From: Candidatus Caldarchaeales archaeon
GTDB lineage: Archaea; Thermoproteota; Nitrososphaeria_A; Caldarchaeales; Calditenuaceae
Assembly: GCA_039630085.1 (NCBI GenBank)
Contig: JBCNVM010000003.1
Span: 61,338-125,337, forward strand
Reading direction: 5' to 3'
Length of the DNA: 64,000 nucleotides
The notes under the pieces are model-generated. The model worked only from the letters and a program-made list of their open reading frames with translations. It was not told the origin of the DNA and did not search any database. Shown here piece by piece: positions 1 to 64,000 of this stretch (the first letter of the stretch is position 1; the number at the start of each line of letters is the position of its first letter). A program made the position numbers and the translations under genes.

Positions 1-29
1 AGCGCGGGCGCCCGGCAAAGATTTCCGAA

Positions 30-719
30 ATGGAACTAGGAGACATCGTCAGGACCGCGGTGCCGGCCCTGTTGTCGGCTCTGTTGATCTTGGGTGCGGT
101 CGTCCTTTTCCCCGGACTGATACCGGGGACATACAGGGTCACGACCGCGACCGCCCCGATCCCCGTCTTCATTACGCGGTTCGTGAACCTCACGACGACC
201 CTCACAACCGCCTACCTCGTCGACTCCCGGGGACCTGTCTGGGAGCCCGTGTTCCTGGACCTCTCGGATAAGCCCGCGGAGGGGACGATAACCGTCCTCA
301 ACAGGACGCTGACCAAGGAGAGGCCGGCCTTCGCGATTGTCTTCATAGCCGCCGCGCCCCGCGGTTATGAGTTCGCAAGCACGGTCAACGGCTTCGTATA
401 CAGGCTCGAGGCTAGGGTTGCAAACAAACTAACGGCCGTCGTCGCGGAGGCAGCGCCGCCCGTCATCCCGGGGGTCAACCGCGAAAACTTCAGAGACCTG
501 CTGATGGAGAGGGCGTTCTCGCCCGTAAACGTCCTGCCGTTCCAGAACCCGAGGAGGACCGAGATCTCGCCGGGGCCCTTCGTCCTCCAGAAGGAGCGCG
601 GAGCCTACTCGCCGTACCCGTGGCTCGCGATATGGCCGATTTCGGTCCACTTCCATGGCATCGAGAGGGACGTCCGGGTGACGGTCACGCTCTCCTATAG
701 CTTGGTCGGGGCGAAGTGA
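30..719 (+). CDS. Hypothetical N-terminally membrane-anchored protein, translationally coupled to the E1 gene
   Basis: Hydrophobic N-terminus (AVPALLSALLILGAVVLFPGLI); N-x-T sequons NLT and NRT; stop overlaps the E1 start (GTGA at 716-719). Confidence 0.6.
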   Translation: MELGDIVRTAVPALLSALLILGAVVLFPGLIPGTYRVTTATAPIPVFITRFVNLTTTLTTAYLVDSRGPVWEPVFLDLSDKPAEGTITVLNRTLTKERPAFAIVFIAAAPRGYEFASTVNGFVYRLEARVANKLTAVVAEAAPPVIPGVNRENFRDLLMERAFSPVNVLPFQNPRRTEISPGPFVLQKERGAYSPYPWLAIWPISVHFHGIERDVRVTVTLSYSLVGAK

Positions 720-1558
720 CGCAGAAGCTCGCTCGGCGGACGCGGGTCTTCGAAGTCTTCAGGATGGACGAGGACCGCTACGAACGACAGAGGAGGTTAT
801 GGGACCAGAGGAAGATATCGTCCCTGAGAGTCTTGGTGGGAGGTGCCGGGGCTCTCGGGAACGAGGTCGTAAAGAACCTAGTCCAGATCGGCGTGAAGAG
901 AGTCTACGTGGTCGATTTCGACAGGGTCGTCCACTCGAACCTGAACAGGTGCCTGTTCTTCAGAAAGAGCGACGCGACTAAAAGGGCGAAGAAGGTCGAC
1001 GCGCTGGCGAAAAGGGCCTCGGACCTCAACCCTGATGTGGAGGTCGTACCGATCTTCGGGGACATCCGCGACCTCCCGGGCGACGTGATCAAGGACGTCG
1101 ACATGGCCCTCGGAGCCTTCGACAACATCTTCGCCAGACTCGTCCTCAACGCGATGTGCTACTCCAACGGTAAGCCCCTAATCGACGGCGGAATGGAAGG
1201 GACGCTCGGAACTGTTCAGGTGGTCCTCCCTCCCGAGAGCCCCTGCGTGGAGTGCGGGATGAGCGAGCTGGACCTCGAGCACATGTGGGAGAGGATCTCC
1301 TGTAGCGGCGACGTTGTCGTCGAGGAGGGCCCGAAGTTGCCCTACATCCCGATGACCGGCGCGCTCGTCGGCGCGCTTCAGGTCATGGAGACAGTCAAGA
1401 TAGCCCTCGGCTTCGAGTCCTATAGGTCCTCCGGGAGGTGGAACGAGTCGGTCGGAGAGCCACTCGTCGGCAAGTCCCTCCTGATCGACCTGAGGTCTAA
1501 CCTCGGCTACACCTACGACCTCCACAAGAGGAGCGACTGCAACGTCTGCGCCCTCTGA
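716..1558 (+). CDS. E1-like ubiquitin-activating enzyme (ThiF/MoeB/UBA family)
   Basis: RYERQ N-terminal motif, GGAGALG nucleotide loop, DFDRVVHSNLNR, Zn pairs CVEC and CNVC, candidate catalytic Cys in ERISCSG. The start could be ATG 764. Confidence 0.92.
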   Translation: MTQKLARRTRVFEVFRMDEDRYERQRRLWDQRKISSLRVLVGGAGALGNEVVKNLVQIGVKRVYVVDFDRVVHSNLNRCLFFRKSDATKRAKKVDALAKRASDLNPDVEVVPIFGDIRDLPGDVIKDVDMALGAFDNIFARLVLNAMCYSNGKPLIDGGMEGTLGTVQVVLPPESPCVECGMSELDLEHMWERISCSGDVVVEEGPKLPYIPMTGALVGALQVMETVKIALGFESYRSSGRWNESVGEPLVGKSLLIDLRSNLGYTYDLHKRSDCNVCAL

Positions 1559-1614
1559 TAGAACGGTCTCAGCGCATGAACCTCTCGCTCGTTTCTCCTC
1601 GCGCTCAGCGACAA

Positions 1615-1623
1615 TTTTAATAA
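1615..1623 (+). promoter_or_regulatory. Probable TATA box of the pilin gene (likely leaderless transcript)
   Basis: TTTTAATAA in GC-rich surroundings, about 25-33 nt upstream of ATG 1648. Confidence 0.6.
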
Positions 1624-1647
1624 GCGCCGGGGATTTTGTATTCACGC

Positions 1648-2061
1648 ATGATGGAAAGGAGGTCGAGGGCGGGTCTTAGCGAGGCGGTGACCGCGATTCT
1701 GCTGGTGGTGATTGGGATCGCGATGGCACTCATGATCTGGCAGTTCTTCACACCACGGCCGACGGAGGAGCTGAGGATCGGACCAATCGACGTCTCCGGA
1801 GGGGTTGTCGTCTTCACCGCGCAGAACATAGGGAGCGTGGACGCGGAGATAATTGGAGTCGCCTGCTACACCGCAGGGCAACCTCCGGCGGCCGGGGGTG
1901 CGGTGACGCCGCTGGGCGGTGCGGACACCAAGCTCCAGCAAGGCGAATCGAGTACCTTCTCGGGGAGCTGCGCAGGCGCGGAGCCGGGCAAGCCGATCAA
2001 CGTGATGGTCTACACCAAGAACAAGGCCTACGGGCCCTTCACGGTCATCGTCAGGTCGTGA
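1648..2061 (+). CDS. Archaeal type IV pilin (candidate major pilin)
   Basis: Class III signal peptide RRSRAG|LSEAVTAILLVVIGIAMALMIW; small beta-rich body with two Cys; own TATA box and T-tract. Confidence 0.85.
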   Translation: MMERRSRAGLSEAVTAILLVVIGIAMALMIWQFFTPRPTEELRIGPIDVSGGVVVFTAQNIGSVDAEIIGVACYTAGQPPAAGGAVTPLGGADTKLQQGESSTFSGSCAGAEPGKPINVMVYTKNKAYGPFTVIVRS

Positions 2062-2092
2062 GTCTGAGTCCGCCTCCTCAACGCGACCGGCC

Positions 2093-2106
2093 TTTTTCCT
2101 TTTTCT
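2093..2106 (+). terminator. Oligo-T terminator after the pilin gene
   Basis: TTTTTCCTTTTTCT about 30 nt after the stop. Confidence 0.55.
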
Positions 2107-2189
2107 GTTCCAAGCTCCAGCGGGACCGTGTTCTTCGATTGACATGAAACACATATATCATACCGCCACCAAGTGAGCTCGAATCCGAC

Positions 2190-3008
2190 ATGATCATTAC
2201 CGTGAACGAGTTGACTACTAAGAGGAGCGTCAGGCTGGAAGTAGAACCTGGCCACACGGTGAGGGCGGTCGTCGAGGAGGTGATGAAGGCGCTGAAGGTT
2301 CCGCCGCAGACGACCTATAGGCTGGTGTTGGGCGGGAAGGAGATCGGGCCGGAACTCTTCGACAAGACGCTGGGCGAGCTCGGCATTTCGGACGGCGCGG
2401 TGATGGACCTCGTCCCGAGGCCCGTCGGCGGGTCGACCCTCCTGCCTAGGGACAAGTTCCTGAAGAGGCTGGAGAGGGAGGAGGAGGACCTGAGGAGCAG
2501 CGGTTTCCCTTTCACCAGACAGGACGTCTGGAGGCCTATGAGCTTCCCTATGGTGTACAGCGCTGGCTACGAGATGGTCAACGTGGCGGTGAGGTACACT
2601 GTCTCCTTCAGGGCTAGGGGGTTCGTCCTAACGAAGAGGGGAATCGAAGAGCAGTGGGACCACTCGGCGAGCCTCTACGTCCTCGACTACTATCCCTACA
2701 TGGACCCTAAGAAGGGCGCACCGATGAGGATATTCTGGGAGAGCGACATCTTCCACCCCAACATCTGTCCCGGCCCCCGCTTCAACGGGAACGGACTCGT
2801 CTGCTGGAAGATGATCAAGGAGTGGGGGAAGACCTTCTCGCTCGCGACGCTGGTGAGGGGGCTTCAGCTCCTAGTCGAGAACCCGAACCCGGATGACCCG
2901 CTGAGCAAGATACCCATCTGCATGCAGGCAGCGTCCTTCTTCAAGGAGAACCCACACCTCACAGGCACCTACAGGCCTGAGACCGGGAGCAAGCCAAGAG
3001 TCATCTGA
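2190..3008 (+). CDS. Ubiquitin-like domain (aa 1-81, ending PVGG) fused to an E2/UBC conjugating domain
   Basis: Beta-grasp pattern (LEVEPGHTV...RLVLGGKEI...DKTLGELGISDGAVMDLV..GG); E2 helix 1 KRLEREEEDL; IFHPNI; catalytic Cys205 in GLVCW; W after the Cys; PNPDDPL. Confidence 0.88.
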   Translation: MIITVNELTTKRSVRLEVEPGHTVRAVVEEVMKALKVPPQTTYRLVLGGKEIGPELFDKTLGELGISDGAVMDLVPRPVGGSTLLPRDKFLKRLEREEEDLRSSGFPFTRQDVWRPMSFPMVYSAGYEMVNVAVRYTVSFRARGFVLTKRGIEEQWDHSASLYVLDYYPYMDPKKGAPMRIFWESDIFHPNICPGPRFNGNGLVCWKMIKEWGKTFSLATLVRGLQLLVENPNPDDPLSKIPICMQAASFFKENPHLTGTYRPETGSKPRVI

Positions 3009-3021
3009 TAGGTGCGAAATC

Positions 3022-3513
3022 TTGAGGGGAGAGGAGACCGAAGTTCTCCCCGTCTACATCGAGCTGGAAGCCCTCGTCGAGGCCGTCAGGCATTGCAGGG
3101 AGGGGCTGCCCTACGAGGTCATCGGTTTCTTAGTCGGCGAGCGGCTGAAGTGGAAGGACAAGCTCTACGTCTTCGTCACCGACAGCGTTAGGGGCAGGTC
3201 GGTCTCCACCCGCACCCACGTTGAGTTCGACCGAGACGCGCTCGCGGAGGTCGCGGGGCTCATCAGAAGGGGGCACCCGGAGTCGGAGATCGTGGGCTGG
3301 TACCACTCTCATCCGGGATACGGCTGCTTCATGTCCCCGACGGACATTCGCTCCCACGTGACCTCCTTCCCCTATCCCCATCAGGTCGCGCTGGTCATCG
3401 ACCCGGTAAGAGGGGAGGCCACGTTCTTCAAGGTCGACGAGGACGGGGACTACCGTTCTGTCCCTTCGGCGGTGGTGAGGAGGTCCCGTGGTCAGGATCG
3501 TCGAGGTGCGTGA
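3022..3513 (+). CDS. JAB/MPN+ (JAMM) metalloprotease, Rpn11-like deubiquitinase
   Basis: EVIGFLVG and IVGWYHSHPGYGCFMSPTD give the complete JAMM motif E..HxH..S..D; TTG start. Confidence 0.92.
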   Translation: MRGEETEVLPVYIELEALVEAVRHCREGLPYEVIGFLVGERLKWKDKLYVFVTDSVRGRSVSTRTHVEFDRDALAEVAGLIRRGHPESEIVGWYHSHPGYGCFMSPTDIRSHVTSFPYPHQVALVIDPVRGEATFFKVDEDGDYRSVPSAVVRRSRGQDRRGA

Positions 3514-3655
3514 GAGGGACGTCAGGGAAGCTCCGCCCCCCGTGGACGGGGAATACGAGCTCGTTGCGGTCGACTCGGAGGGAGTCGGCTACGATCTTTC
3601 GGACCTCTTGATCCTGTTGAAGCGTGGAGCCAGCGGGAGCCGGACGGAGGTCTAG
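3488..3655 (+). CDS. Small 55-aa hypothetical protein, absent from the ORF track
   Basis: GTG 3488 to TAG 3655, MVRIVEVRERDVREAPPPVDGEYELVAVDSEGVGYDLSDLLILLKRGASGSRTEV; GAGGAGGT just upstream; fills the gap after JAB. Confidence 0.5.
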   Translation: MVRIVEVRERDVREAPPPVDGEYELVAVDSEGVGYDLSDLLILLKRGASGSRTEV

Positions 3656-3659
3656 GAGG

Positions 3660-4439
3660 TCAGGGGCCCCGTCCTTCCGCGCCCTTTCGAGATATCGCCG
3701 CGACGGCAGCCTTCGACTCGTGCAGAGCCTTCGCAAGGACGCGCTCCCTCGGGCCGAGCCTCGTCCCCAGCGCGCTCAGGGCGAATTCGATCTCCGAGGT
3801 GACCAGCCTCGCGACCTCTTCGATCAGTGGCTTGAGGGAGCTCGCGCCCGACTCGTACTCCCTGAGGAGGACCGCCAAGTCGGCGCCGACGTAGAGGGCC
3901 CTGTAGATCGACCTGTCGAGCCTCCTGTAGAGCTTCCTGGAGAGCCTGATCAGCCTCAGCTCCCAGAAGGCGAGGTCCAGCAGCGCCCGAGCCTCCTGTT
4001 CCTTACCGAGGGACTTCAGTATCCCGAAGGACGCGACCGTGCCGACGAACGCCCTGTAGAGCCTGCCGGCCTCTGTGACCGTGAGGGGGATCAACTTGCT
4101 GTTGAGCATGAACGCGACCTGCGCCTCGTCCTTCAGCGTGAGGACCCTCTTCGCCTCCTCACCGATCGCCTTGGCCAACTCCTCCCTGCTCTGCTGGGCT
4201 GCCAGCACCGACGACGACCGCTCTCTGACGTCCGTCCACGACTTGCTCATGGCGAGCATCTTATCGAGGAGCGCCCCTATCGAGGACTCCCCTATCAGCG
4301 GTGCCTCGGAGACGTAAAGAACGGTCGGAGGCGGTAGGACGTATTGCTTCACCTCTAGGACCTTGGGCCTGCCTCTCCTCAGCAACTCCCTTCCCCTTCG
4401 GACGAAGAAGGAGCCCGGCCAAAGCCTACCACGACTCAT
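3660..4439 (-). CDS. Hypothetical helical cytoplasmic protein, last gene of a pilin-like operon
   Basis: 259 aa, Leu/Ala/Arg/Glu-rich helices; start overlaps the upstream stop (4436-4439). Confidence 0.6.
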   Translation of the reverse strand: MSRGRLWPGSFFVRRGRELLRRGRPKVLEVKQYVLPPPTVLYVSEAPLIGESSIGALLDKMLAMSKSWTDVRERSSSVLAAQQSREELAKAIGEEAKRVLTLKDEAQVAFMLNSKLIPLTVTEAGRLYRAFVGTVASFGILKSLGKEQEARALLDLAFWELRLIRLSRKLYRRLDRSIYRALYVGADLAVLLREYESGASSLKPLIEEVARLVTSEIEFALSALGTRLGPRERVLAKALHESKAAVAAISRKGAEGRGP

Positions 4440-4909
4440 CCCCTACTCACGGCCAGGATTCCGACCCTGTCTGAGGAACAGGTCAGCCTCGCAGTCCACG
4501 CGGAGAACGACCTGGTCGAGTCGTAAGCGCCCCACACGACCGAGAAGAGCCTGTGGCCGATCACGACGGTACCGTCGGAGTTCCTGACCAGCTTGACGAC
4601 CGTGAAGTTCACGGAGACGCCCGGCGGAGCAGCCGACGCGATGATGGCGAGGGCCTCGTCGACGGGGACGCCGTCCTCCCGGCACACCAAGGCCTCCATC
4701 TGACCACGCTCGGTCAGAGTCGCGACCATCTTGTTGGCGAGCTCCTCGAGGTCGTTCCTCTGCTCCGAGATCGAGACGGTCTTTATGGAGACGATCTGAT
4801 AGAAGAGCACGACCCCCAAGACGACGATGAGCGAGGCCAGAATCGCCTCGACGGTCCAAACCATCCCGAGACGCCTCGAGCCCCTCGACCTCAAGACGGA
4901 CCACCCCAC
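4436..4909 (-). CDS. Minor pilin-like protein
   Basis: Basic leader and RRLG|MVWTVEAILASLIVVLGVVLF, a class III-like signal peptide. Confidence 0.65.
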   Translation of the reverse strand: MGWSVLRSRGSRRLGMVWTVEAILASLIVVLGVVLFYQIVSIKTVSISEQRNDLEELANKMVATLTERGQMEALVCREDGVPVDEALAIIASAAPPGVSVNFTVVKLVRNSDGTVVIGHRLFSVVWGAYDSTRSFSAWTARLTCSSDRVGILAVSRG

Positions 4910-5631
4910 CAGGCCCAGACCTCCACGCTCAGGGTAATTCCGTTCTCTGTTACGGTCGTCTCCGAAAGGTACACTGCGTCGGGTGGTATAGAGACCCTAG
5001 ACGGCTCGACGAACCGGCCCTTTACGAACGCAACCACCAAGTCGGGATACACTGCCGGCACGACGTGATACGAGGAATCCGTGAAGACCACAACCGGCGA
5101 CTCGAAGACGAAAGGCACGATTTCGTAACCTGACTCAACTACCGTCGACCCGCCGTAATGGCAGAGGCTCGCACTTTCAGAGACCCGTATGGTACCGTCC
5201 TCACCGTAGTTCACGAGGTCGGGGTCGAGCCGTAGACCACTCACGTGAACGCCGTATCTCGTCACCACTATCGCGCCCCTGCCTTCGGCGGTGCAGGTCG
5301 TGTAATCGGACGGGAACGAGAGGGCAACCCCAGGGCCCGACTGAACGATCCTCTGCGTGAACGAGACCTTGGCGACGAAGTCGACCCTGACTCCCCTGAA
5401 GTCGTGGGACGGAGCTACCACGTAGAGCGGGTTCAGGAGGTAGGCCTCCCTTGAAGACCTAGAGACGAGCGACTTGATGAGGTTGAGGGCTGCCCTCGAC
5501 TCGGCGCGGACCATCGCGTCCTCGGTGAAGGAGAGATAACTCGAGGCGCCGGAGAGCGCGGAGAAGACCAGCAAGCCGGCGATTAGCGAGAAGATAGAAA
5601 CTCCTATGGCCGCGTCGACCACCGCCTCCAT
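4891..5631 (-). CDS. Membrane-anchored pilin-like or accessory protein
   Basis: N-terminal hydrophobic helix VVDAAIGVSIFSLIAGLLVF resembles a mature minor-pilin N-terminus; beta-rich body. Confidence 0.55.
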   Translation of the reverse strand: MEAVVDAAIGVSIFSLIAGLLVFSALSGASSYLSFTEDAMVRAESRAALNLIKSLVSRSSREAYLLNPLYVVAPSHDFRGVRVDFVAKVSFTQRIVQSGPGVALSFPSDYTTCTAEGRGAIVVTRYGVHVSGLRLDPDLVNYGEDGTIRVSESASLCHYGGSTVVESGYEIVPFVFESPVVVFTDSSYHVVPAVYPDLVVAFVKGRFVEPSRVSIPPDAVYLSETTVTENGITLSVEVWAWWGGPS

Positions 5632-5727
5632 TCTTGTCTTAACACCGATCGCCAGCAGATAAGTGTATACGCTGGCGCGAGCGCGAGAACGCGGACCCGG
5701 GAGAACGTTTTATTACGTATAGTACCG

Positions 5728-6045
5728 ATGAGCGTCGGATTGGAAGACCTGCTCAGGAGGCTGAGGCTTGAGATAGTCGGCGACTTCAGGCAGTACCTGA
5801 ACAAGCTCGAGCGGACTGGGGACGGCTCCTGGGAGGTGGTTCTGACCGAGAAGGCGGAGGCCTTCGCGGGGACGATGGAGTGCCCGGTCGACAGGGAGAA
5901 GGTGCGGATCGAGGACGCCGTTCTGTGCCCCATCTGTTACACGCCTTACCACGTCGATTGCGCCCAGATCCTCGCCAGCAGGTCGGAGAAGTGCTGGAAG
6001 TGCGAGCGGTTCGACAGGTTCGACCTGCTTCTGAAGGGGAGGTGA
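5728..6045 (+). CDS. Small RING-finger-like protein (candidate E3 ligase)
   Basis: CPVD-x11-CPIC-x4-H-x2-C-x10-CWKC: eight-ligand cross-brace spacing with Asp at ligand 2; close to E1, E2 and JAB. Confidence 0.72.
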   Translation: MSVGLEDLLRRLRLEIVGDFRQYLNKLERTGDGSWEVVLTEKAEAFAGTMECPVDREKVRIEDAVLCPICYTPYHVDCAQILASRSEKCWKCERFDRFDLLLKGR

Positions 6046-6048
6046 TGA

Positions 6049-6909
6049 ATGATGGGCCTTGAGCACGAGGCGAGCCGCCGGGTCCTGATCACCCTGCTGA
6101 CGGACCCGCACAGGTCAGGCAGGACGATCTACTTCGACCCCGACGTGCTCTCGGCGAGACTAGGCGGCCAAGCGTGGGACCACCTCGAGGCGATGATCCA
6201 GCTGGGCGAGAGGGGGCTCATCAGGTTCCACCACGCGAGGGAGGTGGAGCTGCTGTTCAGGTTCATGCGCGCGAGGGCGAGGCTCGAGCACGTGGCAGGG
6301 CTAAGGGACTTAGAGGAGGTCGCCGCCGAGCTAAGGAAGGTCAGGATCCTCGAAAGGGTCGTCGGGAAGGACCTCGAGGTGATCAGGGATCCGAGGGTGT
6401 CCGACCACCTGGATGCGCTTCGGGCACTCTCGGTCCAGCTCGGCAAGCTGCTGAAGCTCCTCGAGGGGAAGAAACTGGTGAGCAGGGAGGTCTACGAGAG
6501 GGTGGCCGCATCGGTGCTGTCCGAGACGGCGAACGTCGTTCAGTCCACGGAGCAAGTCCTCTCCTCTCTCCGCGCGGCCCTCGCCGAACTCGTGGAGGTG
6601 ATGAACGTCTTGGTTCAGGAGCGGGCGAGGATATCGGGACTCCGCGATAGGCTCGGCTTCAACCTCGAGGAGCTCGACTTAGTGTTGAACTCCTACCTGT
6701 CGGGCATTGAGGAGTTCAAGCGCCTCCTCCAGCAGGTCGATCGACTGTTGAGGAGTGCCTTCCCGAACTGGGACGATGTAATAGGTTCCGCTCAAAGGGT
6801 CATCTCTGAGTTCGCGCAAAAGGCGCCTTTCGTTGATGCGGTCCTCAAACAGATAACTGCCATAAACGTTATGTTAAGTTCAGGAATCCAGACTGAACTT
6901 GGCCGATGA
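6049..6909 (+). CDS. Coiled-coil protein with possible N-terminal winged helix and a CdvA/SHOCT-like motif
   Basis: N-terminal ..LSARLG..EAMIQLGERGLIRF; LLEGKKLVSREVYERV; long heptad helices; 3 nt after the RING gene. Confidence 0.55.
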   Translation: MMGLEHEASRRVLITLLTDPHRSGRTIYFDPDVLSARLGGQAWDHLEAMIQLGERGLIRFHHAREVELLFRFMRARARLEHVAGLRDLEEVAAELRKVRILERVVGKDLEVIRDPRVSDHLDALRALSVQLGKLLKLLEGKKLVSREVYERVAASVLSETANVVQSTEQVLSSLRAALAELVEVMNVLVQERARISGLRDRLGFNLEELDLVLNSYLSGIEEFKRLLQQVDRLLRSAFPNWDDVIGSAQRVISEFAQKAPFVDAVLKQITAINVMLSSGIQTELGR

Positions 6910-7939
6910 GGAACTTCACCCTTTTGACCTCCTCGGTGACCCTCTCGAGGACCTTGAGAGCCCGTTGGAGCCTCTCGATGGAACCGTTTAAGAAATTAAG
7001 GTTGAGGTCGGAGCCAACCCTCAGCAGGCTTCTCATGGCATCGAGCTGCTCGCGCAACCTCTCGACGCTCCTCTCGAGGACCTCAACATCGGTCTTACGT
7101 CTCCGCTTGAGCTCAGAGGCCTTCCTAGTCAACTCTTGGTAGAGGAAGTCGTACTCCTCTTGGCTGATCTCGCCGATGACGAGCCTCGCCTTGAGGAGCT
7201 CGAACTCGGACTTCAGCTCGGCGGGCAAGTCCTCCTGACCCTCGTCCTCGAGGAACTGCTTCGCGAACGACTCGAGGACCTCCTCGATCACCTCGTCTGA
7301 CCAAGAAGCTGTCTCTGAGAGCTGCTCTGGACGAAGGTCGCCGATGGTAGTCCTCAGCAGGTCCTCCTCGAGCTTCTCCCTTACCCTCGAGACGGTCTCC
7401 AACGCCTCGCTCCCCAGACCCTTCGACCCCTCGAGCATCACTATCGACTCTTCGACCTCCCTCAGCGCCCCCAGCAGGTCCTCAATCACCACAGGGTTCC
7501 TGTCCTTGGATCCGAGATAGTTGATCAGCGAGGAGATGAGCAGCGACCTCCTCCTTAGCAGGACGCCCATGAGGCTCGGCGAGGGCGGGACTTCATCGAG
7601 CGACGACCCGGGGATCGAAAGCACCAGCTCCGCCATGACCCTCCTGACGCTCTCGTACTCGTACTCGGCGACCTTCCCGGACATGAATCCGTAATCGAGC
7701 AGCCGAATCGCTTGGACCAGCATTCCCTTGGCCTCATCGAAGTCGGGGACTCCCGCGACGGTGACCAGACCCAAGGACTGCAACCTGATCAGCCCCATCA
7801 AGACCTTCAGTTCATCGAGCCTGACGGCCTCCGCGGCCCCCTTGAGGTCCACACGGACTCTTCCGCCCTTCCTCGGTAGCGAGGTCAGATACTGGATCAG
7901 CCTCACGTCCTCTTCCCTTACGCTCAACCCGCAGCTCAC
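6869..7939 (-). CDS. Coiled-coil protein with N-terminal winged helix and repeated CdvA/SHOCT-like motifs
   Basis: LKGAAEAVRLDELKVLMGLIRLQSLGLVTV (wHTH-like); MSGKVAEYEY and RLVIGEISQEEY; heptad C-terminus. Confidence 0.55.
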   Translation of the reverse strand: MSCGLSVREEDVRLIQYLTSLPRKGGRVRVDLKGAAEAVRLDELKVLMGLIRLQSLGLVTVAGVPDFDEAKGMLVQAIRLLDYGFMSGKVAEYEYESVRRVMAELVLSIPGSSLDEVPPSPSLMGVLLRRRSLLISSLINYLGSKDRNPVVIEDLLGALREVEESIVMLEGSKGLGSEALETVSRVREKLEEDLLRTTIGDLRPEQLSETASWSDEVIEEVLESFAKQFLEDEGQEDLPAELKSEFELLKARLVIGEISQEEYDFLYQELTRKASELKRRRKTDVEVLERSVERLREQLDAMRSLLRVGSDLNLNFLNGSIERLQRALKVLERVTEEVKRVKFLIGQVQSGFLNLT

Positions 7940-7996
7940 GTGACGTGCTGAATAAAATCCGTTCGCGTGACCTTTGGGGCGACGGTGTCGCTCGCG

Positions 7997-9520
7997 TCAG
8001 GTCAGGTACCTCGTGCCGCCGCGGACTAGACTCCTGTAGAGGACCGCCGCGAAGGCTGCCACGTAGATCAAAGCGGCCGAGATGACCGTCAGCGTCGGGG
8101 AGCTGGCCAGCGGTTCGAGGGTCCTGAGGACGAGGACCGGGAGGGAGAGGAGGGCGGAGCCCGCAAGAGGGACGACGATGAAGACCAGCGAGCCCAGCGA
8201 GAGCGGCGAGGACTCGATCCTGACCGTCAGGGACGCGAGCACCGCGAGGGCTGAGCCGAAGTAAGACATGGACGCGAGCAGGATCAGGTCCACCGCGAGG
8301 AACGGCAACTCCCCGACGCCGACTGAGACGAGCGAGTAGAGGACGAGCGAGAACGGTAAGGAGACGGTCACGTAGGCCAACAGGAGGCCCGAGAGGTACT
8401 GCCTCTCGCTCCACGGCGACATCTTGACTAACCAGAGGTTCCTCCGCTCCGAGAGGCTCCAGTTTATCGCCAGAAGGGCGGGGAGCAGGGGCACATAGAG
8501 CGCGATCATCGTGAGCTGGGCCAGCTCGGGGAACTGGAAACCCCCCATCATCCTGGGGACCGCTGTGTTCCCGAGCGTGAGCAGTACGAGGATCGTCGCG
8601 CCCGTGAGAAGGCTACCCTCCCGAGCGACCCGCGTGAGGTGCAGGGAGTACATCAGTCCGGAGAGGCCGGAACTGGCCCTCAGTCCGAGCACACGAGACA
8701 GGACAGCTGGGATTGCGATGCGGGCCGTGATCGCCGTGGGTCTGTCCATCAGCGCCGAGACGAGCAGGGGCGTGACCGAGGGGTAGAAGTTCGTCCCCGA
8801 GAGCCTGAAGTACGCCGCCGACAAGACCGCGACGTAGGGGAGCAAGTACAGAAAGTCTGAGGCCGAGCCTCTTGTCACCGCGTGGGCGAGGATCAGGGCC
8901 GGGTGATACCTAAGCTCCGTCGGCCGGGGCACCCCGAGCGCGGAGAGCCCCAGGGGCATCAGGACCGACGCCATTAGACTCCAGCCGAGGAACCTCGAGG
9001 CCCCTTCGCCCAGCTTCGTCCTCGAGAGCCCGATGACGTGGGACAGCAATATCGCCGTCGCCATCGCGATCGCATAACACGGCATGGCGACCGTGAGGTA
9101 CGCTACATGGGCCGGGTAGGTGATGGTCCATATCATGAGGGCGACGGGCGGCACGACGAAGAGGGAGAGCATGACGAACTGGAAGAGCGCGTCCGAGACG
9201 AGGAAGGCCCTTGGCTTGACGCGCGATGGCAGGACGAAGTCAATCTCGTAGGGGAAGGCAGTAACCCCACCCTTCAAGCCTAGGTAGATGCCGGCAGCCA
9301 TTACCGCAATCACGGTGACCTCGGTCAGGACGGGGAGGAATCCCGTGGGACCCGAACCCGAAACGACGCCTGCGAACCGGAGCGCGAGCGAGAAGATGCC
9401 GGTCACGGCTAGCCAGAGGCTGTAGACGATTAAGAGGAAGACGAAGTTCCTCGGCCTGTCGAAGACGGACCCCAGGTAGTGACGGAGCTTGACCCTCAAC
9501 AGGACGAGAGCGACCCTCAT
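7997..9520 (-). CDS. ABC exporter-type permease
   Basis: About 12 or more hydrophobic segments; overlaps the stop of the ABC ATPase gene. Confidence 0.8.
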   Translation of the reverse strand: MRVALVLLRVKLRHYLGSVFDRPRNFVFLLIVYSLWLAVTGIFSLALRFAGVVSGSGPTGFLPVLTEVTVIAVMAAGIYLGLKGGVTAFPYEIDFVLPSRVKPRAFLVSDALFQFVMLSLFVVPPVALMIWTITYPAHVAYLTVAMPCYAIAMATAILLSHVIGLSRTKLGEGASRFLGWSLMASVLMPLGLSALGVPRPTELRYHPALILAHAVTRGSASDFLYLLPYVAVLSAAYFRLSGTNFYPSVTPLLVSALMDRPTAITARIAIPAVLSRVLGLRASSGLSGLMYSLHLTRVAREGSLLTGATILVLLTLGNTAVPRMMGGFQFPELAQLTMIALYVPLLPALLAINWSLSERRNLWLVKMSPWSERQYLSGLLLAYVTVSLPFSLVLYSLVSVGVGELPFLAVDLILLASMSYFGSALAVLASLTVRIESSPLSLGSLVFIVVPLAGSALLSLPVLVLRTLEPLASSPTLTVISAALIYVAAFAAVLYRSLVRGGTRYLT

Positions 9521-10266
9521 GTCCTCACCCGAGAGATCGTCCTCAGGAAGGCCTCCTCCAGTGACGCGGAGGAGTCGAGTCCCGACGACCGCTTGAGCTC
9601 ATCGACGCTTCCGGAGGCCAGGTCTTTCCCGCGGTGGACGATCGTCGCCGAGTCGCAGACCCTCTCTATCGTGTCGAGGAGGTGCGTGCTGACGAGCACT
9701 GAGCCGCCGCGCCTCGCCGTCTCCCTCATCTCTGCCTTCGCGACGCTCTGGGCTTCGGGGTCGAGGCCGTTGAAGGGTTCGTCGAGGACGAGGATGAGGG
9801 GGTCGTTGACGATCGCCGAGGCGAACGCGACCCGCTGCTTAAGGCCCTTCGAGAGGCCGAAGATCAGCTTGTCGAGGTAACCGTTCAACCCGAAGAGCTC
9901 CGCGACCTCCGAAACGCGGGTCCGCAACCCCGTCCCCTCGAGGCCCTTGAGCCTCGCGACGAAGACGAGGAACTCCCTCACGGTCAGGTACTCCGGAAGC
10001 GACGGGTTCTCGGGGAGGTACCCGATCAGGGACTTATGGGAGACGTCCTCCAGAACCGACCGGCCCGCTACCCTGACCTGGCCTCGGTCCGGCTTGAGCA
10101 GCCCCACGACGCACTTGACGGTCGTGGTCTTGCCGGCGCCGTTCAGCCCGAGCAGGCCGTGCACGCTCCCAGCCCCTACGAGCAGGTTGAGGCCCCGGAC
10201 CGCGAACTCACCGTCGAAACTCTTCCAGAGGTCCCTTACCTCTATCATCGTTTCGGTCAAACGCAT
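9517..10266 (-). CDS. ABC transporter ATP-binding protein
   Basis: Walker A GLNGAGKTT, signature LSKGLKQR, Walker B ILVLDEP, H-loop STH; start uncertain. Confidence 0.93.
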   Translation of the reverse strand: MRLTETMIEVRDLWKSFDGEFAVRGLNLLVGAGSVHGLLGLNGAGKTTTVKCVVGLLKPDRGQVRVAGRSVLEDVSHKSLIGYLPENPSLPEYLTVREFLVFVARLKGLEGTGLRTRVSEVAELFGLNGYLDKLIFGLSKGLKQRVAFASAIVNDPLILVLDEPFNGLDPEAQSVAKAEMRETARRGGSVLVSTHLLDTIERVCDSATIVHRGKDLASGSVDELKRSSGLDSSASLEEAFLRTISRVRT

Positions 10267-10397
10267 CCCTCTCCGTCTGATAACTGGGTGGCAGAACTTT
10301 TCCTTTCTCTCTGCGACCATATATTAGAGACCCAAATAATAGAAACAGTAAGGACCTTACCTATGGGATACCCTTATCAATTGGAAACTCAAGACAT

Positions 10398-12194
10398 ATG
10401 ACAATGAAAAAGCGAGACGCTCCCGCTAAGACCTCTAGCATAGTTATAAAGTTCAAAAGGTGGGACGTGCCCAAGAACTTCGAGGTTTTTGACAAGTATA
10501 AGGCGGGAATGAGCGAGGTCCTGATAGGCAGGGAGCCCGGCTCGCCGGCCCTGAAGTACGCGGTCCAGGATCCTCCGGTCAGCGACAAGGAGCTGGAGCA
10601 ACTCGGCGAGCTCGCGGGCGAGCTCATATACACGGTTAGGTCGAAGGAGGAGTTCACAAAGGAGAAGTTCGAAGAGGCGCTGAAGAAGAGAAGCCTGCAC
10701 AGCCCGGTCCTGCTCCACTACATCGAGAGGGAGCTGTGGGGATACGGGCCGCTGGCCGCAGTGATGGCCGACCCCAAGGTCGAGAACGTCGAGTGCAACA
10801 AGGCCAACAGCCCGGTGACCGTCACCCACACGGACTACGGCAGGATCGAGACCAACATGGTCTTCACAGACGAGGAGCTGGACAAGCTGGTGATGAGGCT
10901 CGCGCACCTCGCGGGGAAGAGCGTCTCGATCTTCAAGCCTTTCCTGGACGGTGTGACGATCCCCGGGGGTCACAGGTACACCTGCACCTATAGGACGGAG
11001 ATCTCCTCGAGCAGCACCTTCGCCATCAGGAAGTTCCCCGAGAAGCCCTGGACAATCACGAAGCTCTTACTCAACGAGACCATCACTCCCGAGATGGCAG
11101 CCTGGATCTGGCTGATGATCGAGACGAGGCAGGCTACGCTGGTCGCGGGGGTCATGGGCTCCGGCAAGACCTCGCTGATCAACGCGCTTGCTTCGTTCGT
11201 ACCGCCTCACATGAAGATTGGGAGCGCAGAGGACGTCCCCGAGTTCAGGCTCCCCCATACTTACTGGCTGAGGTACGTCATCAGGGAGGCCCAGACCATA
11301 GAGGGAACCGGGGCCGTTACCATCTTCGACCTCCTCAAGCTGCTGCTCAGGAGCAACGTCGACTACATCTTGGTCAACGAGATCAGGGGCGAGGACGCGA
11401 AGGTCTGGATGCAGGCCGTCGCGACCGGGCACGGCGGGGTCACCAGCATCCACGCGGAGGATCCGGAGAGCGTCTTCGCGAGGCTCGAGCAGCTCGGAAT
11501 TCCACCAGCCCACCTTTCGGCGCTGAAGGGGATCGCGTTCATCGGCTTCATCTTCCAGGACATAGGGAAGGGCTACTTCAAGAGGATCAGGAAGGTCAGG
11601 GAGTTCTACGAGGTGAAGCTCGGCGAGGGCGAGAAGGAGGTCAAGAGGCTCTTCTGGTACGAGGCCGGCCCGCAGGGAGGCCCCCGAAGCATCCCCTTAG
11701 AGGAGTTGCTCTCCACCAACTCCGCCAAGGTGGCCTCAGAGTACTTGGGGCTCTCTAAGGAGAGGCTCAAGGAGGAGTACCTCAACAGGGTTGAATTCCT
11801 CAAGTGGATGAGGGACATGGCGCTCGCAAAACCCGAGACGGCCGAGATGGAGTACGTCAAGCAGTTCATGACGAACTTCTACATCGACAAGACCTTCTAC
11901 AAGTCGATCCCCGTCCCCGTGAGAACCGAGCCCGTGCATAAGGAGAAGAAGGAAATTCCGGTCGTTAAGCCGAAGGTGACCATTCAGGGACTGACGCCAA
12001 CAGTTGTGACTGAGGCTAAGACTGCGGCCGAGTCCGGTGATAAGGGGCTGGGCGACATCAAGCTCGTGGGCGTCGGCGACTTGGTCCTGAGGCCTCCGAG
12101 GGTGGTCAAGAAGGGCAAGATGGTCGAGGCTGAGGAGGAGGCGGAGGAGGAATCCGGCGGGATTCTCTCTAGGCTCAGGAGGGAGAGGGGGTAG
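10398..12194 (+). CDS. Type IV pilus/type II secretion assembly ATPase (FlaI/TadA/VirB11 family)
   Basis: AIRKFP, Walker A GVMGSGKTS, Asp box AEDVPE, Walker B ILVNEIRG, His box ATGHGGVTSIHA; about 100-aa low-complexity C-terminal tail. Confidence 0.93.
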   Translation: MTMKKRDAPAKTSSIVIKFKRWDVPKNFEVFDKYKAGMSEVLIGREPGSPALKYAVQDPPVSDKELEQLGELAGELIYTVRSKEEFTKEKFEEALKKRSLHSPVLLHYIERELWGYGPLAAVMADPKVENVECNKANSPVTVTHTDYGRIETNMVFTDEELDKLVMRLAHLAGKSVSIFKPFLDGVTIPGGHRYTCTYRTEISSSSTFAIRKFPEKPWTITKLLLNETITPEMAAWIWLMIETRQATLVAGVMGSGKTSLINALASFVPPHMKIGSAEDVPEFRLPHTYWLRYVIREAQTIEGTGAVTIFDLLKLLLRSNVDYILVNEIRGEDAKVWMQAVATGHGGVTSIHAEDPESVFARLEQLGIPPAHLSALKGIAFIGFIFQDIGKGYFKRIRKVREFYEVKLGEGEKEVKRLFWYEAGPQGGPRSIPLEELLSTNSAKVASEYLGLSKERLKEEYLNRVEFLKWMRDMALAKPETAEMEYVKQFMTNFYIDKTFYKSIPVPVRTEPVHKEKKEIPVVKPKVTIQGLTPTVVTEAKTAAESGDKGLGDIKLVGVGDLVLRPPRVVKKGKMVEAEEEAEEESGGILSRLRRERG

Positions 12195-12197
12195 CCC

Positions 12198-13859
12198 ATG
12201 GCGCTGGCAGGCAGGCTCGAGCGTTTCCTCGCGAACTACATCTACCTCAGCGGGATCAACGTGCTCCCGAGCAGTTACGCCAAAAGGGTCCTCAACTTGC
12301 TGATGGCGTCGGCTGCGCTCTCGGGTTTCCTGGTCTACTTCTCGCTGGTCGTCGTGGGAGTTCCGGCCTTCGTGATCGTGGGGGTGATGCCGCTCGCCTA
12401 CTCCGTTTACCTCCTCTTCAGGCCCGTGGTCAAGGCGAGAGCCCTTGAGTCCGGCTGCGTAAGGGAGCTGCCCTACGTCGCCGCCCTCATGACCTCGTAC
12501 GCTGCGGTGGGAATTCCGCCTCACAGGAGCATGGCGGTAGCGGGGATGAAGGAGAGGCTGTTCCCCTACTTCTCCAAGCTGGTCAAAAGGATCGAGACGG
12601 TCCGTATGGTGGCCGTCAAGGACGTCCTAGAGACGATCGAGGAGGAGGCCGACAGACTCAACTCGCTAACGCTCAAGGACTACCTGCAGTCGGCGGTCGG
12701 AGCCGAACGCGGCGGCGGTGGAATGTATAACGTCCTGAAGGACAAGATGAGGTCCCTGTTCAACGATCTTAGGGAGAGGTACAAGGCCCTCGGCGATCAG
12801 CTCAGGCTCTTCGGGGACCTGCTGCTCGTCTTCTTCGGGGTGCTGCCGCTCCTCCTCTACACCATGCTGACGGTCTTCGCGAGCGACATGGCCATCGACA
12901 CCTCCAGGACCTTCACGTTCATCATCACACCGATGCTGGTCCTAGTCCTCGGGATTATGATAGACTCGGGATATCCTTCTACCCCCCAGAGCTTCGATAA
13001 GTACTACGTCAGGACGCTCACCATCGGACTGCCCATCGCAGCCGCCGTCGCAGCCGTGATCTACTTCTCACCGACCATGGCCGAAGCGGTGCTGGGTGCG
13101 AGGTTGCTTCAGTACAAGCTGGCCTTCGCGCTGGGCGGGGCCCTCGTAGCGATATCTGCAGTGGGAACGTGGATCTTCTACAGGGACTACAACTTCATGA
13201 ACGGAGTGGACTTCGCGATCCCGAGCTTCGTCAGGGACCTGACCGAGGAGGTGAAGAAGGGGAAGAGCCCCGCGATGGCGATCATCTACCTCGCCGAGGC
13301 GAGGAGCTACGGGAAGCACTTCGACTCCGTTCTTCATCACATTGCGGCCCAGCTCAAGGTCGGGAGGAGCATCAGGGAGTCCCTCGAGCCGTACAGGGGG
13401 AAGATATCATGGAGGTCCGAGCTTGTCCTCGACCTGATTGCGGACGCGGAGGAGCTCGGCGCCCAAAAGGAGATCTTCGAGGAGCTGACCGAGATCAGCA
13501 GGGAGGTTAGGGACGCGATCAGGGTCGCGAAGGCGAAGACGACCGGGTTCAAGTTCTTCGGGCTGATGGTCGCGGTGCTGATGATCTTCATCGCCGCGCT
13601 GTTGATCAAGCAGATCATCATCCCTCTGGCGAACCTGGCGGTGACCGTCCCCCAGTCGATCGGCCTCGGAGGGATTAGGCTGCTGAGGCCCGATCAGCTC
13701 CCGATGCTGATTGATAACATCTCGGCGGGGATAGTGCTCAACGCGACCTTCCTCGGGATGCTGACCGGGAAGATGAGCGAGGGGATAACAGCCGCGGGCT
13801 TTCTATATGCGGTCATCTACACCATCGCGGCGGTGATCGCGATGGGGGTGTTGTTCTGA
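12198..13859 (+). CDS. Type IV pilus membrane platform protein (TadC/FlaJ, T2SS-F family)
   Basis: Two repeated cytoplasmic domains (RELPYVAALMTSYAAVG and FAIPSFVRDLTEEVKKG), each followed by TM helices; directly after the ATPase. Confidence 0.88.
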   Translation: MALAGRLERFLANYIYLSGINVLPSSYAKRVLNLLMASAALSGFLVYFSLVVVGVPAFVIVGVMPLAYSVYLLFRPVVKARALESGCVRELPYVAALMTSYAAVGIPPHRSMAVAGMKERLFPYFSKLVKRIETVRMVAVKDVLETIEEEADRLNSLTLKDYLQSAVGAERGGGGMYNVLKDKMRSLFNDLRERYKALGDQLRLFGDLLLVFFGVLPLLLYTMLTVFASDMAIDTSRTFTFIITPMLVLVLGIMIDSGYPSTPQSFDKYYVRTLTIGLPIAAAVAAVIYFSPTMAEAVLGARLLQYKLAFALGGALVAISAVGTWIFYRDYNFMNGVDFAIPSFVRDLTEEVKKGKSPAMAIIYLAEARSYGKHFDSVLHHIAAQLKVGRSIRESLEPYRGKISWRSELVLDLIADAEELGAQKEIFEELTEISREVRDAIRVAKAKTTGFKFFGLMVAVLMIFIAALLIKQIIIPLANLAVTVPQSIGLGGIRLLRPDQLPMLIDNISAGIVLNATFLGMLTGKMSEGITAAGFLYAVIYTIAAVIAMGVLF

Positions 13860-13860
13860 G

Positions 13861-15342
13861 ATGAGGGCTACGTTCGGTCAGCGGCCTGGGTCGAATAAGG
13901 GGGGCCAAGTCATGATAACTGCCGCTTCGGTCATGACGGTCATCCTGCTGATCGTCGCAGCTGGACTTCCCGTGATCAACGTCGGCATCGATCCGTCCAG
14001 CGAGGTTTTCGCCATAAAGAAGACGCTCTCGGAGAACATGGTCCCAAGGCTAATAGAGGAAATCGGCGCCCATCAGTGCGCGTATCAGATGATTCATGGG
14101 AGAGACCTGCCCGCCGACAAGCTTAAGTCGTTGGCTAATGAGGTCGCCTCCAAGTTCAGAGATCAGCTGACGAAGATCATAGAGGGCAGACTCAAGAGCG
14201 TCTCCGGCAAGGACTACGAGGTCACCAAGATTGAGGTGAAGAAGGCCTCAGTCGTCTCGAGCTGGGACAGAGGCTCTAAGGTCGCAGAGCTGAAGGTGGA
14301 CGTCCGAGTGGACGTGACGTACAAGCAAAAGGGGAGTAACCGCGCCAACACGGTGAGTTACTCGGAGACTTTCCTTGTGACTAGCAGCCCGAGTAAGGGG
14401 GGCTTTTACAGGGAGCTGAGTCCTAACGTCGGGATCGTATCTATTATTTACTTGATAGTAGGATTCTTGCCGATCGTGGGGCCCGCTACAGAGTTCCTGA
14501 AGTTCAGGAACGTGATGATCGGCTTCAACGTTGGTCTCAGTTATTTCGACGAGAATACCAAAAGGGACGTCAAGGTCGGAGCCCTCGCGGGGAAGCCCTA
14601 TGTACACAATCACGGGAACACAAGACTAAGAGTCATCGGAGTCAACAGAGCCGGGTTTAAGTCCTTCGTGTACACGACTGACCCTACCATAGCCGCGAAA
14701 ACCGGCGAGTACAGGGTTTGGAGGGCAGTCGAATGGACAGAATGGATGGGGGTGGACTGGGTTGGGGTTGCGCTGTCGGTCATACCACCTCTAAAATTAG
14801 GGAAATTTGTGACCAAGCTTCCGAAGGCTATGAAGTCTGACGAGGAACCCTCAGACGCACTCTACAGCAGCATAGGAAGGTCTTATTGGGAGATAATGAG
14901 GACTCAGTTGTCAAAGACGTTCAATACTGCAGAGGTCAAGCCGACATCGAAGGCGCACTCCCATGATCCGGGTTACTATCAGTACAGAGAGAAAATCAAA
15001 GACCCCCCAGCGGTACCGAACACGAAAGGACACCTTGATGATGCTTTCAACGCAGTCGACGGTGAAACGCTCATCAATACCATGACTGAGATCGTTGAAA
15101 TTCAGGCTGAAAATGCGGTGACTCCCGACTGGTTGAAAAGATATCGTGAAGCCGCCCGGACGTACGGTAAGATTTTCTCCGATATAGACGTCAGCGAGGA
15201 GTCTCTCTACTCCTCATCGGGTGCAGGGAAAATACCTGTCTTCTTCCAGAGGAGGGATCCTCTCCTGCTCTTCTCTTTCCCGCGACCTAACGGAATCAAG
15301 ACGTACTCAGGCTGCATCTGGTTGACGGGGATACTGCAATGA
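13861..15342 (+). CDS. Large pilin-like protein (candidate adhesin or effector) with low-GC interior
   Basis: NKGG|QVMITAASVMTVILLIVAAG class III-like leader; internal hydrophobic motifs; visibly lower GC. Confidence 0.6.
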   Translation: MRATFGQRPGSNKGGQVMITAASVMTVILLIVAAGLPVINVGIDPSSEVFAIKKTLSENMVPRLIEEIGAHQCAYQMIHGRDLPADKLKSLANEVASKFRDQLTKIIEGRLKSVSGKDYEVTKIEVKKASVVSSWDRGSKVAELKVDVRVDVTYKQKGSNRANTVSYSETFLVTSSPSKGGFYRELSPNVGIVSIIYLIVGFLPIVGPATEFLKFRNVMIGFNVGLSYFDENTKRDVKVGALAGKPYVHNHGNTRLRVIGVNRAGFKSFVYTTDPTIAAKTGEYRVWRAVEWTEWMGVDWVGVALSVIPPLKLGKFVTKLPKAMKSDEEPSDALYSSIGRSYWEIMRTQLSKTFNTAEVKPTSKAHSHDPGYYQYREKIKDPPAVPNTKGHLDDAFNAVDGETLINTMTEIVEIQAENAVTPDWLKRYREAARTYGKIFSDIDVSEESLYSSSGAGKIPVFFQRRDPLLLFSFPRPNGIKTYSGCIWLTGILQ

Positions 15343-15890
15343 TCAAGGCTCGAAGTCCCTCCAATCGCAGCAGAGTGGCTCAGGCCAGCGTCACCTTTGT
15401 CGTCCTAACCGTTCTCCTCGCACTAGTGGGCTTGGGTTACTCGATGGCAACCCTGCAGCTGAGCGCGGTCGAGTCTCCCGTCTGGGACGCGGTCGAGTCT
15501 ATCAACAGGGCTATCCAGAAGGTCTACGGCCTGCCGGAAAGGTCCGCGACGCTCACGGTGTACGTGCCGAAGGACTCGGCGATCAGGATCGCAGCTCAGG
15601 GGGAGGACCGACTGGTGATTGAGGCGATCGGCGCCCTCGGCGACAGGAGGTATAGGATCCTCGACGCTGACGCGTGGAACATACTCGACGAAAGGGCGAC
15701 GAGACTGACTTCTGACGGCCGGCTGACCGTAACGTACGGCAGACCTCCCGAGCTGCCGATCACGCTCTCAGGCCGCGAGGTTGTCCTAGGACCAGGGCGG
15801 CACACGATCGTGCTGAAGAACATCAACGGCTACGCGCTTCAAATCTTAGTCGTGGAGCGGGGCCTCCCGACCGAGGTGATCACGAGGTGA
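15339..15890 (+). CDS. Minor pilin-like protein
   Basis: RSRVA|QASVTFVVLTVLLALVGLG; overlaps both neighbours by 4 nt. Confidence 0.7.
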   Translation: MIKARSPSNRSRVAQASVTFVVLTVLLALVGLGYSMATLQLSAVESPVWDAVESINRAIQKVYGLPERSATLTVYVPKDSAIRIAAQGEDRLVIEAIGALGDRRYRILDADAWNILDERATRLTSDGRLTVTYGRPPELPITLSGREVVLGPGRHTIVLKNINGYALQILVVERGLPTEVITR

Positions 15891-18800
15891 AGACGTCGAG
15901 GCTCCCCCTAGCGCTTGCACTTTTGGCACTGCTCGCGGTCCCCGCGGTCGCCGAGAACTCCCCGCTTCCGCCCGGCGAGTCAGAGGACCTTGCAGTCGCG
16001 GTCGCGCCCTCGGGTCACCTCATGGTCTCTTACATAGTTGCTTACCCGATCGGGTCGCTGAACGCGGTCGCCGAGGCCCTTCGTCCGACGTCGGATGGCT
16101 CCGCGGTGCTATTCATCAGCGCGAAAAAGTTAGCCAACAACGGGACCGCGTTCCTCGAGGTAGCTGGAGTGGCCGACGAAGCCCGGGTCGGCGGCGTCGC
16201 GAGAACTTTCGCCTCGGTCACCGGCCTGAGGTTCGAGGGGACTGGTCAGACCGGACAGTTCGTTGCGTCCGCGACGTGGAGGGACCTGATGAGGGTCGTC
16301 GAGGCACTGAGGCCCGCAACGGATGGTGGGTTCTCACCTCATCTGAAGAAGGAACTCCTTGAGAGGTTTGACGAGGCGACGGTCGTGATCAGCGTATCGA
16401 GGATGGGGTGGGGCGTGACGACTTCCCTCGAGGTGCGCCTTCTCAAGAAGCTTCAAGTCCAGAGCGACGCGAGGGAACACTCCGTCGATGTCCTGCGGGA
16501 GTTGGGAGTTAGCGAACTCCGGCCCGCAAGGGGAGCTCTGCTCAACGTGATCCTCATGCCGCCCTTCGGGACCCAGCGGTTCAACTACGAGGTCACGCCT
16601 AGGTCGGTCTCCCTGAGGCCTGTGGCCGAGGGCATCGACGCCTACTTCGCCATGCTCAACGGCTCAAGCGTCATCACATCGCTTCGCTTCGGGTTCGCCT
16701 ATGAGTTCGGGTCCGGCGCGCTGAGGGACCTGCCGACGGACTTCCTTAAGTTCGTCGAGAGGATCGAGAGGGCAGCAGCGCTCGTCAACAGGACCTCGCC
16801 GCCACCTCCCGCCTCGCCCGCCTCACCGGGGCAGGAGCCAAGGCCATCGGATGAAGGCGCAGAGGAGTCGCCGGAACCCGAGACCCCCGATACGGGAATC
16901 GTGGACAGGTCCCCTGCGGGCGGGCCCACGGAGGCGTTGAGGAGGATGCTTCCGCCGGTCGAGGGAGCTGGCAGGACCGTACAGATCGACCCGCTGCACC
17001 TCATGGTCATAGTCGTCTCAGCTACAGGATTCCTAGCCTTCGCGTCACTCTACGTGAGGGGCAGGGGACTGTCGAGGAAGGGAGCGGCCTCTCTGGTCGT
17101 GCTTCTGCTAATCACGCTCTCGCTGGCGCTTCCGGTATTGGCGATCAGCGCCGTCAGGGCGGAGCGCGCCTCGGGAGGACTCGAGTCGATACTGGAGGTT
17201 GAGCAGTTCCATCCTAGCGGAGCGCCATCAGACCTCGAGATACCGCTGCTTTTCCCGGGCTTCAAGAAGATAGACAAGGTGAGCAAGACTTTCATCTCGT
17301 TCGAGGACATCAACGTCGTCGCGACGCCGGGACTTCGCTCGCCTTACGTCCCGCAGGGCTACGAGAAGCTCCTCGCGACGTTGGGAATCGACCTCAGGCT
17401 GATACAGGTAGCTGGCCTGATACTCGGCGGAGGCCTGAACCCGCTCGGGATGTTCAAAGGGATGACAGTCGCTCACGGCTCCACATCGGTCTTCTTGGTG
17501 AATGAGGAAGTGGGAGCCAACGTCTTCATCGCCTTCAAGGCGAGGCCGAGCAGCACGCTCAAGTCGATGCTGAACGTGATCAACAGCGTTTACAGGGTCG
17601 GTTACGCCCTATATCACTCGACGGTCTGCTTTCCGGGTGACGGCTGCCTGCACCCGATCGGTTGGTCGATGATGGTCGCCTCGACTCTGGCGGCCGTCGC
17701 TCTCGCCCTCATCGCGCCCGGCTTCGCGGTGTACGCGCTCGCCTCCTACCCGGTAGTCGTCAACGACGAGCTGTACGCGACGCTCTCCTTTAAGGACGGC
17801 GAGTGGGCGAAGGACAAGGAGAGGCTCTGGCTCGCCGAAGAGAGGTACATGGTCTCTCTGGCCATCCTGATCATGATACTGAGGGCTCCCACGCTCTCGG
17901 GCTGGAAGAGCTCCGAGAATCTCGCAGACATCCCGCTCACGGCTTCGTTCCACGTCTCCTCCGACGCCGACTCGGGCTGGAAGCTGACCGAGTTACTGGG
18001 CGTCTACTCGGGCGACAGGGGGCTTAAGGTCTCGGTGGACTTCAAGGACGCTCTGGGTATATTCGAGCTCCTCGAGTCCCTCTTCGGACTCTTCCAAGGC
18101 GCATGGTCCTCTCTGGTCTCACACGTTGCGGGCTCGCTCTCCGAGCAGGAATCAGTCCTGAGACAGATCGCGTCCGAACTCCGGTCGTTGAAAGTCGGTA
18201 ACGAGCTTCTCGTGGGAGCGGCAAGCAAGCTCGACCGCGCGGTGACACTCCTCGCGGATGCCAGGCTGAAACTCGGCGCGAGGAACTGTGCGGGCGCTCT
18301 ACAGAACGTCGAGGGCGCGAGGACTTCGATAAGGAGCGCGATTCAAGACCTCCAGCCGCTAGCTTCGGATTCAGGAATCGGGGCTGTCATACAGCATTAC
18401 ATCAGGGAACTCGAGAGGGTGGAGGCGTCGCTCGCCGAGTACACCGAGCAGATCAACGGATTGTGCGCGCCGTACAACTTCTCCGCAGAGCCGCCGACCG
18501 ACCCCGAGACCATCCCCGACGAGAGGAAGCTCACCCTTTCGTTCATCGTATTGTCCGCCACGCCGATGGTAACTGAAGCCGTTCATTACAAGTCCAGCTC
18601 GACCATCTCGCTGCGAGCGTACTGGGGATGGAACCCGCTTCCGGGAATCGCGTACGGCTTAGAGAAGACGGTGAGGGAGATCTTCAGGTTCGCCAAGACC
18701 GTCGCCTACAACGAGCTGGACAGGTTGGACGGAGCCGTTAACTCCATCGCGGGCGAAGTCGCCGGGACGCTCTCGAGACCCCTCGACGCGCTGGTCGGCG

Positions 18801-20311
18801 GCTTAGTCGGCGGGCCGCTGGGCGACTTGGCGGGCGCCCTGAACCAGGTATTCGGACCGATCAAGTCGCTGCTCGAGGGGATCAAAGGGTTCCTGACCGG
18901 TATTAAGGACGCGATTACCGGATTCCTCGACAACATCGTCAACCAGATAAAGAGCGTCGTGAACATGATCAAGCAGCTTATCACCTCCCTCGTGAACCAG
19001 CTCGTCTCCGCAATCAACAACCTGATCTCCTCCGTCGTCGGAGCGATCCTAGGACCAATACTAAGCATGGTCGACAGTCTCTTCCAAGGGTTTGGAATTT
19101 TCGGCAAGCTGCTCGCGGGGGTAATCAAGGACATGATAACCAACTTCGTCAACGAGCTGATCAACGATTTCATTCAGGAGATCCTTGACGGTCTACTGAA
19201 GCCGATCAACGAGCTGATCAGCGGACTCGATCAGCTGGTCAACAAGATCATCGAACCCATTAACAAGATCAAAGAGGCGTTGACCCGCTGGCATGACCAG
19301 ATAGTCTCGACCATCGAAGGGTGGCTGAACAACATCCTCAACCCGCTGAGCAACGTCCTCTCGGCCGCGAAGGCGGACCTCGCCAACGGTCAGATCAGCA
19401 GCTTGGTGACCGCTGCGCTCAGGGAGTTCGTGAGCGGCATGACGCGTCCCGTAAGGGGCGCGGTCGAGGAGGCCGTCAGGAAGCTCAACGAGGCGGAGAG
19501 GAAGATACTCGGTTCGCTCATAAGGATCAGGGACTCCATGATCTACGCGAACAACATGCTGAGGATACCCATCATCGGTAGGGGAGGGGTGCTGCAGGCG
19601 ACCATCCTGGGTCTCGGTGAGAGCGCTGCCTCTGATGACTACGGACGCCTCGGCACCATAGCGGTCGACACCAGACCCCTGAAGCTGAAGCCCGGGTGGT
19701 ACGACCAGTACGAGTTGGTCCTTCACGCCGCCGGGGACCCCTCGGCGCCGATTCCGGCCGACTTCACCTTGCTCTTCGGACCCCTAGAGGAGGTCAGGGA
19801 GCTCTTCGACGCACCCCCGCCGAGCGTCGTTCCCGTCAAGGTAAACGAGATCGGCCCCGCGCTCAGGGATTGGAGCGTCGACGTCGTGATACTGGGCGAC
19901 CCGAAGAGGCCGGTAGTTCCTGGAGCATCGGCGACCGCGAGGCTCTTCGTTACGAAGTCCGACGGCACCGTTGAGGTGAAGGGGCTAGGCGACCTCACCG
20001 GAACCCTCGTCGCACCGTTCTTCCCGTGGCCGATAGAGCAGGGAGAGCTGATCGCACCGTTCTTCCCGTTCCCGATCGAGCGGGACGCACTCGTGGCGCC
20101 CTTCTTCCCGTGGCCGATAGAGCAGGGAGAGCTGATGGCTCCGTTCTTCCCGTTCCCGATCGAATACTCAGTCGGAGTCCTGGAGTCGCCCTACAGCGAC
20201 CCGTCTGCCAGAGCCGTCCCGAGGATCCTGGTGCCCGCCGACACCATGAACGGACCGGTCCTGATCTCGCCGTTCTTCCCGTGGCCGATAGAGCAGACAG
20301 CTAGGGGGTGA
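15887..20311 (+). CDS. 1474-aa secreted or membrane protein with an internal signal-like segment, a long amphipathic helical region and C-terminal PFFPxPIE repeats
   Basis: Signal peptide MKTSRLPLALALLALLAVPAVA; Pro-rich linker; TM pair near aa 370-420; I/L-periodic amphipathic region; 14-aa repeats. Confidence 0.75.
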   Translation: MKTSRLPLALALLALLAVPAVAENSPLPPGESEDLAVAVAPSGHLMVSYIVAYPIGSLNAVAEALRPTSDGSAVLFISAKKLANNGTAFLEVAGVADEARVGGVARTFASVTGLRFEGTGQTGQFVASATWRDLMRVVEALRPATDGGFSPHLKKELLERFDEATVVISVSRMGWGVTTSLEVRLLKKLQVQSDAREHSVDVLRELGVSELRPARGALLNVILMPPFGTQRFNYEVTPRSVSLRPVAEGIDAYFAMLNGSSVITSLRFGFAYEFGSGALRDLPTDFLKFVERIERAAALVNRTSPPPPASPASPGQEPRPSDEGAEESPEPETPDTGIVDRSPAGGPTEALRRMLPPVEGAGRTVQIDPLHLMVIVVSATGFLAFASLYVRGRGLSRKGAASLVVLLLITLSLALPVLAISAVRAERASGGLESILEVEQFHPSGAPSDLEIPLLFPGFKKIDKVSKTFISFEDINVVATPGLRSPYVPQGYEKLLATLGIDLRLIQVAGLILGGGLNPLGMFKGMTVAHGSTSVFLVNEEVGANVFIAFKARPSSTLKSMLNVINSVYRVGYALYHSTVCFPGDGCLHPIGWSMMVASTLAAVALALIAPGFAVYALASYPVVVNDELYATLSFKDGEWAKDKERLWLAEERYMVSLAILIMILRAPTLSGWKSSENLADIPLTASFHVSSDADSGWKLTELLGVYSGDRGLKVSVDFKDALGIFELLESLFGLFQGAWSSLVSHVAGSLSEQESVLRQIASELRSLKVGNELLVGAASKLDRAVTLLADARLKLGARNCAGALQNVEGARTSIRSAIQDLQPLASDSGIGAVIQHYIRELERVEASLAEYTEQINGLCAPYNFSAEPPTDPETIPDERKLTLSFIVLSATPMVTEAVHYKSSSTISLRAYWGWNPLPGIAYGLEKTVREIFRFAKTVAYNELDRLDGAVNSIAGEVAGTLSRPLDALVGGLVGGPLGDLAGALNQVFGPIKSLLEGIKGFLTGIKDAITGFLDNIVNQIKSVVNMIKQLITSLVNQLVSAINNLISSVVGAILGPILSMVDSLFQGFGIFGKLLAGVIKDMITNFVNELINDFIQEILDGLLKPINELISGLDQLVNKIIEPINKIKEALTRWHDQIVSTIEGWLNNILNPLSNVLSAAKADLANGQISSLVTAALREFVSGMTRPVRGAVEEAVRKLNEAERKILGSLIRIRDSMIYANNMLRIPIIGRGGVLQATILGLGESAASDDYGRLGTIAVDTRPLKLKPGWYDQYELVLHAAGDPSAPIPADFTLLFGPLEEVRELFDAPPPSVVPVKVNEIGPALRDWSVDVVILGDPKRPVVPGASATARLFVTKSDGTVEVKGLGDLTGTLVAPFFPWPIEQGELIAPFFPFPIERDALVAPFFPWPIEQGELMAPFFPFPIEYSVGVLESPYSDPSARAVPRILVPADTMNGPVLISPFFPWPIEQTARG
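20012..20308 (+). repeat. Coding repeat: four tandem 42-nt units (20012-20179) plus a fifth copy (20267-20308)
   Basis: APFFPWPIEQGELI / APFFPFPIERDALV / APFFPWPIEQGELM / APFFPFPIEYSVGV / SPFFPWPIEQTARG. Confidence 0.9.
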
Positions 20312-20315
20312 GGAC

Positions 20316-21119
20316 GTGAGGTCGAGGGCAGGGCTCAGCACCGCGGTTCAAACGGCCGCGCTCATCGCGATCACCGCCGGCCTCGCCGTTGCGGTCGTGG
20401 CGCTCTGGAGGCCGTGGGAGGCCTCAGGGCAGGCCCAGTCGGCCGCGATCGGGGTCGGCGTCCAGCAGATCCACGACCTCCTGCTCAGGAGAGAGGGAGC
20501 TACCGTGCTGTCCCATTCAGTAATCGTGCGTCCGTTCGCGGAGGCACACGTGATAAAGGTTGAGTGGAAAGGGAGGAGCGTGGTGATACCCGCGGTGGTC
20601 AGCGCGATCGAGTACGTGGGGCCGAAGCAGAGGATCCCCGGGATATACTACCTCGAGCGCGGGGAGGTGGATGTCTTGGGCGACTACATAGCGAGCAGAA
20701 AGCTGAACTACACGACCACGGGACTTGACGTGGTGACCTACGCGGTCTACGACGACAGGGAGGTCAGGATCGTCACCAAGGCGCTCCCCTATGTGTCGTA
20801 CTCCGTCGACAGGGTGTACAACGACGTCGTGGTGACCGTCATGGTGCGGGTGGTCCTCGTGACCCCGCACTACGCCGACCCCGGGGCTTACGAGAGGGTG
20901 CTGAAGGACGGGTACGTCGTCCCCCCAGGGGACACGCTGACCTTCAGGCTCAACGCCACCCGGAGGACGTACTACCAGCTCCCCGAGTCGATCGACGGAG
21001 GGTCGCTCAGGGTGTTCGTCGACGGCGTGGAAATCCCCCAGCTCGCTTTCTCCACGAGCGAGAGGGCGATCTTCAGGGTCTTCGTCGACTACGTGACCGT
21101 TATGGTTTGGGCGAGGTGA
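20316..21119 (+). CDS. Minor pilin-like protein
   Basis: MRSRAG|LSTAVQTAALIAITAGLAVAVVALW; same RSRAG|LS cleavage context as the pilin at 1648. Confidence 0.75.
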   Translation: MRSRAGLSTAVQTAALIAITAGLAVAVVALWRPWEASGQAQSAAIGVGVQQIHDLLLRREGATVLSHSVIVRPFAEAHVIKVEWKGRSVVIPAVVSAIEYVGPKQRIPGIYYLERGEVDVLGDYIASRKLNYTTTGLDVVTYAVYDDREVRIVTKALPYVSYSVDRVYNDVVVTVMVRVVLVTPHYADPGAYERVLKDGYVVPPGDTLTFRLNATRRTYYQLPESIDGGSLRVFVDGVEIPQLAFSTSERAIFRVFVDYVTVMVWAR

Positions 21120-21124
21120 CCTAA

Positions 21125-21598
21125 GTGACCACCTCGTACACCTACATAGTGACGATCGGTGTTATAATGCTGGTGACTTTCTCGACCGCGGCCGTCTTCC
21201 TCCAGCAGGTGAGTTCGATAGACCACGCGGCTAAGAGGTCCGCCCTCTCGGTCGCCGCGTCCCAAGTGCTCTCCGGGATCTGGAGCGCGGTCGAAGAGGT
21301 CAGGCTGACCCAGACGGGAAGGGAGTTCAAGTCCGTCTCAGTCGGTTTCCCCTTCAGGGCCGAGATAGGATTCAGTCCAAAGACCGGAGGGTTGGCGCTA
21401 TGCGTGACGGGGATGGGAATAACCTACGAGAGGCCCTTGCCGGTCATACAGGGAGTTCAGTACGTCCCCTCGGCCTCCGGAGGCGACAGGGTCGGCGTGC
21501 TGGTCGAGATGTCGGAAGGGAGGGCCTCGGTGAGGCTGGTCAACGTCAGGAACGACGGAAACCTGATTTCCGACAGCCCCGGTCTGTGCCTGAGATGA
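21125..21598 (+). CDS. Pilin-like protein without a basic leader
   Basis: N-terminal hydrophobic helix (YTYIVTIGVIMLVTFSTAAVF), then an amphipathic helix and beta strands. Confidence 0.55.
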   Translation: MTTSYTYIVTIGVIMLVTFSTAAVFLQQVSSIDHAAKRSALSVAASQVLSGIWSAVEEVRLTQTGREFKSVSVGFPFRAEIGFSPKTGGLALCVTGMGITYERPLPVIQGVQYVPSASGGDRVGVLVEMSEGRASVRLVNVRNDGNLISDSPGLCLR

Positions 21599-23067
21599 GC
21601 GTCAAGGGCCTCGCGCTGGTCGCGCTCCTGACGGCCGCTCTTCTTATTCCGTCGGCCGGAGCCACGGAGACGGCGGCCCGCGAGGCCCCGATCGTCATCA
21701 GGGCAAAGTTGGAGGTGGACGCATCCTGCTCCGGAGTGATGACGTACCTGGTGGACGCGGGGGAGGCTAGGAGGGTCGGGCTCGGAAGGCTCTGGCTCCT
21801 GCTCCCCAGGGAACCCCTGAGGTGGAGCGCGCAGCCGCAAGTGATCCATGAGGTCTTAGATCTCCCGGCAGAGTCAGAGGGCAGCAGGGTCTACAGCAAC
21901 GTGACCTTCGACCTCAGCTCGGTCGAGGCTCTGACGGTCTCCTTCAGGATGGACCACGCGTGCCTCGTGAACGGTGACAGGGGCCTCCTCCTGACGCCGC
22001 TGGTCTCCTACGGCCCGCCTGTGAGGGGCGTGCTCGAGATCACCTTGGAGGGCCTCGTGGAGAGGTTGAGGTCCGTCGAGCCCTGGACGCCTCACGCGGA
22101 GGTCCACAACCGGTCGCTCTCCGTTCGCCACGCGCTCCCCCTCGCCGTCAAAAGGGTCGCGATCGACTTCAGGCCCGTTGAGGAGCCCCTCGAGCTCATC
22201 GCCTCGAGGGGGTTCAGCGTCAGGACCCACCAGCGTTACGCGGCAGTCGCAGAGGCAATCATCGACGCCCTAGCGAACGCCAGCGAGTACCTGCGCTCTG
22301 TCTTCGGTGGCGAAGTCCCTGAGGTAAGGGTGGAGTTCTTCCTGCCCCGCGACTACCGGTCCGGCCCCGAGGGCTTCGCGCCCGTGCCGTCGGGGAGCTC
22401 GAGGGTGATCGGGCTGAACCTGATCCTCCTCAGGAGGCCTCGGGGGTTCTTGGAGGTGATCGCGATCCACGAGCTGGTCCACCACTACCTCTTCGAGGTC
22501 GGAGTTGATGCAGGCGCGACTTGGTTCCACGAGGGCCTCGCGGTCTATCTCTCCCTAGAGCTCGGGGAGCGGTTGGGGCTGGAGGGCTCACAGACACTGA
22601 GGGAACTGATGAGGGAGGAGGCGTCCCGCTCACGTCAGCTCAGGCTGATCGAGTGGAGACCAGGCGAGTCCAGGGACAGCGGCTGGTACGCGGCCGCCTT
22701 CGCTCTGATCGAGCAACTCTTCAGGCTGGACCCCGAAGGCATGTCGAGAGCCCTCCTCAACCTTAAGCACAGGATGGGAGGCATATCGTCCGGAGAGGCA
22801 GCGGCCGAGCACCTCGCGACACACCTCAACGGAGAGGCGCTGGAGCTGCTCAAGGAGGCCGGACTCCTGTCGACCGTGAGGAAGTACACGGAGATCAGCA
22901 CAGCGTCATCGACCATGACGACGATCGAGACGCGCAGGGCCACCACGGCCTCCGAGCCCTGGAGCCGAGAGGGGGCTATGGTGATCGACGAGCTGCTTCT
23001 TCTGATCGTGTTGACGGCCGCCGCGTTTGCGGTGTTGCTCCTCGCGATAAGGGACGCAAAGTCCTGA
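21595..23067 (+). CDS. Surface-anchored gluzincin-type (clan MA, M1-like) Zn metallopeptidase
   Basis: Signal peptide from ATG 21595 (ATGA overlap); IAIHELVHH...WFHEGLAVY; Thr/Ser linker and C-terminal TM. Confidence 0.8.
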   Translation: MSVKGLALVALLTAALLIPSAGATETAAREAPIVIRAKLEVDASCSGVMTYLVDAGEARRVGLGRLWLLLPREPLRWSAQPQVIHEVLDLPAESEGSRVYSNVTFDLSSVEALTVSFRMDHACLVNGDRGLLLTPLVSYGPPVRGVLEITLEGLVERLRSVEPWTPHAEVHNRSLSVRHALPLAVKRVAIDFRPVEEPLELIASRGFSVRTHQRYAAVAEAIIDALANASEYLRSVFGGEVPEVRVEFFLPRDYRSGPEGFAPVPSGSSRVIGLNLILLRRPRGFLEVIAIHELVHHYLFEVGVDAGATWFHEGLAVYLSLELGERLGLEGSQTLRELMREEASRSRQLRLIEWRPGESRDSGWYAAAFALIEQLFRLDPEGMSRALLNLKHRMGGISSGEAAAEHLATHLNGEALELLKEAGLLSTVRKYTEISTASSTMTTIETRRATTASEPWSREGAMVIDELLLLIVLTAAAFAVLLLAIRDAKS

Positions 23068-23092
23068 GTCGACCTGTTCTGAGAAAGGAGGT

Positions 23093-23917
23093 TCAGCCCG
23101 ATGGGCTCTCTACCTGATACCCGAACTCGAGCAACCTGTTCACGTACTCGTTCTTGAGCCTGTTGTAGACCTGCTCGCTGATCTTCCCGGCCCTGTAGTT
23201 CTCCTCGAGGGTCCTAAGGAAGTTCAGGTACTTGACAACCTCCGCCGGAAGCTGCTGGGGCTGCTCGACCGGGGTCTCACCCCCGGTCACGATCGTCGGC
23301 CTTACCTCAGCGGCGATCTCGCGCCGCTCCGTGGGCTCAGGGGCCTCCGCCACCCTCCGGACTGCTTCCTCCGTGACGCGCTGAACGCCTATCTCCCACG
23401 ACGACCGGATGCGGGACACGAGGACGTTAAGCCCCATCTTCGGCTTAGTGAGCAGCAGGTAGACGACGTAGAGCGAGATGGCCCCACTCCACGCCAGCAG
23501 ACCTAAAAGGACCGCAGTCGCGGAGGCCAGGGCGATCAGCCCGAACGGGTGCGGGACGACGCCGTAGACAACTGAGGGCACGGCGATGATAACGGCAAAC
23601 TTGACCAGGTTTTCCCTCCTGATCGGTATGTTCACGAGCCCCCTCGTGGCCAGGAAGAGGGCGACCGCTAAGACGATTACCATCCCTGCGACTCCGGACG
23701 TCAGCTGGGCGACAGCGACGAGGAAGAGCGAGAAGACCAGATAGATGATCAGGACGTCCACTCCCTTCACCATCGAGACGAAGGCCGCCAGGACCCCGAT
23801 GATGATCAGCGTGAGCACTAGGCTTGAGACGCCGCCGGTGGCATAGGCGGTCGAAGTCAGCAGGGTGACGAACGTCGCAACGAATATGTCCCGACTCAGG
23901 ATTTGCTTGAGGTTCAA
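23093..23917 (-). CDS. Multi-pass membrane protein with C-terminal SHOCT/CdvA-like motif
   Basis: About 6 TM segments, a linker, then LEENYRAGKISEQVYNRLKNEY. Confidence 0.65.
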   Translation of the reverse strand: MNLKQILSRDIFVATFVTLLTSTAYATGGVSSLVLTLIIIGVLAAFVSMVKGVDVLIIYLVFSLFLVAVAQLTSGVAGMVIVLAVALFLATRGLVNIPIRRENLVKFAVIIAVPSVVYGVVPHPFGLIALASATAVLLGLLAWSGAISLYVVYLLLTKPKMGLNVLVSRIRSSWEIGVQRVTEEAVRRVAEAPEPTERREIAAEVRPTIVTGGETPVEQPQQLPAEVVKYLNFLRTLEENYRAGKISEQVYNRLKNEYVNRLLEFGYQVESPSG

Positions 23918-24024
23918 AGGTACTCACGAGACATGCGTGGGGGGCCGTAATTAACGTTTTGAAGTGACCAGCGGATCGGCGACGCGCTAGTAGGCTTATA
24001 ATTTCGGAGTGATGTAAATCGGTC

Positions 24025-26268
24025 ATGAGGGCGAAGACGTTCTCTCTGATCCTCCTGATCGCTATGATGGTCTCCACCTTCGCGGCCGTTGGGACACCAG
24101 CGAGGGCGGAGCAGTCGGAGGCGCCGATAGACCTGCCGATCAGGGCGCCGCTCGAAGTCAACGTGATAATCGCGGGGTTCTCGAGCCGAGACCTCGGGCT
24201 GACGCCCGCACAGCTCCAGAGGGTGCTCTCGCAGCTGGTCAGGAGCGAGGCCATCGCTTACGCCGGTTTCTTCATGGAGGACCCCTACGTGGTCGCGCTC
24301 TTCGACGTGGAGCTGGTAGTGATCGAGGCCGATGCTAGGCTGAACGCGGAGATACGGTCACTGTACGGACGATTTTCCTACGACCCCGCCGCGCTGTCGA
24401 TCGACTTGAGAAACGGCTACGTCAGGTATGTGTCGTTCGTCAGGGATGAGTATGGAACTTCTTTCGCGATCCAGCTGAACGACAGAATGACCGACATCGC
24501 GTCGCTCACGCTCGGGTTGGTCTCGCTCACGCATAGATTCCTCCCGCAGATCGCCGATGGATACAACGTCTACCTCGTATGCGGACTGCCCTTCACCGGC
24601 AACAAGTTTCCCGTTTACTTCGCTTCTGGGCAGACGATCGAGCGCGGAAACGGTATAGGGGTGGTAGGGATGAACCTCTACGGTGGAATAGGGACGTACA
24701 GGTACGTCGTGCTCGACATCTGCGCGATCCCGAACCCATACGGTAACTACGCACCGAGGACGGAGGAGGACATCGTGAAGTATCTGCCCCCTGCGTTCTA
24801 CGTGGACCCGCGGGACCAGATCGAGGCGATCGCCATGTACGTTGACGAGATAATAGATAACCTGTTTGTCAAGAGCCTCCTCTACGTCCCGAGGTATCAG
24901 GTGACTTTCCTCTTCGACGTGATAGTTATAGACTTTACAACGACCGGGGGAGGGCTGCCGTTCATAGCAGCTAACTTCGTGCCGGAGATATTCGAGTCCT
25001 CGATGAGGTGGCTTATGCCGTACAACTTCTACACGAGCAGATTTCACTACAAGACTATAGCGGAGGTAGCGGCTATGCGACAGGCCATTTCCGTCCAGAG
25101 GGGCGTTCAGATAATCGACGTCGAGAGGGCATTCGCGATCGCCGAGAGGACGGGGCTGATCCCCCCAGCACCACCGGGAGTAACGAGGGTCCCGGTGCTG
25201 ATCTTCCTCTCCGACGCCGACGTGTACCCGAGCTCGCCGGGAACAATAGGGATAGCTTGGCCCGACTCTAGCGACCCGAGATATCCCAAGGGAGCGGTCG
25301 TGGGGCTGTCATACAGGTTCGTTGAGAGGGAGGGACTGACCCTGGTCACGATCCACGAGGCCGCTCACACCCTCGGATTGGCCCACCCACACAACGACCT
25401 CGACGAGACGAGACAAGAGGTCATTCGGCCGGGCAGGTCGAGGCCGCAGATCACGAGCAGATGGGTCTTTAGCTGGATAGAGACCGCGATGGCCTACGCC
25501 GACCACCCCCAAGTCGTAAACCAGAGGCTGATCTATCTGGGAGCCTATCCGCTGAGGACCTACTTCAGCGCCTTCGACCTCGACGCGATCGACAGGGCGG
25601 TCGTAACGCTACTGCTCGGGTATTACCTGAACTACAGGGAGGAGATCGGGAAGAAGCTGAATGAATCAGGCCTCAAACTGAGCGACATACCCGAGGCTGA
25701 GAAGCTCCTCAGGGAAGCCGACGAGGCGGCCGTCAACGCGGTTAGACTCTTCAGGGATCACTACTACTTCGACAGGTTCGAGTTCGCGGGGCTCGGGGCT
25801 CAGCTCGAGACGGCTTTCGACTACGCGTGGAAGGCATTCACCGACATCATAGAGCTCTACGACAAGGTCGAGGGCGCGAGGCTCGCGATCGAGTCGGTGA
25901 GGCCGCTGATCAAAGAGCTCGAGAGCGAAGTCAGCAACCTGAAGTCGACGGTTGAGAGTCTGAGGGGACGACTCGACGAAGCGACCTCCCGCGCCGAGCA
26001 GCTGCAGAGGTCCCTGAACAGGGAGACGCAGGAGAGGCAGAGAGTTCAACAGGAGCTGGAGCTGACCAGGGGCGAGCTCTCTAGGGTTAAGACGGAGCTG
26101 GAGCTGACCAAGAACAGCCTCTCCGCCGCAAGGGCCGAGGCTAACACCTATCTCTTGCTCGCGGCGGCGGGAATAGCGGCGGCAGTCGGATCGGCTGCGT
26201 TCGCATTAATGAGCAGGCGCGGATCAAGACCGCGCGTCCTCTCCTCGTCCGCGCCAGGGCCGTCATGA
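24025..26268 (+). CDS. Surface-anchored metzincin-type Zn metalloprotease with coiled-coil stalk
   Basis: Signal peptide; HEAAHTLGLAH (HExxHxxGxxH); candidate Met-turn TAMAY; about 100-aa coiled coil; C-terminal TM. Confidence 0.8.
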   Translation: MRAKTFSLILLIAMMVSTFAAVGTPARAEQSEAPIDLPIRAPLEVNVIIAGFSSRDLGLTPAQLQRVLSQLVRSEAIAYAGFFMEDPYVVALFDVELVVIEADARLNAEIRSLYGRFSYDPAALSIDLRNGYVRYVSFVRDEYGTSFAIQLNDRMTDIASLTLGLVSLTHRFLPQIADGYNVYLVCGLPFTGNKFPVYFASGQTIERGNGIGVVGMNLYGGIGTYRYVVLDICAIPNPYGNYAPRTEEDIVKYLPPAFYVDPRDQIEAIAMYVDEIIDNLFVKSLLYVPRYQVTFLFDVIVIDFTTTGGGLPFIAANFVPEIFESSMRWLMPYNFYTSRFHYKTIAEVAAMRQAISVQRGVQIIDVERAFAIAERTGLIPPAPPGVTRVPVLIFLSDADVYPSSPGTIGIAWPDSSDPRYPKGAVVGLSYRFVEREGLTLVTIHEAAHTLGLAHPHNDLDETRQEVIRPGRSRPQITSRWVFSWIETAMAYADHPQVVNQRLIYLGAYPLRTYFSAFDLDAIDRAVVTLLLGYYLNYREEIGKKLNESGLKLSDIPEAEKLLREADEAAVNAVRLFRDHYYFDRFEFAGLGAQLETAFDYAWKAFTDIIELYDKVEGARLAIESVRPLIKELESEVSNLKSTVESLRGRLDEATSRAEQLQRSLNRETQERQRVQQELELTRGELSRVKTELELTKNSLSAARAEANTYLLLAAAGIAAAVGSAAFALMSRRGSRPRVLSSSAPGPS

Positions 26269-26292
26269 GACGATGGTACCACGCGGCACTCC

Positions 26293-26997
26293 ATGAGTAA
26301 CAGTATGGGCCCCGACGAGCTCGTCGCGAGGATAGTAGCCTGCAGGAGGTGTCCCAGACTGGTCGCCTATCGGGAGGAGATCGCCGGGAACCCTCCAAAG
26401 CGGTTCAGGGGCCAGACCTACTGGGCGAGACCCCTTCCGGGGTTTGGAGACCTGACCGCGAGAATTCTGGTGGTCGGACTAGCACCTGCGGCCCACGGCG
26501 GCAACCGCACCGGCAGGATGTTCACCGGAGACTCCTCCGCGAGCTTTCTCATGTCGGTGCTTCATGAGCTCGGACTCGCCAACAAGCCAACCTCGGAGTC
26601 TGCGGACGACGGTCTGAAGCTTTGGGGGGTCTTCCTCACGGCGCCGGTGCGATGCGCGCCACCGGAGAACAGGCCGACACGGGAGGAGATGGAGAACTGC
26701 TACCCGTTCCTGCTCGAGGAGGTGAGGCTGCTGAACCGGATGAGGGTCGTCGTGGCCCTGGGCGCGATAGGGTTCGGCGCTGCCGCGAGGCTTCTGAGGG
26801 ATTTAGGCTACCGGTCGGACGTCAAGCCGAAGTTCGGGCACGGAGCGACCTATGCCTTCGTGTCCGACGACGGGCGCGAGGTCTTCCTCCTCGGGTCCTA
26901 TCACCCATCGAGGCAGAACACGCAGACCGGAAGGCTGACGAGGGAGATGCTCTTGACGGTCTTCAGGAGGGCGAAGGAGCTCGCGGGTTACTCGTAG
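26293..26997 (+). CDS. udgB: Uracil-DNA glycosylase, family 5 (Fe-S)
   Basis: CRRCPRL, GLAPAAHGGNRTGRMFTGD, RCAPPENRP, YHPS. Confidence 0.9.
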   Translation: MSNSMGPDELVARIVACRRCPRLVAYREEIAGNPPKRFRGQTYWARPLPGFGDLTARILVVGLAPAAHGGNRTGRMFTGDSSASFLMSVLHELGLANKPTSESADDGLKLWGVFLTAPVRCAPPENRPTREEMENCYPFLLEEVRLLNRMRVVVALGAIGFGAAARLLRDLGYRSDVKPKFGHGATYAFVSDDGREVFLLGSYHPSRQNTQTGRLTREMLLTVFRRAKELAGYS

Positions 26998-28028
26998 TCG
27001 ATCGTGACGACCTCGTTCGGGACCCTCACGAACTTGTTGATGCCCGTCATCGCGATCAGGCGGCAGTTGTCGATGACCTCCGTCAGGCTCTTGAGGACCA
27101 CCCTGTAGGAGAGGGCCCTGTCCTGGTCCCTGACGCTCTCGATGACCTTAGACTCGAGGGCGTTGATCTCCTGGATGAGCTCGGGGATGAGCGACATCGA
27201 GTCCTCAAGGAGCTTCAGGTCGCCGACGAGGTAGCCGTTCAGCGCCATCCCGAACGCCGTCGTGATCTCGGTCGCGAGGTGCGAGAGCTCCGCGGCCAGA
27301 CCCCTCGGGTCCCTCTCCTTCGACCCCGCCCACTTCACCGCCTCCCTAGAGATCTGGAGGGCTTGGTCGGCGATCTCCTCGACGGCCGAGAGGACGACCC
27401 TCAGTCCCAGCAGCGCGAGGGGAGACTCTATCCCCAGCGTCTTGATCAGTGACTTGTCCCTTCCGGCCATCAGGATCTGCCTCAGCCCGAGGAAGTAGTA
27501 GCTGTCGATCTTCTGCTCGGCCCTCGCGACCTCTGATGCCTTCTCCGGGAGGTTCTCGACGAACGCGTCGACCGCAGACTCGAGCATCGAGGCGATCAGC
27601 GCTTGCATCCTCCTCATCAGCTCCTCGATCGTGTACTTGCTGGAGTCAATGATCACCCTCAGCTCCAGCTCAAAGTCGTCCTGCCTGATCACCTCGAGGC
27701 CGGGGAGCCTGTCGACCTCCGCGATGATCTCGTCGAACATCCAAGAGTTCGCGCCGCTCATCGACCTCACCGTGATCCTGTCAACGCCCTGCAGGTAGCA
27801 CGCGGTCACGATCCTGTGGAGCGAGTCGACCGAGTGGAGCTTATCGGCCTCGATCCTGGCAACTAGGGACCTCTCGGGCTTGAGGGCGGTCCTGATCAGG
27901 ACGCCCTCGTCGGAGACCTCGACGTAGACCTGGTCGCCGGCCCTCAGGCCCCGCTCCGCGACCCACCTCCTCGGCAGCGAGACCACCAGGGTCGTCGAGC
28001 CCAGCCTCTGAAGCCTCCTGACCTCCAT
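26988..28028 (-). CDS. AbrB-domain/PhoU family regulator
   Basis: MEVRRLQRLGSTTLVVSLPRRWV N-terminus; PhoU helices (KIDSYY, EEIADQA). Real start is 28028, not 28394. Confidence 0.85.
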   Translation of the reverse strand: MEVRRLQRLGSTTLVVSLPRRWVAERGLRAGDQVYVEVSDEGVLIRTALKPERSLVARIEADKLHSVDSLHRIVTACYLQGVDRITVRSMSGANSWMFDEIIAEVDRLPGLEVIRQDDFELELRVIIDSSKYTIEELMRRMQALIASMLESAVDAFVENLPEKASEVARAEQKIDSYYFLGLRQILMAGRDKSLIKTLGIESPLALLGLRVVLSAVEEIADQALQISREAVKWAGSKERDPRGLAAELSHLATEITTAFGMALNGYLVGDLKLLEDSMSLIPELIQEINALESKVIESVRDQDRALSYRVVLKSLTEVIDNCRLIAMTGINKFVRVPNEVVTIDYE

Positions 28029-28117
28029 GTCTCTGGGGTATATGCGGCATATATCGGATATTAGGGTGTTTGCGCCCTCCGCTTCGGGGGAACCTCCTCG
28101 TCCCGATCGTGGCCGCC

Positions 28118-29077
28118 TCAGTACATCTCCTTCAGCTGCTCGGCGGGCAGGAAATCCTCCTCGAGCCTCCGGTACCTCTCGAGTCCGACCAGGGAGTGGT
28201 GGTCTGCGGTCGGAAGGCCCTTCTCCTGCAGCTCCAGCTCCCACTGGGCCTCCTCCTGCCGCTCGGCGAGGGCCCTCGCGAACCTGTAGACCGCCATCAT
28301 CTCCGCGTGGAGGGCGCCCATGCTCACTATGATCAGCTTGTAGCCCCTCGAGGCGATCTCGGAGAACCTCAGCGGCCTCGCGGCCTCGGTCCACCTGAAG
28401 CTCGAGGAGTAGTTGAAGACCAGCGGGACGTCAGGGTGCTCCCTCCTGACCCGGTCGGCGAACTCCCAGGCCAGCTCGTCGTCGGGCCTCCTGAACTCGG
28501 CCCAGATGGCGTCTGCTCCTGCGTCCCTGAACGCGACCGCCCTCCTGACCGCCTCCTCGAGCGTCCCGCCCTTGGTCCCCAAAACGTCGGTCCTCGCGAT
28601 CAGGACGAAGTCCGGGTCGACGGCGTCCCTCCTCCTTGCTAGGGACTTGACCTTCAGCACCGCCTCCTCGAACCCGATGACCCTCTTCCCCGCCAGATGG
28701 CCGCAACGCTTCGGGAACCTCTGGTCCTCGACGTGTATGGCCGCGACCCCGGCCGCGACGAACTCCTCGACGGTTCTGGTCGCGGTCACGGCGTTCCCGT
28801 AGCCGTCGTCCGCGTCGGATATCACGGGGATGCTGACCGCCCTCGCGACCCTGCCCGCGAACTCGACCATCTCCGGGAGCGTCAGGAACCCTATGTCGGG
28901 CCTCACGAGGTACCCGATGGAGCAGGAGTAGCCGCTCACGTACGCCGCCTTAAGCCCCGCCATCTCCACGAGCTTCGCCTGGATCGGCGTGTAGACCCCG
29001 GTCGTCCAGACGTAGTCCTCCTGCCTGAGGAGCCTCCTCAGCTCCCTGCTCCTGTCCACGCGGGAACTCAGACCCAT
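28118..29077 (-). CDS. Isocitrate lyase/PEP mutase family enzyme (methylisocitrate lyase-like)
   Basis: DADDGYG, HVEDQRFPKRCGH, IARTD. Confidence 0.9.
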   Translation of the reverse strand: MGLSSRVDRSRELRRLLRQEDYVWTTGVYTPIQAKLVEMAGLKAAYVSGYSCSIGYLVRPDIGFLTLPEMVEFAGRVARAVSIPVISDADDGYGNAVTATRTVEEFVAAGVAAIHVEDQRFPKRCGHLAGKRVIGFEEAVLKVKSLARRRDAVDPDFVLIARTDVLGTKGGTLEEAVRRAVAFRDAGADAIWAEFRRPDDELAWEFADRVRREHPDVPLVFNYSSSFRWTEAARPLRFSEIASRGYKLIIVSMGALHAEMMAVYRFARALAERQEEAQWELELQEKGLPTADHHSLVGLERYRRLEEDFLPAEQLKEMY

Positions 29078-29190
29078 CCGGATAAAGAGTTCGACCCGAC
29101 CCGGTCAAGACAAACGCCTGTGAGGTTCGACCTTCGTCCCGTTACGTAGCACAACGATTAATATCACGCATAACTGTAGAATAAATCGAG

Positions 29191-30369
29191 ATGGGCAGAA
29201 GGGTCGCGGTTGTAGGCATAGGAATAACCCGGTTCGGCAGGAGGTCCGACGCCTCTCTCAGCGAGCTGGCCTTCGAGGCGGGCAGGGAGGCGATAAAGGA
29301 CGCGGGGATCGAGCCCAAGGACGTGAGGTTCCTCTCGGTGGGGAACGTGGGTGCCTGGAGCGCCGAGCCCCTTCCGGCGGTACTGGTCTCGGAGTACCTC
29401 GGGCTGGACCACTCCGGGACGATGAGGGTCGAGGCCGCCTGCGCCTCGGGGAGCGCGGCGATCAAGGTCGCCTACGACGCGGTCGCCTCGGGGTCGGTCG
29501 ACGTCGCGATGGCCCTCGGCGTCGAGAGGATGAACGAGTCACCGACGCCGAACGTCGTGGAGCTGATAGGCCGCTCGGGGAACTACTTCTGGGAGTTCGA
29601 GAACTTCGGGCTTACCTTCCCGGGATACTACGCGATCTACGCAACCGCCTACATGGACAAGTACGGCGCGAGGGAGGAGGACATCGCGGAGGTCGCGGTG
29701 AAGAACCACTACTACGGCTCGATGAACCCGTACGCGCAGTTCCAGAGGCCCGTGAGGCTCGAGGAGGTGATGTCCTCGAGGTACATCGCTTGGCCCTTGA
29801 AGCTCCTCGAGTGCTCCCCGATCACCGACGGAGCCGCAGCGGCCGTCTTAGCCTCGGAGGAGGTCGCGAGGAAGCTGACCGACTCGCCGGTCTGGATCAA
29901 GGGGATGGGCTACGCGACGGGGACCTCCAACCTCTCGAAGAGGGAGGACTTCCTGGGCCTCGAGCCCGCCGCGAGGGCGGCCAGACAGGCTTACGCGATG
30001 GCCGGCATAAATCCCGAGAGGCCCTACAAGCAGGTGGACGTCGCGACGGTCCACGACTGCTTCTCCATCGCGGAGATCCTGGCATACGAGGACCTCGGCT
30101 TCGCGAGGAGGGGAGAGGGCTACATGCTGCTGAAGGAGCACCAGACCTACATCGGCGGTCTGGTGCCCGTCAACCTCGACGGCGGCCTGAAGGCGAAGGG
30201 TCACCCGATCGGCGCGACGGGCGTCGGGATGGCGGTGGAGGCGGTAAAGCAGCTCAGGAGGAAGGCTGAGCCCGGAAGGCAGGCGGACATAAGGAACGGC
30301 GTCGCGCTCGCACACAACGTCGGCGGAACCGGTCACTACGCCTACGTGACCGTCTACTCGATCGACTGA
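29191..30369 (+). CDS. Archaeal thiolase (acetyl-CoA C-acyltransferase)
   Basis: EAACASG, CSPITDGAAA, VHDCF, GHPIGATG, HNVGG. Confidence 0.92.
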   Translation: MGRRVAVVGIGITRFGRRSDASLSELAFEAGREAIKDAGIEPKDVRFLSVGNVGAWSAEPLPAVLVSEYLGLDHSGTMRVEAACASGSAAIKVAYDAVASGSVDVAMALGVERMNESPTPNVVELIGRSGNYFWEFENFGLTFPGYYAIYATAYMDKYGAREEDIAEVAVKNHYYGSMNPYAQFQRPVRLEEVMSSRYIAWPLKLLECSPITDGAAAAVLASEEVARKLTDSPVWIKGMGYATGTSNLSKREDFLGLEPAARAARQAYAMAGINPERPYKQVDVATVHDCFSIAEILAYEDLGFARRGEGYMLLKEHQTYIGGLVPVNLDGGLKAKGHPIGATGVGMAVEAVKQLRRKAEPGRQADIRNGVALAHNVGGTGHYAYVTVYSID

Positions 30370-30432
30370 CCGTCAGGAGCTCCAGGCCTCGACCGGTGGC
30401 TTTATAGCTCGTCGACCGTTGGTCCGCGCGGC

Positions 30433-31437
30433 ATGAGGGCAGTAGTCCTAAGGAGGTTCAACGAGGCCCCCGTTTTGGAGGAAGTCGAGCGGCATGAGAG
30501 TCCACCTGAAGGGTACGCGCTGGTAGAGGTGAAGGCCGCGGGCGTCTGCTACAGGGACCTGCTCGTGACGGAGGGGAAGTTCCCCAGGGCGAGGCTACCG
30601 GTGGTGCTGGGACACGAGTTCTCCGGGAGGGTCCTCCGGGTGAGCGGCGACTCGGGCATCAGGGAGGGCGAACTGGTCGCGGGGCTGCCGCACACGGTCT
30701 GCGGCTCGTGCGAGTACTGCCTGACGAAGCGGGAGAACCTCTGCGTCAACAGGCTCTGGTACGGCGAGGCGATCGACGGGACCTTCAGGGAGGTGACCGC
30801 CGTCGACCTGAAGACGGTCGTCAGGGTTCCAGACGGAGTCGCGCCAGAGGCGGCGGCGATCTCGAGCTGCGTCGTCGGGATGCTCCTCCACGGCATCAGG
30901 GACGTCGGGGAGGCCAGAAGGGGGGAGAGGGCCCTGGTGACGGGAGCCGGCGGAGGCGTCGGGATCCACGCGGTCCAGGTCGCGAAGGCGATCGGGTGCA
31001 GGGTCGTCGCGGTCACGAGGTCCGAGTCGAAGGCCCACGAGGTGAGGAGGGCCGGAGCCGACGACGTGATCGTCGGGAGCGCCTTCTCCGAGGAGGTGAA
31101 GAAGAGGTGGGACGGGGTCGACCTCGTCGTCGAGTGCGTCGGCGAGCCGACCTTCAGCGAGAGCATCAGGTCCCTTAAGTGGGGAGGGAGGATCGTGCTG
31201 ATAGGGAACGTGACCGCCGGGACCTTCCCGCTCCCCTTGGGACTGGTCATCCTGAAGGGCCTCAGCGTGAGGGGGGTCGTGGGGTCGACGATGTCGACGC
31301 TCCGGGAGGCGCTCGAGATGATGGCCCGGGGCGACGTGAGGCCGGTCGTGAGGCCGCTCAGGCTCGAGGAGTTCGCCCAGGCCCTCGAGGCGCTGAAGTC
31401 GGGGGCCGCGCTGGGGAGGTTCGTTCTCAGGCCCTGA
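30433..31437 (+). CDS. Zn-dependent medium-chain dehydrogenase/reductase
   Basis: GVCYRD, GHEFSG, structural Zn CGSCEYC..C, GAGGGVG. Confidence 0.9.
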   Translation: MRAVVLRRFNEAPVLEEVERHESPPEGYALVEVKAAGVCYRDLLVTEGKFPRARLPVVLGHEFSGRVLRVSGDSGIREGELVAGLPHTVCGSCEYCLTKRENLCVNRLWYGEAIDGTFREVTAVDLKTVVRVPDGVAPEAAAISSCVVGMLLHGIRDVGEARRGERALVTGAGGGVGIHAVQVAKAIGCRVVAVTRSESKAHEVRRAGADDVIVGSAFSEEVKKRWDGVDLVVECVGEPTFSESIRSLKWGGRIVLIGNVTAGTFPLPLGLVILKGLSVRGVVGSTMSTLREALEMMARGDVRPVVRPLRLEEFAQALEALKSGAALGRFVLRP

Positions 31438-32596
31438 GGAGCCCTATCACCTCCGAGGCCGGCGCGTCGGTCTTCACAGCTGAACCGTCGTAGTGGACTC
31501 TGGAGGCCCTGAACCCCAACGACCTCAGCTGCTCGATCAGCCACGAGACGTTCGGCGGGGAGCACTTGGCCCTGCTCGCGAGCTCGGAGACCGGATAGGA
31601 GTACGGGACATCGGGGAGCTCCTCCTTGACGCGCTTCAGGACCCTGACCGCCTCACCGAAGACCGGGTCCTCGGCCAGCTCGGAGCTCAGGGCCCTTTCG
31701 ACGAGCGAGCCGTCCTTCAGCGGCCCCAGCCATAGCGGCCCCAGAGCCCTGACCTCCGCACCGCACGACGAGCACCGGCCTCCGAGATCCTTGGGGTCCC
31801 TGACGGCCTCGACGGCCAGGCACGAGTCGCAGTAGCGGAGGTACCCGAGCGCCGAGATGGCCTCGAGGGCCCTGAGCTTCCCCCTCTCGACCCTCACGAA
31901 GACCCTGACGAAGTGGGCCCGGACTACCGAGAGGACCGGGACCGCGGACCTCGAGAGCCTCCCCGCGGTGACCGCGCAGAGCGCCGCTAGTGCCCTCATG
32001 GCCACCTCCTTCCCGAAGACGGTCCTCGAGAGGTTCAGCGAGTACCTCCACTTGGCGGTCCTCTGGGAGGCCCCGGTCAGGGCTGCGAGGTCGGTCGCCG
32101 AGACTCCAACGAGCCCCTCGCTCCTCACGGCCCTGATCGAGTTCTCGAGGAACCTCGCGGGCGAGCCTGACGGGTCCAAGTCGACGTAGTGGACCCTCGA
32201 CCCCTCCGCGGCGAGTTTGACAAGCAGGAGGTTCCCGTCCATGTGGTATCCCCTGAGGGAGCCCTCGAGGCCGTTGAGCCTCGCGTTCAGCTCGATCAGC
32301 CTCGCGGACCGCTCATTGATGTCGCTCGCGTGGCCCTCCGTGAACCTAGACGCCTCGAGCATCAGCCTCACCGCCCTCGCTCCGAGCCCTGCCAGGGGCT
32401 CCGCTAGGGTCTTTCCTGACGAGTCGAAGTAGGCCGCCGTCGCCAGGACCGCGAAGTCCCTCGATATCTTGGAGGCAGGGTTGTAGAACGCCGGGAGCTT
32501 CGAGGGCTCGACCCTCCCGACGCCTACAGGGACTATCAGCCTGGCCTTGCCCTCGACCAGCTCGGTCGTCGGGAAGTCCAGCTCCAAGCCCTTCAC
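31427..32596 (-). CDS. trm1: tRNA (guanine26-N2)-dimethyltransferase
   Basis: FYNP..SRD, VDLDPSGSP, SATDLAAL, Zn ribbon CDSC..CSSC, GPLWLGPL. Confidence 0.88.
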   Translation of the reverse strand: MKGLELDFPTTELVEGKARLIVPVGVGRVEPSKLPAFYNPASKISRDFAVLATAAYFDSSGKTLAEPLAGLGARAVRLMLEASRFTEGHASDINERSARLIELNARLNGLEGSLRGYHMDGNLLLVKLAAEGSRVHYVDLDPSGSPARFLENSIRAVRSEGLVGVSATDLAALTGASQRTAKWRYSLNLSRTVFGKEVAMRALAALCAVTAGRLSRSAVPVLSVVRAHFVRVFVRVERGKLRALEAISALGYLRYCDSCLAVEAVRDPKDLGGRCSSCGAEVRALGPLWLGPLKDGSLVERALSSELAEDPVFGEAVRVLKRVKEELPDVPYSYPVSELASRAKCSPPNVSWLIEQLRSLGFRASRVHYDGSAVKTDAPASEVIGLLRA

Positions 32597-33120
32597 CCCG
32601 ACAGGTGCTCCACGGCCTCCCTCGCGACCCTCTCCGCCTCCCCGAACCTGACCACGAGCCTCAGCGTCGCAGAGGAGTTAAGCCTCTCGATCAGCGGGTG
32701 CCTGGCCCTGAAGTGGACCGTGAAGAGCGACCTCTCGAGCGAGCCTATGGACGAGCCGACGACCTCCACGAACCTCTTCGACATCAGCTCCATCGGCCCG
32801 ACCTCGTCGACGATCAGCACCGCTCCCCTTTCCACGGCGGCGGCGATCGCGGGGATCCCGAACCTCTCGAGGTTCTCGGGGAAGACCGCGTACGACCCGA
32901 GCCTGTGCCTGCTGCTGAGGCCCTTCCTCGCGAGGGGGAGGGACGACGCGCTGGAGAGGTCAACGACGTCGAACCCTATCCTCGCGGCCCCCTCCCTGAC
33001 CTCCCTCGTGACGAACCCTCCGACCTCGAGGCCCCTCGACCTGAGCTGCTCGGCCGCGCCGATCGCCGCGGTCGTCTTCCCTGACCCCGGGGGGCCCGTG
33101 ATCACGACGAGCCTCCTCAT
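32593..33120 (-). CDS. NTPase (THEP1/NTPase_1 family)
   Basis: ITGPPGSGKTT, GGFVTREVR, IVDEVGPMEL. Confidence 0.9.
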   Translation of the reverse strand: MRRLVVITGPPGSGKTTAAIGAAEQLRSRGLEVGGFVTREVREGAARIGFDVVDLSSASSLPLARKGLSSRHRLGSYAVFPENLERFGIPAIAAAVERGAVLIVDEVGPMELMSKRFVEVVGSSIGSLERSLFTVHFRARHPLIERLNSSATLRLVVRFGEAERVAREAVEHLSG

Positions 33121-33758
33121 CGCTCATCGAGGTAGCGGTCGAGGGTGCACAGGGACCTGACGGTTCTCCAGGACCTCCTCACGTAGCCCGGGAAGTTCCC
33201 GGTGGCGGCGAGGGCCCTCAGGTGTCTCCTCGTCTTGGGGTCGCTGGGGTATCCGGACCCGAAGTCACCCAACGCCCTCACCGCCCTGTCCCTCGTGACC
33301 TTCGCGACGATCGAGGCGGCTGCGACTACGGCGAACCTCGCGTCGGCCCTCAACTCGAAGCGGACCTCGACGCCCTCCACGCGGCCCATCAGCTCCCGCG
33401 CTCTCCTCGTGTCCCCGTACGGCGAGTCGACGTAGACGACCCGCGGCCTCACCTCCTCGATCAGCTCCCTCATCGCGCTCAGCTCGAGGGCGTTGAGGCC
33501 AGTGCCGCCGCTCGACCTCGCGGAGCGGTCTATGATCTCGGGCTCCAAGACCTTCACCCTGATCACCGCACCCCTCTCCTTCAGCGCGCCGAAGAGCAGC
33601 TCCCTCCTCCTAGGCGTGAGCGACTTCGAGTCCCTGACGCCCATCCTCCTCAGCTCGCGTATCCTTTCCTCCTCGACCGCGAGGAGCGCGATCACCATCG
33701 GGCCCAGGACCGAGCCCCTTCCGGCCTCGTCGACGCCGGCGACCAGCGACCCCGCCAT
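33117..33758 (-). CDS. rnhB: Ribonuclease HII
   Basis: GVDEAGRG, DSK, AASIVAKV, GSGYPSDP. Confidence 0.95.
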   Translation of the reverse strand: MAGSLVAGVDEAGRGSVLGPMVIALLAVEEERIRELRRMGVRDSKSLTPRRRELLFGALKERGAVIRVKVLEPEIIDRSARSSGGTGLNALELSAMRELIEEVRPRVVYVDSPYGDTRRARELMGRVEGVEVRFELRADARFAVVAAASIVAKVTRDRAVRALGDFGSGYPSDPKTRRHLRALAATGNFPGYVRRSWRTVRSLCTLDRYLDER

Positions 33759-34453
33759 CAGCCCCTGAACCTCGCGGTGACCATGACGTGGTCCAGCTCG
33801 TAGGGCTCGAGGTCGATCCTCCGCTCGACGACCGCGCCTCCCCTCTCCATCACCTCGATCTCCCTCCTGAAGACCCGCTCCGGGTCCTCGGTGCTGTCGA
33901 TGCTCCTCGCCTTGATGGCCACCATTATCGTCCCCCCTGAACCGAGGAAGTGCCTCGCGTTGTCGATAACGATCCGGGCCTGGTCCGGCTGGGCGACGTC
34001 GCAGTAGATCACGTCGACCTTGCCCACGAGGAAGGCGTACCTCTCCGGGAGCCTCGCGTCCCCGAAGATCGGGGCGACGTTCCTCCTCCTCTTCGCCACC
34101 CTCTCGACGAACTGGGCCAGGACCCTCGGCGAGTATTCAACCGAGTAGACCATCCCTCCCTCGCCGACGACGTCGGAGACGTGGCTGACGGTCGTCCCGG
34201 AGGCCGCGCCGAGGTAGAGCACCCTCGTGCTCGGCGAGATCGGCATCCGCTCCAGCCCCTTGAGCAAGGCCGCGGCCAGCTTGCTCCTGTAGGGAACCCA
34301 CTCCCGGTACTCCTCGCCCTGATGCCTGAAGAGCTGCTCGCCGTACACCGAGAAGCCCCTGTCCAGGTTCCTGGTGCAGAGGTACCGCTTGGTCCCGTCC
34401 CAGACCCAGTAGACGTTCTCCGCCGACTCGTGGGGCTCGACCCTCAGCGTCAA
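33758..34453 (-). CDS. flpA: Fibrillarin-like rRNA/tRNA 2'-O-methyltransferase
   Basis: YREWVPYRSKLAAA, VLYLGAASGTTVSHVSD, DVAQPDQ. Confidence 0.96.
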   Translation of the reverse strand: MTLRVEPHESAENVYWVWDGTKRYLCTRNLDRGFSVYGEQLFRHQGEEYREWVPYRSKLAAALLKGLERMPISPSTRVLYLGAASGTTVSHVSDVVGEGGMVYSVEYSPRVLAQFVERVAKRRRNVAPIFGDARLPERYAFLVGKVDVIYCDVAQPDQARIVIDNARHFLGSGGTIMVAIKARSIDSTEDPERVFRREIEVMERGGAVVERRIDLEPYELDHVMVTARFRG

Positions 34454-34512
34454 CTCCGTCCAGTTCAGGGCCCCGTTCTATCTAAACGGTTTTCCCGGGG
34501 CCGCGGGTTTGA

Positions 34513-35700
34513 TCACCTGCGCCTCCTAGGCCCCTTCGGGGGCTTGATGGGCCTCCTGACCTCGACCCTCTCCTTCGCCGGCGGCGCCGGGTACTTCCCC
34601 CTTATCTCCCGGACCCTCCGCTCGAGCTCCTCCCTCAGCTGCGCGGACCTGTCCTCCCCCGAGAAGTAGTCGATCTTGGCCGCGATCGCGATCTTCGCGG
34701 CCAGCGCCCTCGCGATCTTCCCCCTCTGCCACTTGGGGGACCCGTGGACGTAGGGGTGCTGGAAGATCACGCCGTGCTTCGGCGCGCCCCTCCCCGTCTT
34801 GAGGAACCTGAAGAGGGCCTTCTCCGCGCCGAGGAGCTGGACGAGGCTCGCAGGGGCCCTCGCGAGCCTCTCGAGCCCGCCCGCCAGCGTTATCAGCCTC
34901 GCGCCGACCATCGGGCCCGCGATAGCTGCGACGTTCGGAGCCTCGAGCGCCATCAGCTGCCTCACGTAGGACTGGAGCCTGTCCCTGTACTCCATGAGGT
35001 CGACTGCCCTCCTCGCGAGCTCGAGTATCTCGTTCATGTCCGCCTCCGAGACCTCGACTCCCAAGCTCCTCATCGAGGCCTCGATCACCCTCTCGGCCTC
35101 CCTCCTGTCCAGCAGGCCTGAGAGCGCCTCCGTCGACGCGTTAGACCTCGGGCCCATCGCGAGCACGACCTCGACGTACTTCTCCGGGTCGCCCACGAGC
35201 TCCTTCAGCTCGGGGAAGTGGAGGCCGTACCAGTCGGAGAGCCTTGAGTAGAGGGAGTTCAGCGTCCTCTGGACGTCGTCGAGCGCCCTCACCGCCTGGA
35301 CGATCATCTGGTCCCTCCTCAGGACCGCCTCCTTGATCGCGAGCTCCGTCAGCCTGATCGCGAGGCCCCTCAGGCTCCGCTCGTAGGCCTCGAGGGATGG
35401 GAAGGCTCCCGAGCTCAGGGCGAGATCAACCCTGCCGGCCGGCAGCTGCTCGGGCCCGACGAGCTGACAAGCGTGACCCATCGAGCGGATCGCCTCGTGG
35501 AGCAGAGGGTCGGGGGTCGCGAAATCCCCGAAGCCCCTCGACTTCAGTCCCTCCAGCAGTTCCCTCAACCACTCAGCCGCGCCGGGAGACCTCAGCCGCG
35601 CGAATGCCTCTCCCGCGTCCCCGGGGACCGGGTGGTGCTCGGTCAGGCCCTCGGCCGTCACGAGGACACCGGCCGGCGTGAGCATCAGCGTCGCCCGCAT
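34513..35700 (-). CDS. nop5: C/D box RNP protein Nop5 (Nop56/58)
   Basis: WYGLHFPEL, QLLGAEKALF, PKHGVIFQHP, RGKIARALAAK. Confidence 0.95.
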   Translation of the reverse strand: MRATLMLTPAGVLVTAEGLTEHHPVPGDAGEAFARLRSPGAAEWLRELLEGLKSRGFGDFATPDPLLHEAIRSMGHACQLVGPEQLPAGRVDLALSSGAFPSLEAYERSLRGLAIRLTELAIKEAVLRRDQMIVQAVRALDDVQRTLNSLYSRLSDWYGLHFPELKELVGDPEKYVEVVLAMGPRSNASTEALSGLLDRREAERVIEASMRSLGVEVSEADMNEILELARRAVDLMEYRDRLQSYVRQLMALEAPNVAAIAGPMVGARLITLAGGLERLARAPASLVQLLGAEKALFRFLKTGRGAPKHGVIFQHPYVHGSPKWQRGKIARALAAKIAIAAKIDYFSGEDRSAQLREELERRVREIRGKYPAPPAKERVEVRRPIKPPKGPRRRR

Positions 35701-35772
35701 CGGCCTCAGTCTCCGACCGGCGTCTTATAACGTGATGGCCGGGGCCGGCGCTCGGTTTTTCGGGCCCGCCGC

Positions 35773-36831
35773 GTGCTCAGGGACCGGATGGCGGAGTCCG
35801 AGCTGCCCTGCGTCCGGGTCAGGAGGGAGAGGGCCGAGGAATTGAGGAGGGCCCTGACGAGAGAGGGGGTGCTGGCGTGGGGCGCGAGGCCGCGCAGGGT
35901 CGGCGAGGACGTCCTCTTCCCCGTGACGGACCCGGAGAAAGCCTCAAGGCTCGCGGAGAGGTTTGGCGCGGAGCTCGGCTCCTCCGTCTTCGAGGTCGAG
36001 GAGAGGCCGAGGGACCTGAAGGAGGCCCTGAGGGACCTGCCCGGGGAGCTCCGCGACCTGATACCCTCCTCCTACGACGTGATCGGGGACGTCGCGGTCG
36101 TCCACGTCCCGGAGCCGCTGTGGCCCTTCAGGCACAGGATCGGAGAGGCGATCGCGAAGGTCAACAGGTCGATCAGGGTAGTGTTGGGCGAGGCGGGGCC
36201 GGTGAGCGGCGAGTTCAGGCTGAGGGAGTTCGAGTGGCTCGCGGGCGAGAGGAGGACGGTCACGGTCCACAGGGAGAACGGGTGCGAGTTCGAGCTGGAC
36301 ATCGCGAGGGTCTACTTCTCCCCGAGGCTCTCCGGCGAGAGGTGGAGGGTCGTGAGGCTGGTCGGCCCCCGCGAGGACGTCCTCGACATGTTCGCTGGCG
36401 TCGGGCCCTTCGCGATCGAGATAGCAAGGCACAGGAGGGTCAGGGTCACGGCGGTCGAGCTGAACCCGGTCGCGTACGGATACTTGGTCAGGAACGTCGA
36501 ACGGAACGGAGTGAGGGGGCTGGTCGAGGCGATCAACGACGACGCTCGGAGGGCTGCGGGGTATTTGGGCCGCTCCTACGACCGCGTGATAATGAACTAC
36601 CCCGCAGCGTCGCTCGAGTTCCTCGACGCGGCGGTCTCCGTGGCGAGGGAGGGGGCGACCCTGCACGTCTACGGCTTCGCGTCGAGTCCCGAGGACTGGA
36701 GGTGGAAGGTGGAGGAGAGGCTGAAGGGGCTCTCGGCGAGGGCCGAGGTCGTCGCGGTCAGGAAGGTCAGGGAGGTCTCGGCGTCGAGGGTGATCGCGGT
36801 CGCCGACGTGAGGCTCGCGGCGGGTGCTTGA
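35773..36831 (+). CDS. trm5: tRNA (guanine37-N1)-methyltransferase, Trm5/Met-10+ family
   Basis: SYDVIGDVA, HRENGC, VYFSPRLSGER, DMFAGVGPF, DRVIMNYP; start may be ATG 35788. Confidence 0.85.
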   Translation: MLRDRMAESELPCVRVRRERAEELRRALTREGVLAWGARPRRVGEDVLFPVTDPEKASRLAERFGAELGSSVFEVEERPRDLKEALRDLPGELRDLIPSSYDVIGDVAVVHVPEPLWPFRHRIGEAIAKVNRSIRVVLGEAGPVSGEFRLREFEWLAGERRTVTVHRENGCEFELDIARVYFSPRLSGERWRVVRLVGPREDVLDMFAGVGPFAIEIARHRRVRVTAVELNPVAYGYLVRNVERNGVRGLVEAINDDARRAAGYLGRSYDRVIMNYPAASLEFLDAAVSVAREGATLHVYGFASSPEDWRWKVEERLKGLSARAEVVAVRKVREVSASRVIAVADVRLAAGA

Positions 36832-36890
36832 GGTGAACGTGATCGCCTCCGGGTAACCGATATAACCAGCTCGGGACGCGTAGCCGCGGC

Positions 36891-38465
36891 GTGGGCAGTA
36901 GGGTCTCCCTGCCTCCCTCGGAGGAAGGGCACATAGAGTTCAAGTCGAAACTGCTGGCGTCGGTCCACCTCAGGCCGGAGAGGAGGCAGCGGCTCGCGGC
37001 CCAGATGAAGTCGAGGCTGATCGAGGGAGGCGGCGTCGCGGTCTACGTCTTGGGGGTCGAGGACGACGGCGCGCCCGCAGGGCTGACCGAGGTGGAGCTC
37101 GAGGAGAGCCTCGCGGTCATCAGCTCCCTGGCCGCGGAGTGCGGTGCAAGGGTGAAGCGGGTCGAGAGGGTCTCAACTGAGGGAGGCATCGTCGCGAAGG
37201 TCGTGATAGAGAGGGTCTCGGCGTCCCCGAAGAGCCACCTGACGGTAGGGGTCGCGGGACACGTCAACCACGGGAAGTCGACGCTAATCGCGTGCCTCGT
37301 GACCGGCGAGAGGGACGACGGTACCAAGTGGCTCTACATGGACACGCTCCCCCACGAGATCTCGAGGAACCTCTCGGCGGACCTGCACTTCACGGTCCTC
37401 GGCTTCAGGGAGGGGAGGCCGGTCTTCCTCAGGAACCCCAGGGACAGGGAGGAGAAGGCGAGGGTCGTCAGGGAAGCGGAGAGGGTGGTGAGCATCGTCG
37501 ACACGGTGGGACACGAGCCGTGGCTCAGGACGACGATAAGGGGGCTCCTCGGGCAGGGCCTCGACTACGGGATCCTCGTGGTAGCGGCCGACGACGGCCC
37601 GACCCACATCACCAGGGAGCACCTCGGACTGATGTTCGGGTCCGAGCTCCCGGTCATCGTCTGCATCACGAAGGTCGACAAGGTCGGGAGGAGGAGGCTC
37701 GAGGAGGTGGAAGAGGAGGTGTCGAGGCTGATCAAGCGTGTGGGCCGGGTTCCCTATCAGGTGAGGGACAGGTCGGACGTCGACGTGGTCGTCGACAAGG
37801 TGAACCCCGTCGTGCCGATCGTGGAGGTCTCATCGGCGACGCGGCAGGGCTTCAACCTCCTCTACGGTCTCCTCTCCTCCCTCCCCCCGAGGCCGAAGAG
37901 GGTCAACGAGCCGTTTTTGATGTACGTCGACAGGGTTTACAACGTCGAGGGCGCGGGGACGGTCGTCTCGGGGACGATACTGCAGGGCACGCTGAGGAGC
38001 GGGGACGCGCTGCTGCTCGGCCCCGACGACAGGGGGAGCTTCGCCGAGGTGAGGGCGAGGAGCATCGAGGTCCACCACTCGAAGGTCGAGGAGGCCTACG
38101 CGGGTCAGCTCGTCGGCGTTGCGATCAGAGGGGTTCCGCAGGGCTCGGTCAGGAGGGGGATGGTCCTCTCGGAGCACGGGACGCGGCCTAGGGCGGTCAG
38201 GCGCTTCGACGGCGAGCTCGTCGTCCTCAACCACCCGACGAGGGTCGCGACCGGATACGAGCCGATATTCCACTGTCACACGATCGCCCAGTCTGTCAAG
38301 ACCTTCGTCCACGACAGCGGCTTCATCGCGCCCGGCGAGCAGGGGACCGCGACGTTCTCGTTCAAGTACAGGCCCGAGTTCGTCAGGGAGGGCGACGTCT
38401 TCGTCCTGAGGGAGGGCAGGGTCAAGGGGATCGGGAGGATAACGAGGGTGCTGGAGGACGGATGA
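36891..38465 (+). CDS. Translational GTPase, GTPBP1/aGTPBP family
   Basis: N-terminal EEGHIEFK domain; G1 GHVNHGKST, G3 DTVGHE, G4 TKVD; EF-Tu-like domains II and III. Confidence 0.88.
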   Translation: MGSRVSLPPSEEGHIEFKSKLLASVHLRPERRQRLAAQMKSRLIEGGGVAVYVLGVEDDGAPAGLTEVELEESLAVISSLAAECGARVKRVERVSTEGGIVAKVVIERVSASPKSHLTVGVAGHVNHGKSTLIACLVTGERDDGTKWLYMDTLPHEISRNLSADLHFTVLGFREGRPVFLRNPRDREEKARVVREAERVVSIVDTVGHEPWLRTTIRGLLGQGLDYGILVVAADDGPTHITREHLGLMFGSELPVIVCITKVDKVGRRRLEEVEEEVSRLIKRVGRVPYQVRDRSDVDVVVDKVNPVVPIVEVSSATRQGFNLLYGLLSSLPPRPKRVNEPFLMYVDRVYNVEGAGTVVSGTILQGTLRSGDALLLGPDDRGSFAEVRARSIEVHHSKVEEAYAGQLVGVAIRGVPQGSVRRGMVLSEHGTRPRAVRRFDGELVVLNHPTRVATGYEPIFHCHTIAQSVKTFVHDSGFIAPGEQGTATFSFKYRPEFVREGDVFVLREGRVKGIGRITRVLEDG

Positions 38466-38624
38466 ACGGGGCCGCGGCTCACTCCGCGTCCTCAAGCGGT
38501 GGAATAGGCCGGGCTCTGGCGCGGGGCCCTCCGGAGTCAAAGGCGTCCCGTACCGGATAACTGTGAAGGTTTTCACGACGCGCTTTCCAAAAAATTTATT
38601 TCAGTCAAAGCTATTTGTCAGCTC

Positions 38625-39620
38625 ATGAGCAAGTCTCGGATCAGGATCTTGTTGGTCGTCGCGGTGGTGGTCGTCGCGGCGGCGATCACCGCGACCTATT
38701 TCACCGCGGTCACGAGGCCTCCCGAGAGGGTGACGTTCAGCATAGCGACGGGAGGCGTGGGAGGTGTCTACTATCCAGTGGGTGGGGCCTTCGCGTCGCT
38801 CTGGAACAAGTACCTGGGACCGACGGTGACCGCGACCGTCGAGGCGACGACAGCTTCCGTGGACAACATCAAGCTCCTGAGGGACGGGAAGGTAGAGGTT
38901 GCCTTCACTCTGCCCGACACGGCCTACGATGCCTATAGAGGAGCGGGAGCGTTCTCGGACTCGAAGGTCGAGGTCAGAACCCTTGCGGTGCTGTACAACA
39001 ACTACCAGCACATAGTGACCCTCGAGGGCAAGGGGATCACGAAGATCTCCGACCTCAAGGGAAAGAGGGTCTCGACGGGCGCGCCTGGGAGCGGGACAGA
39101 GGTGATAGCCCTGAGGATCCTTCGGGCGGCGGGCATAGACCCCGACAAGGACATCGTGAGGGAGAGGTTGGGGGTGAGGGAATCCGCTGACGCGCTCAAG
39201 GACGGGAAGATAGACGCGTTCTTCTGGAGCGGGGGCATACCGACTGCGGCAGTCGCCGAGCTGGCGTCGACGCCGGGCCTGAAGGTCGTCCTGCTGCCGA
39301 GCTCCGAGGTCGTCGAGAAGCTGAGGGAGCAGTTCGGGCCCATCTACTTCGTCGCCAAGATACCTGCAGGGACTTACGCGGGCCAGGACAGGGACATCGA
39401 GGTTCTCACAGCCACCAACCTCCTAGTGGTTCACGCCCGCATGCCCGAGTCCCTAGCCTATCAGTTGACGAAGACCCTTTTCGATAACATCAAGGAGATC
39501 GAGGGAGCCCACGCCGTCATCAAGGACATCAAGCTGGAATTCCAGAAGTCGATGTACTCGCCGATACCATTCCACGAGGGCGCGATAAGGTACTACAGGG
39601 AGAAAGGGGTTTGGAGATAG
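38625..39620 (+). CDS. TAXI-family TRAP solute-binding protein
   Basis: IATGGVGGVYYPVG, TTASVDN, GAPGSGT, PFHEGAIRYYRE. Confidence 0.93.
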   Translation: MSKSRIRILLVVAVVVVAAAITATYFTAVTRPPERVTFSIATGGVGGVYYPVGGAFASLWNKYLGPTVTATVEATTASVDNIKLLRDGKVEVAFTLPDTAYDAYRGAGAFSDSKVEVRTLAVLYNNYQHIVTLEGKGITKISDLKGKRVSTGAPGSGTEVIALRILRAAGIDPDKDIVRERLGVRESADALKDGKIDAFFWSGGIPTAAVAELASTPGLKVVLLPSSEVVEKLREQFGPIYFVAKIPAGTYAGQDRDIEVLTATNLLVVHARMPESLAYQLTKTLFDNIKEIEGAHAVIKDIKLEFQKSMYSPIPFHEGAIRYYREKGVWR

Positions 39621-39630
39621 CACGCTGAAC

Positions 39631-40098
39631 TTGAAGGTGCGTCCGTTGGACCTACCGACCGGCCTCTTGGTCTTAGTGATTGTGATCGTTCTAATTACGA
39701 CGGCCAACGTAAACCGCGAGACCATCTGCGTGATAGGGGAGCGAGGGAAGGCGCTGGTCCTTGACGTGCCCGAGGACGGGACAGTAGTCCTTCGGTACAC
39801 GCACTCGGTCAGGCAGATGGTTACGGTTGAGACGTACCGGATCGAGCGGGGTGCGATCGTCTTGAGGAGCGTGAAGATGGGTGACGGAGCCTCGACCGCT
39901 CTCTATGACGAGGGCATGGCCTTCATGGATGGCGGAGCCGTCAGGATCGAGGGGCTGAACGTACCCCTCCGCGAGCTGAAGTTGAGGGTCGGCGACACCG
40001 GAAGGCCCGTGCTGACTGTGGGGAACTCTCGGATCAACCTCTCCGAGGTCTTCGGTCCGGGCGAGGGCGTCGGGATCAGCGTTGGTGGATGCGCGTAG
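39631..40098 (+). CDS. DUF1850-like TAXI-associated protein
   Basis: LRYTHSV motif; position between the TAXI receptor and the permease. Confidence 0.75.
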   Translation: MKVRPLDLPTGLLVLVIVIVLITTANVNRETICVIGERGKALVLDVPEDGTVVLRYTHSVRQMVTVETYRIERGAIVLRSVKMGDGASTALYDEGMAFMDGGAVRIEGLNVPLRELKLRVGDTGRPVLTVGNSRINLSEVFGPGEGVGISVGGCA

Positions 40099-42064
40099 GC
40101 TTCTGACGGACGCCCTCGCGGCGGCGCTGGTCCTCTGGTCACTTTACAGCGTGGCCCCCATAAACCTGATTCTGCCCGACTGGGCTCTCCAGCTCCTGCC
40201 CCTCAGGCCGCCCGTAGAGACCTACAAGTTCAGATGGGTCCACCTGGCCCTGATACTCGCCCTGGCGGCGTTGACCTACGCGAAGTCCAGAGCGAGGACG
40301 CTCCCGCTGCTTCTGCTGGCTTTCGGAGGCCTTCTCTACCAGGTCTCGCAGTTCGACAGGTTCGTCTACTCGGCCGCGACCCCCAGCGCCGTCGACGTGG
40401 CCGTCGGCCTGATGACGATCGGGCTGCTGATCTACGTGGTCTACAGGAGCAGCGGCCTTGCGGTCACCCTGCTGCTGCTGTTCTTCATCGTTTACGCGAT
40501 GACCGGGTACTACTGGCCAGAACCCTTCACGCACAGGGGCTACAGCTTCGAGAGGCTGGTCGGACACCTCTACATGACCCTAGAGGGGATATTCGGCGTC
40601 GCGATCGACGTCTCCGCCACTCTGGTCATCCTGTTCGTCGCGTACGGGGCCCTCATGGACGCCTCAGGGGCCAGCAAGTTCTTCATGGAGCTGGTATACC
40701 TGTCGATGGGGAGAAGCCCCTCGGCCGCGGGAAGGGCGACCGTGCTCCTCACCGCGCTCATAGGCGGGCCCCAGGGGAGCGGCGTCGCAACTACCCTCTC
40801 CGTGGGACCGCTGGTGAAGGAATACCTGCTGAGGGCCGGTTATCCGAGGGAGAAGGCCGCGGGGCTGCTGTCGGCCGGCGGAATAGGCGCTGTGATATCG
40901 CCCCCGCTCCTAGGTGCGGCTGCGTTCCTGATGATGGAGTTCCTGAGGATCCCCCTGATCAGCGTGATGGTCTTAGTTCTGGTCCCCACCCTGCTCATCT
41001 ACGCCGTCCTCTACGTGACGGTCTGGCTGGAATCGAAGGCCTTGGACCTCAAGCCGGTCGAACTTCCGAAGGTCGAGGCGCTCAGGGTGCTGAGGGGTCT
41101 CTATCACCTGCTCTCGATGGCCGTCCTGATAGCTGTCCTGCTCGTCGGGCGCTCGCCAGGGATGGCCATAACGTCGGCGATATTCGTCACGATCGTCACG
41201 AGCTTCCTCAGCAGGGACAGGAGCGAGTGGCTGACCCCCAGGAGGCTCCTCGGGACGCTCATCGAGGCGGGGAAGAGCTTCCTGCCGGTGGGGTGCATAC
41301 TCGCGGGGGTGGGGATCGTCATCGGGGTCTTCACCCTCACGGGGCTGGGCCTCAAGCTCGCAGGGATCATCGTGGCCGCGAGCGGGGGAATCAGGGAGGT
41401 CGCGGTCCTGCTCAGCGGGCTAGCTGTGATACTGGTGGGCCTGGCCGTCCCGATCACCGCCTCCTACGTCGTCACGGCTGCGGTCGTCACGCCGGCCCTC
41501 GCTGCCCTCGGCATACCTCCACACGTCTCGCACGTCTTCGTCTTCTATTACGCGGTGCTCTCCGAGGTCTCCCCACCGATAGGGCTGGCTCCCATGGCAG
41601 CCGCGTCGATCTTCGGCGGGAACCCCTTCAGGACCATGATGGAGGCCTGGAGGTACACGCTCCCGGCGTTCGTCATACCCTTCTTCTTCACCTTCACCGC
41701 GGATGGGGAGCAGCTGCTGTTGCTGCAGGACCCGAAGAACGTAGTCTTCTTCGACCCGCTCGGCGTGATCGTGCCCCTCGCGGCGTCGATCGTAGGGGTG
41801 GTGTTCCTGAGCGCAGCGATGGCAGGGCATCTGTTCTCTAACCTGAGCCCGGCGGAGGTCGTGGCCCTCGCAGTCGCGGGTTCGGTGATAGGTCTTTACC
41901 CGGAGAACCAGCTCGCCGTCCTCTCGTCGCTGGTCGTGATCGCGGGAGTCCTGTCGGCTCAGATCGCGAAGACTAGGGTCAGGAACTCGCGTGCGACACC
42001 CGCTCAGGTTCAATCTCGCGGCCTTTCGTGGCTGAATCGCAGGAGCGCCTCGAAGATCGCCTGA
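40082..42064 (+). CDS. TRAP transporter fused 4TM/12TM permease
   Basis: EGIFGV, PPLLGAAAFLM, VFYYAVLSEVSPPIGLA; many TM segments. Confidence 0.92.
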   Translation: MVDARRLLTDALAAALVLWSLYSVAPINLILPDWALQLLPLRPPVETYKFRWVHLALILALAALTYAKSRARTLPLLLLAFGGLLYQVSQFDRFVYSAATPSAVDVAVGLMTIGLLIYVVYRSSGLAVTLLLLFFIVYAMTGYYWPEPFTHRGYSFERLVGHLYMTLEGIFGVAIDVSATLVILFVAYGALMDASGASKFFMELVYLSMGRSPSAAGRATVLLTALIGGPQGSGVATTLSVGPLVKEYLLRAGYPREKAAGLLSAGGIGAVISPPLLGAAAFLMMEFLRIPLISVMVLVLVPTLLIYAVLYVTVWLESKALDLKPVELPKVEALRVLRGLYHLLSMAVLIAVLLVGRSPGMAITSAIFVTIVTSFLSRDRSEWLTPRRLLGTLIEAGKSFLPVGCILAGVGIVIGVFTLTGLGLKLAGIIVAASGGIREVAVLLSGLAVILVGLAVPITASYVVTAAVVTPALAALGIPPHVSHVFVFYYAVLSEVSPPIGLAPMAAASIFGGNPFRTMMEAWRYTLPAFVIPFFFTFTADGEQLLLLQDPKNVVFFDPLGVIVPLAASIVGVVFLSAAMAGHLFSNLSPAEVVALAVAGSVIGLYPENQLAVLSSLVVIAGVLSAQIAKTRVRNSRATPAQVQSRGLSWLNRRSASKIA

Positions 42065-42897
42065 GTGCCGTGCTTCTCGAACCCCATCGCTGAGAGGACC
42101 TTCGTGAGCTGGTGGACCGTCGAGGCGCCGAAGAGGGGGACGCCAGCCCGCTCGGCGACCTCCAGCACGATCCTCAGGTCCTTCCTTAGGTGCTCGACCT
42201 TGAAGCCGGGAGCGTAGTCCCGCTCGATCATCCTGGGCCCGAGGTTGTTGAGCTGCCAAGAGCCTGCTGCGCCCGACCCTATGACGTCGAGGACCTTCCG
42301 GGGGTCGAGTCCGACCTTCTCGGCGAACGCGAGGGCCTCCGCGGCCGCGAGGAGCGTCCCCGCGACGGCGATCTGGTTCGCGAGCTTCGTCAGCTGGCCG
42401 CTTCCCGACGGCCCCATGTACTCGATCCGCCTCCCCATGCACTCGAGCAGCGGCCTCGCCCTCTCGAAGGCCTCCCTCTCGCCGCCGACCATGAAGGTGA
42501 GCGTCCCCGACTCGGCCGCGAAGGTGCTGCCGGTGACAGGAGCGTCGAGGTAGCTCGCGCCGACCTCCCCGAGCCTCGAGGCGATCTCCACCTCGGTAGA
42601 CGGGGAGACGGTGGAGCAGTCGACGACGATAGACCCGGGCCTCAACCCGCCGATCAGCCCCCTCTCGCCCAAGACGACCTCCCTCACGTCGTCCGAGTCG
42701 GGGAGCATCAGGAAGACGAACTCGGACGCCCTCGCGACCTCCTCGGGGCTCGAGGCTGCGCGCGCACCCATCGCGGCCAGCTCCTCGACCGGCGCCCTGC
42801 TCCTGTTGTATACTGTCAGGTGGTGGCCGTGCTGAAGCAGCCTCCTCGACATCGGCCTCCCCATCAGGCCCAGACCGATGAATCCGACCTCGGCCAT
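42010..42897 (-). CDS. 3-hydroxyisobutyrate dehydrogenase/tartronate semialdehyde reductase family
   Basis: GFIGLGLMG, DAPVTG, KLANQ, KDL. Confidence 0.9.
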   Translation of the reverse strand: MAEVGFIGLGLMGRPMSRRLLQHGHHLTVYNRSRAPVEELAAMGARAASSPEEVARASEFVFLMLPDSDDVREVVLGERGLIGGLRPGSIVVDCSTVSPSTEVEIASRLGEVGASYLDAPVTGSTFAAESGTLTFMVGGEREAFERARPLLECMGRRIEYMGPSGSGQLTKLANQIAVAGTLLAAAEALAFAEKVGLDPRKVLDVIGSGAAGSWQLNNLGPRMIERDYAPGFKVEHLRKDLRIVLEVAERAGVPLFGASTVHQLTKVLSAMGFEKHGTQAIFEALLRFSHERPRD

Positions 42898-42998
42898 CGC
42901 GCACCGTCCTCCCCCCGGCGGGCTTTACCCGTTTCCCCGCTGCGGTGCTCCGCGACCGGGCGTGGCGTTTATGGTGAGGGCGACCGACTTCATCGGCG

Positions 42999-43532
42999 GT
43001 GCAGGTCTTCAGGCCCTACGTCGACTGGAGGAGGTCGGCCGAGGTGCTAGACGACAGGAGGCTCGGGAAGCAGAGGGTCGAGTGCAAGCAGGTCCTGAAC
43101 GCGATCCTCAGGAAGTTGGGGCTGATCGAGGACGGCCGCAGGGGATGGCTCAACCACCCGATCGTCCTCCTCTACTTCAACGATGGGAAGCCGTACGTCA
43201 GCGACCTCGTCGGGTTCTTCAGAGCCTGCGTCGAGGAGTGGAGGCGGAGGGGCTACAGCAGCTCGATCGGCCTCGACGACATAGCTCCGCTGCTCGCGAG
43301 GATCGAGACCACCGAGGGCACGCCGGTCACCAGGGTCCACGAGATCGAGTACCGGAGGATACTCCTGATGAAGGACCCGGAGCACTACGTGAGGGCGTTC
43401 CCGAGGGAGGAGGTGATCGAGGTCCTCGAGACCGGGCCCGTCTTCGTGAGCGGGATCAACGGCTGGCTCTTTGAGGACTTGAAGAGGTACAGGAGGCTCG
43501 CTGCCCGCTTGAGGTCCGTGTTGAGCTCCTGA
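42999..43532 (+). CDS. Pyrimidine dimer DNA glycosylase/T4 endonuclease V family protein
   Basis: MQVFRPY..LDDRRLGKQRVE, GWLNHP, EWRRRGY. Confidence 0.8.
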   Translation: MQVFRPYVDWRRSAEVLDDRRLGKQRVECKQVLNAILRKLGLIEDGRRGWLNHPIVLLYFNDGKPYVSDLVGFFRACVEEWRRRGYSSSIGLDDIAPLLARIETTEGTPVTRVHEIEYRRILLMKDPEHYVRAFPREEVIEVLETGPVFVSGINGWLFEDLKRYRRLAARLRSVLSS

Positions 43533-43534
43533 CG

Positions 43535-43990
43535 TCAGAGGAACGCGTCCACTAGGTACGCGACTATCGTGCCGTACAGTATGTGGAGCGCGATGCTGAG
43601 GGCTGACGGCCTCCAGCCGAGCGGGTGCTTAGTTATCGAGACCCCGGTGAGGGGCCTGTGGATGAGCGCCAACGTGAAGACCCAGAGGAAGACGCCGAAG
43701 GCGGGACCGAGGACGAGAGGGCCGAGCCGGGCGAACTGCGGGACGAGCGCTACGAACACGCCGTAGGCCATCGCGGCGATCCCACCGTTCGCGAAGTGGA
43801 AGAAGAACCCGGTCAGGAGCGAGTCCTCGGGCCTGCGCCCAGTCACCCTCGCCGCGATCATCTGGTTCTCGTGCCACTCGAGGATCCCGTCCGTCGACCA
43901 CTTCCTCCAGAAGAAGTACTGCGGCACGCTCATCACAGCGGTCGCCACTATGCCCGCGAGAAGCCCGTAGGCGGCAGCCTCAAGGATCAC
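43535..43990 (-). CDS. Small four-TM membrane protein with conserved His residues
   Basis: GLLAGIVATAVMS, FHFANG, LHILYG. Confidence 0.7.
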   Translation of the reverse strand: MILEAAAYGLLAGIVATAVMSVPQYFFWRKWSTDGILEWHENQMIAARVTGRRPEDSLLTGFFFHFANGGIAAMAYGVFVALVPQFARLGPLVLGPAFGVFLWVFTLALIHRPLTGVSITKHPLGWRPSALSIALHILYGTIVAYLVDAFL

Positions 43991-44089
43991 AGACGGACTC
44001 CGGGAGGCGAGCGGATAAGCCTAACCCGTCCTGCCGAATCCCGCGCCGTTCCGCGAAAACTTTATCGAGGCGGGGGACGAGACAACGGT

Positions 44090-44659
44090 GTGAGCAGCGA
44101 CTTCCCGCCTTGGTGGAGGAGGCGGTGGAGGCCCTTCGAGCTCATCGACGAGATGATGAGGGAGTTCGAGAGGTGGTTCGAAGAGGAGTTCAGGAGGTTC
44201 GAGAGGGAGCTTCCCAGGGACCTGATCAGGGAAGTGAGGACTCCGACCGGGATAAGGAGGGAGATCGGGCCGATAGTCTACGGCTACTCGATAACGATAG
44301 GCTCCGACGGGAGACCTGTGATAAGGGAGTTCGGGAACGTGAGGCCGAGCAGGAGGGGAGAGCCGCCTATGCTGACGGTCGAGAGGGAGCCGCTCGTCGA
44401 CGTTCTCGACGAGGAGGACAAGGTCCGGGTGATCGCGGAGGTGCCCGGCGTCAACAAGGAGGACATCAACCTGAACGTCACCGACACCAAGCTGACCATC
44501 AGGGTCGATACCGAGAAGCGGAGGTACTTCAAGGAGATCGACCTGCCGGCCGAGGTCGACGCCGAGAACGCCAAGGCCAGCTACAACAACGGCGTCCTTG
44601 AGGTCACGCTACCAAAGAGGGTCACCAGGAAGCCCGCGAAGCAGATCAAGGTCGAATGA
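44090..44659 (+). CDS. hsp20: Archaeal small heat shock protein
   Basis: GPIVYGYSITIGSDGRP..EFGN, EREPLVDV, AEVPGV, ASYNNGVLEV, IKVE tail; GTG start at 44090. Confidence 0.93.
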   Translation: MSSDFPPWWRRRWRPFELIDEMMREFERWFEEEFRRFERELPRDLIREVRTPTGIRREIGPIVYGYSITIGSDGRPVIREFGNVRPSRRGEPPMLTVEREPLVDVLDEEDKVRVIAEVPGVNKEDINLNVTDTKLTIRVDTEKRRYFKEIDLPAEVDAENAKASYNNGVLEVTLPKRVTRKPAKQIKVE

Positions 44660-44747
44660 GGTTCGCACGGCCTTCGATCTAGTCCCCCGACCCACGTTCA
44701 GGCATTTGGAAATGCGTTAAATAGACGCGTGACGTGGCGAGGCGCAG

Positions 44748-46715
44748 ATGCGGGTTTCCTGGATGATCGGGGGGGCCCAGGGCAGCGGCGTAGACTCCTC
44801 CGCCAACGTATACGCGTATGCCGTCGCCTCCTCCGGGTACAACGTCTTCGGGAAGAGGGAGTACTTCTCGAACATCAAGGGTAGGCACAGTTACTTCACC
44901 GTCGTCGCGTCTGACGGCCCGGTAAGGAGCGTCACCGACGAGGTCCACGTCCTCACCAGCTTCGACGCGGAGACCGTCTTCAGGCACGCCTTCGAGGTGA
45001 TGAAGGGCGGCGTCCTGATCTACGACAAGTACCTCGAGGGGGAGCGGCTGAAGAACCAGTCGATGCTCGAACCGGAGGAGATGGAGAGGCTCGAGCACGA
45101 GCTCGAGGAGAGGGGCGTCTCGGGGACCGTGAAGGACGTCGTCAGGGCTGTCGAGGAGAGCGGCGCTCACGTGGTCCCGATGCCCTACATGGACCTCCTG
45201 AAGAGGGTGGGCGAGGCCATAGGCGAGACCCAGCTCAGCGCGCTCACCCGAATGGTCAACACGCTGGCCGTCGCGGCCTCCTTCAAGATCCTCAACGGAG
45301 GGATCGAGTACCTCGAAAAAGGACTGAACTACGCCTTCAGGGCGAAGAGGGCGATCGTGAGGAACAACGTGATAGCGTGCCAGGTCGCCTACGAGTACGT
45401 CGGCTCGGAGTTCGACGGCGTCAGGCTCGACGCGAGCCTCAGGCCGAGGACCGACGCAAACAACGGCCGCAGGGTCCTAGTGACGGGGACTTCGATGGTG
45501 GGGATCGCGAAGATCGCTGCGGGTTGCAGGGTGCAGTCCTATTACCCGATAACGCCCGCCGCCGACGAGAGCTTTTACCTCGAGGACGAGATGGAGTTCG
45601 GTCTCAGGCCCGAGGGAGAGACCGACCTCGCGGCCTTGGCCGAGTCCAAGGTCCTCTCCGAGAAGACGAGCATCGTGGTATTCCAGACAGAGGACGAGCT
45701 GGCCGCGATAGACATGGCCGTCGGCGCGGCCCTAGCGGGAGCGAGGGCAGCGACCGCTACCTCCGGCCCCGGGTTCGCCCTGATGCCCGAGGGACTAGAC
45801 TGGGCCAGCATAAACGAGGTACCCGTCGTGATCACGATATACTCGAGGGGAGGGCCGAGCACGGGCCTGCCGACGAGACACGAGCAGTCCGACCTCCTCT
45901 TCAGCGTCTTCGCGGGTCACGGAGAGGCGCCGAGGATAGTGCTGGCGTCGGGCGACATCGAGGAAGCCTTCTACGACACGATAAGGGCCTTCAACTACGC
46001 CGAGCGTTACCAGATGCCGGTCATCCACCTGCTAGACAAGTCGATCGCCAACTCGACGCAGAGCGTCCCGTTCCCGGACCTCAGCAGGGTCGTGATAGAC
46101 AGGGGGGTGCTAGTCGACTCGGCTGACAAGGACTACAAGAGGTTCGAGTTCACCGACTCAGGGATATCACCGAGGATTCCACTGGGAACGAAGGACGTCG
46201 TCTTCTGGAACACCGGCGACGAGCACGACGAGCTCGGCCACATCACAGAGGACCCCGTCACTAGGGTCAGGATGATGGAGAAGAGGATGAGGAAACTGGA
46301 GGTGGCCCAGAGGGAGATCCCGGCCGACGAGAAGATAGCTGTGTACGGTGACCCGTCCGCAGAGAACTGGATCATCAGCTGGGGCTCAACAAAGGGCCCG
46401 ATACTCGACGGCCTCGTACTGTTGAGGGAGGAGGGTTTCGATCGGGACATCGCGTTCCTTCAGGTCAAGCTCCTCTGGCCCTTCCCGGGTGAGCTGGTCA
46501 GGGAGACCCTGAAGGGCGCGAAGAGGGTGATCGATCTGGAGCAGAACTACATGGGCCAGATGGCTCTGCTCATGAGGATGACGACCGGTACCGAGCCCAC
46601 GAATTACGTCCTGAAGTACAACGGCAGGCCCTTCACGATGACCGAAGTCCGCGACGCGATCAAGACCGTCCTCAGGACCAACGTCAAGCGGCTCGTCACC
46701 AACAGGGGCAAGTAG
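44748..46715 (+). CDS. korA: 2-oxoacid:ferredoxin oxidoreductase alpha subunit (gamma-alpha fused)
   Basis: GGAQGSG, SNIKGRHS, YYPITPA, ATSGPG, RGGPSTGLPTRHEQSD, WGSTKG; substrate specificity not determinable. Confidence 0.9.
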   Translation: MRVSWMIGGAQGSGVDSSANVYAYAVASSGYNVFGKREYFSNIKGRHSYFTVVASDGPVRSVTDEVHVLTSFDAETVFRHAFEVMKGGVLIYDKYLEGERLKNQSMLEPEEMERLEHELEERGVSGTVKDVVRAVEESGAHVVPMPYMDLLKRVGEAIGETQLSALTRMVNTLAVAASFKILNGGIEYLEKGLNYAFRAKRAIVRNNVIACQVAYEYVGSEFDGVRLDASLRPRTDANNGRRVLVTGTSMVGIAKIAAGCRVQSYYPITPAADESFYLEDEMEFGLRPEGETDLAALAESKVLSEKTSIVVFQTEDELAAIDMAVGAALAGARAATATSGPGFALMPEGLDWASINEVPVVITIYSRGGPSTGLPTRHEQSDLLFSVFAGHGEAPRIVLASGDIEEAFYDTIRAFNYAERYQMPVIHLLDKSIANSTQSVPFPDLSRVVIDRGVLVDSADKDYKRFEFTDSGISPRIPLGTKDVVFWNTGDEHDELGHITEDPVTRVRMMEKRMRKLEVAQREIPADEKIAVYGDPSAENWIISWGSTKGPILDGLVLLREEGFDRDIAFLQVKLLWPFPGELVRETLKGAKRVIDLEQNYMGQMALLMRMTTGTEPTNYVLKYNGRPFTMTEVRDAIKTVLRTNVKRLVTNRGK

Positions 46716-46784
46716 TCCCCGATACTAGGTCAGCGTGTATAACGTTACGTAGTGGTTATCTCGGAGTAAGTCGGGTGCGGGATC

Positions 46785-47231
46785 GTGTCGGCTGTCGCCG
46801 CGAAGAGGTTCGCCGAGGAGTTCGCCTCGACCCTGGACAAGTCGGTCTCGGTCTCCCTCAAGTCGGGAGTCAAGCTGATCGGGAGGCTGGTCGCCTTCAA
46901 CCAGTCCGACTACAGCCTCTGGCTGGCCGACGTGACCTCATCCGACGGGAGGACCGCTAAGAAGCTCTTCGTCGCGGGCAGCGAGGTCTCCTCGATCGAG
47001 GTGCTCGAGAGGGGGCCGGAGCTGGACTCCCTTTACGAGAGGCTCAGCAAGACCTTCCCGAACATGGTCAAGTACCTGAAGGACGCGGGCGTCATACTGG
47101 TCATGGACAGGATCAGGGTCACTAAGGACGGCGTCGTCGAGGGGACGGGAACGGCCGCCCAGAGGGTCCAGAGGGTCTGGGAGGAGTGGAGGAGGGAGGA
47201 GGCGGAGAGGCAGCAGGCCTCGGGGACTTGA
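46785..47231 (+). CDS. Lsm/Sm-like RNA-binding protein with C-terminal domain (SmAP3-like)
   Basis: Sm fold (LDKSVSVSLKSG..GRLVAFN..SLWLADV) plus FPNMVKY..ILVMDRIRVTKDGV domain. Confidence 0.8.
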   Translation: MSAVAAKRFAEEFASTLDKSVSVSLKSGVKLIGRLVAFNQSDYSLWLADVTSSDGRTAKKLFVAGSEVSSIEVLERGPELDSLYERLSKTFPNMVKYLKDAGVILVMDRIRVTKDGVVEGTGTAAQRVQRVWEEWRREEAERQQASGT

Positions 47232-47232
47232 G

Positions 47233-47961
47233 TCAGGACTCGAGGCGGGCGATCGTCCTCGTGGAGACCGAGATCACGTCGTCGACGGAGACCTCTCCTA
47301 TTCCGAGGTTCGCCAACCTGTCGAGGACCTGAACGGCCCTCCTGCAGGCGTAGTAGTCCGGAGTCGACTCGGAGACCTCAATCAGCATCCCCATGTTCTC
47401 CATCCCCGCCATGCCCGCGAGGTTCATCAGTATCCCCGCCGCACCCACGATCTGACCCGAGTAGACCTGGCCGTCGATCAGCCTGACGTACTTCTGAAGG
47501 ACCGCCTTGTCGGTGGACGAGCAGTAGACCTCGCGCCTCGGCGAGATGCTCTCCCTTCCGCCCAGACCCCCGACAGTGAAGACCCTCGCCGCTCCCATCC
47601 CCTTCACGAGCTCTATGACCGTGCTGCAGAATTCGTACTGCCCGTAGCTCGAGGAAGGCTGTGCGGTCCCATACATGACGAGCGTCGGCGACGGCTCCTC
47701 TACCGCGTATATGTCGGCGAAGTTGAGGACGATCCTGCCGTCCGAGACGAAGGCGGAGGTAGGGAACTCCGGAGAGTAGAGCCTGCAGACCCTCTTCGCC
47801 CTCACGACGCCGAGGATGTGTGCGATCGCGACCTTCGACACCATCCCGATCCCAGGGAGGCCCTCGATGAAGGTGGCTCCCTCGAGCCTGTAGCCTTTCA
47901 TGCCCGGCTCGAAGACGACGAGCGTCCTGAGCGCCGAGTCCCTGAACCCCAGCGGGCCCAC
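47233..47961 (-). CDS. PAC2-family proteasome assembly chaperone
   Basis: IEGLPGIGMVSK, AQP..QYEF, TVGG, IVGAAG, PDY; start uncertain. Confidence 0.85.
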   Translation of the reverse strand: MGPLGFRDSALRTLVVFEPGMKGYRLEGATFIEGLPGIGMVSKVAIAHILGVVRAKRVCRLYSPEFPTSAFVSDGRIVLNFADIYAVEEPSPTLVMYGTAQPSSSYGQYEFCSTVIELVKGMGAARVFTVGGLGGRESISPRREVYCSSTDKAVLQKYVRLIDGQVYSGQIVGAAGILMNLAGMAGMENMGMLIEVSESTPDYYACRRAVQVLDRLANLGIGEVSVDDVISVSTRTIARLES

Positions 47962-47986
47962 CTTGGCGGGAGATCCGGCGGCCGCG

Positions 47987-48679
47987 TCAAATACTTTCGG
48001 GAAACGGTCGATCGGGCTCAGGTATCAGGTCGACGTAGTGGAGCCTCCCGTCCCTCACCACGACCTTTCCGAGCCTGAACCTTACGGGCCACCTGAAGGT
48101 CGGGCCGTCGTAGACGAACGTGTGGTACTCTCCGCGCTCACCCGCGGGGTCGATGCCGGCGGCCGATGTCCTCAGGAGCGCCGAATCGAGCTCCCTGCCC
48201 AGCAGCGCAGAGGGGCTCGTGGCGTTCCCGTCGACGGCGCAGATCACGGCCCTGTACCCGAGGCCCACGAACCTCTCGACGAGCTCAGCGGGGTCCTCGC
48301 CCCAGAGCGGGAAGAGCAGCTCGACGCCGGTCCAGGCCATCTTCTCCTCCCTGTAGCGCCGGACGTCCTCGAGCCAGATGTCGCCGAACGCGACCGCGTC
48401 GACTCCGAACTCGCTCCTCAGCCGCTCGACCGCCTCCGACATCCTCCGCTCGTAGACCTCGTTCGGCGCGTTCGGTGGTATCCAGACCTCTAGCAGCCTG
48501 AGCCCAAGCGACTCCGCCTGCCTCAGGAGGAGCTCCCGCCTCACGCCGTGCATCGTCACCCTGCCGTACCCCTCTGTGAGGGTGGTGAGCAGGCAGACCG
48601 GCTCGTGACCGCGCGAGATCACCTCGTGAAGCGTCAGGGCGCTGTCCTTCCCGGTGCTCCAGGAAACGGCGACGCGCAA
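47987..48679 (-). CDS. PP-loop ATP pyrophosphatase (diphthine-ammonia ligase/MJ0570-like)
   Basis: SWSTGKDS, MHGVR, FGDIWL, FPLW, DPAGERGEYHTFV. Confidence 0.85.
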   Translation of the reverse strand: MRVAVSWSTGKDSALTLHEVISRGHEPVCLLTTLTEGYGRVTMHGVRRELLLRQAESLGLRLLEVWIPPNAPNEVYERRMSEAVERLRSEFGVDAVAFGDIWLEDVRRYREEKMAWTGVELLFPLWGEDPAELVERFVGLGYRAVICAVDGNATSPSALLGRELDSALLRTSAAGIDPAGERGEYHTFVYDGPTFRWPVRFRLGKVVVRDGRLHYVDLIPEPDRPFPESI

Positions 48680-48746
48680 CCGCTCGATCGATCCGGACGC
48701 ACCTCAAAAAGGAGACGATAATAGGACCCGGGCAGGTGGTCAGGGG

Positions 48747-49595
48747 ATGGGCAGGCCGAGGCCTTCCACCGCGGAGATCGTTGTAGTGGGGAACGAGGTC
48801 CTGAACGGCGAGGTCCTCGACACCAACAGCAACTGGCTGGCGAAGAGGCTCTACGCTTCAGGGCTTGTTCTGAGGAGGGTCACGGCGGTGAGGGACGACC
48901 TGAGGGAGATATCGGCCGCGGTGAGGGAGGCGCTCAGGAGGAAGACCGAGTGGGTCTTCACCACCGGCGGGCTGGGGCCGACCGACGACGACATGACCCT
49001 GCAGGGCGTCGCGCTGGCAACTAGGAGGAGGCTCGTCCTGAACTCGGAGGCGCTGGAGATGCTCCGGGAGCGTTACTCGAGGCTCTACGAGATGGGCGTC
49101 GTGAAGGAGAGGGAGCTGACGCCCTCGAGGCTGAAGATGGCGATGTTGCCGAGGGGCGCGAGGGCCCTGCGGAACCGGGTCGGCTCGGCGCCGGGCTCGA
49201 TGCTCAGGCACGGCAGGTCCTGGATAATCTCGCTTCCCGGGGTCCCATCGGAGATGAAGGACATCTACGAGAACGAGGTCGAACCGGTCCTGCTGAGGAG
49301 CGCGAGGAGGGCCTTCAGGAGCGTCGGAGGGCTGGTGGTGAGGGGCGTCCCCGAGTCGGCGCTCGCGCCGGTGCTGAGTGAGATCAGCAGGAGGCACAGG
49401 CGGGCCTACGTCAAGTCCCACCCGAAGGGCATCGAGGCCGGCCACTCGGTGGTGGAGATCGTCGTTCACGGAGAGGGCAGGAGCGAGGAGGAGGCGAAGA
49501 GGGTTGTCGAGGAGGTACTGCAGGAGCTCCAGGAGGAGGTCAAGGGACTTATGCCGGCCTCCGTCGAGAGGGTCGGGGCGAGGGGAGGAGGTTGA
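48747..49595 (+). CDS. CinA N-terminal (molybdopterin-binding fold) family protein
   Basis: VGNEVLNG..DTNS, TTGGLGPTDDDMT, LPGVPSEM. Confidence 0.88.
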   Translation: MGRPRPSTAEIVVVGNEVLNGEVLDTNSNWLAKRLYASGLVLRRVTAVRDDLREISAAVREALRRKTEWVFTTGGLGPTDDDMTLQGVALATRRRLVLNSEALEMLRERYSRLYEMGVVKERELTPSRLKMAMLPRGARALRNRVGSAPGSMLRHGRSWIISLPGVPSEMKDIYENEVEPVLLRSARRAFRSVGGLVVRGVPESALAPVLSEISRRHRRAYVKSHPKGIEAGHSVVEIVVHGEGRSEEEAKRVVEEVLQELQEEVKGLMPASVERVGARGGG

Positions 49596-50626
49596 GCCGC
49601 GAGCTCAGCGCCTCGGAGCTGTTCGGCGACGAGAGGTACAGCGGCATGCTCAAGCAGGTCTCCGACCAGCCGGTGCTCTACAGGGTCGGCCTCGCGAAGG
49701 GCGCCAAAATCCCTATCCCCGACAGGCCCGTGAGGGCCTTCGTCGTGTACGGCCTCGGAGGATCGGCCATGCCGGGCGCGATGCTGGCCTCGCTCGCGTC
49801 CCTTTACGCCGATGTCCCGGTCGTGGTCTCGAGCGGCTCCTACCCGCCGTCGTGGACGCGCGGGGACGACCTCGTGGCGCTGGTGAGCTACTCGGGCAGG
49901 ACGAACGAAGTGATCAGGGCTCTCGACGTCCTGGTGAAGAGAGGGATCAGACCGTTGATTCTGGCCAGCGGCGGGAGGCTCCTGCAGTCTGCGGAGGAGA
50001 TCGGGCTTCGTACCGTGAGGATCACCCCTGAGATGACCCCGAGGATGTCGGTGCCAGAGATGTTCGGAGTGCTGGTCGCCGTCTACCATAAGGTCTCAGG
50101 GTGTGAAGCGCTCTCGCCCGAGGCCGTGTCGTCCGCGGCGGAGAGGCTCTCGGCCCTCTGGAGGAGAATATCCCCGGATGTGAGGCCCGAGGAGAACGAC
50201 GCGAAGAGGTGCGCCCGTCTCGCCTCCGAGGGCACGCTCAGCGTCTTCGGGTGGGGACATATGCACGTCGCCGCCCTGAGGCTGAGGAACCAGCTCGCTG
50301 AGAACGCGAAGCTCCCCTGCGTCGTACACGAGGTCCCCGAGAACCTCCACAACACCGTCGAGGCGATGGGAGCCTTCAAGGGCCTGAGACACGTGGCCCT
50401 CAGGTCGAAAAACGAGCCTCAGGACGTGGCGCTGCAGTTCAGCGTCCTCGGGTCCATTCTGGAGCTCTCGATGACGGTGTCGTTCGCGGGCAGCCCGGTC
50501 TACGAGCTGATGTCGTCGGTGATGTGGGCGGACGCGGTCAGCATCTACGCCGCGGCCCTGGCCGGAGTCGACCCGAGGGAGATACCGACGATCTCTAGGA
50601 TCAGGAGAGCCTTGGAGGGCGCGTGA
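49592..50626 (+). CDS. Bifunctional phosphoglucose/phosphomannose isomerase (SIS family)
   Basis: GLGGSA, VSYSGRTNE, ASGGRL, QLAENAK, PENLHN. Confidence 0.8.
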   Translation: MSRELSASELFGDERYSGMLKQVSDQPVLYRVGLAKGAKIPIPDRPVRAFVVYGLGGSAMPGAMLASLASLYADVPVVVSSGSYPPSWTRGDDLVALVSYSGRTNEVIRALDVLVKRGIRPLILASGGRLLQSAEEIGLRTVRITPEMTPRMSVPEMFGVLVAVYHKVSGCEALSPEAVSSAAERLSALWRRISPDVRPEENDAKRCARLASEGTLSVFGWGHMHVAALRLRNQLAENAKLPCVVHEVPENLHNTVEAMGAFKGLRHVALRSKNEPQDVALQFSVLGSILELSMTVSFAGSPVYELMSSVMWADAVSIYAAALAGVDPREIPTISRIRRALEGA

Positions 50627-51159
50627 ACTTGTGGGCGGTCGAGAGGCTGAAGTGGGCAGCCGCCACCACAGCGGTCCTCTATGCGGTCTTCGTCGCCGCA
50701 GCGCACGTCCCCCTCAGCCGAGAGGAGGCGCGCCGGATGTCGGAGGAGCTCTCGTCCATCGCCACCTCGATAAACTCGCCGTTGATGATCTTCGCGAATA
50801 ACGCCGCGATAGCCCTGCTGATGGTGGTTCCCCTCCTTGGCGCGGCCGCCGGTCTCTACGTCATCTACAACACGGGCCTCTACCTCTCGGCGCTCGCCAT
50901 CACATCGGGCGCACCTCCGACTCTCCTCGCTGTCGTCCCCCTCCTCGCGATCTACGGGGTCCTCGAGTTCTTCGGTTACGGGATCTGCTTCAGCGAGGGC
51001 CTCAGGCTTCTCCGGGCTATCACGAGGAGAAAGCTCAGGCCGGAGATCAGGCCAACGTCCCTCATGGTCGCGATGGGACTTCTCGTGTTATTCGTGGCCG
51101 CGCTTCTAGAATTTCTGATAATACAGTCCCTCCAGACCTTCAGCACGTGGTTCTCCTAA
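50623..51159 (+). CDS. SpoIIM-like membrane protein
   Basis: IFANN..ALLM, NTG, YGVLEF, AALLE. Confidence 0.75.
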   Translation: MNLWAVERLKWAAATTAVLYAVFVAAAHVPLSREEARRMSEELSSIATSINSPLMIFANNAAIALLMVVPLLGAAAGLYVIYNTGLYLSALAITSGAPPTLLAVVPLLAIYGVLEFFGYGICFSEGLRLLRAITRRKLRPEIRPTSLMVAMGLLVLFVAALLEFLIIQSLQTFSTWFS

Positions 51160-51191
51160 TATCAGTGAAAAGCGGCGAACAATTAGAAATA

Positions 51192-51204
51192 TATAGCAGC
51201 TATA
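51192..51204. promoter_or_regulatory. Palindromic operator candidate overlapping the TATA region of the wHTH gene
   Basis: TATAGC-A-GCTATA perfect inverted repeat ending 15 nt before ATG 51219. Confidence 0.5.
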
Positions 51205-51218
51205 CTGCATCTATATCG

Positions 51219-51563
51219 ATGGCAAGAAGGCTCAAGAGAAATCCTAAAGGGTATTCGGAACCGATAATATTGAAAACTCTCCTGAAATCGCCGATGACAG
51301 TGTCACAGCTAGAGAGGGCGACGAAGATAAAGAAGCCCACCCTCTACCTCTCCCTCAACAGGCTCATCAAGAACGGACTCGTGACGAGCGACAGGGCGAA
51401 GAGGAACAGGAAGTTCAGCCTGACGAAGCGCGGCCAGGTCATCGCGAGGAACAGGGCGAAGGCCGAGAGGATGCTGGAGTCGATAATGCCGAGGCTGGGG
51501 GAGGTCCTGAGGCTCGGGATAGGGATGAGGGAGATAGAGAAGGCTATCTCGGCAGGGTCCTGA
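51219..51563 (+). CDS. Winged-helix transcriptional regulator
   Basis: PMTVSQLERATKIKKPTLYLSLNRLIKNGLV..FSLTKRG. Confidence 0.85.
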   Translation: MARRLKRNPKGYSEPIILKTLLKSPMTVSQLERATKIKKPTLYLSLNRLIKNGLVTSDRAKRNRKFSLTKRGQVIARNRAKAERMLESIMPRLGEVLRLGIGMREIEKAISAGS

Positions 51564-52266
51564 CTAGCGGGAAGAGCAGGTCGCCGTAGAGCAGGTTGAC
51601 GGCGTGACCGGCGGCGATGAAGACGACTAGCGGTATGCCCGGTGTCGCCCAGGCCCTCTCAAGGGCGCTGGCGGAGGTATCGGGAAAGTAGTCCTCGAGG
51701 GGCGGCGAGAACGAGAGCCTGCCGCCCTTTCCGACGGTCACCCTAGCCCAGAAGCTCTTCGGCCAGTCCACCCTGGTCCCTAAGAGGAGAGCTCCGAGCT
51801 TCACGTGCGCTGGGAGGCCCTCGAGCCCCTCGAAGACCCCCTCGCCCTTGAGCAGCGGCCTCACCAGAAGGTTGTAGACCAAGAGGGCAGTGGGGACGGC
51901 GAGCGAGATCAGAAGTCCGTTGAGCAGGGAGGTGATCGGCACGAACGGGTGGAACCTGTTGCCGTCGAAGGAGACGGGGAGCGCGAGGGCGATGGCGATG
52001 ATGGCCTTCGCGTCGGCACCTCCGTAGAGCCCCAGCCTGTAGAAGAGCAGGGCGACGGCGGTGGAAATAGCGATCGACGCGGTCGCCGCGAGCGGGTAGT
52101 TCGAGTCCTGCCTCAGGACGTAGAGGTAGGCCGTCGAGGGCAGCGTCAGAGAGGCGAGGAGCAGCCAGACCCAGTCGTCCACCTCCCTCCGCTTCAGGTC
52201 CATGGCTGAGGCGATGGACAGCATCAGCGCCGTGACAGCGGCGTTGAGAGCCTCGAGGGGGCTCAA
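51544..52266 (-). CDS. pibD: Prepilin/preflagellin peptidase (A24, PibD/FlaK type)
   Basis: ASAMDLKRREVDD (first Asp), YGGADAKA (GxGD-type second Asp), WATPGIPLVVFI; start uncertain (TTG 52266). Confidence 0.88.
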   Translation of the reverse strand: MSPLEALNAAVTALMLSIASAMDLKRREVDDWVWLLLASLTLPSTAYLYVLRQDSNYPLAATASIAISTAVALLFYRLGLYGGADAKAIIAIALALPVSFDGNRFHPFVPITSLLNGLLISLAVPTALLVYNLLVRPLLKGEGVFEGLEGLPAHVKLGALLLGTRVDWPKSFWARVTVGKGGRLSFSPPLEDYFPDTSASALERAWATPGIPLVVFIAAGHAVNLLYGDLLFPLVRTLPR

Positions 52267-52286
52267 GTCGGCTGCGAGTGCCGGAG

Positions 52287-52922
52287 CTACTCCGCGACGC
52301 CCTCGACGGCCGCGGTCGTGACGAACTGCTCCAGCGTGATGTTGGCGAGCAGCTCCGGTGTAGCCTGGCCGCGCTCGATCAGGACCCTCCGGGCCAGATA
52401 CCAGAACCCGAAAGGCAGCGAGAGCCTCCCCCTGTTGTTGATCGGGATTATCAGGTCGGCGTTGGAGGTCGTGTTGTCGCTGCTGCACATCGCGATTATC
52501 GGGATCTTCGCGATCCGCGCCTCGTTCACGACCTGAGCGTCGAACCTCGGGTCGGAGACGATTATTATCTCCGGCTCCATGTAGTGCCTCAGGGACCTGT
52601 TGGTGAAGGCCCCGGCAGGAATCTTCCCGGAGATCGCGTGGGCGCCCGTGACCTCCGCGAACCTCTGGACCGCCTTCGTGCCGTAGACGTGCGTGGAGAC
52701 CGCGACCACTTTCTCCGGCGGGTATAGGGAGATCAGCCTCGCGGCGAGGTTCAGCCTCTCGATGACCTTCTTCACGTCGAAGAGGTGGACGCCGTCCGGC
52801 CTCTGCCTGAAGACGAACCTCTCCATGTGGGCGACCTTGACCTTGGCTCCGAGGTGGGCGTTGCACTTCACGAGGATCTCCGCGACCTCGACCTCAGGGG
52901 AAACGGCGACGTCGGACGTCAA
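52287..52922 (-). CDS. rps2: 30S ribosomal protein S2 (uS2)
   Basis: HLGAK, RPDGVH, GAFTN, DPRFDAQ, IPINNRG. Confidence 0.93.
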   Translation of the reverse strand: MTSDVAVSPEVEVAEILVKCNAHLGAKVKVAHMERFVFRQRPDGVHLFDVKKVIERLNLAARLISLYPPEKVVAVSTHVYGTKAVQRFAEVTGAHAISGKIPAGAFTNRSLRHYMEPEIIIVSDPRFDAQVVNEARIAKIPIIAMCSSDNTTSNADLIIPINNRGRLSLPFGFWYLARRVLIERGQATPELLANITLEQFVTTAAVEGVAE

Positions 52923-54175
52923 GGCTTCAACCTCCTGATCCTTCCCTCGCCGACCTCCTCCTCTATCCTCAGCAGCTCGTTCAGCTTCGCCACCCTTTCA
53001 CCGCCGATCAGTCCGCACTTTATAACCTTGCAGCCCGTTCCCACCGCGACCTGCGAGATGTAGGCGTCGGTCGTCTCGCCGGAGCGGTGCGACGCGACCG
53101 CGACAGCCCCGGTTGAAGCGCACGCCCTTATCGCTTCGAGGGTGAGGGAGAGGTTCCCGACCTGGTTCGGTTTGATGATCGCCGCCCTTATCGCGCCCCT
53201 CCTCGCCATCTCCGTTATCAGCTCGGCCCTGGTGACTACGAGGTCGTCGCCGCAGACCAGCACCGACTTCAGGTCGCGCTGGAGCTCCGCGTAGAGCTCG
53301 GGCGAGTCCTCGGAGAAGGGGTCCTCGAGGTAGACGAGCCTGAACTCGTCCGCGAGGGACGCGAGGTAGTCCCTGAACTCATGACCGGTGAGGTAGAGGC
53401 CCTCGGACCTAAGGGCGTACTTCCCGGACTTCGGGTCGTAGACGTTGCTCCCCGCGACGTCGAGCCCCACGCCCACCTCGACGCCGGTCTCGTCGGAGGC
53501 CTCGTCAGCCGCGGCCCTCACGAGCTCGAGGGCCTTCCTGTTACCGATCGGGGGCGCGTAACCTCCCTCGTCGCCCTTGCCCAGAGGGAACCCGGGCAGC
53601 TCGCGCTGGAGCTTCTTCCCGAGCTTTCTGTACGCAGCGACGTTCACCTCGATCGCCTCCTTCATCGTCCTCGCGCCCAGCGGTATCAGCAAGAACTCCT
53701 GGATCTCCGGGGCTCCGGGGCCGGCGTGCGCGCCTCCTCCTAGGACGTTCGATAACGGGAGGGGGAGGGCCGGAGTCTCCCCGGTCAAGTGAGCGAGGGC
53801 CTCGTAGAGCCTCTTGCCCTTAGAGGCAGCGTAGGCGGTGGCCGCCGCGACCGAAAGCGCGATGGCCGTGTTGCCCCCGATCGCCGAGAAGTCCGGGGTG
53901 CGGTCGAGCTCGGCCAGCAGTCCGTCCATCGCCAGCAGGCCGTCCAGCTCGCGGCCCACCAGCCCGACGAACCTCTCCCGGACGAACCTGACCGCGGCCT
54001 CCGGGCCCCCTTCCGGGAACGGGACGACCTCCCTCTTCCCCCTGCTCTTCCCCGACGGAGCTCCGGCCCTGGCCGAGTGGCCGTCGACCGTCACCTCGAC
54101 CTCGACGGTCTTGTAGCCCCTGCTGTCGAAGACGACCCTCGCGGTCACGCGCTCGAGCCGCTTGGCCCCAGACAC
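52919..54175 (-). CDS. eno: Enolase
   Basis: DSRG..TVEVEV, GDEGG, EDPF, GDDL, KPNQVG, SHRSGET, ERVAKLNELLRIEE. Confidence 0.93.
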   Translation of the reverse strand: MSGAKRLERVTARVVFDSRGYKTVEVEVTVDGHSARAGAPSGKSRGKREVVPFPEGGPEAAVRFVRERFVGLVGRELDGLLAMDGLLAELDRTPDFSAIGGNTAIALSVAAATAYAASKGKRLYEALAHLTGETPALPLPLSNVLGGGAHAGPGAPEIQEFLLIPLGARTMKEAIEVNVAAYRKLGKKLQRELPGFPLGKGDEGGYAPPIGNRKALELVRAAADEASDETGVEVGVGLDVAGSNVYDPKSGKYALRSEGLYLTGHEFRDYLASLADEFRLVYLEDPFSEDSPELYAELQRDLKSVLVCGDDLVVTRAELITEMARRGAIRAAIIKPNQVGNLSLTLEAIRACASTGAVAVASHRSGETTDAYISQVAVGTGCKVIKCGLIGGERVAKLNELLRIEEEVGEGRIRRLKP

Positions 54176-54221
54176 GTCACGCTGCGCCCCCTATCCCGAT
54201 TTAACCCCTTCCTCCCCGGCC

Positions 54222-54440
54222 TCACCGCCTGATGGGCCTCTGCCTCGAGTGGACCTCGAAGGCGATCAGCTCGTCGATGTACTCGACGTGGGAGAGGAAC
54301 ATCCTCCTGCAGCAGTACCTCTTTATCCCCAGATCGTCGAGGACCTGACCCGGATGCCTACCCGACTCGACCTCGGACCTGTACCTCTCCCAGAGGTGCG
54401 CGAGGGGCTTTCCGCAGCTGAAGCACCTGATCGGGAACAT
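54222..54440 (-). CDS. rpoN: RNA polymerase subunit N (Rpo10)
   Basis: MFPIRCFSCG..LDDLGIKRYCCRRMFLSH. Confidence 0.95.
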   Translation of the reverse strand: MFPIRCFSCGKPLAHLWERYRSEVESGRHPGQVLDDLGIKRYCCRRMFLSHVEYIDELIAFEVHSRQRPIRR

Positions 54441-54565
54441 CAAGGGCCTGCTCCCGGCTTTCAGCTCGGCCCCGTCTAATTTAGTGTTCGGCCTCTCCCG
54501 GGGAGGGCCACGGAGAGGCGACGGGCACACGGTTTTTGGCGGAGGATCGGTCGTGTGGACGGGAG

Positions 54566-55537
54566 TTGAGGGTCGAGGCGCACCTCTCCGGAAACCTCCC
54601 GAGGGGCGAGGCGCTCTTCAGGGCCCTCAGGAGGCACTCCAGGGGCAAGGCCAAGTGGGAGGAGGTCAGGGCCACTGCGGAGGCGGAGACCGCGGAGTGG
54701 GTCAGGCTCCAAGCGGAGTCAGGCCTCAACCCCGTTACGGACCCGATGCTGCTCTGGCACGACCATTTCAGGCCGTTCGCGGAGAACGTCAAGGGGATGG
54801 CCGTCGACGGGCTGAGGAGGTGGTACGACAACAACGTCTTCTACCGGGCTCCTGTGGTCTTCGGGAGGCTAGGGCTGGGGGATCCGTTCCTCGATAGGTA
54901 CCTCTTCCCCTCGGTCCTCGGGCGGTCGGAGGTTAAGCTGGTGCTCCCAGATCCCCTGACCTTCGCCAAGCTCTCCGTCAACAACGGCTACCAGGACCTC
55001 TCGGAGCTCGCGATGGACTTAGCGGAGGTCACGTCGGCCGAAGCCTCTAAGCTGGTCTCGAGGCACGGGCTGAGGGTGGTTCTGGTCCAGCTCAGCGCTC
55101 CGGAGCTCGCGAGGGAGCCGAAGGCCGACGACCTCGAGCTGGTCAGGGAGGAGGTGGGTCTCTTCAGGCGGAGGCTCGGGTGCAAAGTCCAGCTCCACAC
55201 GTTCTTCTTCTCGGCTGCGAGGAGCCTCAGGTCGCTGCTCGACACGGGCGCCGACTTGATCGGAATAGACCTTCACGCGACGCCTGTCCCTGCCCTCAGG
55301 GGCGTGGACGTCGACAGGGAGCTGGCGATCGGCGTGGTCGACTCGAGGAGCGTCGTGGTGGAGGATCCCGAGTGGATGGCGTCGCTCGCCGAGAGGGCGG
55401 TCGAGGCGACCGGCGCGAAGGCCGTCCACTTCACCACGAACACGGACCTCGACTTCCTCCCCGTAGACGTGGCGAGGGAGAAGGTGCACGCTCTGTCGGC
55501 ATGCGCGAGGCTGATGAGGGAGAGGTGGGGGACATGA
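54566..55537 (+). CDS. MetE-fold partner of cobalamin-independent methionine synthase (N-terminal-like half)
   Basis: TDPMLLWHD, RWYDNNVFYRAP, LPDPLTF, GVVDSRS..VE; coupled to the next gene. Confidence 0.75.
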   Translation: MRVEAHLSGNLPRGEALFRALRRHSRGKAKWEEVRATAEAETAEWVRLQAESGLNPVTDPMLLWHDHFRPFAENVKGMAVDGLRRWYDNNVFYRAPVVFGRLGLGDPFLDRYLFPSVLGRSEVKLVLPDPLTFAKLSVNNGYQDLSELAMDLAEVTSAEASKLVSRHGLRVVLVQLSAPELAREPKADDLELVREEVGLFRRRLGCKVQLHTFFFSAARSLRSLLDTGADLIGIDLHATPVPALRGVDVDRELAIGVVDSRSVVVEDPEWMASLAERAVEATGAKAVHFTTNTDLDFLPVDVAREKVHALSACARLMRERWGT

Positions 55538-56658
55538 AGGCCGGCGACGTCCTCTTCAGGACCCAGGAGGTCGGGAGCCTCTCGAGGGCGCCGTTCCTGA
55601 AGGGCAGCGCGGAGGAGAGGTCCCTGCAGGCCAGGTATTGGGGCATCAGGCTGGGCGTCGAGGGACACGAGGAACTGGTCGAGCTGATACGGAGGGGCGC
55701 GGGCGCTTCGGAGCTGCTGCCATGGGCCTCGCTCTACGGGATCAGGTTCCACGAGGCCGCGGGGCTCGACGTCGTGTGGGACGGAGAGCAGAGGAGGGTC
55801 GAGATGTACGAGCACCCCCTCAGGCACGTCGAGAACTTCGAGTTCGTGGGGAGGGTGAAGGTCTGGGACACGGAGACCTACAACAAGGCGAAGCTGGTGG
55901 GGCCTCCGAGGCTGAAGTCCAGCGCCTACCTCGAGGAGTTCATCTTCGCGAAGTCCAAGGCCAGGAGGGAGCTGAAGGTCCCCGTCACGGGGCCGTACAC
56001 ACTGATGGATTGGAGCTTCGACGGCTACTTCGTGAGGCGCTACGCCAACCTCGAGGACCCGCTCGAGAGGAGGAAGAGGTCGAGGCTCGACTTCCTCTAC
56101 AGCCTGATGGAGGAGGTGATGAGGCCGGAGCTAAGGGCGCTCGCGGAGGCGGGTGCGAGGAGGATCCAAGTCGACGAGCCCGCGCTGACCTCGAAGCCCG
56201 AAGAGGTCGGGGACTACGTCGAGGCCTTCAACGAGATGGTGAAGGGACTGGACGTCACGATCACGCTCCACGTCTGCTACAGCGACTACTCCCTGCTCCT
56301 CCCCCACATCGCCGAGATGAGGATTCACGAGCTCTCGATCGAGTGCGCGAACAGGGACACGATCGACCTAGGCCTCGACGCGAGGGCGAGGAGGGGCTAC
56401 TCGATTCTGAGGGAGTTCGCGGAGCACGACGTGCCGTTCAAGATAGCGCCCGGAGTGATCGACGTCCACACGGACTTCGTCGAGCCTGCGGAGCTCGTGA
56501 GGGACAGGCTGCTCTACGCCGCTAGGCTCCTAGGGGACCCCGCGAAGGTGATAGCCTGCAACGACTGCGGCCTCAGGACCAGGGGATGGGAGATAGCGTT
56601 CGAGAAGGAGCGGAACCTCGTCGAGGGAGCTGAGCTGGCGAGGAGGGCGTCCTCCTGA
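55534..56658 (+). CDS. metE: Cobalamin-independent methionine synthase, catalytic domain
   Basis: EVGSL, DGEQRR, TGPYTL, IQVDEPA, Zn ligands HVC..E..DCGL; start ATG 55534. Confidence 0.88.
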   Translation: MKAGDVLFRTQEVGSLSRAPFLKGSAEERSLQARYWGIRLGVEGHEELVELIRRGAGASELLPWASLYGIRFHEAAGLDVVWDGEQRRVEMYEHPLRHVENFEFVGRVKVWDTETYNKAKLVGPPRLKSSAYLEEFIFAKSKARRELKVPVTGPYTLMDWSFDGYFVRRYANLEDPLERRKRSRLDFLYSLMEEVMRPELRALAEAGARRIQVDEPALTSKPEEVGDYVEAFNEMVKGLDVTITLHVCYSDYSLLLPHIAEMRIHELSIECANRDTIDLGLDARARRGYSILREFAEHDVPFKIAPGVIDVHTDFVEPAELVRDRLLYAARLLGDPAKVIACNDCGLRTRGWEIAFEKERNLVEGAELARRASS

Positions 56659-56662
56659 AGGG

Positions 56663-57121
56663 TCACTTGGCCTTCCTCGCGACCCCGACAGGCCCTCCCT
56701 TCCTCCCGGTCGTCCTCGTCCTCTGCCCCCTAACCTTCAGGCCCAGCGAGTGCCTCACACCCCTCCACGACCTGATCCTCTTCTCACGTTCTATGTCCTC
56801 CCTGATGACCAGCCTCAGGTCTGGGCCGGTGAGGTGGAGGTTCTTCCCGGTCACCGGGTCGCTCCTCCTGTTCAGCATCCAGACGGGGATACCGTACTTC
56901 AGCGGGTTCCTGATCGCGTCCTCGATCTGGGAGAGCTGCTGCTCCGAGAGCTGACCCAGCCTCATCGTCGGGTCTATCCCGAGGGCTCTCGCGATCGCGT
57001 AGCCGAGGTTGATCCCGACGCCCTCGATCGCCGCCAGGGCGAACGGGACGTGCTCGGTCCCGTCGAGGTCGGTCCCTAGGAGCCTGACTATCAGCCTCGC
57101 CTCCTTCTGCTGGGACGCCAT
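56663..57121 (-). CDS. rps13: 30S ribosomal protein S13 (uS13)
   Basis: IVRLLGTDLDG, IPVWMLNRR, SWRGVRHSLGLKVRGQRTRTTGR. Confidence 0.96.
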   Translation of the reverse strand: MASQQKEARLIVRLLGTDLDGTEHVPFALAAIEGVGINLGYAIARALGIDPTMRLGQLSEQQLSQIEDAIRNPLKYGIPVWMLNRRSDPVTGKNLHLTGPDLRLVIREDIEREKRIRSWRGVRHSLGLKVRGQRTRTTGRKGGPVGVARKAK

Positions 57122-57232
57122 TCCCTTCCTGCCGTCGGACAGGTCGTAAAAAACGTTCACGTTGCCGGTGTTCGTCCGGGAAGACGTTCAAACTTAAAAA
57201 ATGGACGGAGCCAATCCGGGCAGGGTTAAGGC

Positions 57233-58399
57233 GTGACGTCGCAACAGGCTTCGGTCAAGTACGTGATAGAGGCGAAAGTGGAGGTAGACGGCATCGTCGA
57301 CAAGAACGACGTGATAGGTGCGGTCTTCGGGCAGACGGAGGGCATCTTCAGCGCCGACCTCGACCTCAGGGAGCTCCAGAAGACCGGGAGGATCGGGAGG
57401 ATAGAGGTCCAGATACACGCCCACGGCGACAGGACCGTCGGGAAGATACTCGTGCCCACGAGCGTCGACAGGTTCCACACCGCCCTGATCGCGGCGATGG
57501 TGGAGAGCATCGACAGGGTCGGTCCCTACTCCGCGAGGGTCAACATCGAGAAGATCGAGGACGTCAGGGCCGAGAAGAGGAAGAAGATCATCGAGAGGGC
57601 GAGGTCCCTGCTGATCGAGTGGGAGAGGAGGAGGGTCCCAGAGGTCGATGAGGCCCTGAAGGAGCTCGAGGATACGATCGCGAAGGCGAGGGTCGTCGAG
57701 GTAGGGCCCGACAACCTTCCCGCGGGACCCGAGGCTCTGACCGGCGACGAGGTGATCATCGTCGAGGGGAGGGCGGACGTCATCAACCTCCTCAGGCACG
57801 GCTACCTCAACGCTATCGGCGTCGAGGGCGTCAAGGTCCCCTACTCGCTGGAGGAGCTGGTGAGCAGGAAGAAGGTGACCGCGTTCCTCGACGGCGACCG
57901 GGGAGGCGACATGATCCTGAGGGAGCTGGCCAGGCGGATCAAGATCGACTTGGTCGCGAGGGCGCCCCCGGGCAGGGAGGTGGAGTCGCTGGGGGCCAAG
58001 GAGATCGCGGAGGCCCTCTCCAGCGCCGTCCCGCTTCAAGAAGCCCTGAAGAGAATAGGGGTCCACGTCGAACACGAGAGGGCCGAGCACCCCGCCGCGC
58101 CGTTCGAGAAGCTGAGGAGGTACGTCGAGGAGGTCGAGGGCAGCCTTATGGCCGTGGGCCTGAAGGACGACCTCTCCGAGGCCTTCAGGGTCCCGGTCAG
58201 CGAGCTCTACCAGAAGCTCTCCTCCGACGGCGACGTGAAGTACGTCGTCTTCGACGGGGTCGTCACCCAGAGGCTCGTGGACCTCATGAAGGAGAGGGGA
58301 AGGGAGGTGCTGCTCGTCGGAGCGAGGGTCGCGGACAACGTCCAGAGGGCTGCGAACGTTAGGGTCTACAACTTCGAGTCGGTCAAGAGGGCCGCGTGA
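57233..58399 (+). CDS. dnaG: Archaeal DnaG (TOPRIM, exosome-associated)
   Basis: DVIGAVFGQTEG, IIVEGRADV, FLDGDRGG, FDGVVTQRL. Confidence 0.95.
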   Translation: MTSQQASVKYVIEAKVEVDGIVDKNDVIGAVFGQTEGIFSADLDLRELQKTGRIGRIEVQIHAHGDRTVGKILVPTSVDRFHTALIAAMVESIDRVGPYSARVNIEKIEDVRAEKRKKIIERARSLLIEWERRRVPEVDEALKELEDTIAKARVVEVGPDNLPAGPEALTGDEVIIVEGRADVINLLRHGYLNAIGVEGVKVPYSLEELVSRKKVTAFLDGDRGGDMILRELARRIKIDLVARAPPGREVESLGAKEIAEALSSAVPLQEALKRIGVHVEHERAEHPAAPFEKLRRYVEEVEGSLMAVGLKDDLSEAFRVPVSELYQKLSSDGDVKYVVFDGVVTQRLVDLMKERGREVLLVGARVADNVQRAANVRVYNFESVKRAA

Positions 58400-58463
58400 C
58401 GAGGTCAGACCTGCTCGGCCGGTCGGGTTACACGTTAATAGCCGAGCGACCCTCTGAGCCCGG

Positions 58464-58763
58464 ATGAAGGTAGAGCTCTTCAGTCACCTGAGGAGGGCCG
58501 CGGGCTCAGGGACGATCGAGGTCAGGGTGGAAGGGGAGCTCCCGCTGAAGGAGGCGCTCAAGCTCCTGCCGGAGGGCGTGAGGGAGCTGGTCATAGACGA
58601 GTACGGGTCCATCAGGTCCGGGCTGCTGGTGCTCGTGAACGGCGTCGACGCTAGGACCGTCTACAACTACAGGGTCTCCGTCAGGGACGGCGACGTGATC
58701 TCGATAGTCCCGATGATACACGGGGGCTCGCCGGCAAGCGCTAAAATTCACCGAGGGGGATGA
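58464..58763 (+). CDS. Urm1/SAMP (MoaD/ThiS-fold) ubiquitin-like protein with C-terminal extension
   Basis: LVLVNGVD..DGDVISIVPMIHGG followed by SPASAKIHRGG. Confidence 0.85.
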   Translation: MKVELFSHLRRAAGSGTIEVRVEGELPLKEALKLLPEGVRELVIDEYGSIRSGLLVLVNGVDARTVYNYRVSVRDGDVISIVPMIHGGSPASAKIHRGG

Positions 58764-58770
58764 GCGATCG

Positions 58771-59103
58771 ATGAGCGGTCCCGTCGCGGGCCTTCCGGGC
58801 TACCCTTACTCGCTCGTCGCGCTTCTCGCCGCCTCCTTCCTCGTGCTCCTCTTCGCCGGCCCGAGGGGACCGAAGCCGGTGCCACGCGTCACCCCGGTTC
58901 ACCGGGTCTCCCGGGCGCTCAGGTACGCGCTGGGCGAGGAGGAGTCAATCGGCCCGGAGAGCGCGTGTTGGCTCTTCTCCAAGCTCGAGCTGAAGGGCCC
59001 CGAGAGGTCCTCCGGGCTCGGCCTGAGGGTCCTCTTCGCCCTGACGTCCGTAGCGCCCGGTTCCAGGAGGTGGTTGATCAGGTGGGCAGCCAAGAGAGGG
59101 TAG
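58771..59103 (+). CDS. Small membrane protein, first gene of the MoxR operon
   Basis: N-terminal TM segment; same strand as and overlapping moxR. Confidence 0.45.
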   Translation: MSGPVAGLPGYPYSLVALLAASFLVLLFAGPRGPKPVPRVTPVHRVSRALRYALGEEESIGPESACWLFSKLELKGPERSSGLGLRVLFALTSVAPGSRRWLIRWAAKRG

Positions 59104-60056
59104 AGCTGCTGGGACTTCAGGAACTGAAGGAGGTCGTCCAGAGGGTCTTCAGCGAGATACACAGGGTCATAGTCGGGATGGACGACGCGATAGAGGCCCT
59201 GATCATCGCGCTCCTGACCGAGGGCCACGTGCTGATGGAGGGGGTCCCGGGGCTCGCGAAGACTTACCTCGCCAAGTACTTCGCTAGGACGCTCAACCTC
59301 ACCTTCAGCAGGATCCAGATCACGAGCGACCTCCTCCCGTCCGACATCACGGGCTCACTGGTCTACGACAGGGCCACCGGCCAGTTCGTCTTCAGGAAGG
59401 GCCCGATATTCGCGAACCTGGTCCTCGCGGACGAGATCAACAGGGGCCCTCCGAGGACTCAGTCGGCGCTGTTGGAGGTGATGCAGGAGCGCCAGGTGAC
59501 CGTCGAGGGCGTAAGCTACGAGGTCCCGAGGCCCTTCATGGTGATAGCGACGCAGAACCCGATCGAGCTCGAGGGTACCTTCCCGCTCCCCGAGGCCCAG
59601 CTCGACAGGTTCCTTATGAGGGTCGTCGTCACACATCCGGAACGCGACCAGGAGATCGAGGTCCTAAGGATGAAGCAAACCTCCGGCGAGGAGCCAGACA
59701 TCAGACCCGTAGTCAAGGAGGACACGGTGCTGAAGGGGATAGCCGCGATCTCGTCCGTTTACGTCGACGAGTCCATCATGGCATACATCGTGGACGTCGT
59801 CAGGAGGACGAGGCAGATGCCCGAGGTCTACCTTGGAGCCAGCACTAGGGCCGAGGTCGCCCTCATGTACGCCGCGAAGGCCAAGGCCGCGATCTCCGGG
59901 TACCCGTACGTCACGCCCGACCACGTGAAGGCCGTCGCGCCCCTGGTCCTGAACCACAGGATAATACTGAGGTCCAGGAGGAAGGGGCCGTTCTCGTCCT
60001 GGACGGAGTTCGAGGTGATCCGCAGGGCACTGGAGGAGGTGGACGTGCCGGTTTGA
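59082..60056 (+). CDS. MoxR family AAA+ ATPase
   Basis: GHVLMEGVPGLAKT, LADEINR, ATQNPIELEGTFPLPEAQLDRF; start uncertain. Confidence 0.93.
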   Translation: MGSQERVELLGLQELKEVVQRVFSEIHRVIVGMDDAIEALIIALLTEGHVLMEGVPGLAKTYLAKYFARTLNLTFSRIQITSDLLPSDITGSLVYDRATGQFVFRKGPIFANLVLADEINRGPPRTQSALLEVMQERQVTVEGVSYEVPRPFMVIATQNPIELEGTFPLPEAQLDRFLMRVVVTHPERDQEIEVLRMKQTSGEEPDIRPVVKEDTVLKGIAAISSVYVDESIMAYIVDVVRRTRQMPEVYLGASTRAEVALMYAAKAKAAISGYPYVTPDHVKAVAPLVLNHRIILRSRRKGPFSSWTEFEVIRRALEEVDVPV

Positions 60057-61312
60057 TGACGGCTCAAGCGAGGTACCTGCTGATAGAGGCCGCGGCCTCG
60101 TCCTTCCTCTTCGGGGCCGTCTTCCCAAACCCCGTCATGTTCCTCTCCATGGCCTTCCTGACTTTCTTCTTCGCGTTCTACGTCCTAATGACCGCCCGGA
60201 GGCTCTCGTCGTTGGACTTCTCCTCAATCGGTGTGAGGAGGGAGCTGTCGGCGGAGGAGCTGCCCGAGGGCTCGACCGTTGAGGTCAGGGTGGAGGTGGA
60301 GCTGAGCTGGGAGGGAGGGGTGGAGGTCCGGGAGCTCTTCCCGAGCGGCCTCAAGCTGAAGGAGGGTGCGAGCTCGGCCAGGTCCACGCTCAACGGGAGG
60401 GGGAGGCTCGAGTTCTCCTACAGGGCGTCCCTCTGGGGCGGCGTGAGGTCAGCGAGGTTCGAGGGCGTAGCCTGCACGCTCACCGACCCGTGGAGGCTCG
60501 TCAGCAGGACGGCCGTCGTACCGTCTCCGGGCGAGGTGAGGTCGTCCAAGGAGAGGACTAGGTCCGGAGAGATCGAGACCGGCGGGAGGCTACTGGGCCC
60601 CGTCTTCGGGACCGTCCTGAACCCGTTCGTCGGGGAGGAGACTCACTTCGTCGGGGTAAGGCCCTTCATCCCCGGGGACAAGCTCCGCAGCGTCCACTGG
60701 AGGAGCACGGCCAAGCTCACGGACAACGAGATCCTCGTGAAGAAGTTCGAGAGGCTCGCGAGGGGGAGGGTCGTCGCGGTCATCGACTGCTCCTCCGAGA
60801 TGAGGTTCGGAACCTCGCCCGACTACTTCGACGACGCGCTCGACTTCCTCGAGCCCGTCTGCGCCCAGTTCGTCGAGCAGGGGAACTCGGTGAGGCTCTT
60901 CGCGGTGACCGGAGAAGGGCTTCTTACGCAATCGCCGAGGTCGCCCGGGGAGGTCGAGGACTTCCTGAGGTCTCTCGAGGTCTCCGAGGTCGATAGGCTC
61001 AGGTACGCCTCCGAGGTGACCGAGTCGCTCACCGCCGGCTCCCTCCTCGTCATAGTGACCTCACTCGGATCTGGACAGATCCCGGAGCTCTCGGAGCTCG
61101 CCCGCACCGCGGTCACGATGGGGTGCAGGGTCGTCGTGGTGTACCCGAGGGTCGGGTCCTACCTAGGCCGCGCGATGGACCTCGCGAGGGAGCGGCTCGA
61201 GGCCATCAAGTCGAGGGACTTGGCGGCCTTCCCGGAGGAGTGCGCGATCGAGGAGCTGGAGGGCATCCCGAGCGTATGGGCCGCGGGCAGGTCGGTCGCA
61301 CGTGAGGGCTAG
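60056..61312 (+). CDS. DUF58 family protein
   Basis: VRPFIPGDKLRSVHWRSTAK..VKKFE, VIDCSSEM; follows MoxR. Confidence 0.85.
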   Translation: MTAQARYLLIEAAASSFLFGAVFPNPVMFLSMAFLTFFFAFYVLMTARRLSSLDFSSIGVRRELSAEELPEGSTVEVRVEVELSWEGGVEVRELFPSGLKLKEGASSARSTLNGRGRLEFSYRASLWGGVRSARFEGVACTLTDPWRLVSRTAVVPSPGEVRSSKERTRSGEIETGGRLLGPVFGTVLNPFVGEETHFVGVRPFIPGDKLRSVHWRSTAKLTDNEILVKKFERLARGRVVAVIDCSSEMRFGTSPDYFDDALDFLEPVCAQFVEQGNSVRLFAVTGEGLLTQSPRSPGEVEDFLRSLEVSEVDRLRYASEVTESLTAGSLLVIVTSLGSGQIPELSELARTAVTMGCRVVVVYPRVGSYLGRAMDLARERLEAIKSRDLAAFPEECAIEELEGIPSVWAAGRSVAREG

Positions 61313-62018
61313 CGAGCTGGTCCTGGGCCTGATGGCCCTGTCACCGGCGTTGTACATGCTGGCGGCCACCGTCGTAGAGACTAGGTGGACCCTGTTCTCT
61401 GCGCTGGGGTTCCTCTCCCTCTCCACCACGATGCTCCCGGCTAGAATGCAATCCCTCACCCTCGCGCTGATCTACGCCCCCGCGCTCTACGCGGTCTACG
61501 ACTTGGTAGCGTCCAACAACCTCTACCTCCTCGATCTCGCGGGGGGATACGTGATCTCTCTACCGGTCCTCATCGTGGCATCGGCGCTCCAGACGAGTTC
61601 GGTCGCGGGCCTAGTGGGGGCGTACGTCTCGTCGGTCTTGGTTTCGATGGTAGGGATGTTCGGCGCCGAGGTCTCGAAGGGCAACCCCCGGGCCCTGCTC
61701 CACGCGCTCATCTCCTCCTTCCTGAGGGGACAGGAGAGGGAGCTGGGCTCGGTAGATCCCTCGCTGCTCGCGCCCGTGGTGCCGCTGATGGCCGTCTCCC
61801 TGATATCGCTCCTGCTCTTCGCCCACCAGAGGCTGGGGCTGAGGACCGAGTCCCTCTACGGGACGCTGATCAGGTCCGGGGCGGCGTCGGTCGTCCTGCT
61901 CGCACTCATCGTCTACTACTCGGCGGTCTTCCCCGACGGCGTCGCCGCCGGAACCCTCGCCGTCGCGCTCGTCGTCCTGCTCGGTGGCGCGTATGCGGCG
62001 GTCGCTGCTAGGCGTTGA
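61302..62018 (+). CDS. Multi-pass membrane protein
   Basis: About 7 hydrophobic segments; within the MoxR operon. Confidence 0.65.
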   Translation: MRASELVLGLMALSPALYMLAATVVETRWTLFSALGFLSLSTTMLPARMQSLTLALIYAPALYAVYDLVASNNLYLLDLAGGYVISLPVLIVASALQTSSVAGLVGAYVSSVLVSMVGMFGAEVSKGNPRALLHALISSFLRGQERELGSVDPSLLAPVVPLMAVSLISLLLFAHQRLGLRTESLYGTLIRSGAASVVLLALIVYYSAVFPDGVAAGTLAVALVVLLGGAYAAVAARR

Positions 62019-63534
62019 GCTGCTGATCGTCGCGGCCCTCCTCTCCGCGCCCCCGCCGGCCTCCTCCCAGACCGAGAGGTCCTGCGCGCTGCTGGTCGGA
62101 TACGGAGGTCAGGGGTTCCTCCCCTTCGTCGACGGGGGCGTCCTTAACTTCGCGGTCGGCGAACGGCTTTACGTCCTCTCCCCCTCGGGGGGCGCGACGG
62201 TCCAGCTGGTCGATCCGAGAGGCAGGTCTGAGAGTTATTGGCTCTCGGGAGGGACTCAGGCGAGGCTGAAGGAGTTCGCGCGCGGCGACGGAGGCGTCTG
62301 GAGGCTGGTCTCCGGCGAAGGTTGCGAGATGACCCTGACCGTATCCGAGAGGGGCTCGGTGATCTACGGCGAGGTCGTCGTGGAGAAGGACTTCAGGGAC
62401 GCGATCGTCCTGAGCCTCAAGGGTCCGCCCTACATCGGCTTCAGCGTGGGGGAGCTGAGGGACGACAGGGACGTCCTCTGGACCAGGCCGGGCGGCGAGT
62501 TGCTCCTCGAGCTCGGGAGGCCCTTCAGGTCGGTCGTCGTGTACTTGCTCTACCCGGACCGCGTGACGATCTCCGGGAAAGTCGGCGAGACGCCTTTCAC
62601 CTACACGATCGACCCGTTGGTCGGCGTTTACAGGTACGACAGGCCCGTGAGGGGGACGCAGGTCCCGGTGAGGCTGCCGGAGCTCGGGAGCGTCGGCCCC
62701 GGCGGGACCTTTCCCCTCAGGTACGGCACCTACACGCTGAGGGTGATAGGGACGGCCCCCGACGGACAGCAGTTCTCGATGACGTTCAGTGTCGAGGTCG
62801 CCCCGTTCGCGTTCAGGGCCCCGAGGCTCTCGACGTACCTGGTGACCGACGTCGACAGGCTGAGGGAGGGGATAAGGCTGGTCTTCCTGAACTACGAGAC
62901 CGGGACCGTCGAGTCGATCGCCCTCGAGGTGCCGATGTACGAGGTTGCGGTCCTCGACGGAACGACCGGCAAGCCCATCGAGGACTACTCGCTCTCGGTG
63001 GAGGGGATGGTCGGCGCGAGGAAAGGGGCCGCGACCGTGCTCCTCCCGAGGAGCTTCGACCTGCGAGAGGTCCGGGTCGGAGACGGCGTCCTGAAAGTCA
63101 GGCCGGTCCTGGTCGTCGGGGGCGTGAACGTGACCGGGGTGGTTCGAGAGGCGACCTTGAGGAGGGGCGAGCAGACCGTCCTGAGCGTCCCTATGTCCGA
63201 GGTCCAGCTGAGGGTGAGGCTCGCGGGCCACCAGGAAGCGATAAGGGCCAGGGTCTCGCTGAACGGCTCGACGCCCTTCGAGCTCAACGGTACCGCCCGC
63301 ATCAGGATTCCAACCTACGTCTACAACGTGACCGCCGAGACGCCTTGGGGGAAGGTCAAGGAGCTCTTCGACGCCTCGAGGGAGAAGGAGGTGGAGCTGA
63401 TAGTCTACGCGCCCACCGACCTGACGCTCGCGCTGGCTTTCGCGGCTGCCGCTCAGCTCGCGGCCCTCGCGGCGATCTCCTTAAGAGCGCTCAGGGTCGG
63501 GTCGCGTCACAGGGTTAAGAGCGAGTCCGGATGA
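61984..63534 (+). CDS. Secreted beta-rich protein with C-terminal TM anchor
   Basis: Signal-like N-terminus; C-terminal LTLALAFAAAAQLAALAAISL plus basic tail; start uncertain. Confidence 0.65.
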   Translation: MARMRRSLLGVELLIVAALLSAPPPASSQTERSCALLVGYGGQGFLPFVDGGVLNFAVGERLYVLSPSGGATVQLVDPRGRSESYWLSGGTQARLKEFARGDGGVWRLVSGEGCEMTLTVSERGSVIYGEVVVEKDFRDAIVLSLKGPPYIGFSVGELRDDRDVLWTRPGGELLLELGRPFRSVVVYLLYPDRVTISGKVGETPFTYTIDPLVGVYRYDRPVRGTQVPVRLPELGSVGPGGTFPLRYGTYTLRVIGTAPDGQQFSMTFSVEVAPFAFRAPRLSTYLVTDVDRLREGIRLVFLNYETGTVESIALEVPMYEVAVLDGTTGKPIEDYSLSVEGMVGARKGAATVLLPRSFDLREVRVGDGVLKVRPVLVVGGVNVTGVVREATLRRGEQTVLSVPMSEVQLRVRLAGHQEAIRARVSLNGSTPFELNGTARIRIPTYVYNVTAETPWGKVKELFDASREKEVELIVYAPTDLTLALAFAAAAQLAALAAISLRALRVGSRHRVKSESG

Positions 63535-63545
63535 CTCTCTGTTGA

Positions 63546-63659
63546 GCCGGGGTCCCATAGCGGCCATTGGGGCGGCCTCGAGATCGGAATGGGTCTGGCC
63601 GGAACGCGAAAGCCGCTGCCCCCTCGGGGGGCGCGCGGGTTCGAGTCCCGCCCCCGGCG
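63546..63659 (+). tRNA. tRNA-Ser(CGA) with 28-nt intron (63583-63610)
   Basis: Acceptor GCCGGGG/CCCCGGC, anticodon stem GCGGC/GCCGC, CT-CGA-G, long variable arm, GGTTCGAGTCC, discriminator G, CCA not encoded. Confidence 0.9.
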
Positions 63660-63891
63660 TTCTCCGACAATGAGTGCAGAAGAAGATGGTACTGGCGATC
63701 GAAGCATGTTGTCATATAACCTCAGAATGGAATGAAACTAACAGTGAAAAGGAAGATGCGACCAGACTTCCGCGAGCTCGCCGTCAGGAGGCTCCTCGGT
63801 CCTCCGCTCAACAGGTACGAGCTCAAACGTGCGCCGAAGAAGCTCCGCGTGGCCGGAACGACGAAGGCCCCGATCGAAGCTCCGCGAGCAG

Positions 63892-63992
63892 TGGTGGGGC
63901 CGGTGGGAGTCGAACCCAGGACCTGCGGGTCGGCTCTGGCCAGCGATTCCGCACCTGGAGCCCGCCGCCATACCTTGCTTGGCCACGGCCCC
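63892..63992 (-). tRNA. tRNA-Trp(CCA) with 24-nt intron (63931-63954)
   Basis: Acceptor GGGGCCG/CGGCCCC-A-CCA, anticodon stem GCGGG/CCCGC, CT-CCA-G, T-loop TTCGACT; one C:C mismatch at the base of the T-stem. Confidence 0.88.
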
Positions 63993-64000
63993 CTCTCACT

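What the first reader, a model, noticed from the sequence alone, without database searches (positions are those of the whole stretch)
30..26268. Ubiquitin-like conjugation cascade interleaved with a type IV pilus-like locus
Seen in sequence: E1 (716), Ubl-E2 (2190), JAB (3022) and a RING-like gene (5728) are mixed with pilin genes, not merely adjacent to them. A pilin (1648) lies between E1 and Ubl-E2, and two pilin-like genes (4436-5631) lie between JAB and RING. The assembly ATPase, TadC/FlaJ protein and four more pilin-like genes follow within 16 kb. Established: Caldiarchaeum subterraneum has a stand-alone Ub/E1/E2/RING/Rpn11 operon, and some bacterial E1/E2/JAB/Ubl operons act in antiviral defence. 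I do not know of an archaeal E1-E2-E3 system dedicated to a pilus, but could not search. Inference: Ubl conjugation may regulate pilus assembly or turnover, tag secretion substrates, or defend against pilus-binding viruses.
Basis: partly seen in the sequence, partly recalled or inferred. Interest (0 to 1): 0.93.

Follow-up and report, generated by a model that had tools for sequence, protein, structure and literature searches.

The report
Archaeal ubiquitin cascade inside pilus locus
A hot-spring archaeon carries a second, intact ubiquitin-like tagging system woven into the gene cluster of a surface filament, and the filament's motor protein has a tail motif like those of the tagging enzymes, suggesting that tagging controls the filament.

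Summary
E1, a Ubl-GG-E2 polyprotein, JAB and a RING gene, all with intact catalytic residues, are interleaved with type IV pilin genes in a Calditenuaceae genome. This is not the known Caldiarchaeum operon, which this genome carries on another contig; it belongs to the E1-without-UBL ('Cluster III'-type) archaeal systems. Of 17 loci holding the polyprotein, 16 have a pilin-like gene or the pilus ATPase on the same contig, in five gene orders, with congruent trees; misassembly is very unlikely. Close homologues are confined to one of 15 genera; 0 of 56 distant loci of this cascade have a pilus ATPase nearby. New here: the ATPase's variable tail carries two conserved P[RK][VI][VILT] motifs like the E2 tail (11 of 11 linked homologues, 0 of 20 unlinked paralogues), and related ATPases of another order instead end in an FHA domain beside a kinase and a phosphatase. 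Best reading (0.55): a membrane-protein Ubl-tagging cassette co-opted as the post-translational switch of one pilus. Conjugation, substrates and the motif's partner are inferred, not shown. I found no report of the coupling.

The parts
30..719 (+). 229-aa protein with one N-terminal hydrophobic helix; overlaps the E1 start; stays next to E1 in all 6 loci where both are seen
   Evidence: no Pfam/NCBIfam match
716..1558 (+). E1 (ThiF fold) without C-terminal UBL domain; GAGALG 43-48, SNLNR 74-78, CxxC 177/180 and 275/278, likely catalytic C196
   Evidence: E 5e-46; cysteines conserved in 7 of 7 aligned; tree
1648..2061 (+). probable major pilin (RAG|LSEAV + hydrophobic helix); 86% identical in G022, the most conserved gene of the locus there
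   Evidence: homologues lie beside related ATPases in other genomes
2190..3008 (+). Ubl-E2 polyprotein: Ubl 1-81 ending RPVGG, E2 with HPN 189-191 and C205, C-terminal KPRVI tail
3022..3513 (+). JAB/MPN+ metallopeptidase (E32, H95, H97, S105, D108)
   Evidence: motif in 16 of 16 aligned
3488..3655 (+). unreported 55-aa ORF (strand-like VRIVEV, PPP, YEL, GYD), strong Shine-Dalgarno-like site, overlapping the JAB end
   Evidence: present in 8 of 8 related loci examined
3660..4439 (-). soluble helical protein of no known family; N-terminal P[RK][VI][VIL]..Y.L.PP motif; follows JAB in every locus long enough to show it
   Evidence: no usable hit
4436..4909 (-). minor-pilin-like (RRLG|MVWTVE), DUF7288-like
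4891..5631 (-). pilin-like protein starting with the hydrophobic helix, no leader
5728..6045 (+). RING variant: C52, D55, C67, C70, H75, C78, C89, C92
   Evidence: all eight positions in 13 of 13 aligned
6049..6909 (+). winged-helix-like N-terminus plus long helical bundle; directly follows RING in all loci with both; putative E3 scaffold
6869..7939 (-). N-terminal winged helix (model residues 9-63, Z about 8 to CAP/Lrp), SHOCT-like hairpins, helical bundle; putative E3 scaffold; found in 5 of 76 genomes, all one genus
7997..10320 (-). ABC permease and ATPase; only in G000/G024/G025/G026 among linked loci, but the permease is beside paralogous pilus ATPases in 7 of 19 other loci
10398..12194 (+). 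pilus assembly ATPase; low-complexity tail with invariant K524-P525-K526 and P566-P567-x-V569-x-K571-K572
12198..13859 (+). TadC/FlaJ platform protein
13861..15342 (+). large pilin-like protein, conserved G|QV N-terminus, hypervariable body (21-40% identity among 10)
15339..15890 (+). minor-pilin-like (G|Q in 9 of 9 relatives; A|Q here)
15887..20311 (+). 1474-aa membrane protein with a long amphipathic helical repeat (tape-measure-like) and C-terminal short repeats
20316..21119 (+). pilin-like (RAG|LST)
21125..21598 (+). pilin-like, no leader
21598..23067 (+). signal peptide, HExxH motif, C-terminal membrane anchor (probable surface metallopeptidase; longest ORF begins at 21400)
   Evidence: no family match
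23093..23917 (-). multi-pass membrane protein with C-terminal SHOCT-like hairpin; weak match to the membrane protein of the sister cassette (E 9e-4)
24025..26268 (+). signal peptide, HExxHxxGxxH motif, coiled coil, C-terminal anchor and cytoplasmic tail RRGSRPRVL

Best explanation
A Cluster III-type ubiquitin-like cassette, which in other archaea sits among membrane and surface-protein genes, was merged with one type IV pilus locus in the ancestor of this genus and serves as that pilus's post-translational switch. Steps: (1) JAB cuts the polyprotein after G80-G81, giving Ubl and E2 one-to-one (inferred from sequence and from BubAB and CsRpn11 precedent); (2) E1 adenylates Ubl and passes it through C196 to E2 C205 (residues shown, activity inferred); (3) the RING protein, with the two winged-helix/helical proteins as scaffold, acts as a split E3 (inferred from fused wH-coiled coil-RING proteins in sister cassettes); (4) short P[RK][VI][VILT] strands on E2, on the 3660 protein, on membrane-protein tails and twice on the ATPase tail bring the parts together, most plausibly by pairing with the Ubl like a SUMO-interacting motif (inferred); (5) lysines of the ATPase tail or other cytoplasmic faces are tagged, which gates assembly or turnover of the pilus, and JAB reverses it (inferred).
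For: Catalytic residues intact and conserved. Linkage in 16 of 17 loci through five gene orders and at least two flanking contexts. Co-occurrence: polyprotein, ATPase orthologue and 6869 gene are confined to one of 15 genera; G027 lacks both polyprotein and ATPase orthologue. Trees share 8 of 10 splits, distance correlation 0.86. Two motif copies in 11 of 11 full-length linked ATPases, invariant amid a variable tail, against 0 of 20 tails of unlinked Caldarchaeales ATPases. The same kind of motif ends the E2 in 14 of 17 non-Asgard distant loci, so it belongs to the cascade and not to pili in general. Within the window ATPase's clade (SH-aLRT 95) the tail is an exchangeable module: FHA in L157/L159/L162, with kinase, PP2C and vWA-FHA genes flanking L159; vWA in P0175; zinc ribbon in P0167.
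Against: All linked loci come from one genus-level lineage, so they are one evolutionary event, and congruent trees are also what a passively inherited block gives. 0 of 56 distant cascade loci and L138 have ATPase or TadC in the DNA held. The motif is short, was defined after seeing these proteins, and is only modestly enriched genome-wide (strict 4 of 16 hits in 2.1% of the proteome; relaxed 5 of 85). Motif-like tails also occur in related ATPases (P0166, P0172 and others) whose neighbourhood I could not see, and 0 of 120 genomes of G251's class gave an E2 match, so the tail may predate the cascade. Pilin heads face outward and cannot be substrates of a cytoplasmic cascade. In 1 of 19 control loci (L132) the canonical operon also lies 2 kb from a pilus ATPase, so proximity alone occurs. 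GC3 of the locus is below the genome median (0.85 vs 0.91), as for an acquired block.
Confidence: 0.55

Rival explanations
1. The cascade tags membrane or surface proteins of the locus (the two anchored metallopeptidases, the 1474-aa protein, the multi-pass SHOCT-like protein) for sorting, shedding or degradation; the pilus is a co-regulated neighbour or a secretion route, and the ATPase tail only docks the machinery.
For: Sister cassettes L062, L067 and L138 have no pilus genes but several membrane proteins with motif-bearing cytoplasmic tails; 24025 ends in RPRVL just after its anchor; the genome encodes Snf7-family proteins.
Against: The 24025 motif is imperfect in G022 and only two homologues were seen; the ATPase has the best-conserved copies, with invariant lysines.
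Confidence: 0.2
2. Antiviral defence: the cascade tags proteins of viruses that enter by the pilus, or shuts the pilus on infection, like bacterial BilABCD.
For: Bacterial Ubl-E2-DUB-E1 operons are described as antiviral (10.1101/2023.09.26.559546, passages); the sister cassette is patchily spread (1 of 62 genomes of G255's class); the 13861 pilin-like protein is hypervariable, as a virus receptor might be.
Against: No PADLOC match for Ubl-E2, RING or scaffolds; E1 and JAB match only generically. No other defence genes were recognised in the locus. Stable co-inheritance across the genus is unlike typical defence islands (own knowledge).
Confidence: 0.12
3. Two unrelated modules share an acquired island and have been shuffled together without a functional link.
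For: One lineage only; lower GC and GC3 than the genome; the cascade works without pilus genes elsewhere.
Against: Five rearrangements and a change of flanking genes never separated them; shared motif in the ATPase; all catalytic residues kept at 56-78% identity.
Confidence: 0.12
4. Misassembly of two contigs.
For: The genome is a 66-contig assembly.
Against: Same order in G024, G025, G026; flat depth, no joints and one contig over 1645-7833 in run X1.
Confidence: 0.01

Closest known systems
Archaeal 'Cluster III' ubiquitylation gene clusters (Hennell James et al. 2017, PMC5654768, supplementary notes)
   Same: E1 without C-terminal UBL domain, with Ubl, E2 and JAB; the paper lists the E2 of 'Thaumarchaeota archaeon JGI OTU 1' as a Cluster III outlier, and record L062, titled JGI OTU-1, has the eight-gene cassette type whose E1s are sister to the window's E1.
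   Different: Ubl and E2 are one polyprotein; the RING is split from its scaffold; the genes are interleaved with a pilus ('pil' 0 occurrences in that supplement's text). I could not see Supplementary Fig. 1, which may show these Ub genes in 'Aigarchaeota archaeon JGI 0000001 H6'.
Caldiarchaeum subterraneum Ub-E2-E1-srfp + Rpn11 operon (Cluster I/II)
   Same: Same chemistry expected: GG-ended Ubl, HPN-type E2, JAMM processing of linear fusions, RING E3 (PMC5654768 passages).
   Different: A paralogue: the genome has that operon on contig C65 (Ub, E2, 403-aa E1), 75 of 76 class genomes give a match of that kind, and its E1s form a separate clade.
Bacterial Type I Bub (BubAB Ubl-E2 fusion cut by BubC; PMC11601596, PMC11601603)
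   Same: Ubl-E2 pre-protein with a JAB peptidase that releases the Ubl.
   Different: Bub has a JAB-E1 fusion without catalytic cysteine, a serine E2 and BubE; here E1 and JAB are separate, both enzymes keep cysteines, and a RING is present. Probably convergent.
Complex TACK type IV pilus systems, clade 4 (Makarova et al. 2016, PMC4858521); bindosome/Ups as nearest named profiles
   Same: ATPase, TadC, one major and many minor pilins, large membrane or adhesin-like proteins; best NCBIfam matches BasE (E 3e-66) and UpsF (E 5e-21), far below cut-offs.
   Different: That survey's main text has 0 occurrences of 'ubiquitin'; regulators listed are KaiC, vWA/MoxR, TFIIB and transcription factors. Subclade not assigned here.
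Pilus loci with FHA-tailed ATPase, Ser/Thr kinase, PP2C and vWA-FHA
   Same: Same ATPase clade, neighbouring pilin homologue and a run of minor pilins; a writer/eraser/reader set flanks the locus in L159.
   Different: Phosphorylation in place of Ubl conjugation; no E2 of this clade in 62 genomes of that order.

Membership tests
E1-E2-RING ubiquitin-like conjugation system | beta-grasp Ubl with di-glycine end (exposed or releasable) | tested here: met
   G80-G81 invariant in 18 of 18 aligned Ubls; ubiquitin matches over 5-84
E1-E2-RING ubiquitin-like conjugation system | E1 with nucleotide loop, zinc cysteines and catalytic cysteine | tested here: met
E1-E2-RING ubiquitin-like conjugation system | E2 with HPN motif and catalytic cysteine | tested here: met
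   H-P-N and C invariant in 16 of 16
E1-E2-RING ubiquitin-like conjugation system | JAMM peptidase with E..HxH..S..D | tested here: met
   16 of 16
E1-E2-RING ubiquitin-like conjugation system | RING with eight metal ligands | tested here: inconclusive
   seven Cys/His plus Asp at the second position, conserved in 13 of 13; Pfam score under cut-off
E1-E2-RING ubiquitin-like conjugation system | demonstrated isopeptide conjugation to a target | not testable with these tools
   needs reconstitution
Cluster III archaeal Ub clusters | E1 lacks the C-terminal UBL domain | tested here: met
   280 aa ending at the second zinc motif, versus 403 aa for the canonical E1
Cluster III archaeal Ub clusters | E1 groups apart from Cluster I/II | tested here: met
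   24-row clade apart from canonical E1s and MoeB at 100/99; the paper's own reference sequences were not in my tree
C. subterraneum-type operon (Cluster I/II) | E1 with C-terminal UBL; compact Ub-E2-E1-srfp operon | tested here: not met
Type I Bub | JAB-E1 fusion, serine E2, DUF6527 BubE | tested here: not met
BilABCD antiviral system | Ubl-E2-DUB-E1 operon with IAD+AAD E1; defence activity | tested here: not met
   single-domain 280-aa E1; no PADLOC match for the E2; defence activity itself not testable
archaeal type IV pilus | secretion ATPase plus TadC/FlaJ pair | tested here: met
archaeal type IV pilus | pilins with class III signal peptide | tested here: met
   5 of 7 pilin-like genes have basic leader, small residue and hydrophobic helix, by inspection of homologues; no FlaFind run
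archaeal type IV pilus | prepilin peptidase in the genome | tested here: met
   Peptidase_A24 over cut-off at window 51910-52236
archaeal type IV pilus | a filament is made | not testable with these tools
   uncultured
ESCRT-I/II-like or kleisin-like scaffold (6049, 6869) | significant fold match to a solved member | tested here: inconclusive
   winged helix at Z about 8; MukF Z 10-12 is within the range of generic helical bundles

The most novel reading that the evidence does not exclude
This genus has a dedicated ubiquitin-like switch for a type IV pilus motor, wired by a SUMO-interacting-motif-like strand shared by the enzymes and their targets, and it is interchangeable in evolution with a kinase-phosphatase-FHA switch on the same motor family. 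That would be a prokaryotic E1-E2-E3 cascade with a named membrane-machine substrate outside Asgard archaea, and would indicate that Cluster III systems in general tag membrane proteins through short linear motifs.
Probability: 0.4. Interest if true: 0.92.

Novelty: new variant of a known kind. Interest (0 to 1): 0.77.

Why it matters
No physiological substrate was known for the reconstituted C. subterraneum cascade (PMC5654768 used a foreign protein for that reason). This locus nominates substrates by context and by a shared motif, in thermostable proteins that can be expressed and assayed, so 'what did archaeal ubiquitin tag?' becomes directly testable. If it holds, Ubl control of a membrane machine is not confined to the Asgard ubiquitin-ESCRT link, and pilus ATPase tails emerge as a site where different modification systems are plugged in.

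Tried and rejected
Complex prediction of Ubl (A6) with ATPase tail residues 518-578 (A7): no verdict, scores 0.24 and 0.23 against a mark of 0.32; used neither for nor against. Sequencing runs: no RNA holder listed. ESM Atlas: no usable hit for 6869 or 3660. Foldseek against PDB: no match at E 0.001 for either model; the wide search gave only a winged helix and generic bundles, MukF on top, so kleisin or ESCRT identity is not claimed. Profile comparisons among 6049, 6869 and the fused wH-coiled coil-RING proteins were not significant (probability 0.5-5%): the 'split E3' rests on architecture and adjacency, not shown homology. A recalled resemblance of 13861 to pre-toxin TG domains was not supported by Pfam (0 of 10 members). 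Tape-measure matches of 15887 are read as compositional; no phage genes are near, the polyprotein has no match in 50,697 phage records, and the 3 viral-contig hits are weak, in giant-virus MAG records (not examined further). Looking for the link outside the genus: A2 matched 4 of 401 sampled phylum genomes (three of this genus and G255), 1 of 12 and 1 of 62 around G255, 0 of 62 and 0 of 120 around G251 (no positive control in those sets). The neighbourhoods of P0011, P0012, P0018 (E2s) and P0166-P0174, P0180 (ATPases) remain unseen. The small ORF profile found only a weak hit to the L062 membrane protein (E 0.006) and one unexplained hit; its likeness to JAB N-terminal extensions is by eye. 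Charge complementarity between E2 tail and Ubl is only a hint: two clades, and the window's own Ubl is near neutral (my count). The first ATPase tree was a quick tree with a long-branch warning and was superseded, also quick. Earlier findings of this scan: nothing in three look-ups.


Full report
1. Observation. E1 (716-1558) matches ThiF at E 5e-46; 2190-3008 has a ubiquitin-like domain at 3-75 and UQ_con at 177-240; JAB (3022-3513) E 7e-13; 5728-6045 Prok-RING_1 E 5e-5 (under cut-off); ATPase T2SSE E 3e-22; TadC T2SSF E 2e-7. Catalytic residues are intact and conserved: E1 cysteines in 7 of 7 aligned, JAB motif in 16 of 16, RING ligands (with Asp at the second position) in 13 of 13; E2 HPN and C205 in 16 of 16; Ubl G80-G81 in 18 of 18. 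Five of the seven pilin-like genes have a basic leader and G/A site before a hydrophobic helix; 4891 and 21125 have no leader. A prepilin peptidase lies at window 51910-52236. A conserved 55-aa ORF at 3488-3655 was missed; it is present in 8 of 8 loci examined. The same order occurs in G024, G025 and G026, and run X1 has one contig over 1645-7833, flat depth and no joints (it may be the source sample), so misassembly is very unlikely.

2. Organism and paralogy. The closest titled records are Calditenuaceae and Ca. Calditenuis fumarioli (L055-L057, 74-86% over the E2), so the host is a Caldarchaeales archaeon, probably Calditenuis. The genome carries the ordinary Ub-E2-E1 operon on contig C65 and two zf-RING_2 genes elsewhere. 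In the class, 75 of 76 genomes match the query, nearly all only weakly (E about 1e-5 to 1e-11, canonical E2 or Ub); the full polyprotein is found in 5 of 76, all genus g1. The ATPase orthologue (83% or more) is in 6 of 76 and the 6869 gene in 5 of 76, same genus. G027 (84% complete) has neither polyprotein nor ATPase orthologue; G023 (66% complete) has the ATPase at a contig start, with upstream DNA unseen.

3. What kind of cascade. An E2 profile scan of genome contigs gave 60 loci: four close ones and 56 distant, in Asgard archaea, Thermoplasmata, Micrarchaeota and Bathyarchaeia, mostly with short E1, JAB and a separate Ubl. In an E1 tree of 35 rows these form a clade apart from canonical E1s (100/99); the window's E1 is sister (97/91) to L067, G255 and a second cassette in G023. 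Hennell James et al. 2017 (PMC5654768; main-text passages; supplement file 1 passages and part 2 of 5; figures not seen) call systems whose E1 lacks the C-terminal UBL 'Cluster III' and list E2s of 'JGI OTU 1' and 'JGI 0000001 H6' as outliers of it; record L062, titled JGI OTU-1, has the sister cassette. So the cascade type is in print. The standalone E2s begin almost exactly where the sequence resumes after GG in the fusion, which marks the fusion as a polyprotein. Precedent: BubC cuts the BubAB Ubl-E2 fusion (PMC11601596, passages; PMC11601603, passages), and CsRpn11 cuts a linear Ub-GFP fusion. A more distant fusion, P0011, exists.

4. Linkage to the pilus. Seventeen loci hold the polyprotein at 72% or more (G000, G022, G024, G025, G026, L042-L053; several are near-identical strains). 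Thirteen have the ATPase on the same contig, three more have pilin-like genes on short contigs (L049, L050, L051), and L053 is 1.1 kb. Five gene orders occur: the window's; G022 and L042-L046, where E1 sits about 17 kb away beyond the pilins in G022; L047-L049; L051-L052; and L050. None of the window's flanking genes was found beside the locus in G022, L045, L046, L050 or L052, so the block has moved and been shuffled without splitting. Ubl-E2+JAB and ATPase trees of 13 loci share 8 of 10 splits, distance rho 0.86; one conflicting split has support 0.99 versus 0.74. P0006 and P0165 (66% and 63% identical) both list a longest contig of 17,197 bases, a hint of one more linked lineage. Against generality: 0 of 56 distant loci and L138 show ATPase or TadC in the DNA held, up to 10 kb a side and often less, and no other linked case turned up in the genome searches. 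The link is one event in one lineage.

5. A shared motif. The E2 ends in a variable linker and then P[RK]V (P-x-V invariant in 8 of 8). A basic KP[RK]-hydrophobic end is seen in 14 of 17 non-Asgard distant loci; 36 of the other 39 have instead an acidic, SIM-like DDIIIID end (SIM label recalled). Similar strands begin the E1 of L062 and L067, the JAB of several Thermoplasmata, the 3660 protein and, by eye, the small ORF, and end the cytoplasmic tails of membrane proteins in the sister cassettes. The window's ATPase has two copies in a low-complexity tail, present in 11 of 11 full-length linked homologues, with K524, P525, K526, P566, P567, V569, K571, K572 invariant in 9 of 9 aligned. None of 20 tails from 19 loci of unlinked Caldarchaeales ATPases has it; most end in a winged-helix-like domain, judged by eye. 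Caveats: the pattern was defined after the fact; genome-wide it is 4 of 16 strict hits or 5 of 85 relaxed hits in 2.1% of the called proteome; and motif-like tails occur in P0166, P0172 and others of unseen context.

6. The tail as a regulatory slot. In a quick tree of 34 ATPases the window's group lies in a clade (SH-aLRT 95) with zinc-ribbon-tailed, vWA-tailed, FHA-tailed and motif-tailed enzymes, apart from the other Caldarchaeales ATPases. The FHA-tailed ones (L157, L159, L162 by Pfam) sit beside a homologue of the 1648 pilin, and L159 is flanked by a kinase-FHA, a PP2C phosphatase and a vWA-FHA gene. That order gave no E2 of this clade in 62 genomes. A writer, an eraser and a reader of one modification thus surround this motor family in one lineage, and a writer, an eraser and a motif of another in this one. 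This is comparative inference, but it is independent of the gene-order argument.

7. Accessory proteins. RING is directly followed by 6049 and faced by 6869 in every locus with all three. Models are helical with an N-terminal winged helix (6869: pLDDT 79, residues 9-63 at Z about 8; 6049: pLDDT 85, N-terminus about 60). In the sister cassettes one protein has winged-helix-like, SHOCT-like, coiled-coil and RING parts by inspection, which suggests a split E3 here; homology was not demonstrated.

8. Mechanism, ranked. Best (0.55): the cascade tags the cytoplasmic side of this pilus machine, the ATPase tail first, to gate assembly or turnover. Shown: genes, residues, linkage, motif conservation. 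Inferred: cleavage, charging, E3 assembly, motif partner, substrate, outcome. Rivals: tagging of the locus's membrane proteins (0.2); antiviral defence (0.12; no PADLOC match for E2, RING or scaffolds; Bil features from 10.1101/2023.09.26.559546, passages); mere co-location (0.12; GC 0.61 vs 0.64, GC3 0.85 vs 0.91; L132 shows chance proximity); misassembly (0.01).

9. Novelty. Eight literature searches (listings and abstract starts) showed no paper on a ubiquitin-pilus link. The archaeal T4P survey PMC4858521 has 0 occurrences of 'ubiquitin' in its main text (passages; supplements not read); the ESCRT survey PMC11188069 has 0 of 'pili' (passages); PMC4681859 reports a highly transcribed three-gene pilus system in Ca. 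Calditenuis aerorheumensis, not identifiable with this locus from the passages seen, and mentions ubiquitin only for C. subterraneum; PMC10547907 notes type IV pilins only (passages). The library lacks most subscription journals, and unseen supplementary figures and tables may show the locus. Both modules are of known kinds; their union, the archaeal polyprotein and the motif appear unreported. Verdict: new variant of a known kind, interest 0.77.

Noticed in passing
window 13861-15342: Pilin-like protein with conserved N-terminus and C-terminal C-x-W but a body only 21-40% identical among 10 homologues (38% to G025, where neighbours are 74-94%); lowest GC3 of the locus (0.67). Looks like an exchanged receptor or recognition module.
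   Followed up: partly
window 15887-20311: 1474-aa membrane protein with about 250 residues of amphipathic helical repeat matching tape-measure families and C-terminal near-tandem repeats; function unexplained.
   Followed up: partly
L159:1307-18499 (also L157, L158, L162): Pilus ATPase fused to a C-terminal FHA domain after an EETxV-repeat linker, flanked by kinase-FHA, PP2C and vWA-FHA genes; not seen in the passages read of the 2016 T4P survey, which say ArnA/ArnB are never in T4P loci.
   Followed up: partly
L058-L113 (Asgard rows): E2 tails are acidic and SIM-like (36 of 39) and the Ubl gene is convergent with JAB-E1-E2; non-Asgard relatives have basic tails and more acidic Ubls.
   Followed up: partly
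L062:1539-6843, L067:7977-14535, L138:3783-10826: A patchily distributed cassette of Ubl, E1, E2, JAB, coiled-coil-RING and several single-pass membrane proteins with motif-bearing tails, next to surface-protein genes (cohesin domain in L138).
   Followed up: partly
L107:7095-11182: Micrarchaeota cascade with a winged-helix-RING-like protein and a PRC-barrel gene close by.
   Followed up: no
L132:10638-16370: Canonical Ub-E2-E1 operon 2 kb downstream of an unrelated pilus ATPase in G018.
   Followed up: no
window 7997-10320: ABC pair present in only one sub-lineage of linked loci; its permease is very close (E 1e-195 or better) to those beside other pilus ATPases in G029 and G030, suggesting exchange between pilus loci.
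   Followed up: no
window 51910-52236: The genome's only Peptidase_A24 match lies 25 kb downstream on the same contig, minus strand.
   Followed up: partly
window position 1612: Both laid runs show one extra A in the intergenic stretch before the pilin; no reading frame of the locus is affected.
   Followed up: no
P0025, P0020: E2 of this clade fused to a protein-kinase-like region (P0025, by eye) and a tandem E2 (P0020).
   Followed up: no

What the first reader, a model, noticed from the sequence alone, without database searches (positions are those of the whole stretch)
2190..3008. Ubiquitin-like modifier encoded as a cleavable fusion with its own E2
Seen: aa 1-81 look like ubiquitin rather than MoaD (K-T-L-x-x-x-G-I-x-D-G..L-V..GG) and end in PVGG at nt 2427-2432. 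They run in frame into an E2 with HPN, Cys205 and PNPDDPL. Established: a Ubl needs a free C-terminal GG for activation, and JAMM proteases mature pro-ubiquitin. Inference: the JAB encoded 13 nt downstream cuts after GG and releases Ubl and E2 at 1:1, so the cascade would be protease-gated and close to stoichiometric. The E2 also has 9 residues between HPN and the Cys (ICPGPRFNGNGLVC region extended versus the usual 7-residue spacing), which may affect specificity.
Basis: partly seen in the sequence, partly recalled or inferred. Interest (0 to 1): 0.82.

Follow-up and report, generated by a model that had tools for sequence, protein, structure and literature searches.

The report
Archaeal ubiquitin fused to its E2
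A hot-spring archaeon encodes a ubiquitin-like protein and its conjugating enzyme as one polypeptide that a neighbouring protease most likely cuts apart, an arrangement already proven in a bacterial system but apparently not yet described for eukaryote-like archaeal ubiquitin systems.

Summary
Window 2190-3008 (+) is one 272-aa ORF. Residues 1-81 form a ubiquitin fold ending RPVGG. Residues 82-272 are a UBC-type E2 with HPN189-191 and an invariant Cys205. A Rpn11-like JAMM protease starts 13 nt downstream, and a short E1 and a RING-like protein lie nearby.

One count is wrong: 13 residues, not 9, separate HPN from Cys205.

Cleavage after Gly81 is well supported but not shown.
- GG is kept in 22 of 22 Ub-E2 fusions examined, some only about 26% identical.
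- Split relatives break exactly at the junction: Ub ends GG-stop and E2 starts M-x-L-P.
- No start codon lets the E2 be made alone.
- The genome holds no other Ubl for this E1.
- The complex model puts residues 75-84 in the JAMM active site (0.69, best control 0.02), though a like complex is solved.

Cleavage of a Ubl-E2 fusion by its own JAB is already shown for bacterial Type I Bub (BubAB). Caldiarchaeum Rpn11 cleaves linear Ub fusions. So this is a new variant of a known kind. In held species genomes the fusion was seen only in Calditenuaceae. An E2 tree needs at least 4 fused/split changes. "Protease-gated" remains inference.

The parts
716..1558 (+). Short E1-like activating enzyme, 280 aa. 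It has the ThiF adenylation domain and two CxxC pairs but no C-terminal UBL/UFD domain.
   Evidence: Pfam ThiF E 4.9e-46. The best PDB sequence matches are the active adenylation domains of UBA6, UBA1 and UBA3, E about 6e-24. It is syntenic in G025, G024 and G026. In G022 the 68%-identical homologue lies about 16 kb away.
1636..2061 (+). 141-aa protein with an N-terminal hydrophobic, pilin-like segment, lying between the E1 and the fusion gene. Its role is unknown and it is not a Ubl.
   Evidence: No Pfam family. It is conserved at 87-95% identity in G025, G024 and G026 and absent from the 13-kb G022 locus. 'Pilin-like' is my reading of the sequence.
2190..2432 (+). Ubiquitin-like domain, aa 1-81, ending R77-P-V-G80-G81. 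The GG codons are nt 2427-2432.
   Evidence: GG is present in 22 of 22 Ub-E2 fused rows.
2433..2447 (+). Linker S82-T-L-L-P86. The predicted scissile bond is G81|S82, between nt 2432 and 2433.
   Evidence: The model has no regular secondary structure at 78-86, block pLDDT 79, and the E2 helix starts at 87. Stand-alone E2 relatives start M-x-L-P at this point. Residues 75-84 lie in the predicted JAB interface.
2433..3008 (+). UBC-type E2 domain, aa 82-272 plus stop. It has HPN at nt 2754-2762, catalytic Cys205 at nt 2802-2804, NPNPDDPL at aa 231-238, and a disordered C-terminal tail ending K-P-R-V-I.
   Evidence: Pfam UQ_con 30.9 bits. PDB E2 sequence matches. VIA Z 11.7 to UBE2S. C205, H189, P190 and N191 are invariant in the 13-row alignment. 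No in-frame ATG, GTG or TTG lies between codons 72 and 117.
3022..3513 (+). Rpn11-like JAMM metalloprotease, 163 aa. It is the predicted processing enzyme and deconjugase.
   Evidence: Pfam JAB E 7.3e-13. The best PDB match is Caldiarchaeum Rpn11 6fjv_A, E 4.2e-17. E32, H95, H97, S105 and D108 are invariant in 16 rows. Complex model 0.69 against 0.02 for the best control.
5728..6045 (+). 105-aa RING-like zinc-finger protein, the candidate E3.
   Evidence: Pfam Prok-RING_1 23.5 bits, below the cut-off of 29.1. C52, C67, C70, C78, C89 and C92 are invariant in 8 rows. D55 and H75 align with Cys in proteins encoded beside Asgard Ub clusters. It stays linked to the fusion and the JAB in the rearranged G022 locus.

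Best explanation
The gene encodes a precursor of a second, self-contained ubiquitin-like conjugation system of a Calditenuaceae (Caldarchaeales, 'Aigarchaeota') archaeon.

Proposed steps:
1. The modifier (aa 1-81) and its E2 (aa 82-272) are translated as one chain.
2. The Rpn11-like JAMM protease encoded 13 nt downstream binds the ubiquitin fold, threads the tail R77-P-V-G-G into its zinc site and cuts the G81|S82 peptide bond.
3. This frees a modifier with a C-terminal Gly-Gly. It also frees an E2 whose N-terminus matches that of stand-alone relatives.
4. The short E1 (716-1558) then adenylates the free Gly81 and passes the modifier to Cys205 of the E2.
5. The RING-like protein (5728-6045) probably helps transfer it to targets. 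The same JAMM enzyme probably also removes it again.

Shown here: the two folds, the motifs, the conservation, the gene context and the split relatives. Inferred: the cleavage, the thioester relay, the E3 role and any gating.
For: (1) GG is kept at the junction in 22 of 22 fused rows: the window, P0001-P0008, P0010, P0030, P0036, P0039, P0104, P0105, P0145, P0111, P0062, P0119, P0154, L042 and L044. Identity falls to about 26%. In the close clade P76, R77, P78, G80 and G81 are nearly invariant, while positions 82-84 vary.

(2) Control: Ubl homologues joined to partners other than an E2 mostly lack GG. This holds for P0139, both copies in P0086, and the second copy in P0084. The free-standing P0149 also lacks it.

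(3) Split relatives break exactly at the junction. Of 37 split loci, 20 have a Ub ending GG-stop, 16 have a tail of 1-5 residues, and 1 has a 26-residue tail. Their E2s start M-x-L-P.

(4) The E2 cannot be translated alone. There is no in-frame start codon between codons 72 and 117.

(5) The genome, about 90% complete, has only 3 ubiquitin-fold matches. Two belong to a separate canonical Ub-E2-E1 operon on another contig. That leaves the fused Ubl as the only candidate substrate for this E1. Each system has its own JAB.

(6) The JAB has the full JAMM motif, and its nearest solved relative is Caldiarchaeum Rpn11.

(7) Complex model of the whole fusion with the JAB: score 0.69, best of 3 controls 0.02. 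That mark is reached by 58 of 80 solved complexes and 2 of 110 mismatched pairs. The three runs agree in at least 70% of contacts, and the partner's pLDDT is at least 81. The interface holds Ubl residues 75-84 and JAB residues 32, 95, 97, 105 and 108. A like complex (6fnn) is solved, so the pass may reflect likeness only.

(8) Precedents. CsRpn11 cuts pro-Ub after GG, and the uncut form is refractory to E1 (PMC5654768, passages). It cuts linear Ub fusions, and a 3-residue linker suffices for a folded partner (PMC6043591, sections 13-14); here the linker is 5 residues. BubCD cuts the BubAB Ubl-E2 fusion after the conserved Gly.
Against: - There is no biochemical, proteomic or RNA evidence for this protein.
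- The JAB is a near-constant member of the operon family: 74 of 80 loci have one, including loci whose Ub needs no processing. Adjacency therefore does not single out a processing role.
- Fuchs et al. found that bulky residues just after the cut site, or a tightly folded partner without a linker, block CsRpn11. Here the positions after the cut are Ser, Thr and Leu, and E2 helix 1 starts only 5 residues later.
- The complex prediction may be recalled from the solved Rpn11-Ub structure.
- The E1 has no UFD/UBL domain, so how it recruits the E2 is open.
- The RING assignment is below Pfam's threshold.
Confidence: 0.68

Rival explanations
1. Permanent N-terminal UBL domain. The ubiquitin fold is never removed. 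It serves as a built-in docking module of the E2, for example for the UFD-less E1, a proteasome or Cdc48 receptor, or the JAB. The conjugated modifier would be another protein.
For: Many proteins carry uncleaved UBL domains (established knowledge). The E1 here lacks the C-terminal UBL domain that the canonical E1 of the same genome has, so some other recruiting device could be needed. The linker is short.
Against: GG is kept in 22 of 22 fusions while flanking linker residues drift. Ubl homologues on non-E2 partners lose GG. No other Ubl is available for this E1. The window's Ubl and the canonical Ub show no BLASTP similarity, and the canonical Ub has its own E1, E2 and JAB. Split relatives show that the two parts work as separate proteins.
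Confidence: 0.14
2. The precursor is cleaved, but not by the adjacent JAB. Another protease would release the Ubl: one of the two other JAMM proteins of the genome, or an unrelated peptidase. The adjacent JAB would act only as a deconjugase.
For: The genome has two further JAB genes. In split relatives the cluster JAB has no obligatory processing job.
Against: The cluster JAB travels with the fusion gene even in the rearranged G022 locus. CsRpn11 and CsJAMM each act only on their own partner (PMC6043591, passages). The window Ubl is very unlike the canonical Ub. The complex model places the scissile region in this JAB's active site.
Confidence: 0.1
3. Artefact. The fusion would result from a sequencing or assembly error that removed a stop codon between two adjacent genes.
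For: In 14 related split loci a single in-frame stop codon, with no other stop, lies between Ub and E2. One base error could therefore mimic a fusion.
Against: The open frame recurs in 5 of 7 genomes of the genus at 79-100% identity. It also recurs in 8 metagenome proteins. In a second sample a contig bridges the junction without an indel. No Met codon follows GG in the window.
Confidence: 0.02

Closest known systems
Bacterial Type I Bub (6E.1) operons: BubAB Ubl-E2 fusion processed by BubCD (bioRxiv 10.1101/2024.11.21.623953, passages read; first noted as 'polyUbl fused to an inactive E2-like domain' in PMC1779556, passages)
   Same: The Ubl is encoded N-terminal to its own E2 in one chain. 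A JAB/JAMM peptidase of the same operon cuts right after the conserved C-terminal Gly to make a conjugatable Ubl. This is the logic proposed here.
   Different: - Bub is bacterial.
- BubB has Ser in place of the catalytic Cys and lacks the C-terminal UBC helices.
- The JAB is fused to the E1, which lacks a catalytic Cys.
- A DUF6527 protease (BubE) is present, and the Ubls have 1-3 beta-grasp domains.
- The window system has a single ubiquitin fold, a classical HPN/Cys UBC domain, separate JAB and E1 genes, a RING-like gene, and no DUF6527 among the 15 neighbours scanned.
- No PADLOC defence model matches the fusion.
Caldiarchaeum subterraneum ubiquitin operon with Rpn11 (PMC3082918, PMC5654768, PMC6043591; passages and sections 13-14 read)
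   Same: It comes from the same archaeal order. It has a eukaryote-type Ub with GG, a UBC E2, an E1, a small RING protein and a Rpn11-like JAMM. That JAMM cuts a C-terminally extended pro-Ub after GG and also cuts artificial linear fusions. The window JAB's nearest solved relative is this Rpn11.
   Different: - There the Ub is a separate 87-aa gene with a 9-residue propeptide, and the gene order is Ub-E2-E1-srfp.
- That E1 carries a C-terminal UBL domain.
- The window genome has such a canonical operon too, on another contig.
- The window cluster is a diverged paralogous system. The E2s share about 35% identity over 64 residues. The two Ubs give no BLASTP alignment. The 'propeptide' here is the whole E2.
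Split Ub-E2-JAB (+E1) clusters of Desulfurococcales, Bathyarchaeia, Thermoplasmatota, Micrarchaeota and Asgard archaea (loci L045-L121)
   Same: They have the same E2 sub-family, with the long HPN-to-Cys loop in the nearest members. They also have the same short E1 and the same JAB. The nearest split forms are 36-41% identical.
   Different: Ub and E2 are separate genes in 37 of 80 loci, and only the E2 was detected in 40. In Asgard loci the Ub lies on the opposite strand.
Eukaryotic ubiquitin precursors (polyubiquitin and Ub-ribosomal protein fusions)
   Same: Ubiquitin is made as a linear fusion that must be cut after GG before use (established knowledge; also stated in PMC5654768).
   Different: The eukaryotic fusion partners are ubiquitin itself or ribosomal proteins, not an enzyme of the cascade. 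Processing is by cysteine DUBs, not by Rpn11.

Membership tests
UBC-type ubiquitin-conjugating enzyme (Pfam PF00179) | Score over Pfam's gathering threshold | tested here: met
   30.9 bits against a cut-off of 27, residues 177-240.
UBC-type ubiquitin-conjugating enzyme (Pfam PF00179) | UBC alpha/beta fold | tested here: met
   Model residues 83-259 against UBE2S 1zdn_A: Z 11.7, rmsd 3.5, 133 aligned. UbcH10, Ube2K, UBE2D2 and UBE2E1 score Z 10.7-11.3.
UBC-type ubiquitin-conjugating enzyme (Pfam PF00179) | HPN motif followed by a catalytic Cys | tested here: met
   H189, P190, N191 and C205 are invariant in 13 rows. The loop between them is 13 residues. The 7 residues in UBE2D are recalled, not taken from a call.
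UBC-type ubiquitin-conjugating enzyme (Pfam PF00179) | Forms a thioester with the modifier | not testable with these tools
   Needs biochemistry.
Ubiquitin family modifier (Pfam PF00240) | Beta-grasp fold | tested here: met
   Foldseek to ubiquitin: target-normalised TM 0.85-0.88, rmsd 1.7-2.2. Caldiarchaeum Ub 6fnn_C: 35% identity. VIA Z 12-12.9.
Ubiquitin family modifier (Pfam PF00240) | Score over Pfam's gathering threshold | tested here: inconclusive
   23.5 bits against 25.4 when the whole protein is scanned. 26.2 bits, over the cut-off, in the six-frame genome search.
Ubiquitin family modifier (Pfam PF00240) | Gly-Gly at the end of the fold, aligned with ubiquitin G75-G76 | tested here: met
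   Alignment to polyubiquitin chains. GG is kept in 22 of 22 fused rows.
Ubiquitin family modifier (Pfam PF00240) | Free C-terminus that is activated and conjugated | not testable with these tools
   Requires cleavage, which is inferred, not shown.
JAMM/Rpn11 metalloprotease | E...HxH...S..D zinc and catalytic motif | tested here: met
   E32, H95, H97, S105 and D108 are invariant in 16 rows. Pfam JAB 48.8 bits against 22.5.
Caldiarchaeum-type archaeal Ub operon | Ub, E1, E2, RING and Rpn11-like components encoded together | tested here: inconclusive
   E1, Ub, E2 and JAB are clear. The RING-like protein is below the Pfam cut-off, at 23.5 against 29.1, but has conserved metal ligands.
Caldiarchaeum-type archaeal Ub operon | Separate Ub gene, order Ub-E2-E1-srfp, E1 with a C-terminal UBL domain | tested here: not met
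   The order here is E1, a membrane protein, the Ub~E2 fusion, then JAB, with the RING-like gene 2.2 kb further on. The E1 is 280 aa without a UBL. The canonical form is on contig C65.
Type I Bub (BubAB/BubCD/BubE) | Ubl-E2 fusion | tested here: met
   One ORF holds both domains.
Type I Bub (BubAB/BubCD/BubE) | E2 with an invariant Ser in place of Cys, and no C-terminal UBC helices | tested here: not met
   Cys205 and HPN are present. Helices 218-230 and 242-253 are modelled.
Type I Bub (BubAB/BubCD/BubE) | JAB fused to the E1; DUF6527 protein in the operon | tested here: not met
   JAB and E1 are separate genes 1.5 kb apart. No DUF6527 hit among the neighbours scanned with Pfam.

The most novel reading that the evidence does not exclude
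The fusion may be more than compact coding. It could be a zymogen-like switch. While the ubiquitin fold sits 5 residues in front of E2 helix 1, the usual E1- and E3-binding face, both modifier and E2 would be inert. One JAMM cut would then arm the whole cascade.

The family may also toggle between fused and split states through a single in-frame stop codon. In 15 of 21 same-strand split loci the E2 keeps the Ub frame. The E2 tree needs at least 4 fused/split changes. Stop-codon read-through or recurrent fusion could therefore tune how much precursor is made. This would be a regulatory layer not described for any ubiquitin system.
Probability: 0.25. Interest if true: 0.72.

Novelty: new variant of a known kind. 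Interest (0 to 1): 0.5.

Why it matters
Archaeal eukaryote-like ubiquitin systems are used as models for how the eukaryotic cascade arose. Here the 'propeptide' of a pro-ubiquitin is the cognate E2 itself, in a system with classical HPN/Cys chemistry and an Rpn11-type protease.

If cleavage is confirmed, three things follow:
- The precursor logic proven for the diverged bacterial Bub pathway also evolved repeatedly in the lineage closest to eukaryotic ubiquitin.
- It would give a simple thermostable system in which maturation, E2 charging and deconjugation can be rebuilt from four small proteins.
- It would allow a direct test of whether Rpn11-type enzymes began as precursor-processing enzymes.

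The practical value is modest. Conceptually it is an extension, not a surprise.

Tried and rejected
- Assembly artefact: rejected.
- Separate translation of the E2 from an internal start: rejected. There is no ATG, GTG or TTG between codons 72 and 117.
- Membership in bacterial Bub, Bil or CBASS defence systems: not supported. PADLOC has no model matching the fusion, the RING-like protein or the conserved neighbours. It gives only generic E1-E2 and JAB hits for the E1 and the JAB. Weak typeIV_Cas11 hits (E about 0.002) for the 259-aa neighbour look like chance.
- Cross-talk with the canonical Ub of the same genome: no BLASTP alignment between the two Ub domains. This is a weak argument only.
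- Expression: no RNA holder was listed for the stretch, so nothing can be said about transcription.
- Contigs of run X2 do not cover 3018-3600. No conclusion is drawn from that.
Their genomic context is unknown.
- Only 34 of the 150 listed representatives, out of 233 hits, were fetched and read. The count of fused forms is therefore a lower bound.
- The E2 tree is a 'quick' tree with several long branches, and the tool warned of long-branch joins. 'At least 4 changes' rests on starred branches. The 'alone' P rows have no known context.
- Inter-domain geometry of the AlphaFold model could not be inspected, because no coordinates or PAE are available. Whether the Ub fold masks E2 helix 1 is untested.
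- Literature: six searches and passages of 11 papers gave no report of a Ub-E2 fusion in an archaeal eukaryote-type system. Supplements are closed. Supplementary Fig. 1 and Table 2 of PMC5654768 (Clusters I-III) may show such clusters, and I could not see them.
Full report
WHAT IS THERE

Window 2190-3008 (+) is a single 272-aa ORF.

Residues 1-81 are a ubiquitin fold.
- Pfam gives ubiquitin and Rad60-SLD at E about 4e-5. That is just under the cut-offs when the whole protein is scanned. The six-frame family search scores 26.2 bits, over the cut-off.
- Alignments to polyubiquitin chains put G80-G81 on ubiquitin's terminal Gly-Gly.
- An AlphaFold2 model built on a 33-row alignment has mean pLDDT 89 and pTM 0.69. 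It shows a beta-beta-alpha-beta-beta-beta unit at 2-77 and no regular secondary structure at 78-86. A helix at 87-103 then opens the E2.
- Foldseek matches residues 1-80 to ubiquitin and NEDD8 (target-normalised TM 0.85-0.88, rmsd 1.7-2.2). It also matches Caldiarchaeum ubiquitin, 6fnn_C.
- VIA-align gives Z 12-12.9 for ubiquitin folds. For residues 83-259 it gives Z 10.7-11.7 to UBE2S, UbcH10, Ube2K, UBE2D2 and UBE2E1.

The E2 part passes Pfam's UQ_con threshold, 30.9 bits against 27. It carries HPN189-191, Cys205 and NPNPDDPL231-238.

- nt 2427-2432 encode GG only.
- N191 and C205 are separated by 13 residues, not 9. This long loop is shared by the nearest relatives, split ones included.

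SURROUNDINGS

- Upstream lies a 280-aa E1 (ThiF, E 4.9e-46). Its nearest solved relatives are the UBA6, UBA1 and UBA3 adenylation domains. It has no C-terminal UBL domain.
- A 141-aa membrane protein of no known family follows the E1.
- Thirteen nucleotides after the fusion gene a 163-aa JAMM protease starts. Its best solved relative is Caldiarchaeum Rpn11, 6fjv_A at E 4.2e-17. E32, H95, H97, S105 and D108 are invariant in a 16-row alignment.
- At 5728-6045 lies a 105-aa zinc-finger protein. Its Pfam Prok-RING_1 hit is below threshold. Six Cys are invariant, and two further ligand positions align with Cys in proteins encoded beside Asgard Ub clusters.

The whole block is syntenic in three congeneric genomes. 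In a fourth, G022, it is rearranged. There the fusion gene, the JAB, the RING-like gene and four neighbours of unknown function stay together, while the E1 homologue (68% identity) lies about 16 kb away.

A SECOND SYSTEM IN THE SAME GENOME

Contig C65 of the same genome, which is about 90% complete, carries a canonical Caldiarchaeum-type operon:
- a Ub ending GG-stop (PF00240, E 1.1e-12);
- a 162-aa E2 (UQ_con, E 1.8e-26);
- a 402-aa E1 with a C-terminal UBL.

The genome has three ubiquitin-fold matches in all: these two and the fused one. It has three JAB genes. The two Ub domains give no BLASTP alignment. So the window cluster is a separate, self-contained system. Its only candidate modifier is the fused domain.

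DISTRIBUTION

- The word-indexed protein search found 9 relatives. Eight span the junction and all keep RP[VI]GG. One (P0009, from a 711-nt contig) starts right after it.
- Among 76 genomes of the class, a full-length fused match occurs in 5 of the 7 genomes of the window's genus and nowhere else. The rest show only weak matches to canonical Ub and E2 genes.
- G023 has a split Ubl-E1-E2-JAB cluster on a 41% GC contig, while the fused loci of the other genomes of the genus are 56-62% GC. Its E2 is sister to a Bathyarchaeia E2. This contig is probably mis-binned.
- The exhaustive representative search gave 233 hits at E up to 0.001. I read 34 of the 150 listed. Eleven more are Ub-E2 fusions, 26-42% identical, and all have GG at the junction.
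- The scan of species genomes kept 80 loci out of 314 confirmed relatives.
  - Three are fused. By their record titles, two are Calditenuaceae (one of them Ca. Calditenuis fumarioli) and the third is titled only 'Nitrososphaerota archaeon'.
  - 37 have separate Ub and E2 ORFs.
  - In 40 only the E2 was detected with my query.
  - The split loci come from Desulfurococcales, Thermoplasmatota, Micrarchaeota, Methanomassiliicoccales and Asgard archaea.
  - 74 of the 80 loci hold a JAB ORF.
- In the split loci the Ub ends exactly GG-stop in 20 of 37, has 1-5 extra residues in 16, and has 26 in one. The E2s begin M-x-L-P, which is where the fused proteins read GG-x(1-2)-L-P.
- A quick maximum-likelihood tree of 109 E2 parts has 22 fused rows. 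It places the window in an all-fused clade of 11 rows (support 100). That clade sits inside a 28-row clade (support 99) that also holds split Desulfurococcales and Bathyarchaeia rows.
- The fused label needs 7 changes on this tree, of which at least 4 are forced by well-supported branches. Long branches make the exact number unsure.

HOW IT MOST LIKELY WORKS

An E1 can only adenylate a free C-terminal carboxylate (established knowledge). For Caldiarchaeum, uncut pro-Ub is refractory to E1 (PMC5654768, passages). The evidence points to cleavage at G81|S82.
- GG persists in 22 of 22 fusions while the next three residues drift.
- Homologous Ubl domains joined to other partners (P0139, P0086, the second copy in P0084) have lost GG. 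The free-standing P0149 has lost it too.
- No internal start codon allows the E2 to be made alone.
- The break point of the split relatives falls at the same place.

The adjacent JAB is the obvious enzyme.
- Its closest characterised relative cuts pro-Ub precisely after GG. It also cuts Ub-GFP, Ub-lactalbumin and Ub-DHFR linear fusions.
- With a folded partner, a 3-residue linker was enough (PMC6043591, sections 13-14). The window protein has 5 residues before helix 1.
- A complex prediction of the whole fusion with the JAB scored 0.69 against 0.02 for the best of 3 controls. That mark is reached by 58 of 80 solved complexes and 2 of 110 mismatched pairs. The runs agree in at least 70% of contacts, and the partner's pLDDT is at least 81.
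- Residues 75-84 of the fusion contact JAB residues 32, 95, 97, 105 and 108.
- Because the Rpn11-Ub complex is solved, this pass shows likeness rather than independent proof.

After the cut, the usual E1 to E2-Cys205 to target relay, helped by the RING-like protein, is inferred from homology only.

WHAT SPEAKS AGAINST, OR LIMITS, THIS

- There are no experimental data of any kind, and no RNA run was listed.
- The JAB accompanies the family whether or not processing is needed, so its presence is not diagnostic.
- Fuchs et al. showed that bulky residues just after the cut site block cleavage. Ser82 is small, but Thr83 and Leu84 are untested.
- The E1 lacks a UFD, so E2 recruitment is unexplained.
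The 1:1 stoichiometry is automatic if cleavage is complete.

COMPARISON WITH WHAT IS KNOWN

The mechanism is not new.
- Iyer et al. 2006 noted polyUbl fused to an E2-like domain in bacterial 6E operons (PMC1779556, passages).
- A 2024 preprint showed that the JAB domain of BubCD cuts the BubAB Ubl-E2 fusion just after the conserved Gly (companion preprint).

The window system is not a Bub member. It has Cys and HPN rather than Ser. JAB and E1 are separate genes. There is no DUF6527, and there is a single ubiquitin fold.

It is also not the canonical Caldiarchaeum operon, because gene order, E1 architecture and sequences differ. It is best called a fused variant of a widespread archaeal Ub-E2-JAB-E1 cluster family.

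Six literature searches found no description of a Ub-E2 fusion in archaeal eukaryote-type systems. So did passages of the following papers:
- Nunoura 2011;
- Hua 2018;
- Grau-Bove 2015;
- Beam 2015;
- a 2023 Caldarchaeales paper;
- Chambers 2023.

The closed supplements of PMC5654768 (Clusters I-III) might show it.

VERDICT

The most interesting leads are the recurrent origin of the fusion and the in-frame Ub-stop-E2 arrangement in split relatives. Interest is 0.5.

Noticed in passing
Loci L048-L055, L057, L063-L066, L068, L103 (Thermoplasmatota and Micrarchaeota): In 15 of 21 same-strand split loci the E2 gene is in the same reading frame as the Ub gene. In 14 of them a single stop codon (TAA, TGA or TAG) and 0-13 sense codons separate GG from the E2 Met. 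By chance one third would be in frame: binomial 4e-4, or 4e-3 after my rough collapsing of close kin. Kin are not independent. This may reflect repeated fusion and fission by one base change, or stop-codon read-through.
   Followed up: partly
Window 2973-3005 (aa 262-272) and the C-termini of the E2 rows: The E2 family has conserved C-terminal tails. P-[RKAQS]-[VI]-[VIL] lies within the last 16 residues in 44 of 109 rows, from TACK, Thermoplasmatota and Micrarchaeota. Asgard rows end in an acidic run followed by D-D-I-I-I-I-D-D, which resembles a SUMO-interacting motif (the resemblance is recalled, not from a call). In the model the tail is disordered, pLDDT under 50. Its function is unknown.
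   Followed up: partly
G000 contig C65 (locus L002: 184-2302, minus strand): There is a second, canonical Caldiarchaeum-type operon in the same genome. It has a Ub ending GG-stop, a 162-aa E2 and a 402-aa E1 with a C-terminal UBL. A better-scoring Rpn11-like JAB lies about 19 kb away on the same contig.
   Followed up: yes
Window 30-719 (+), 1636-2061 (+), 4436-4909 (-), 4891-5631 (-): Four small proteins with N-terminal hydrophobic, pilin-like segments surround the cluster. One of them hits DUF7288 at 26.9 bits, just under the cut-off of 27. Two of them move with the fusion gene in the rearranged G022 locus. 'Pilin-like' is my reading of the sequences, not a tool result.
   Followed up: no
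Window 3660-4439 (-), 6049-6909 (+), 6869-7939 (-): Three proteins of 259, 286 and 356 aa stay next to the fusion, JAB and RING-like genes in both gene orders. They have no convincing Pfam match; the best is one bHLH_ILI hit at E 0.1, 13.5 bits against a cut-off of 27. They could be substrates or adaptors. The 259-aa one has weak typeIV_Cas11 PADLOC hits (E about 0.002), probably chance.
   Followed up: no
L007 (G023 contig C91): A 41% GC contig sits in a genome bin of this genus, whose fused loci in other genomes are 56-62% GC. It carries a split Ubl (GG plus 16 residues), E1, E2 and JAB cluster. Its E2 is sister to a Bathyarchaeia E2. It is probably a mis-binned contig.
   Followed up: partly
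Proteins P0151, P0025, P0022, P0084, P0139: Relatives show other domain architectures:
- P0151: an E2-like domain with Tyr at the Cys position, followed by a C-terminal Ubl ending I-I-G.
- P0025: an E2-like domain fused to a protein that looks like a Ser/Thr kinase.
- P0022: a tandem of two E2-like domains.
- P0084: two Ubl domains followed by a membrane segment.
- P0139: a Ubl without GG on a 327-aa membrane protein.
These readings come from the sequences only.
   Followed up: no
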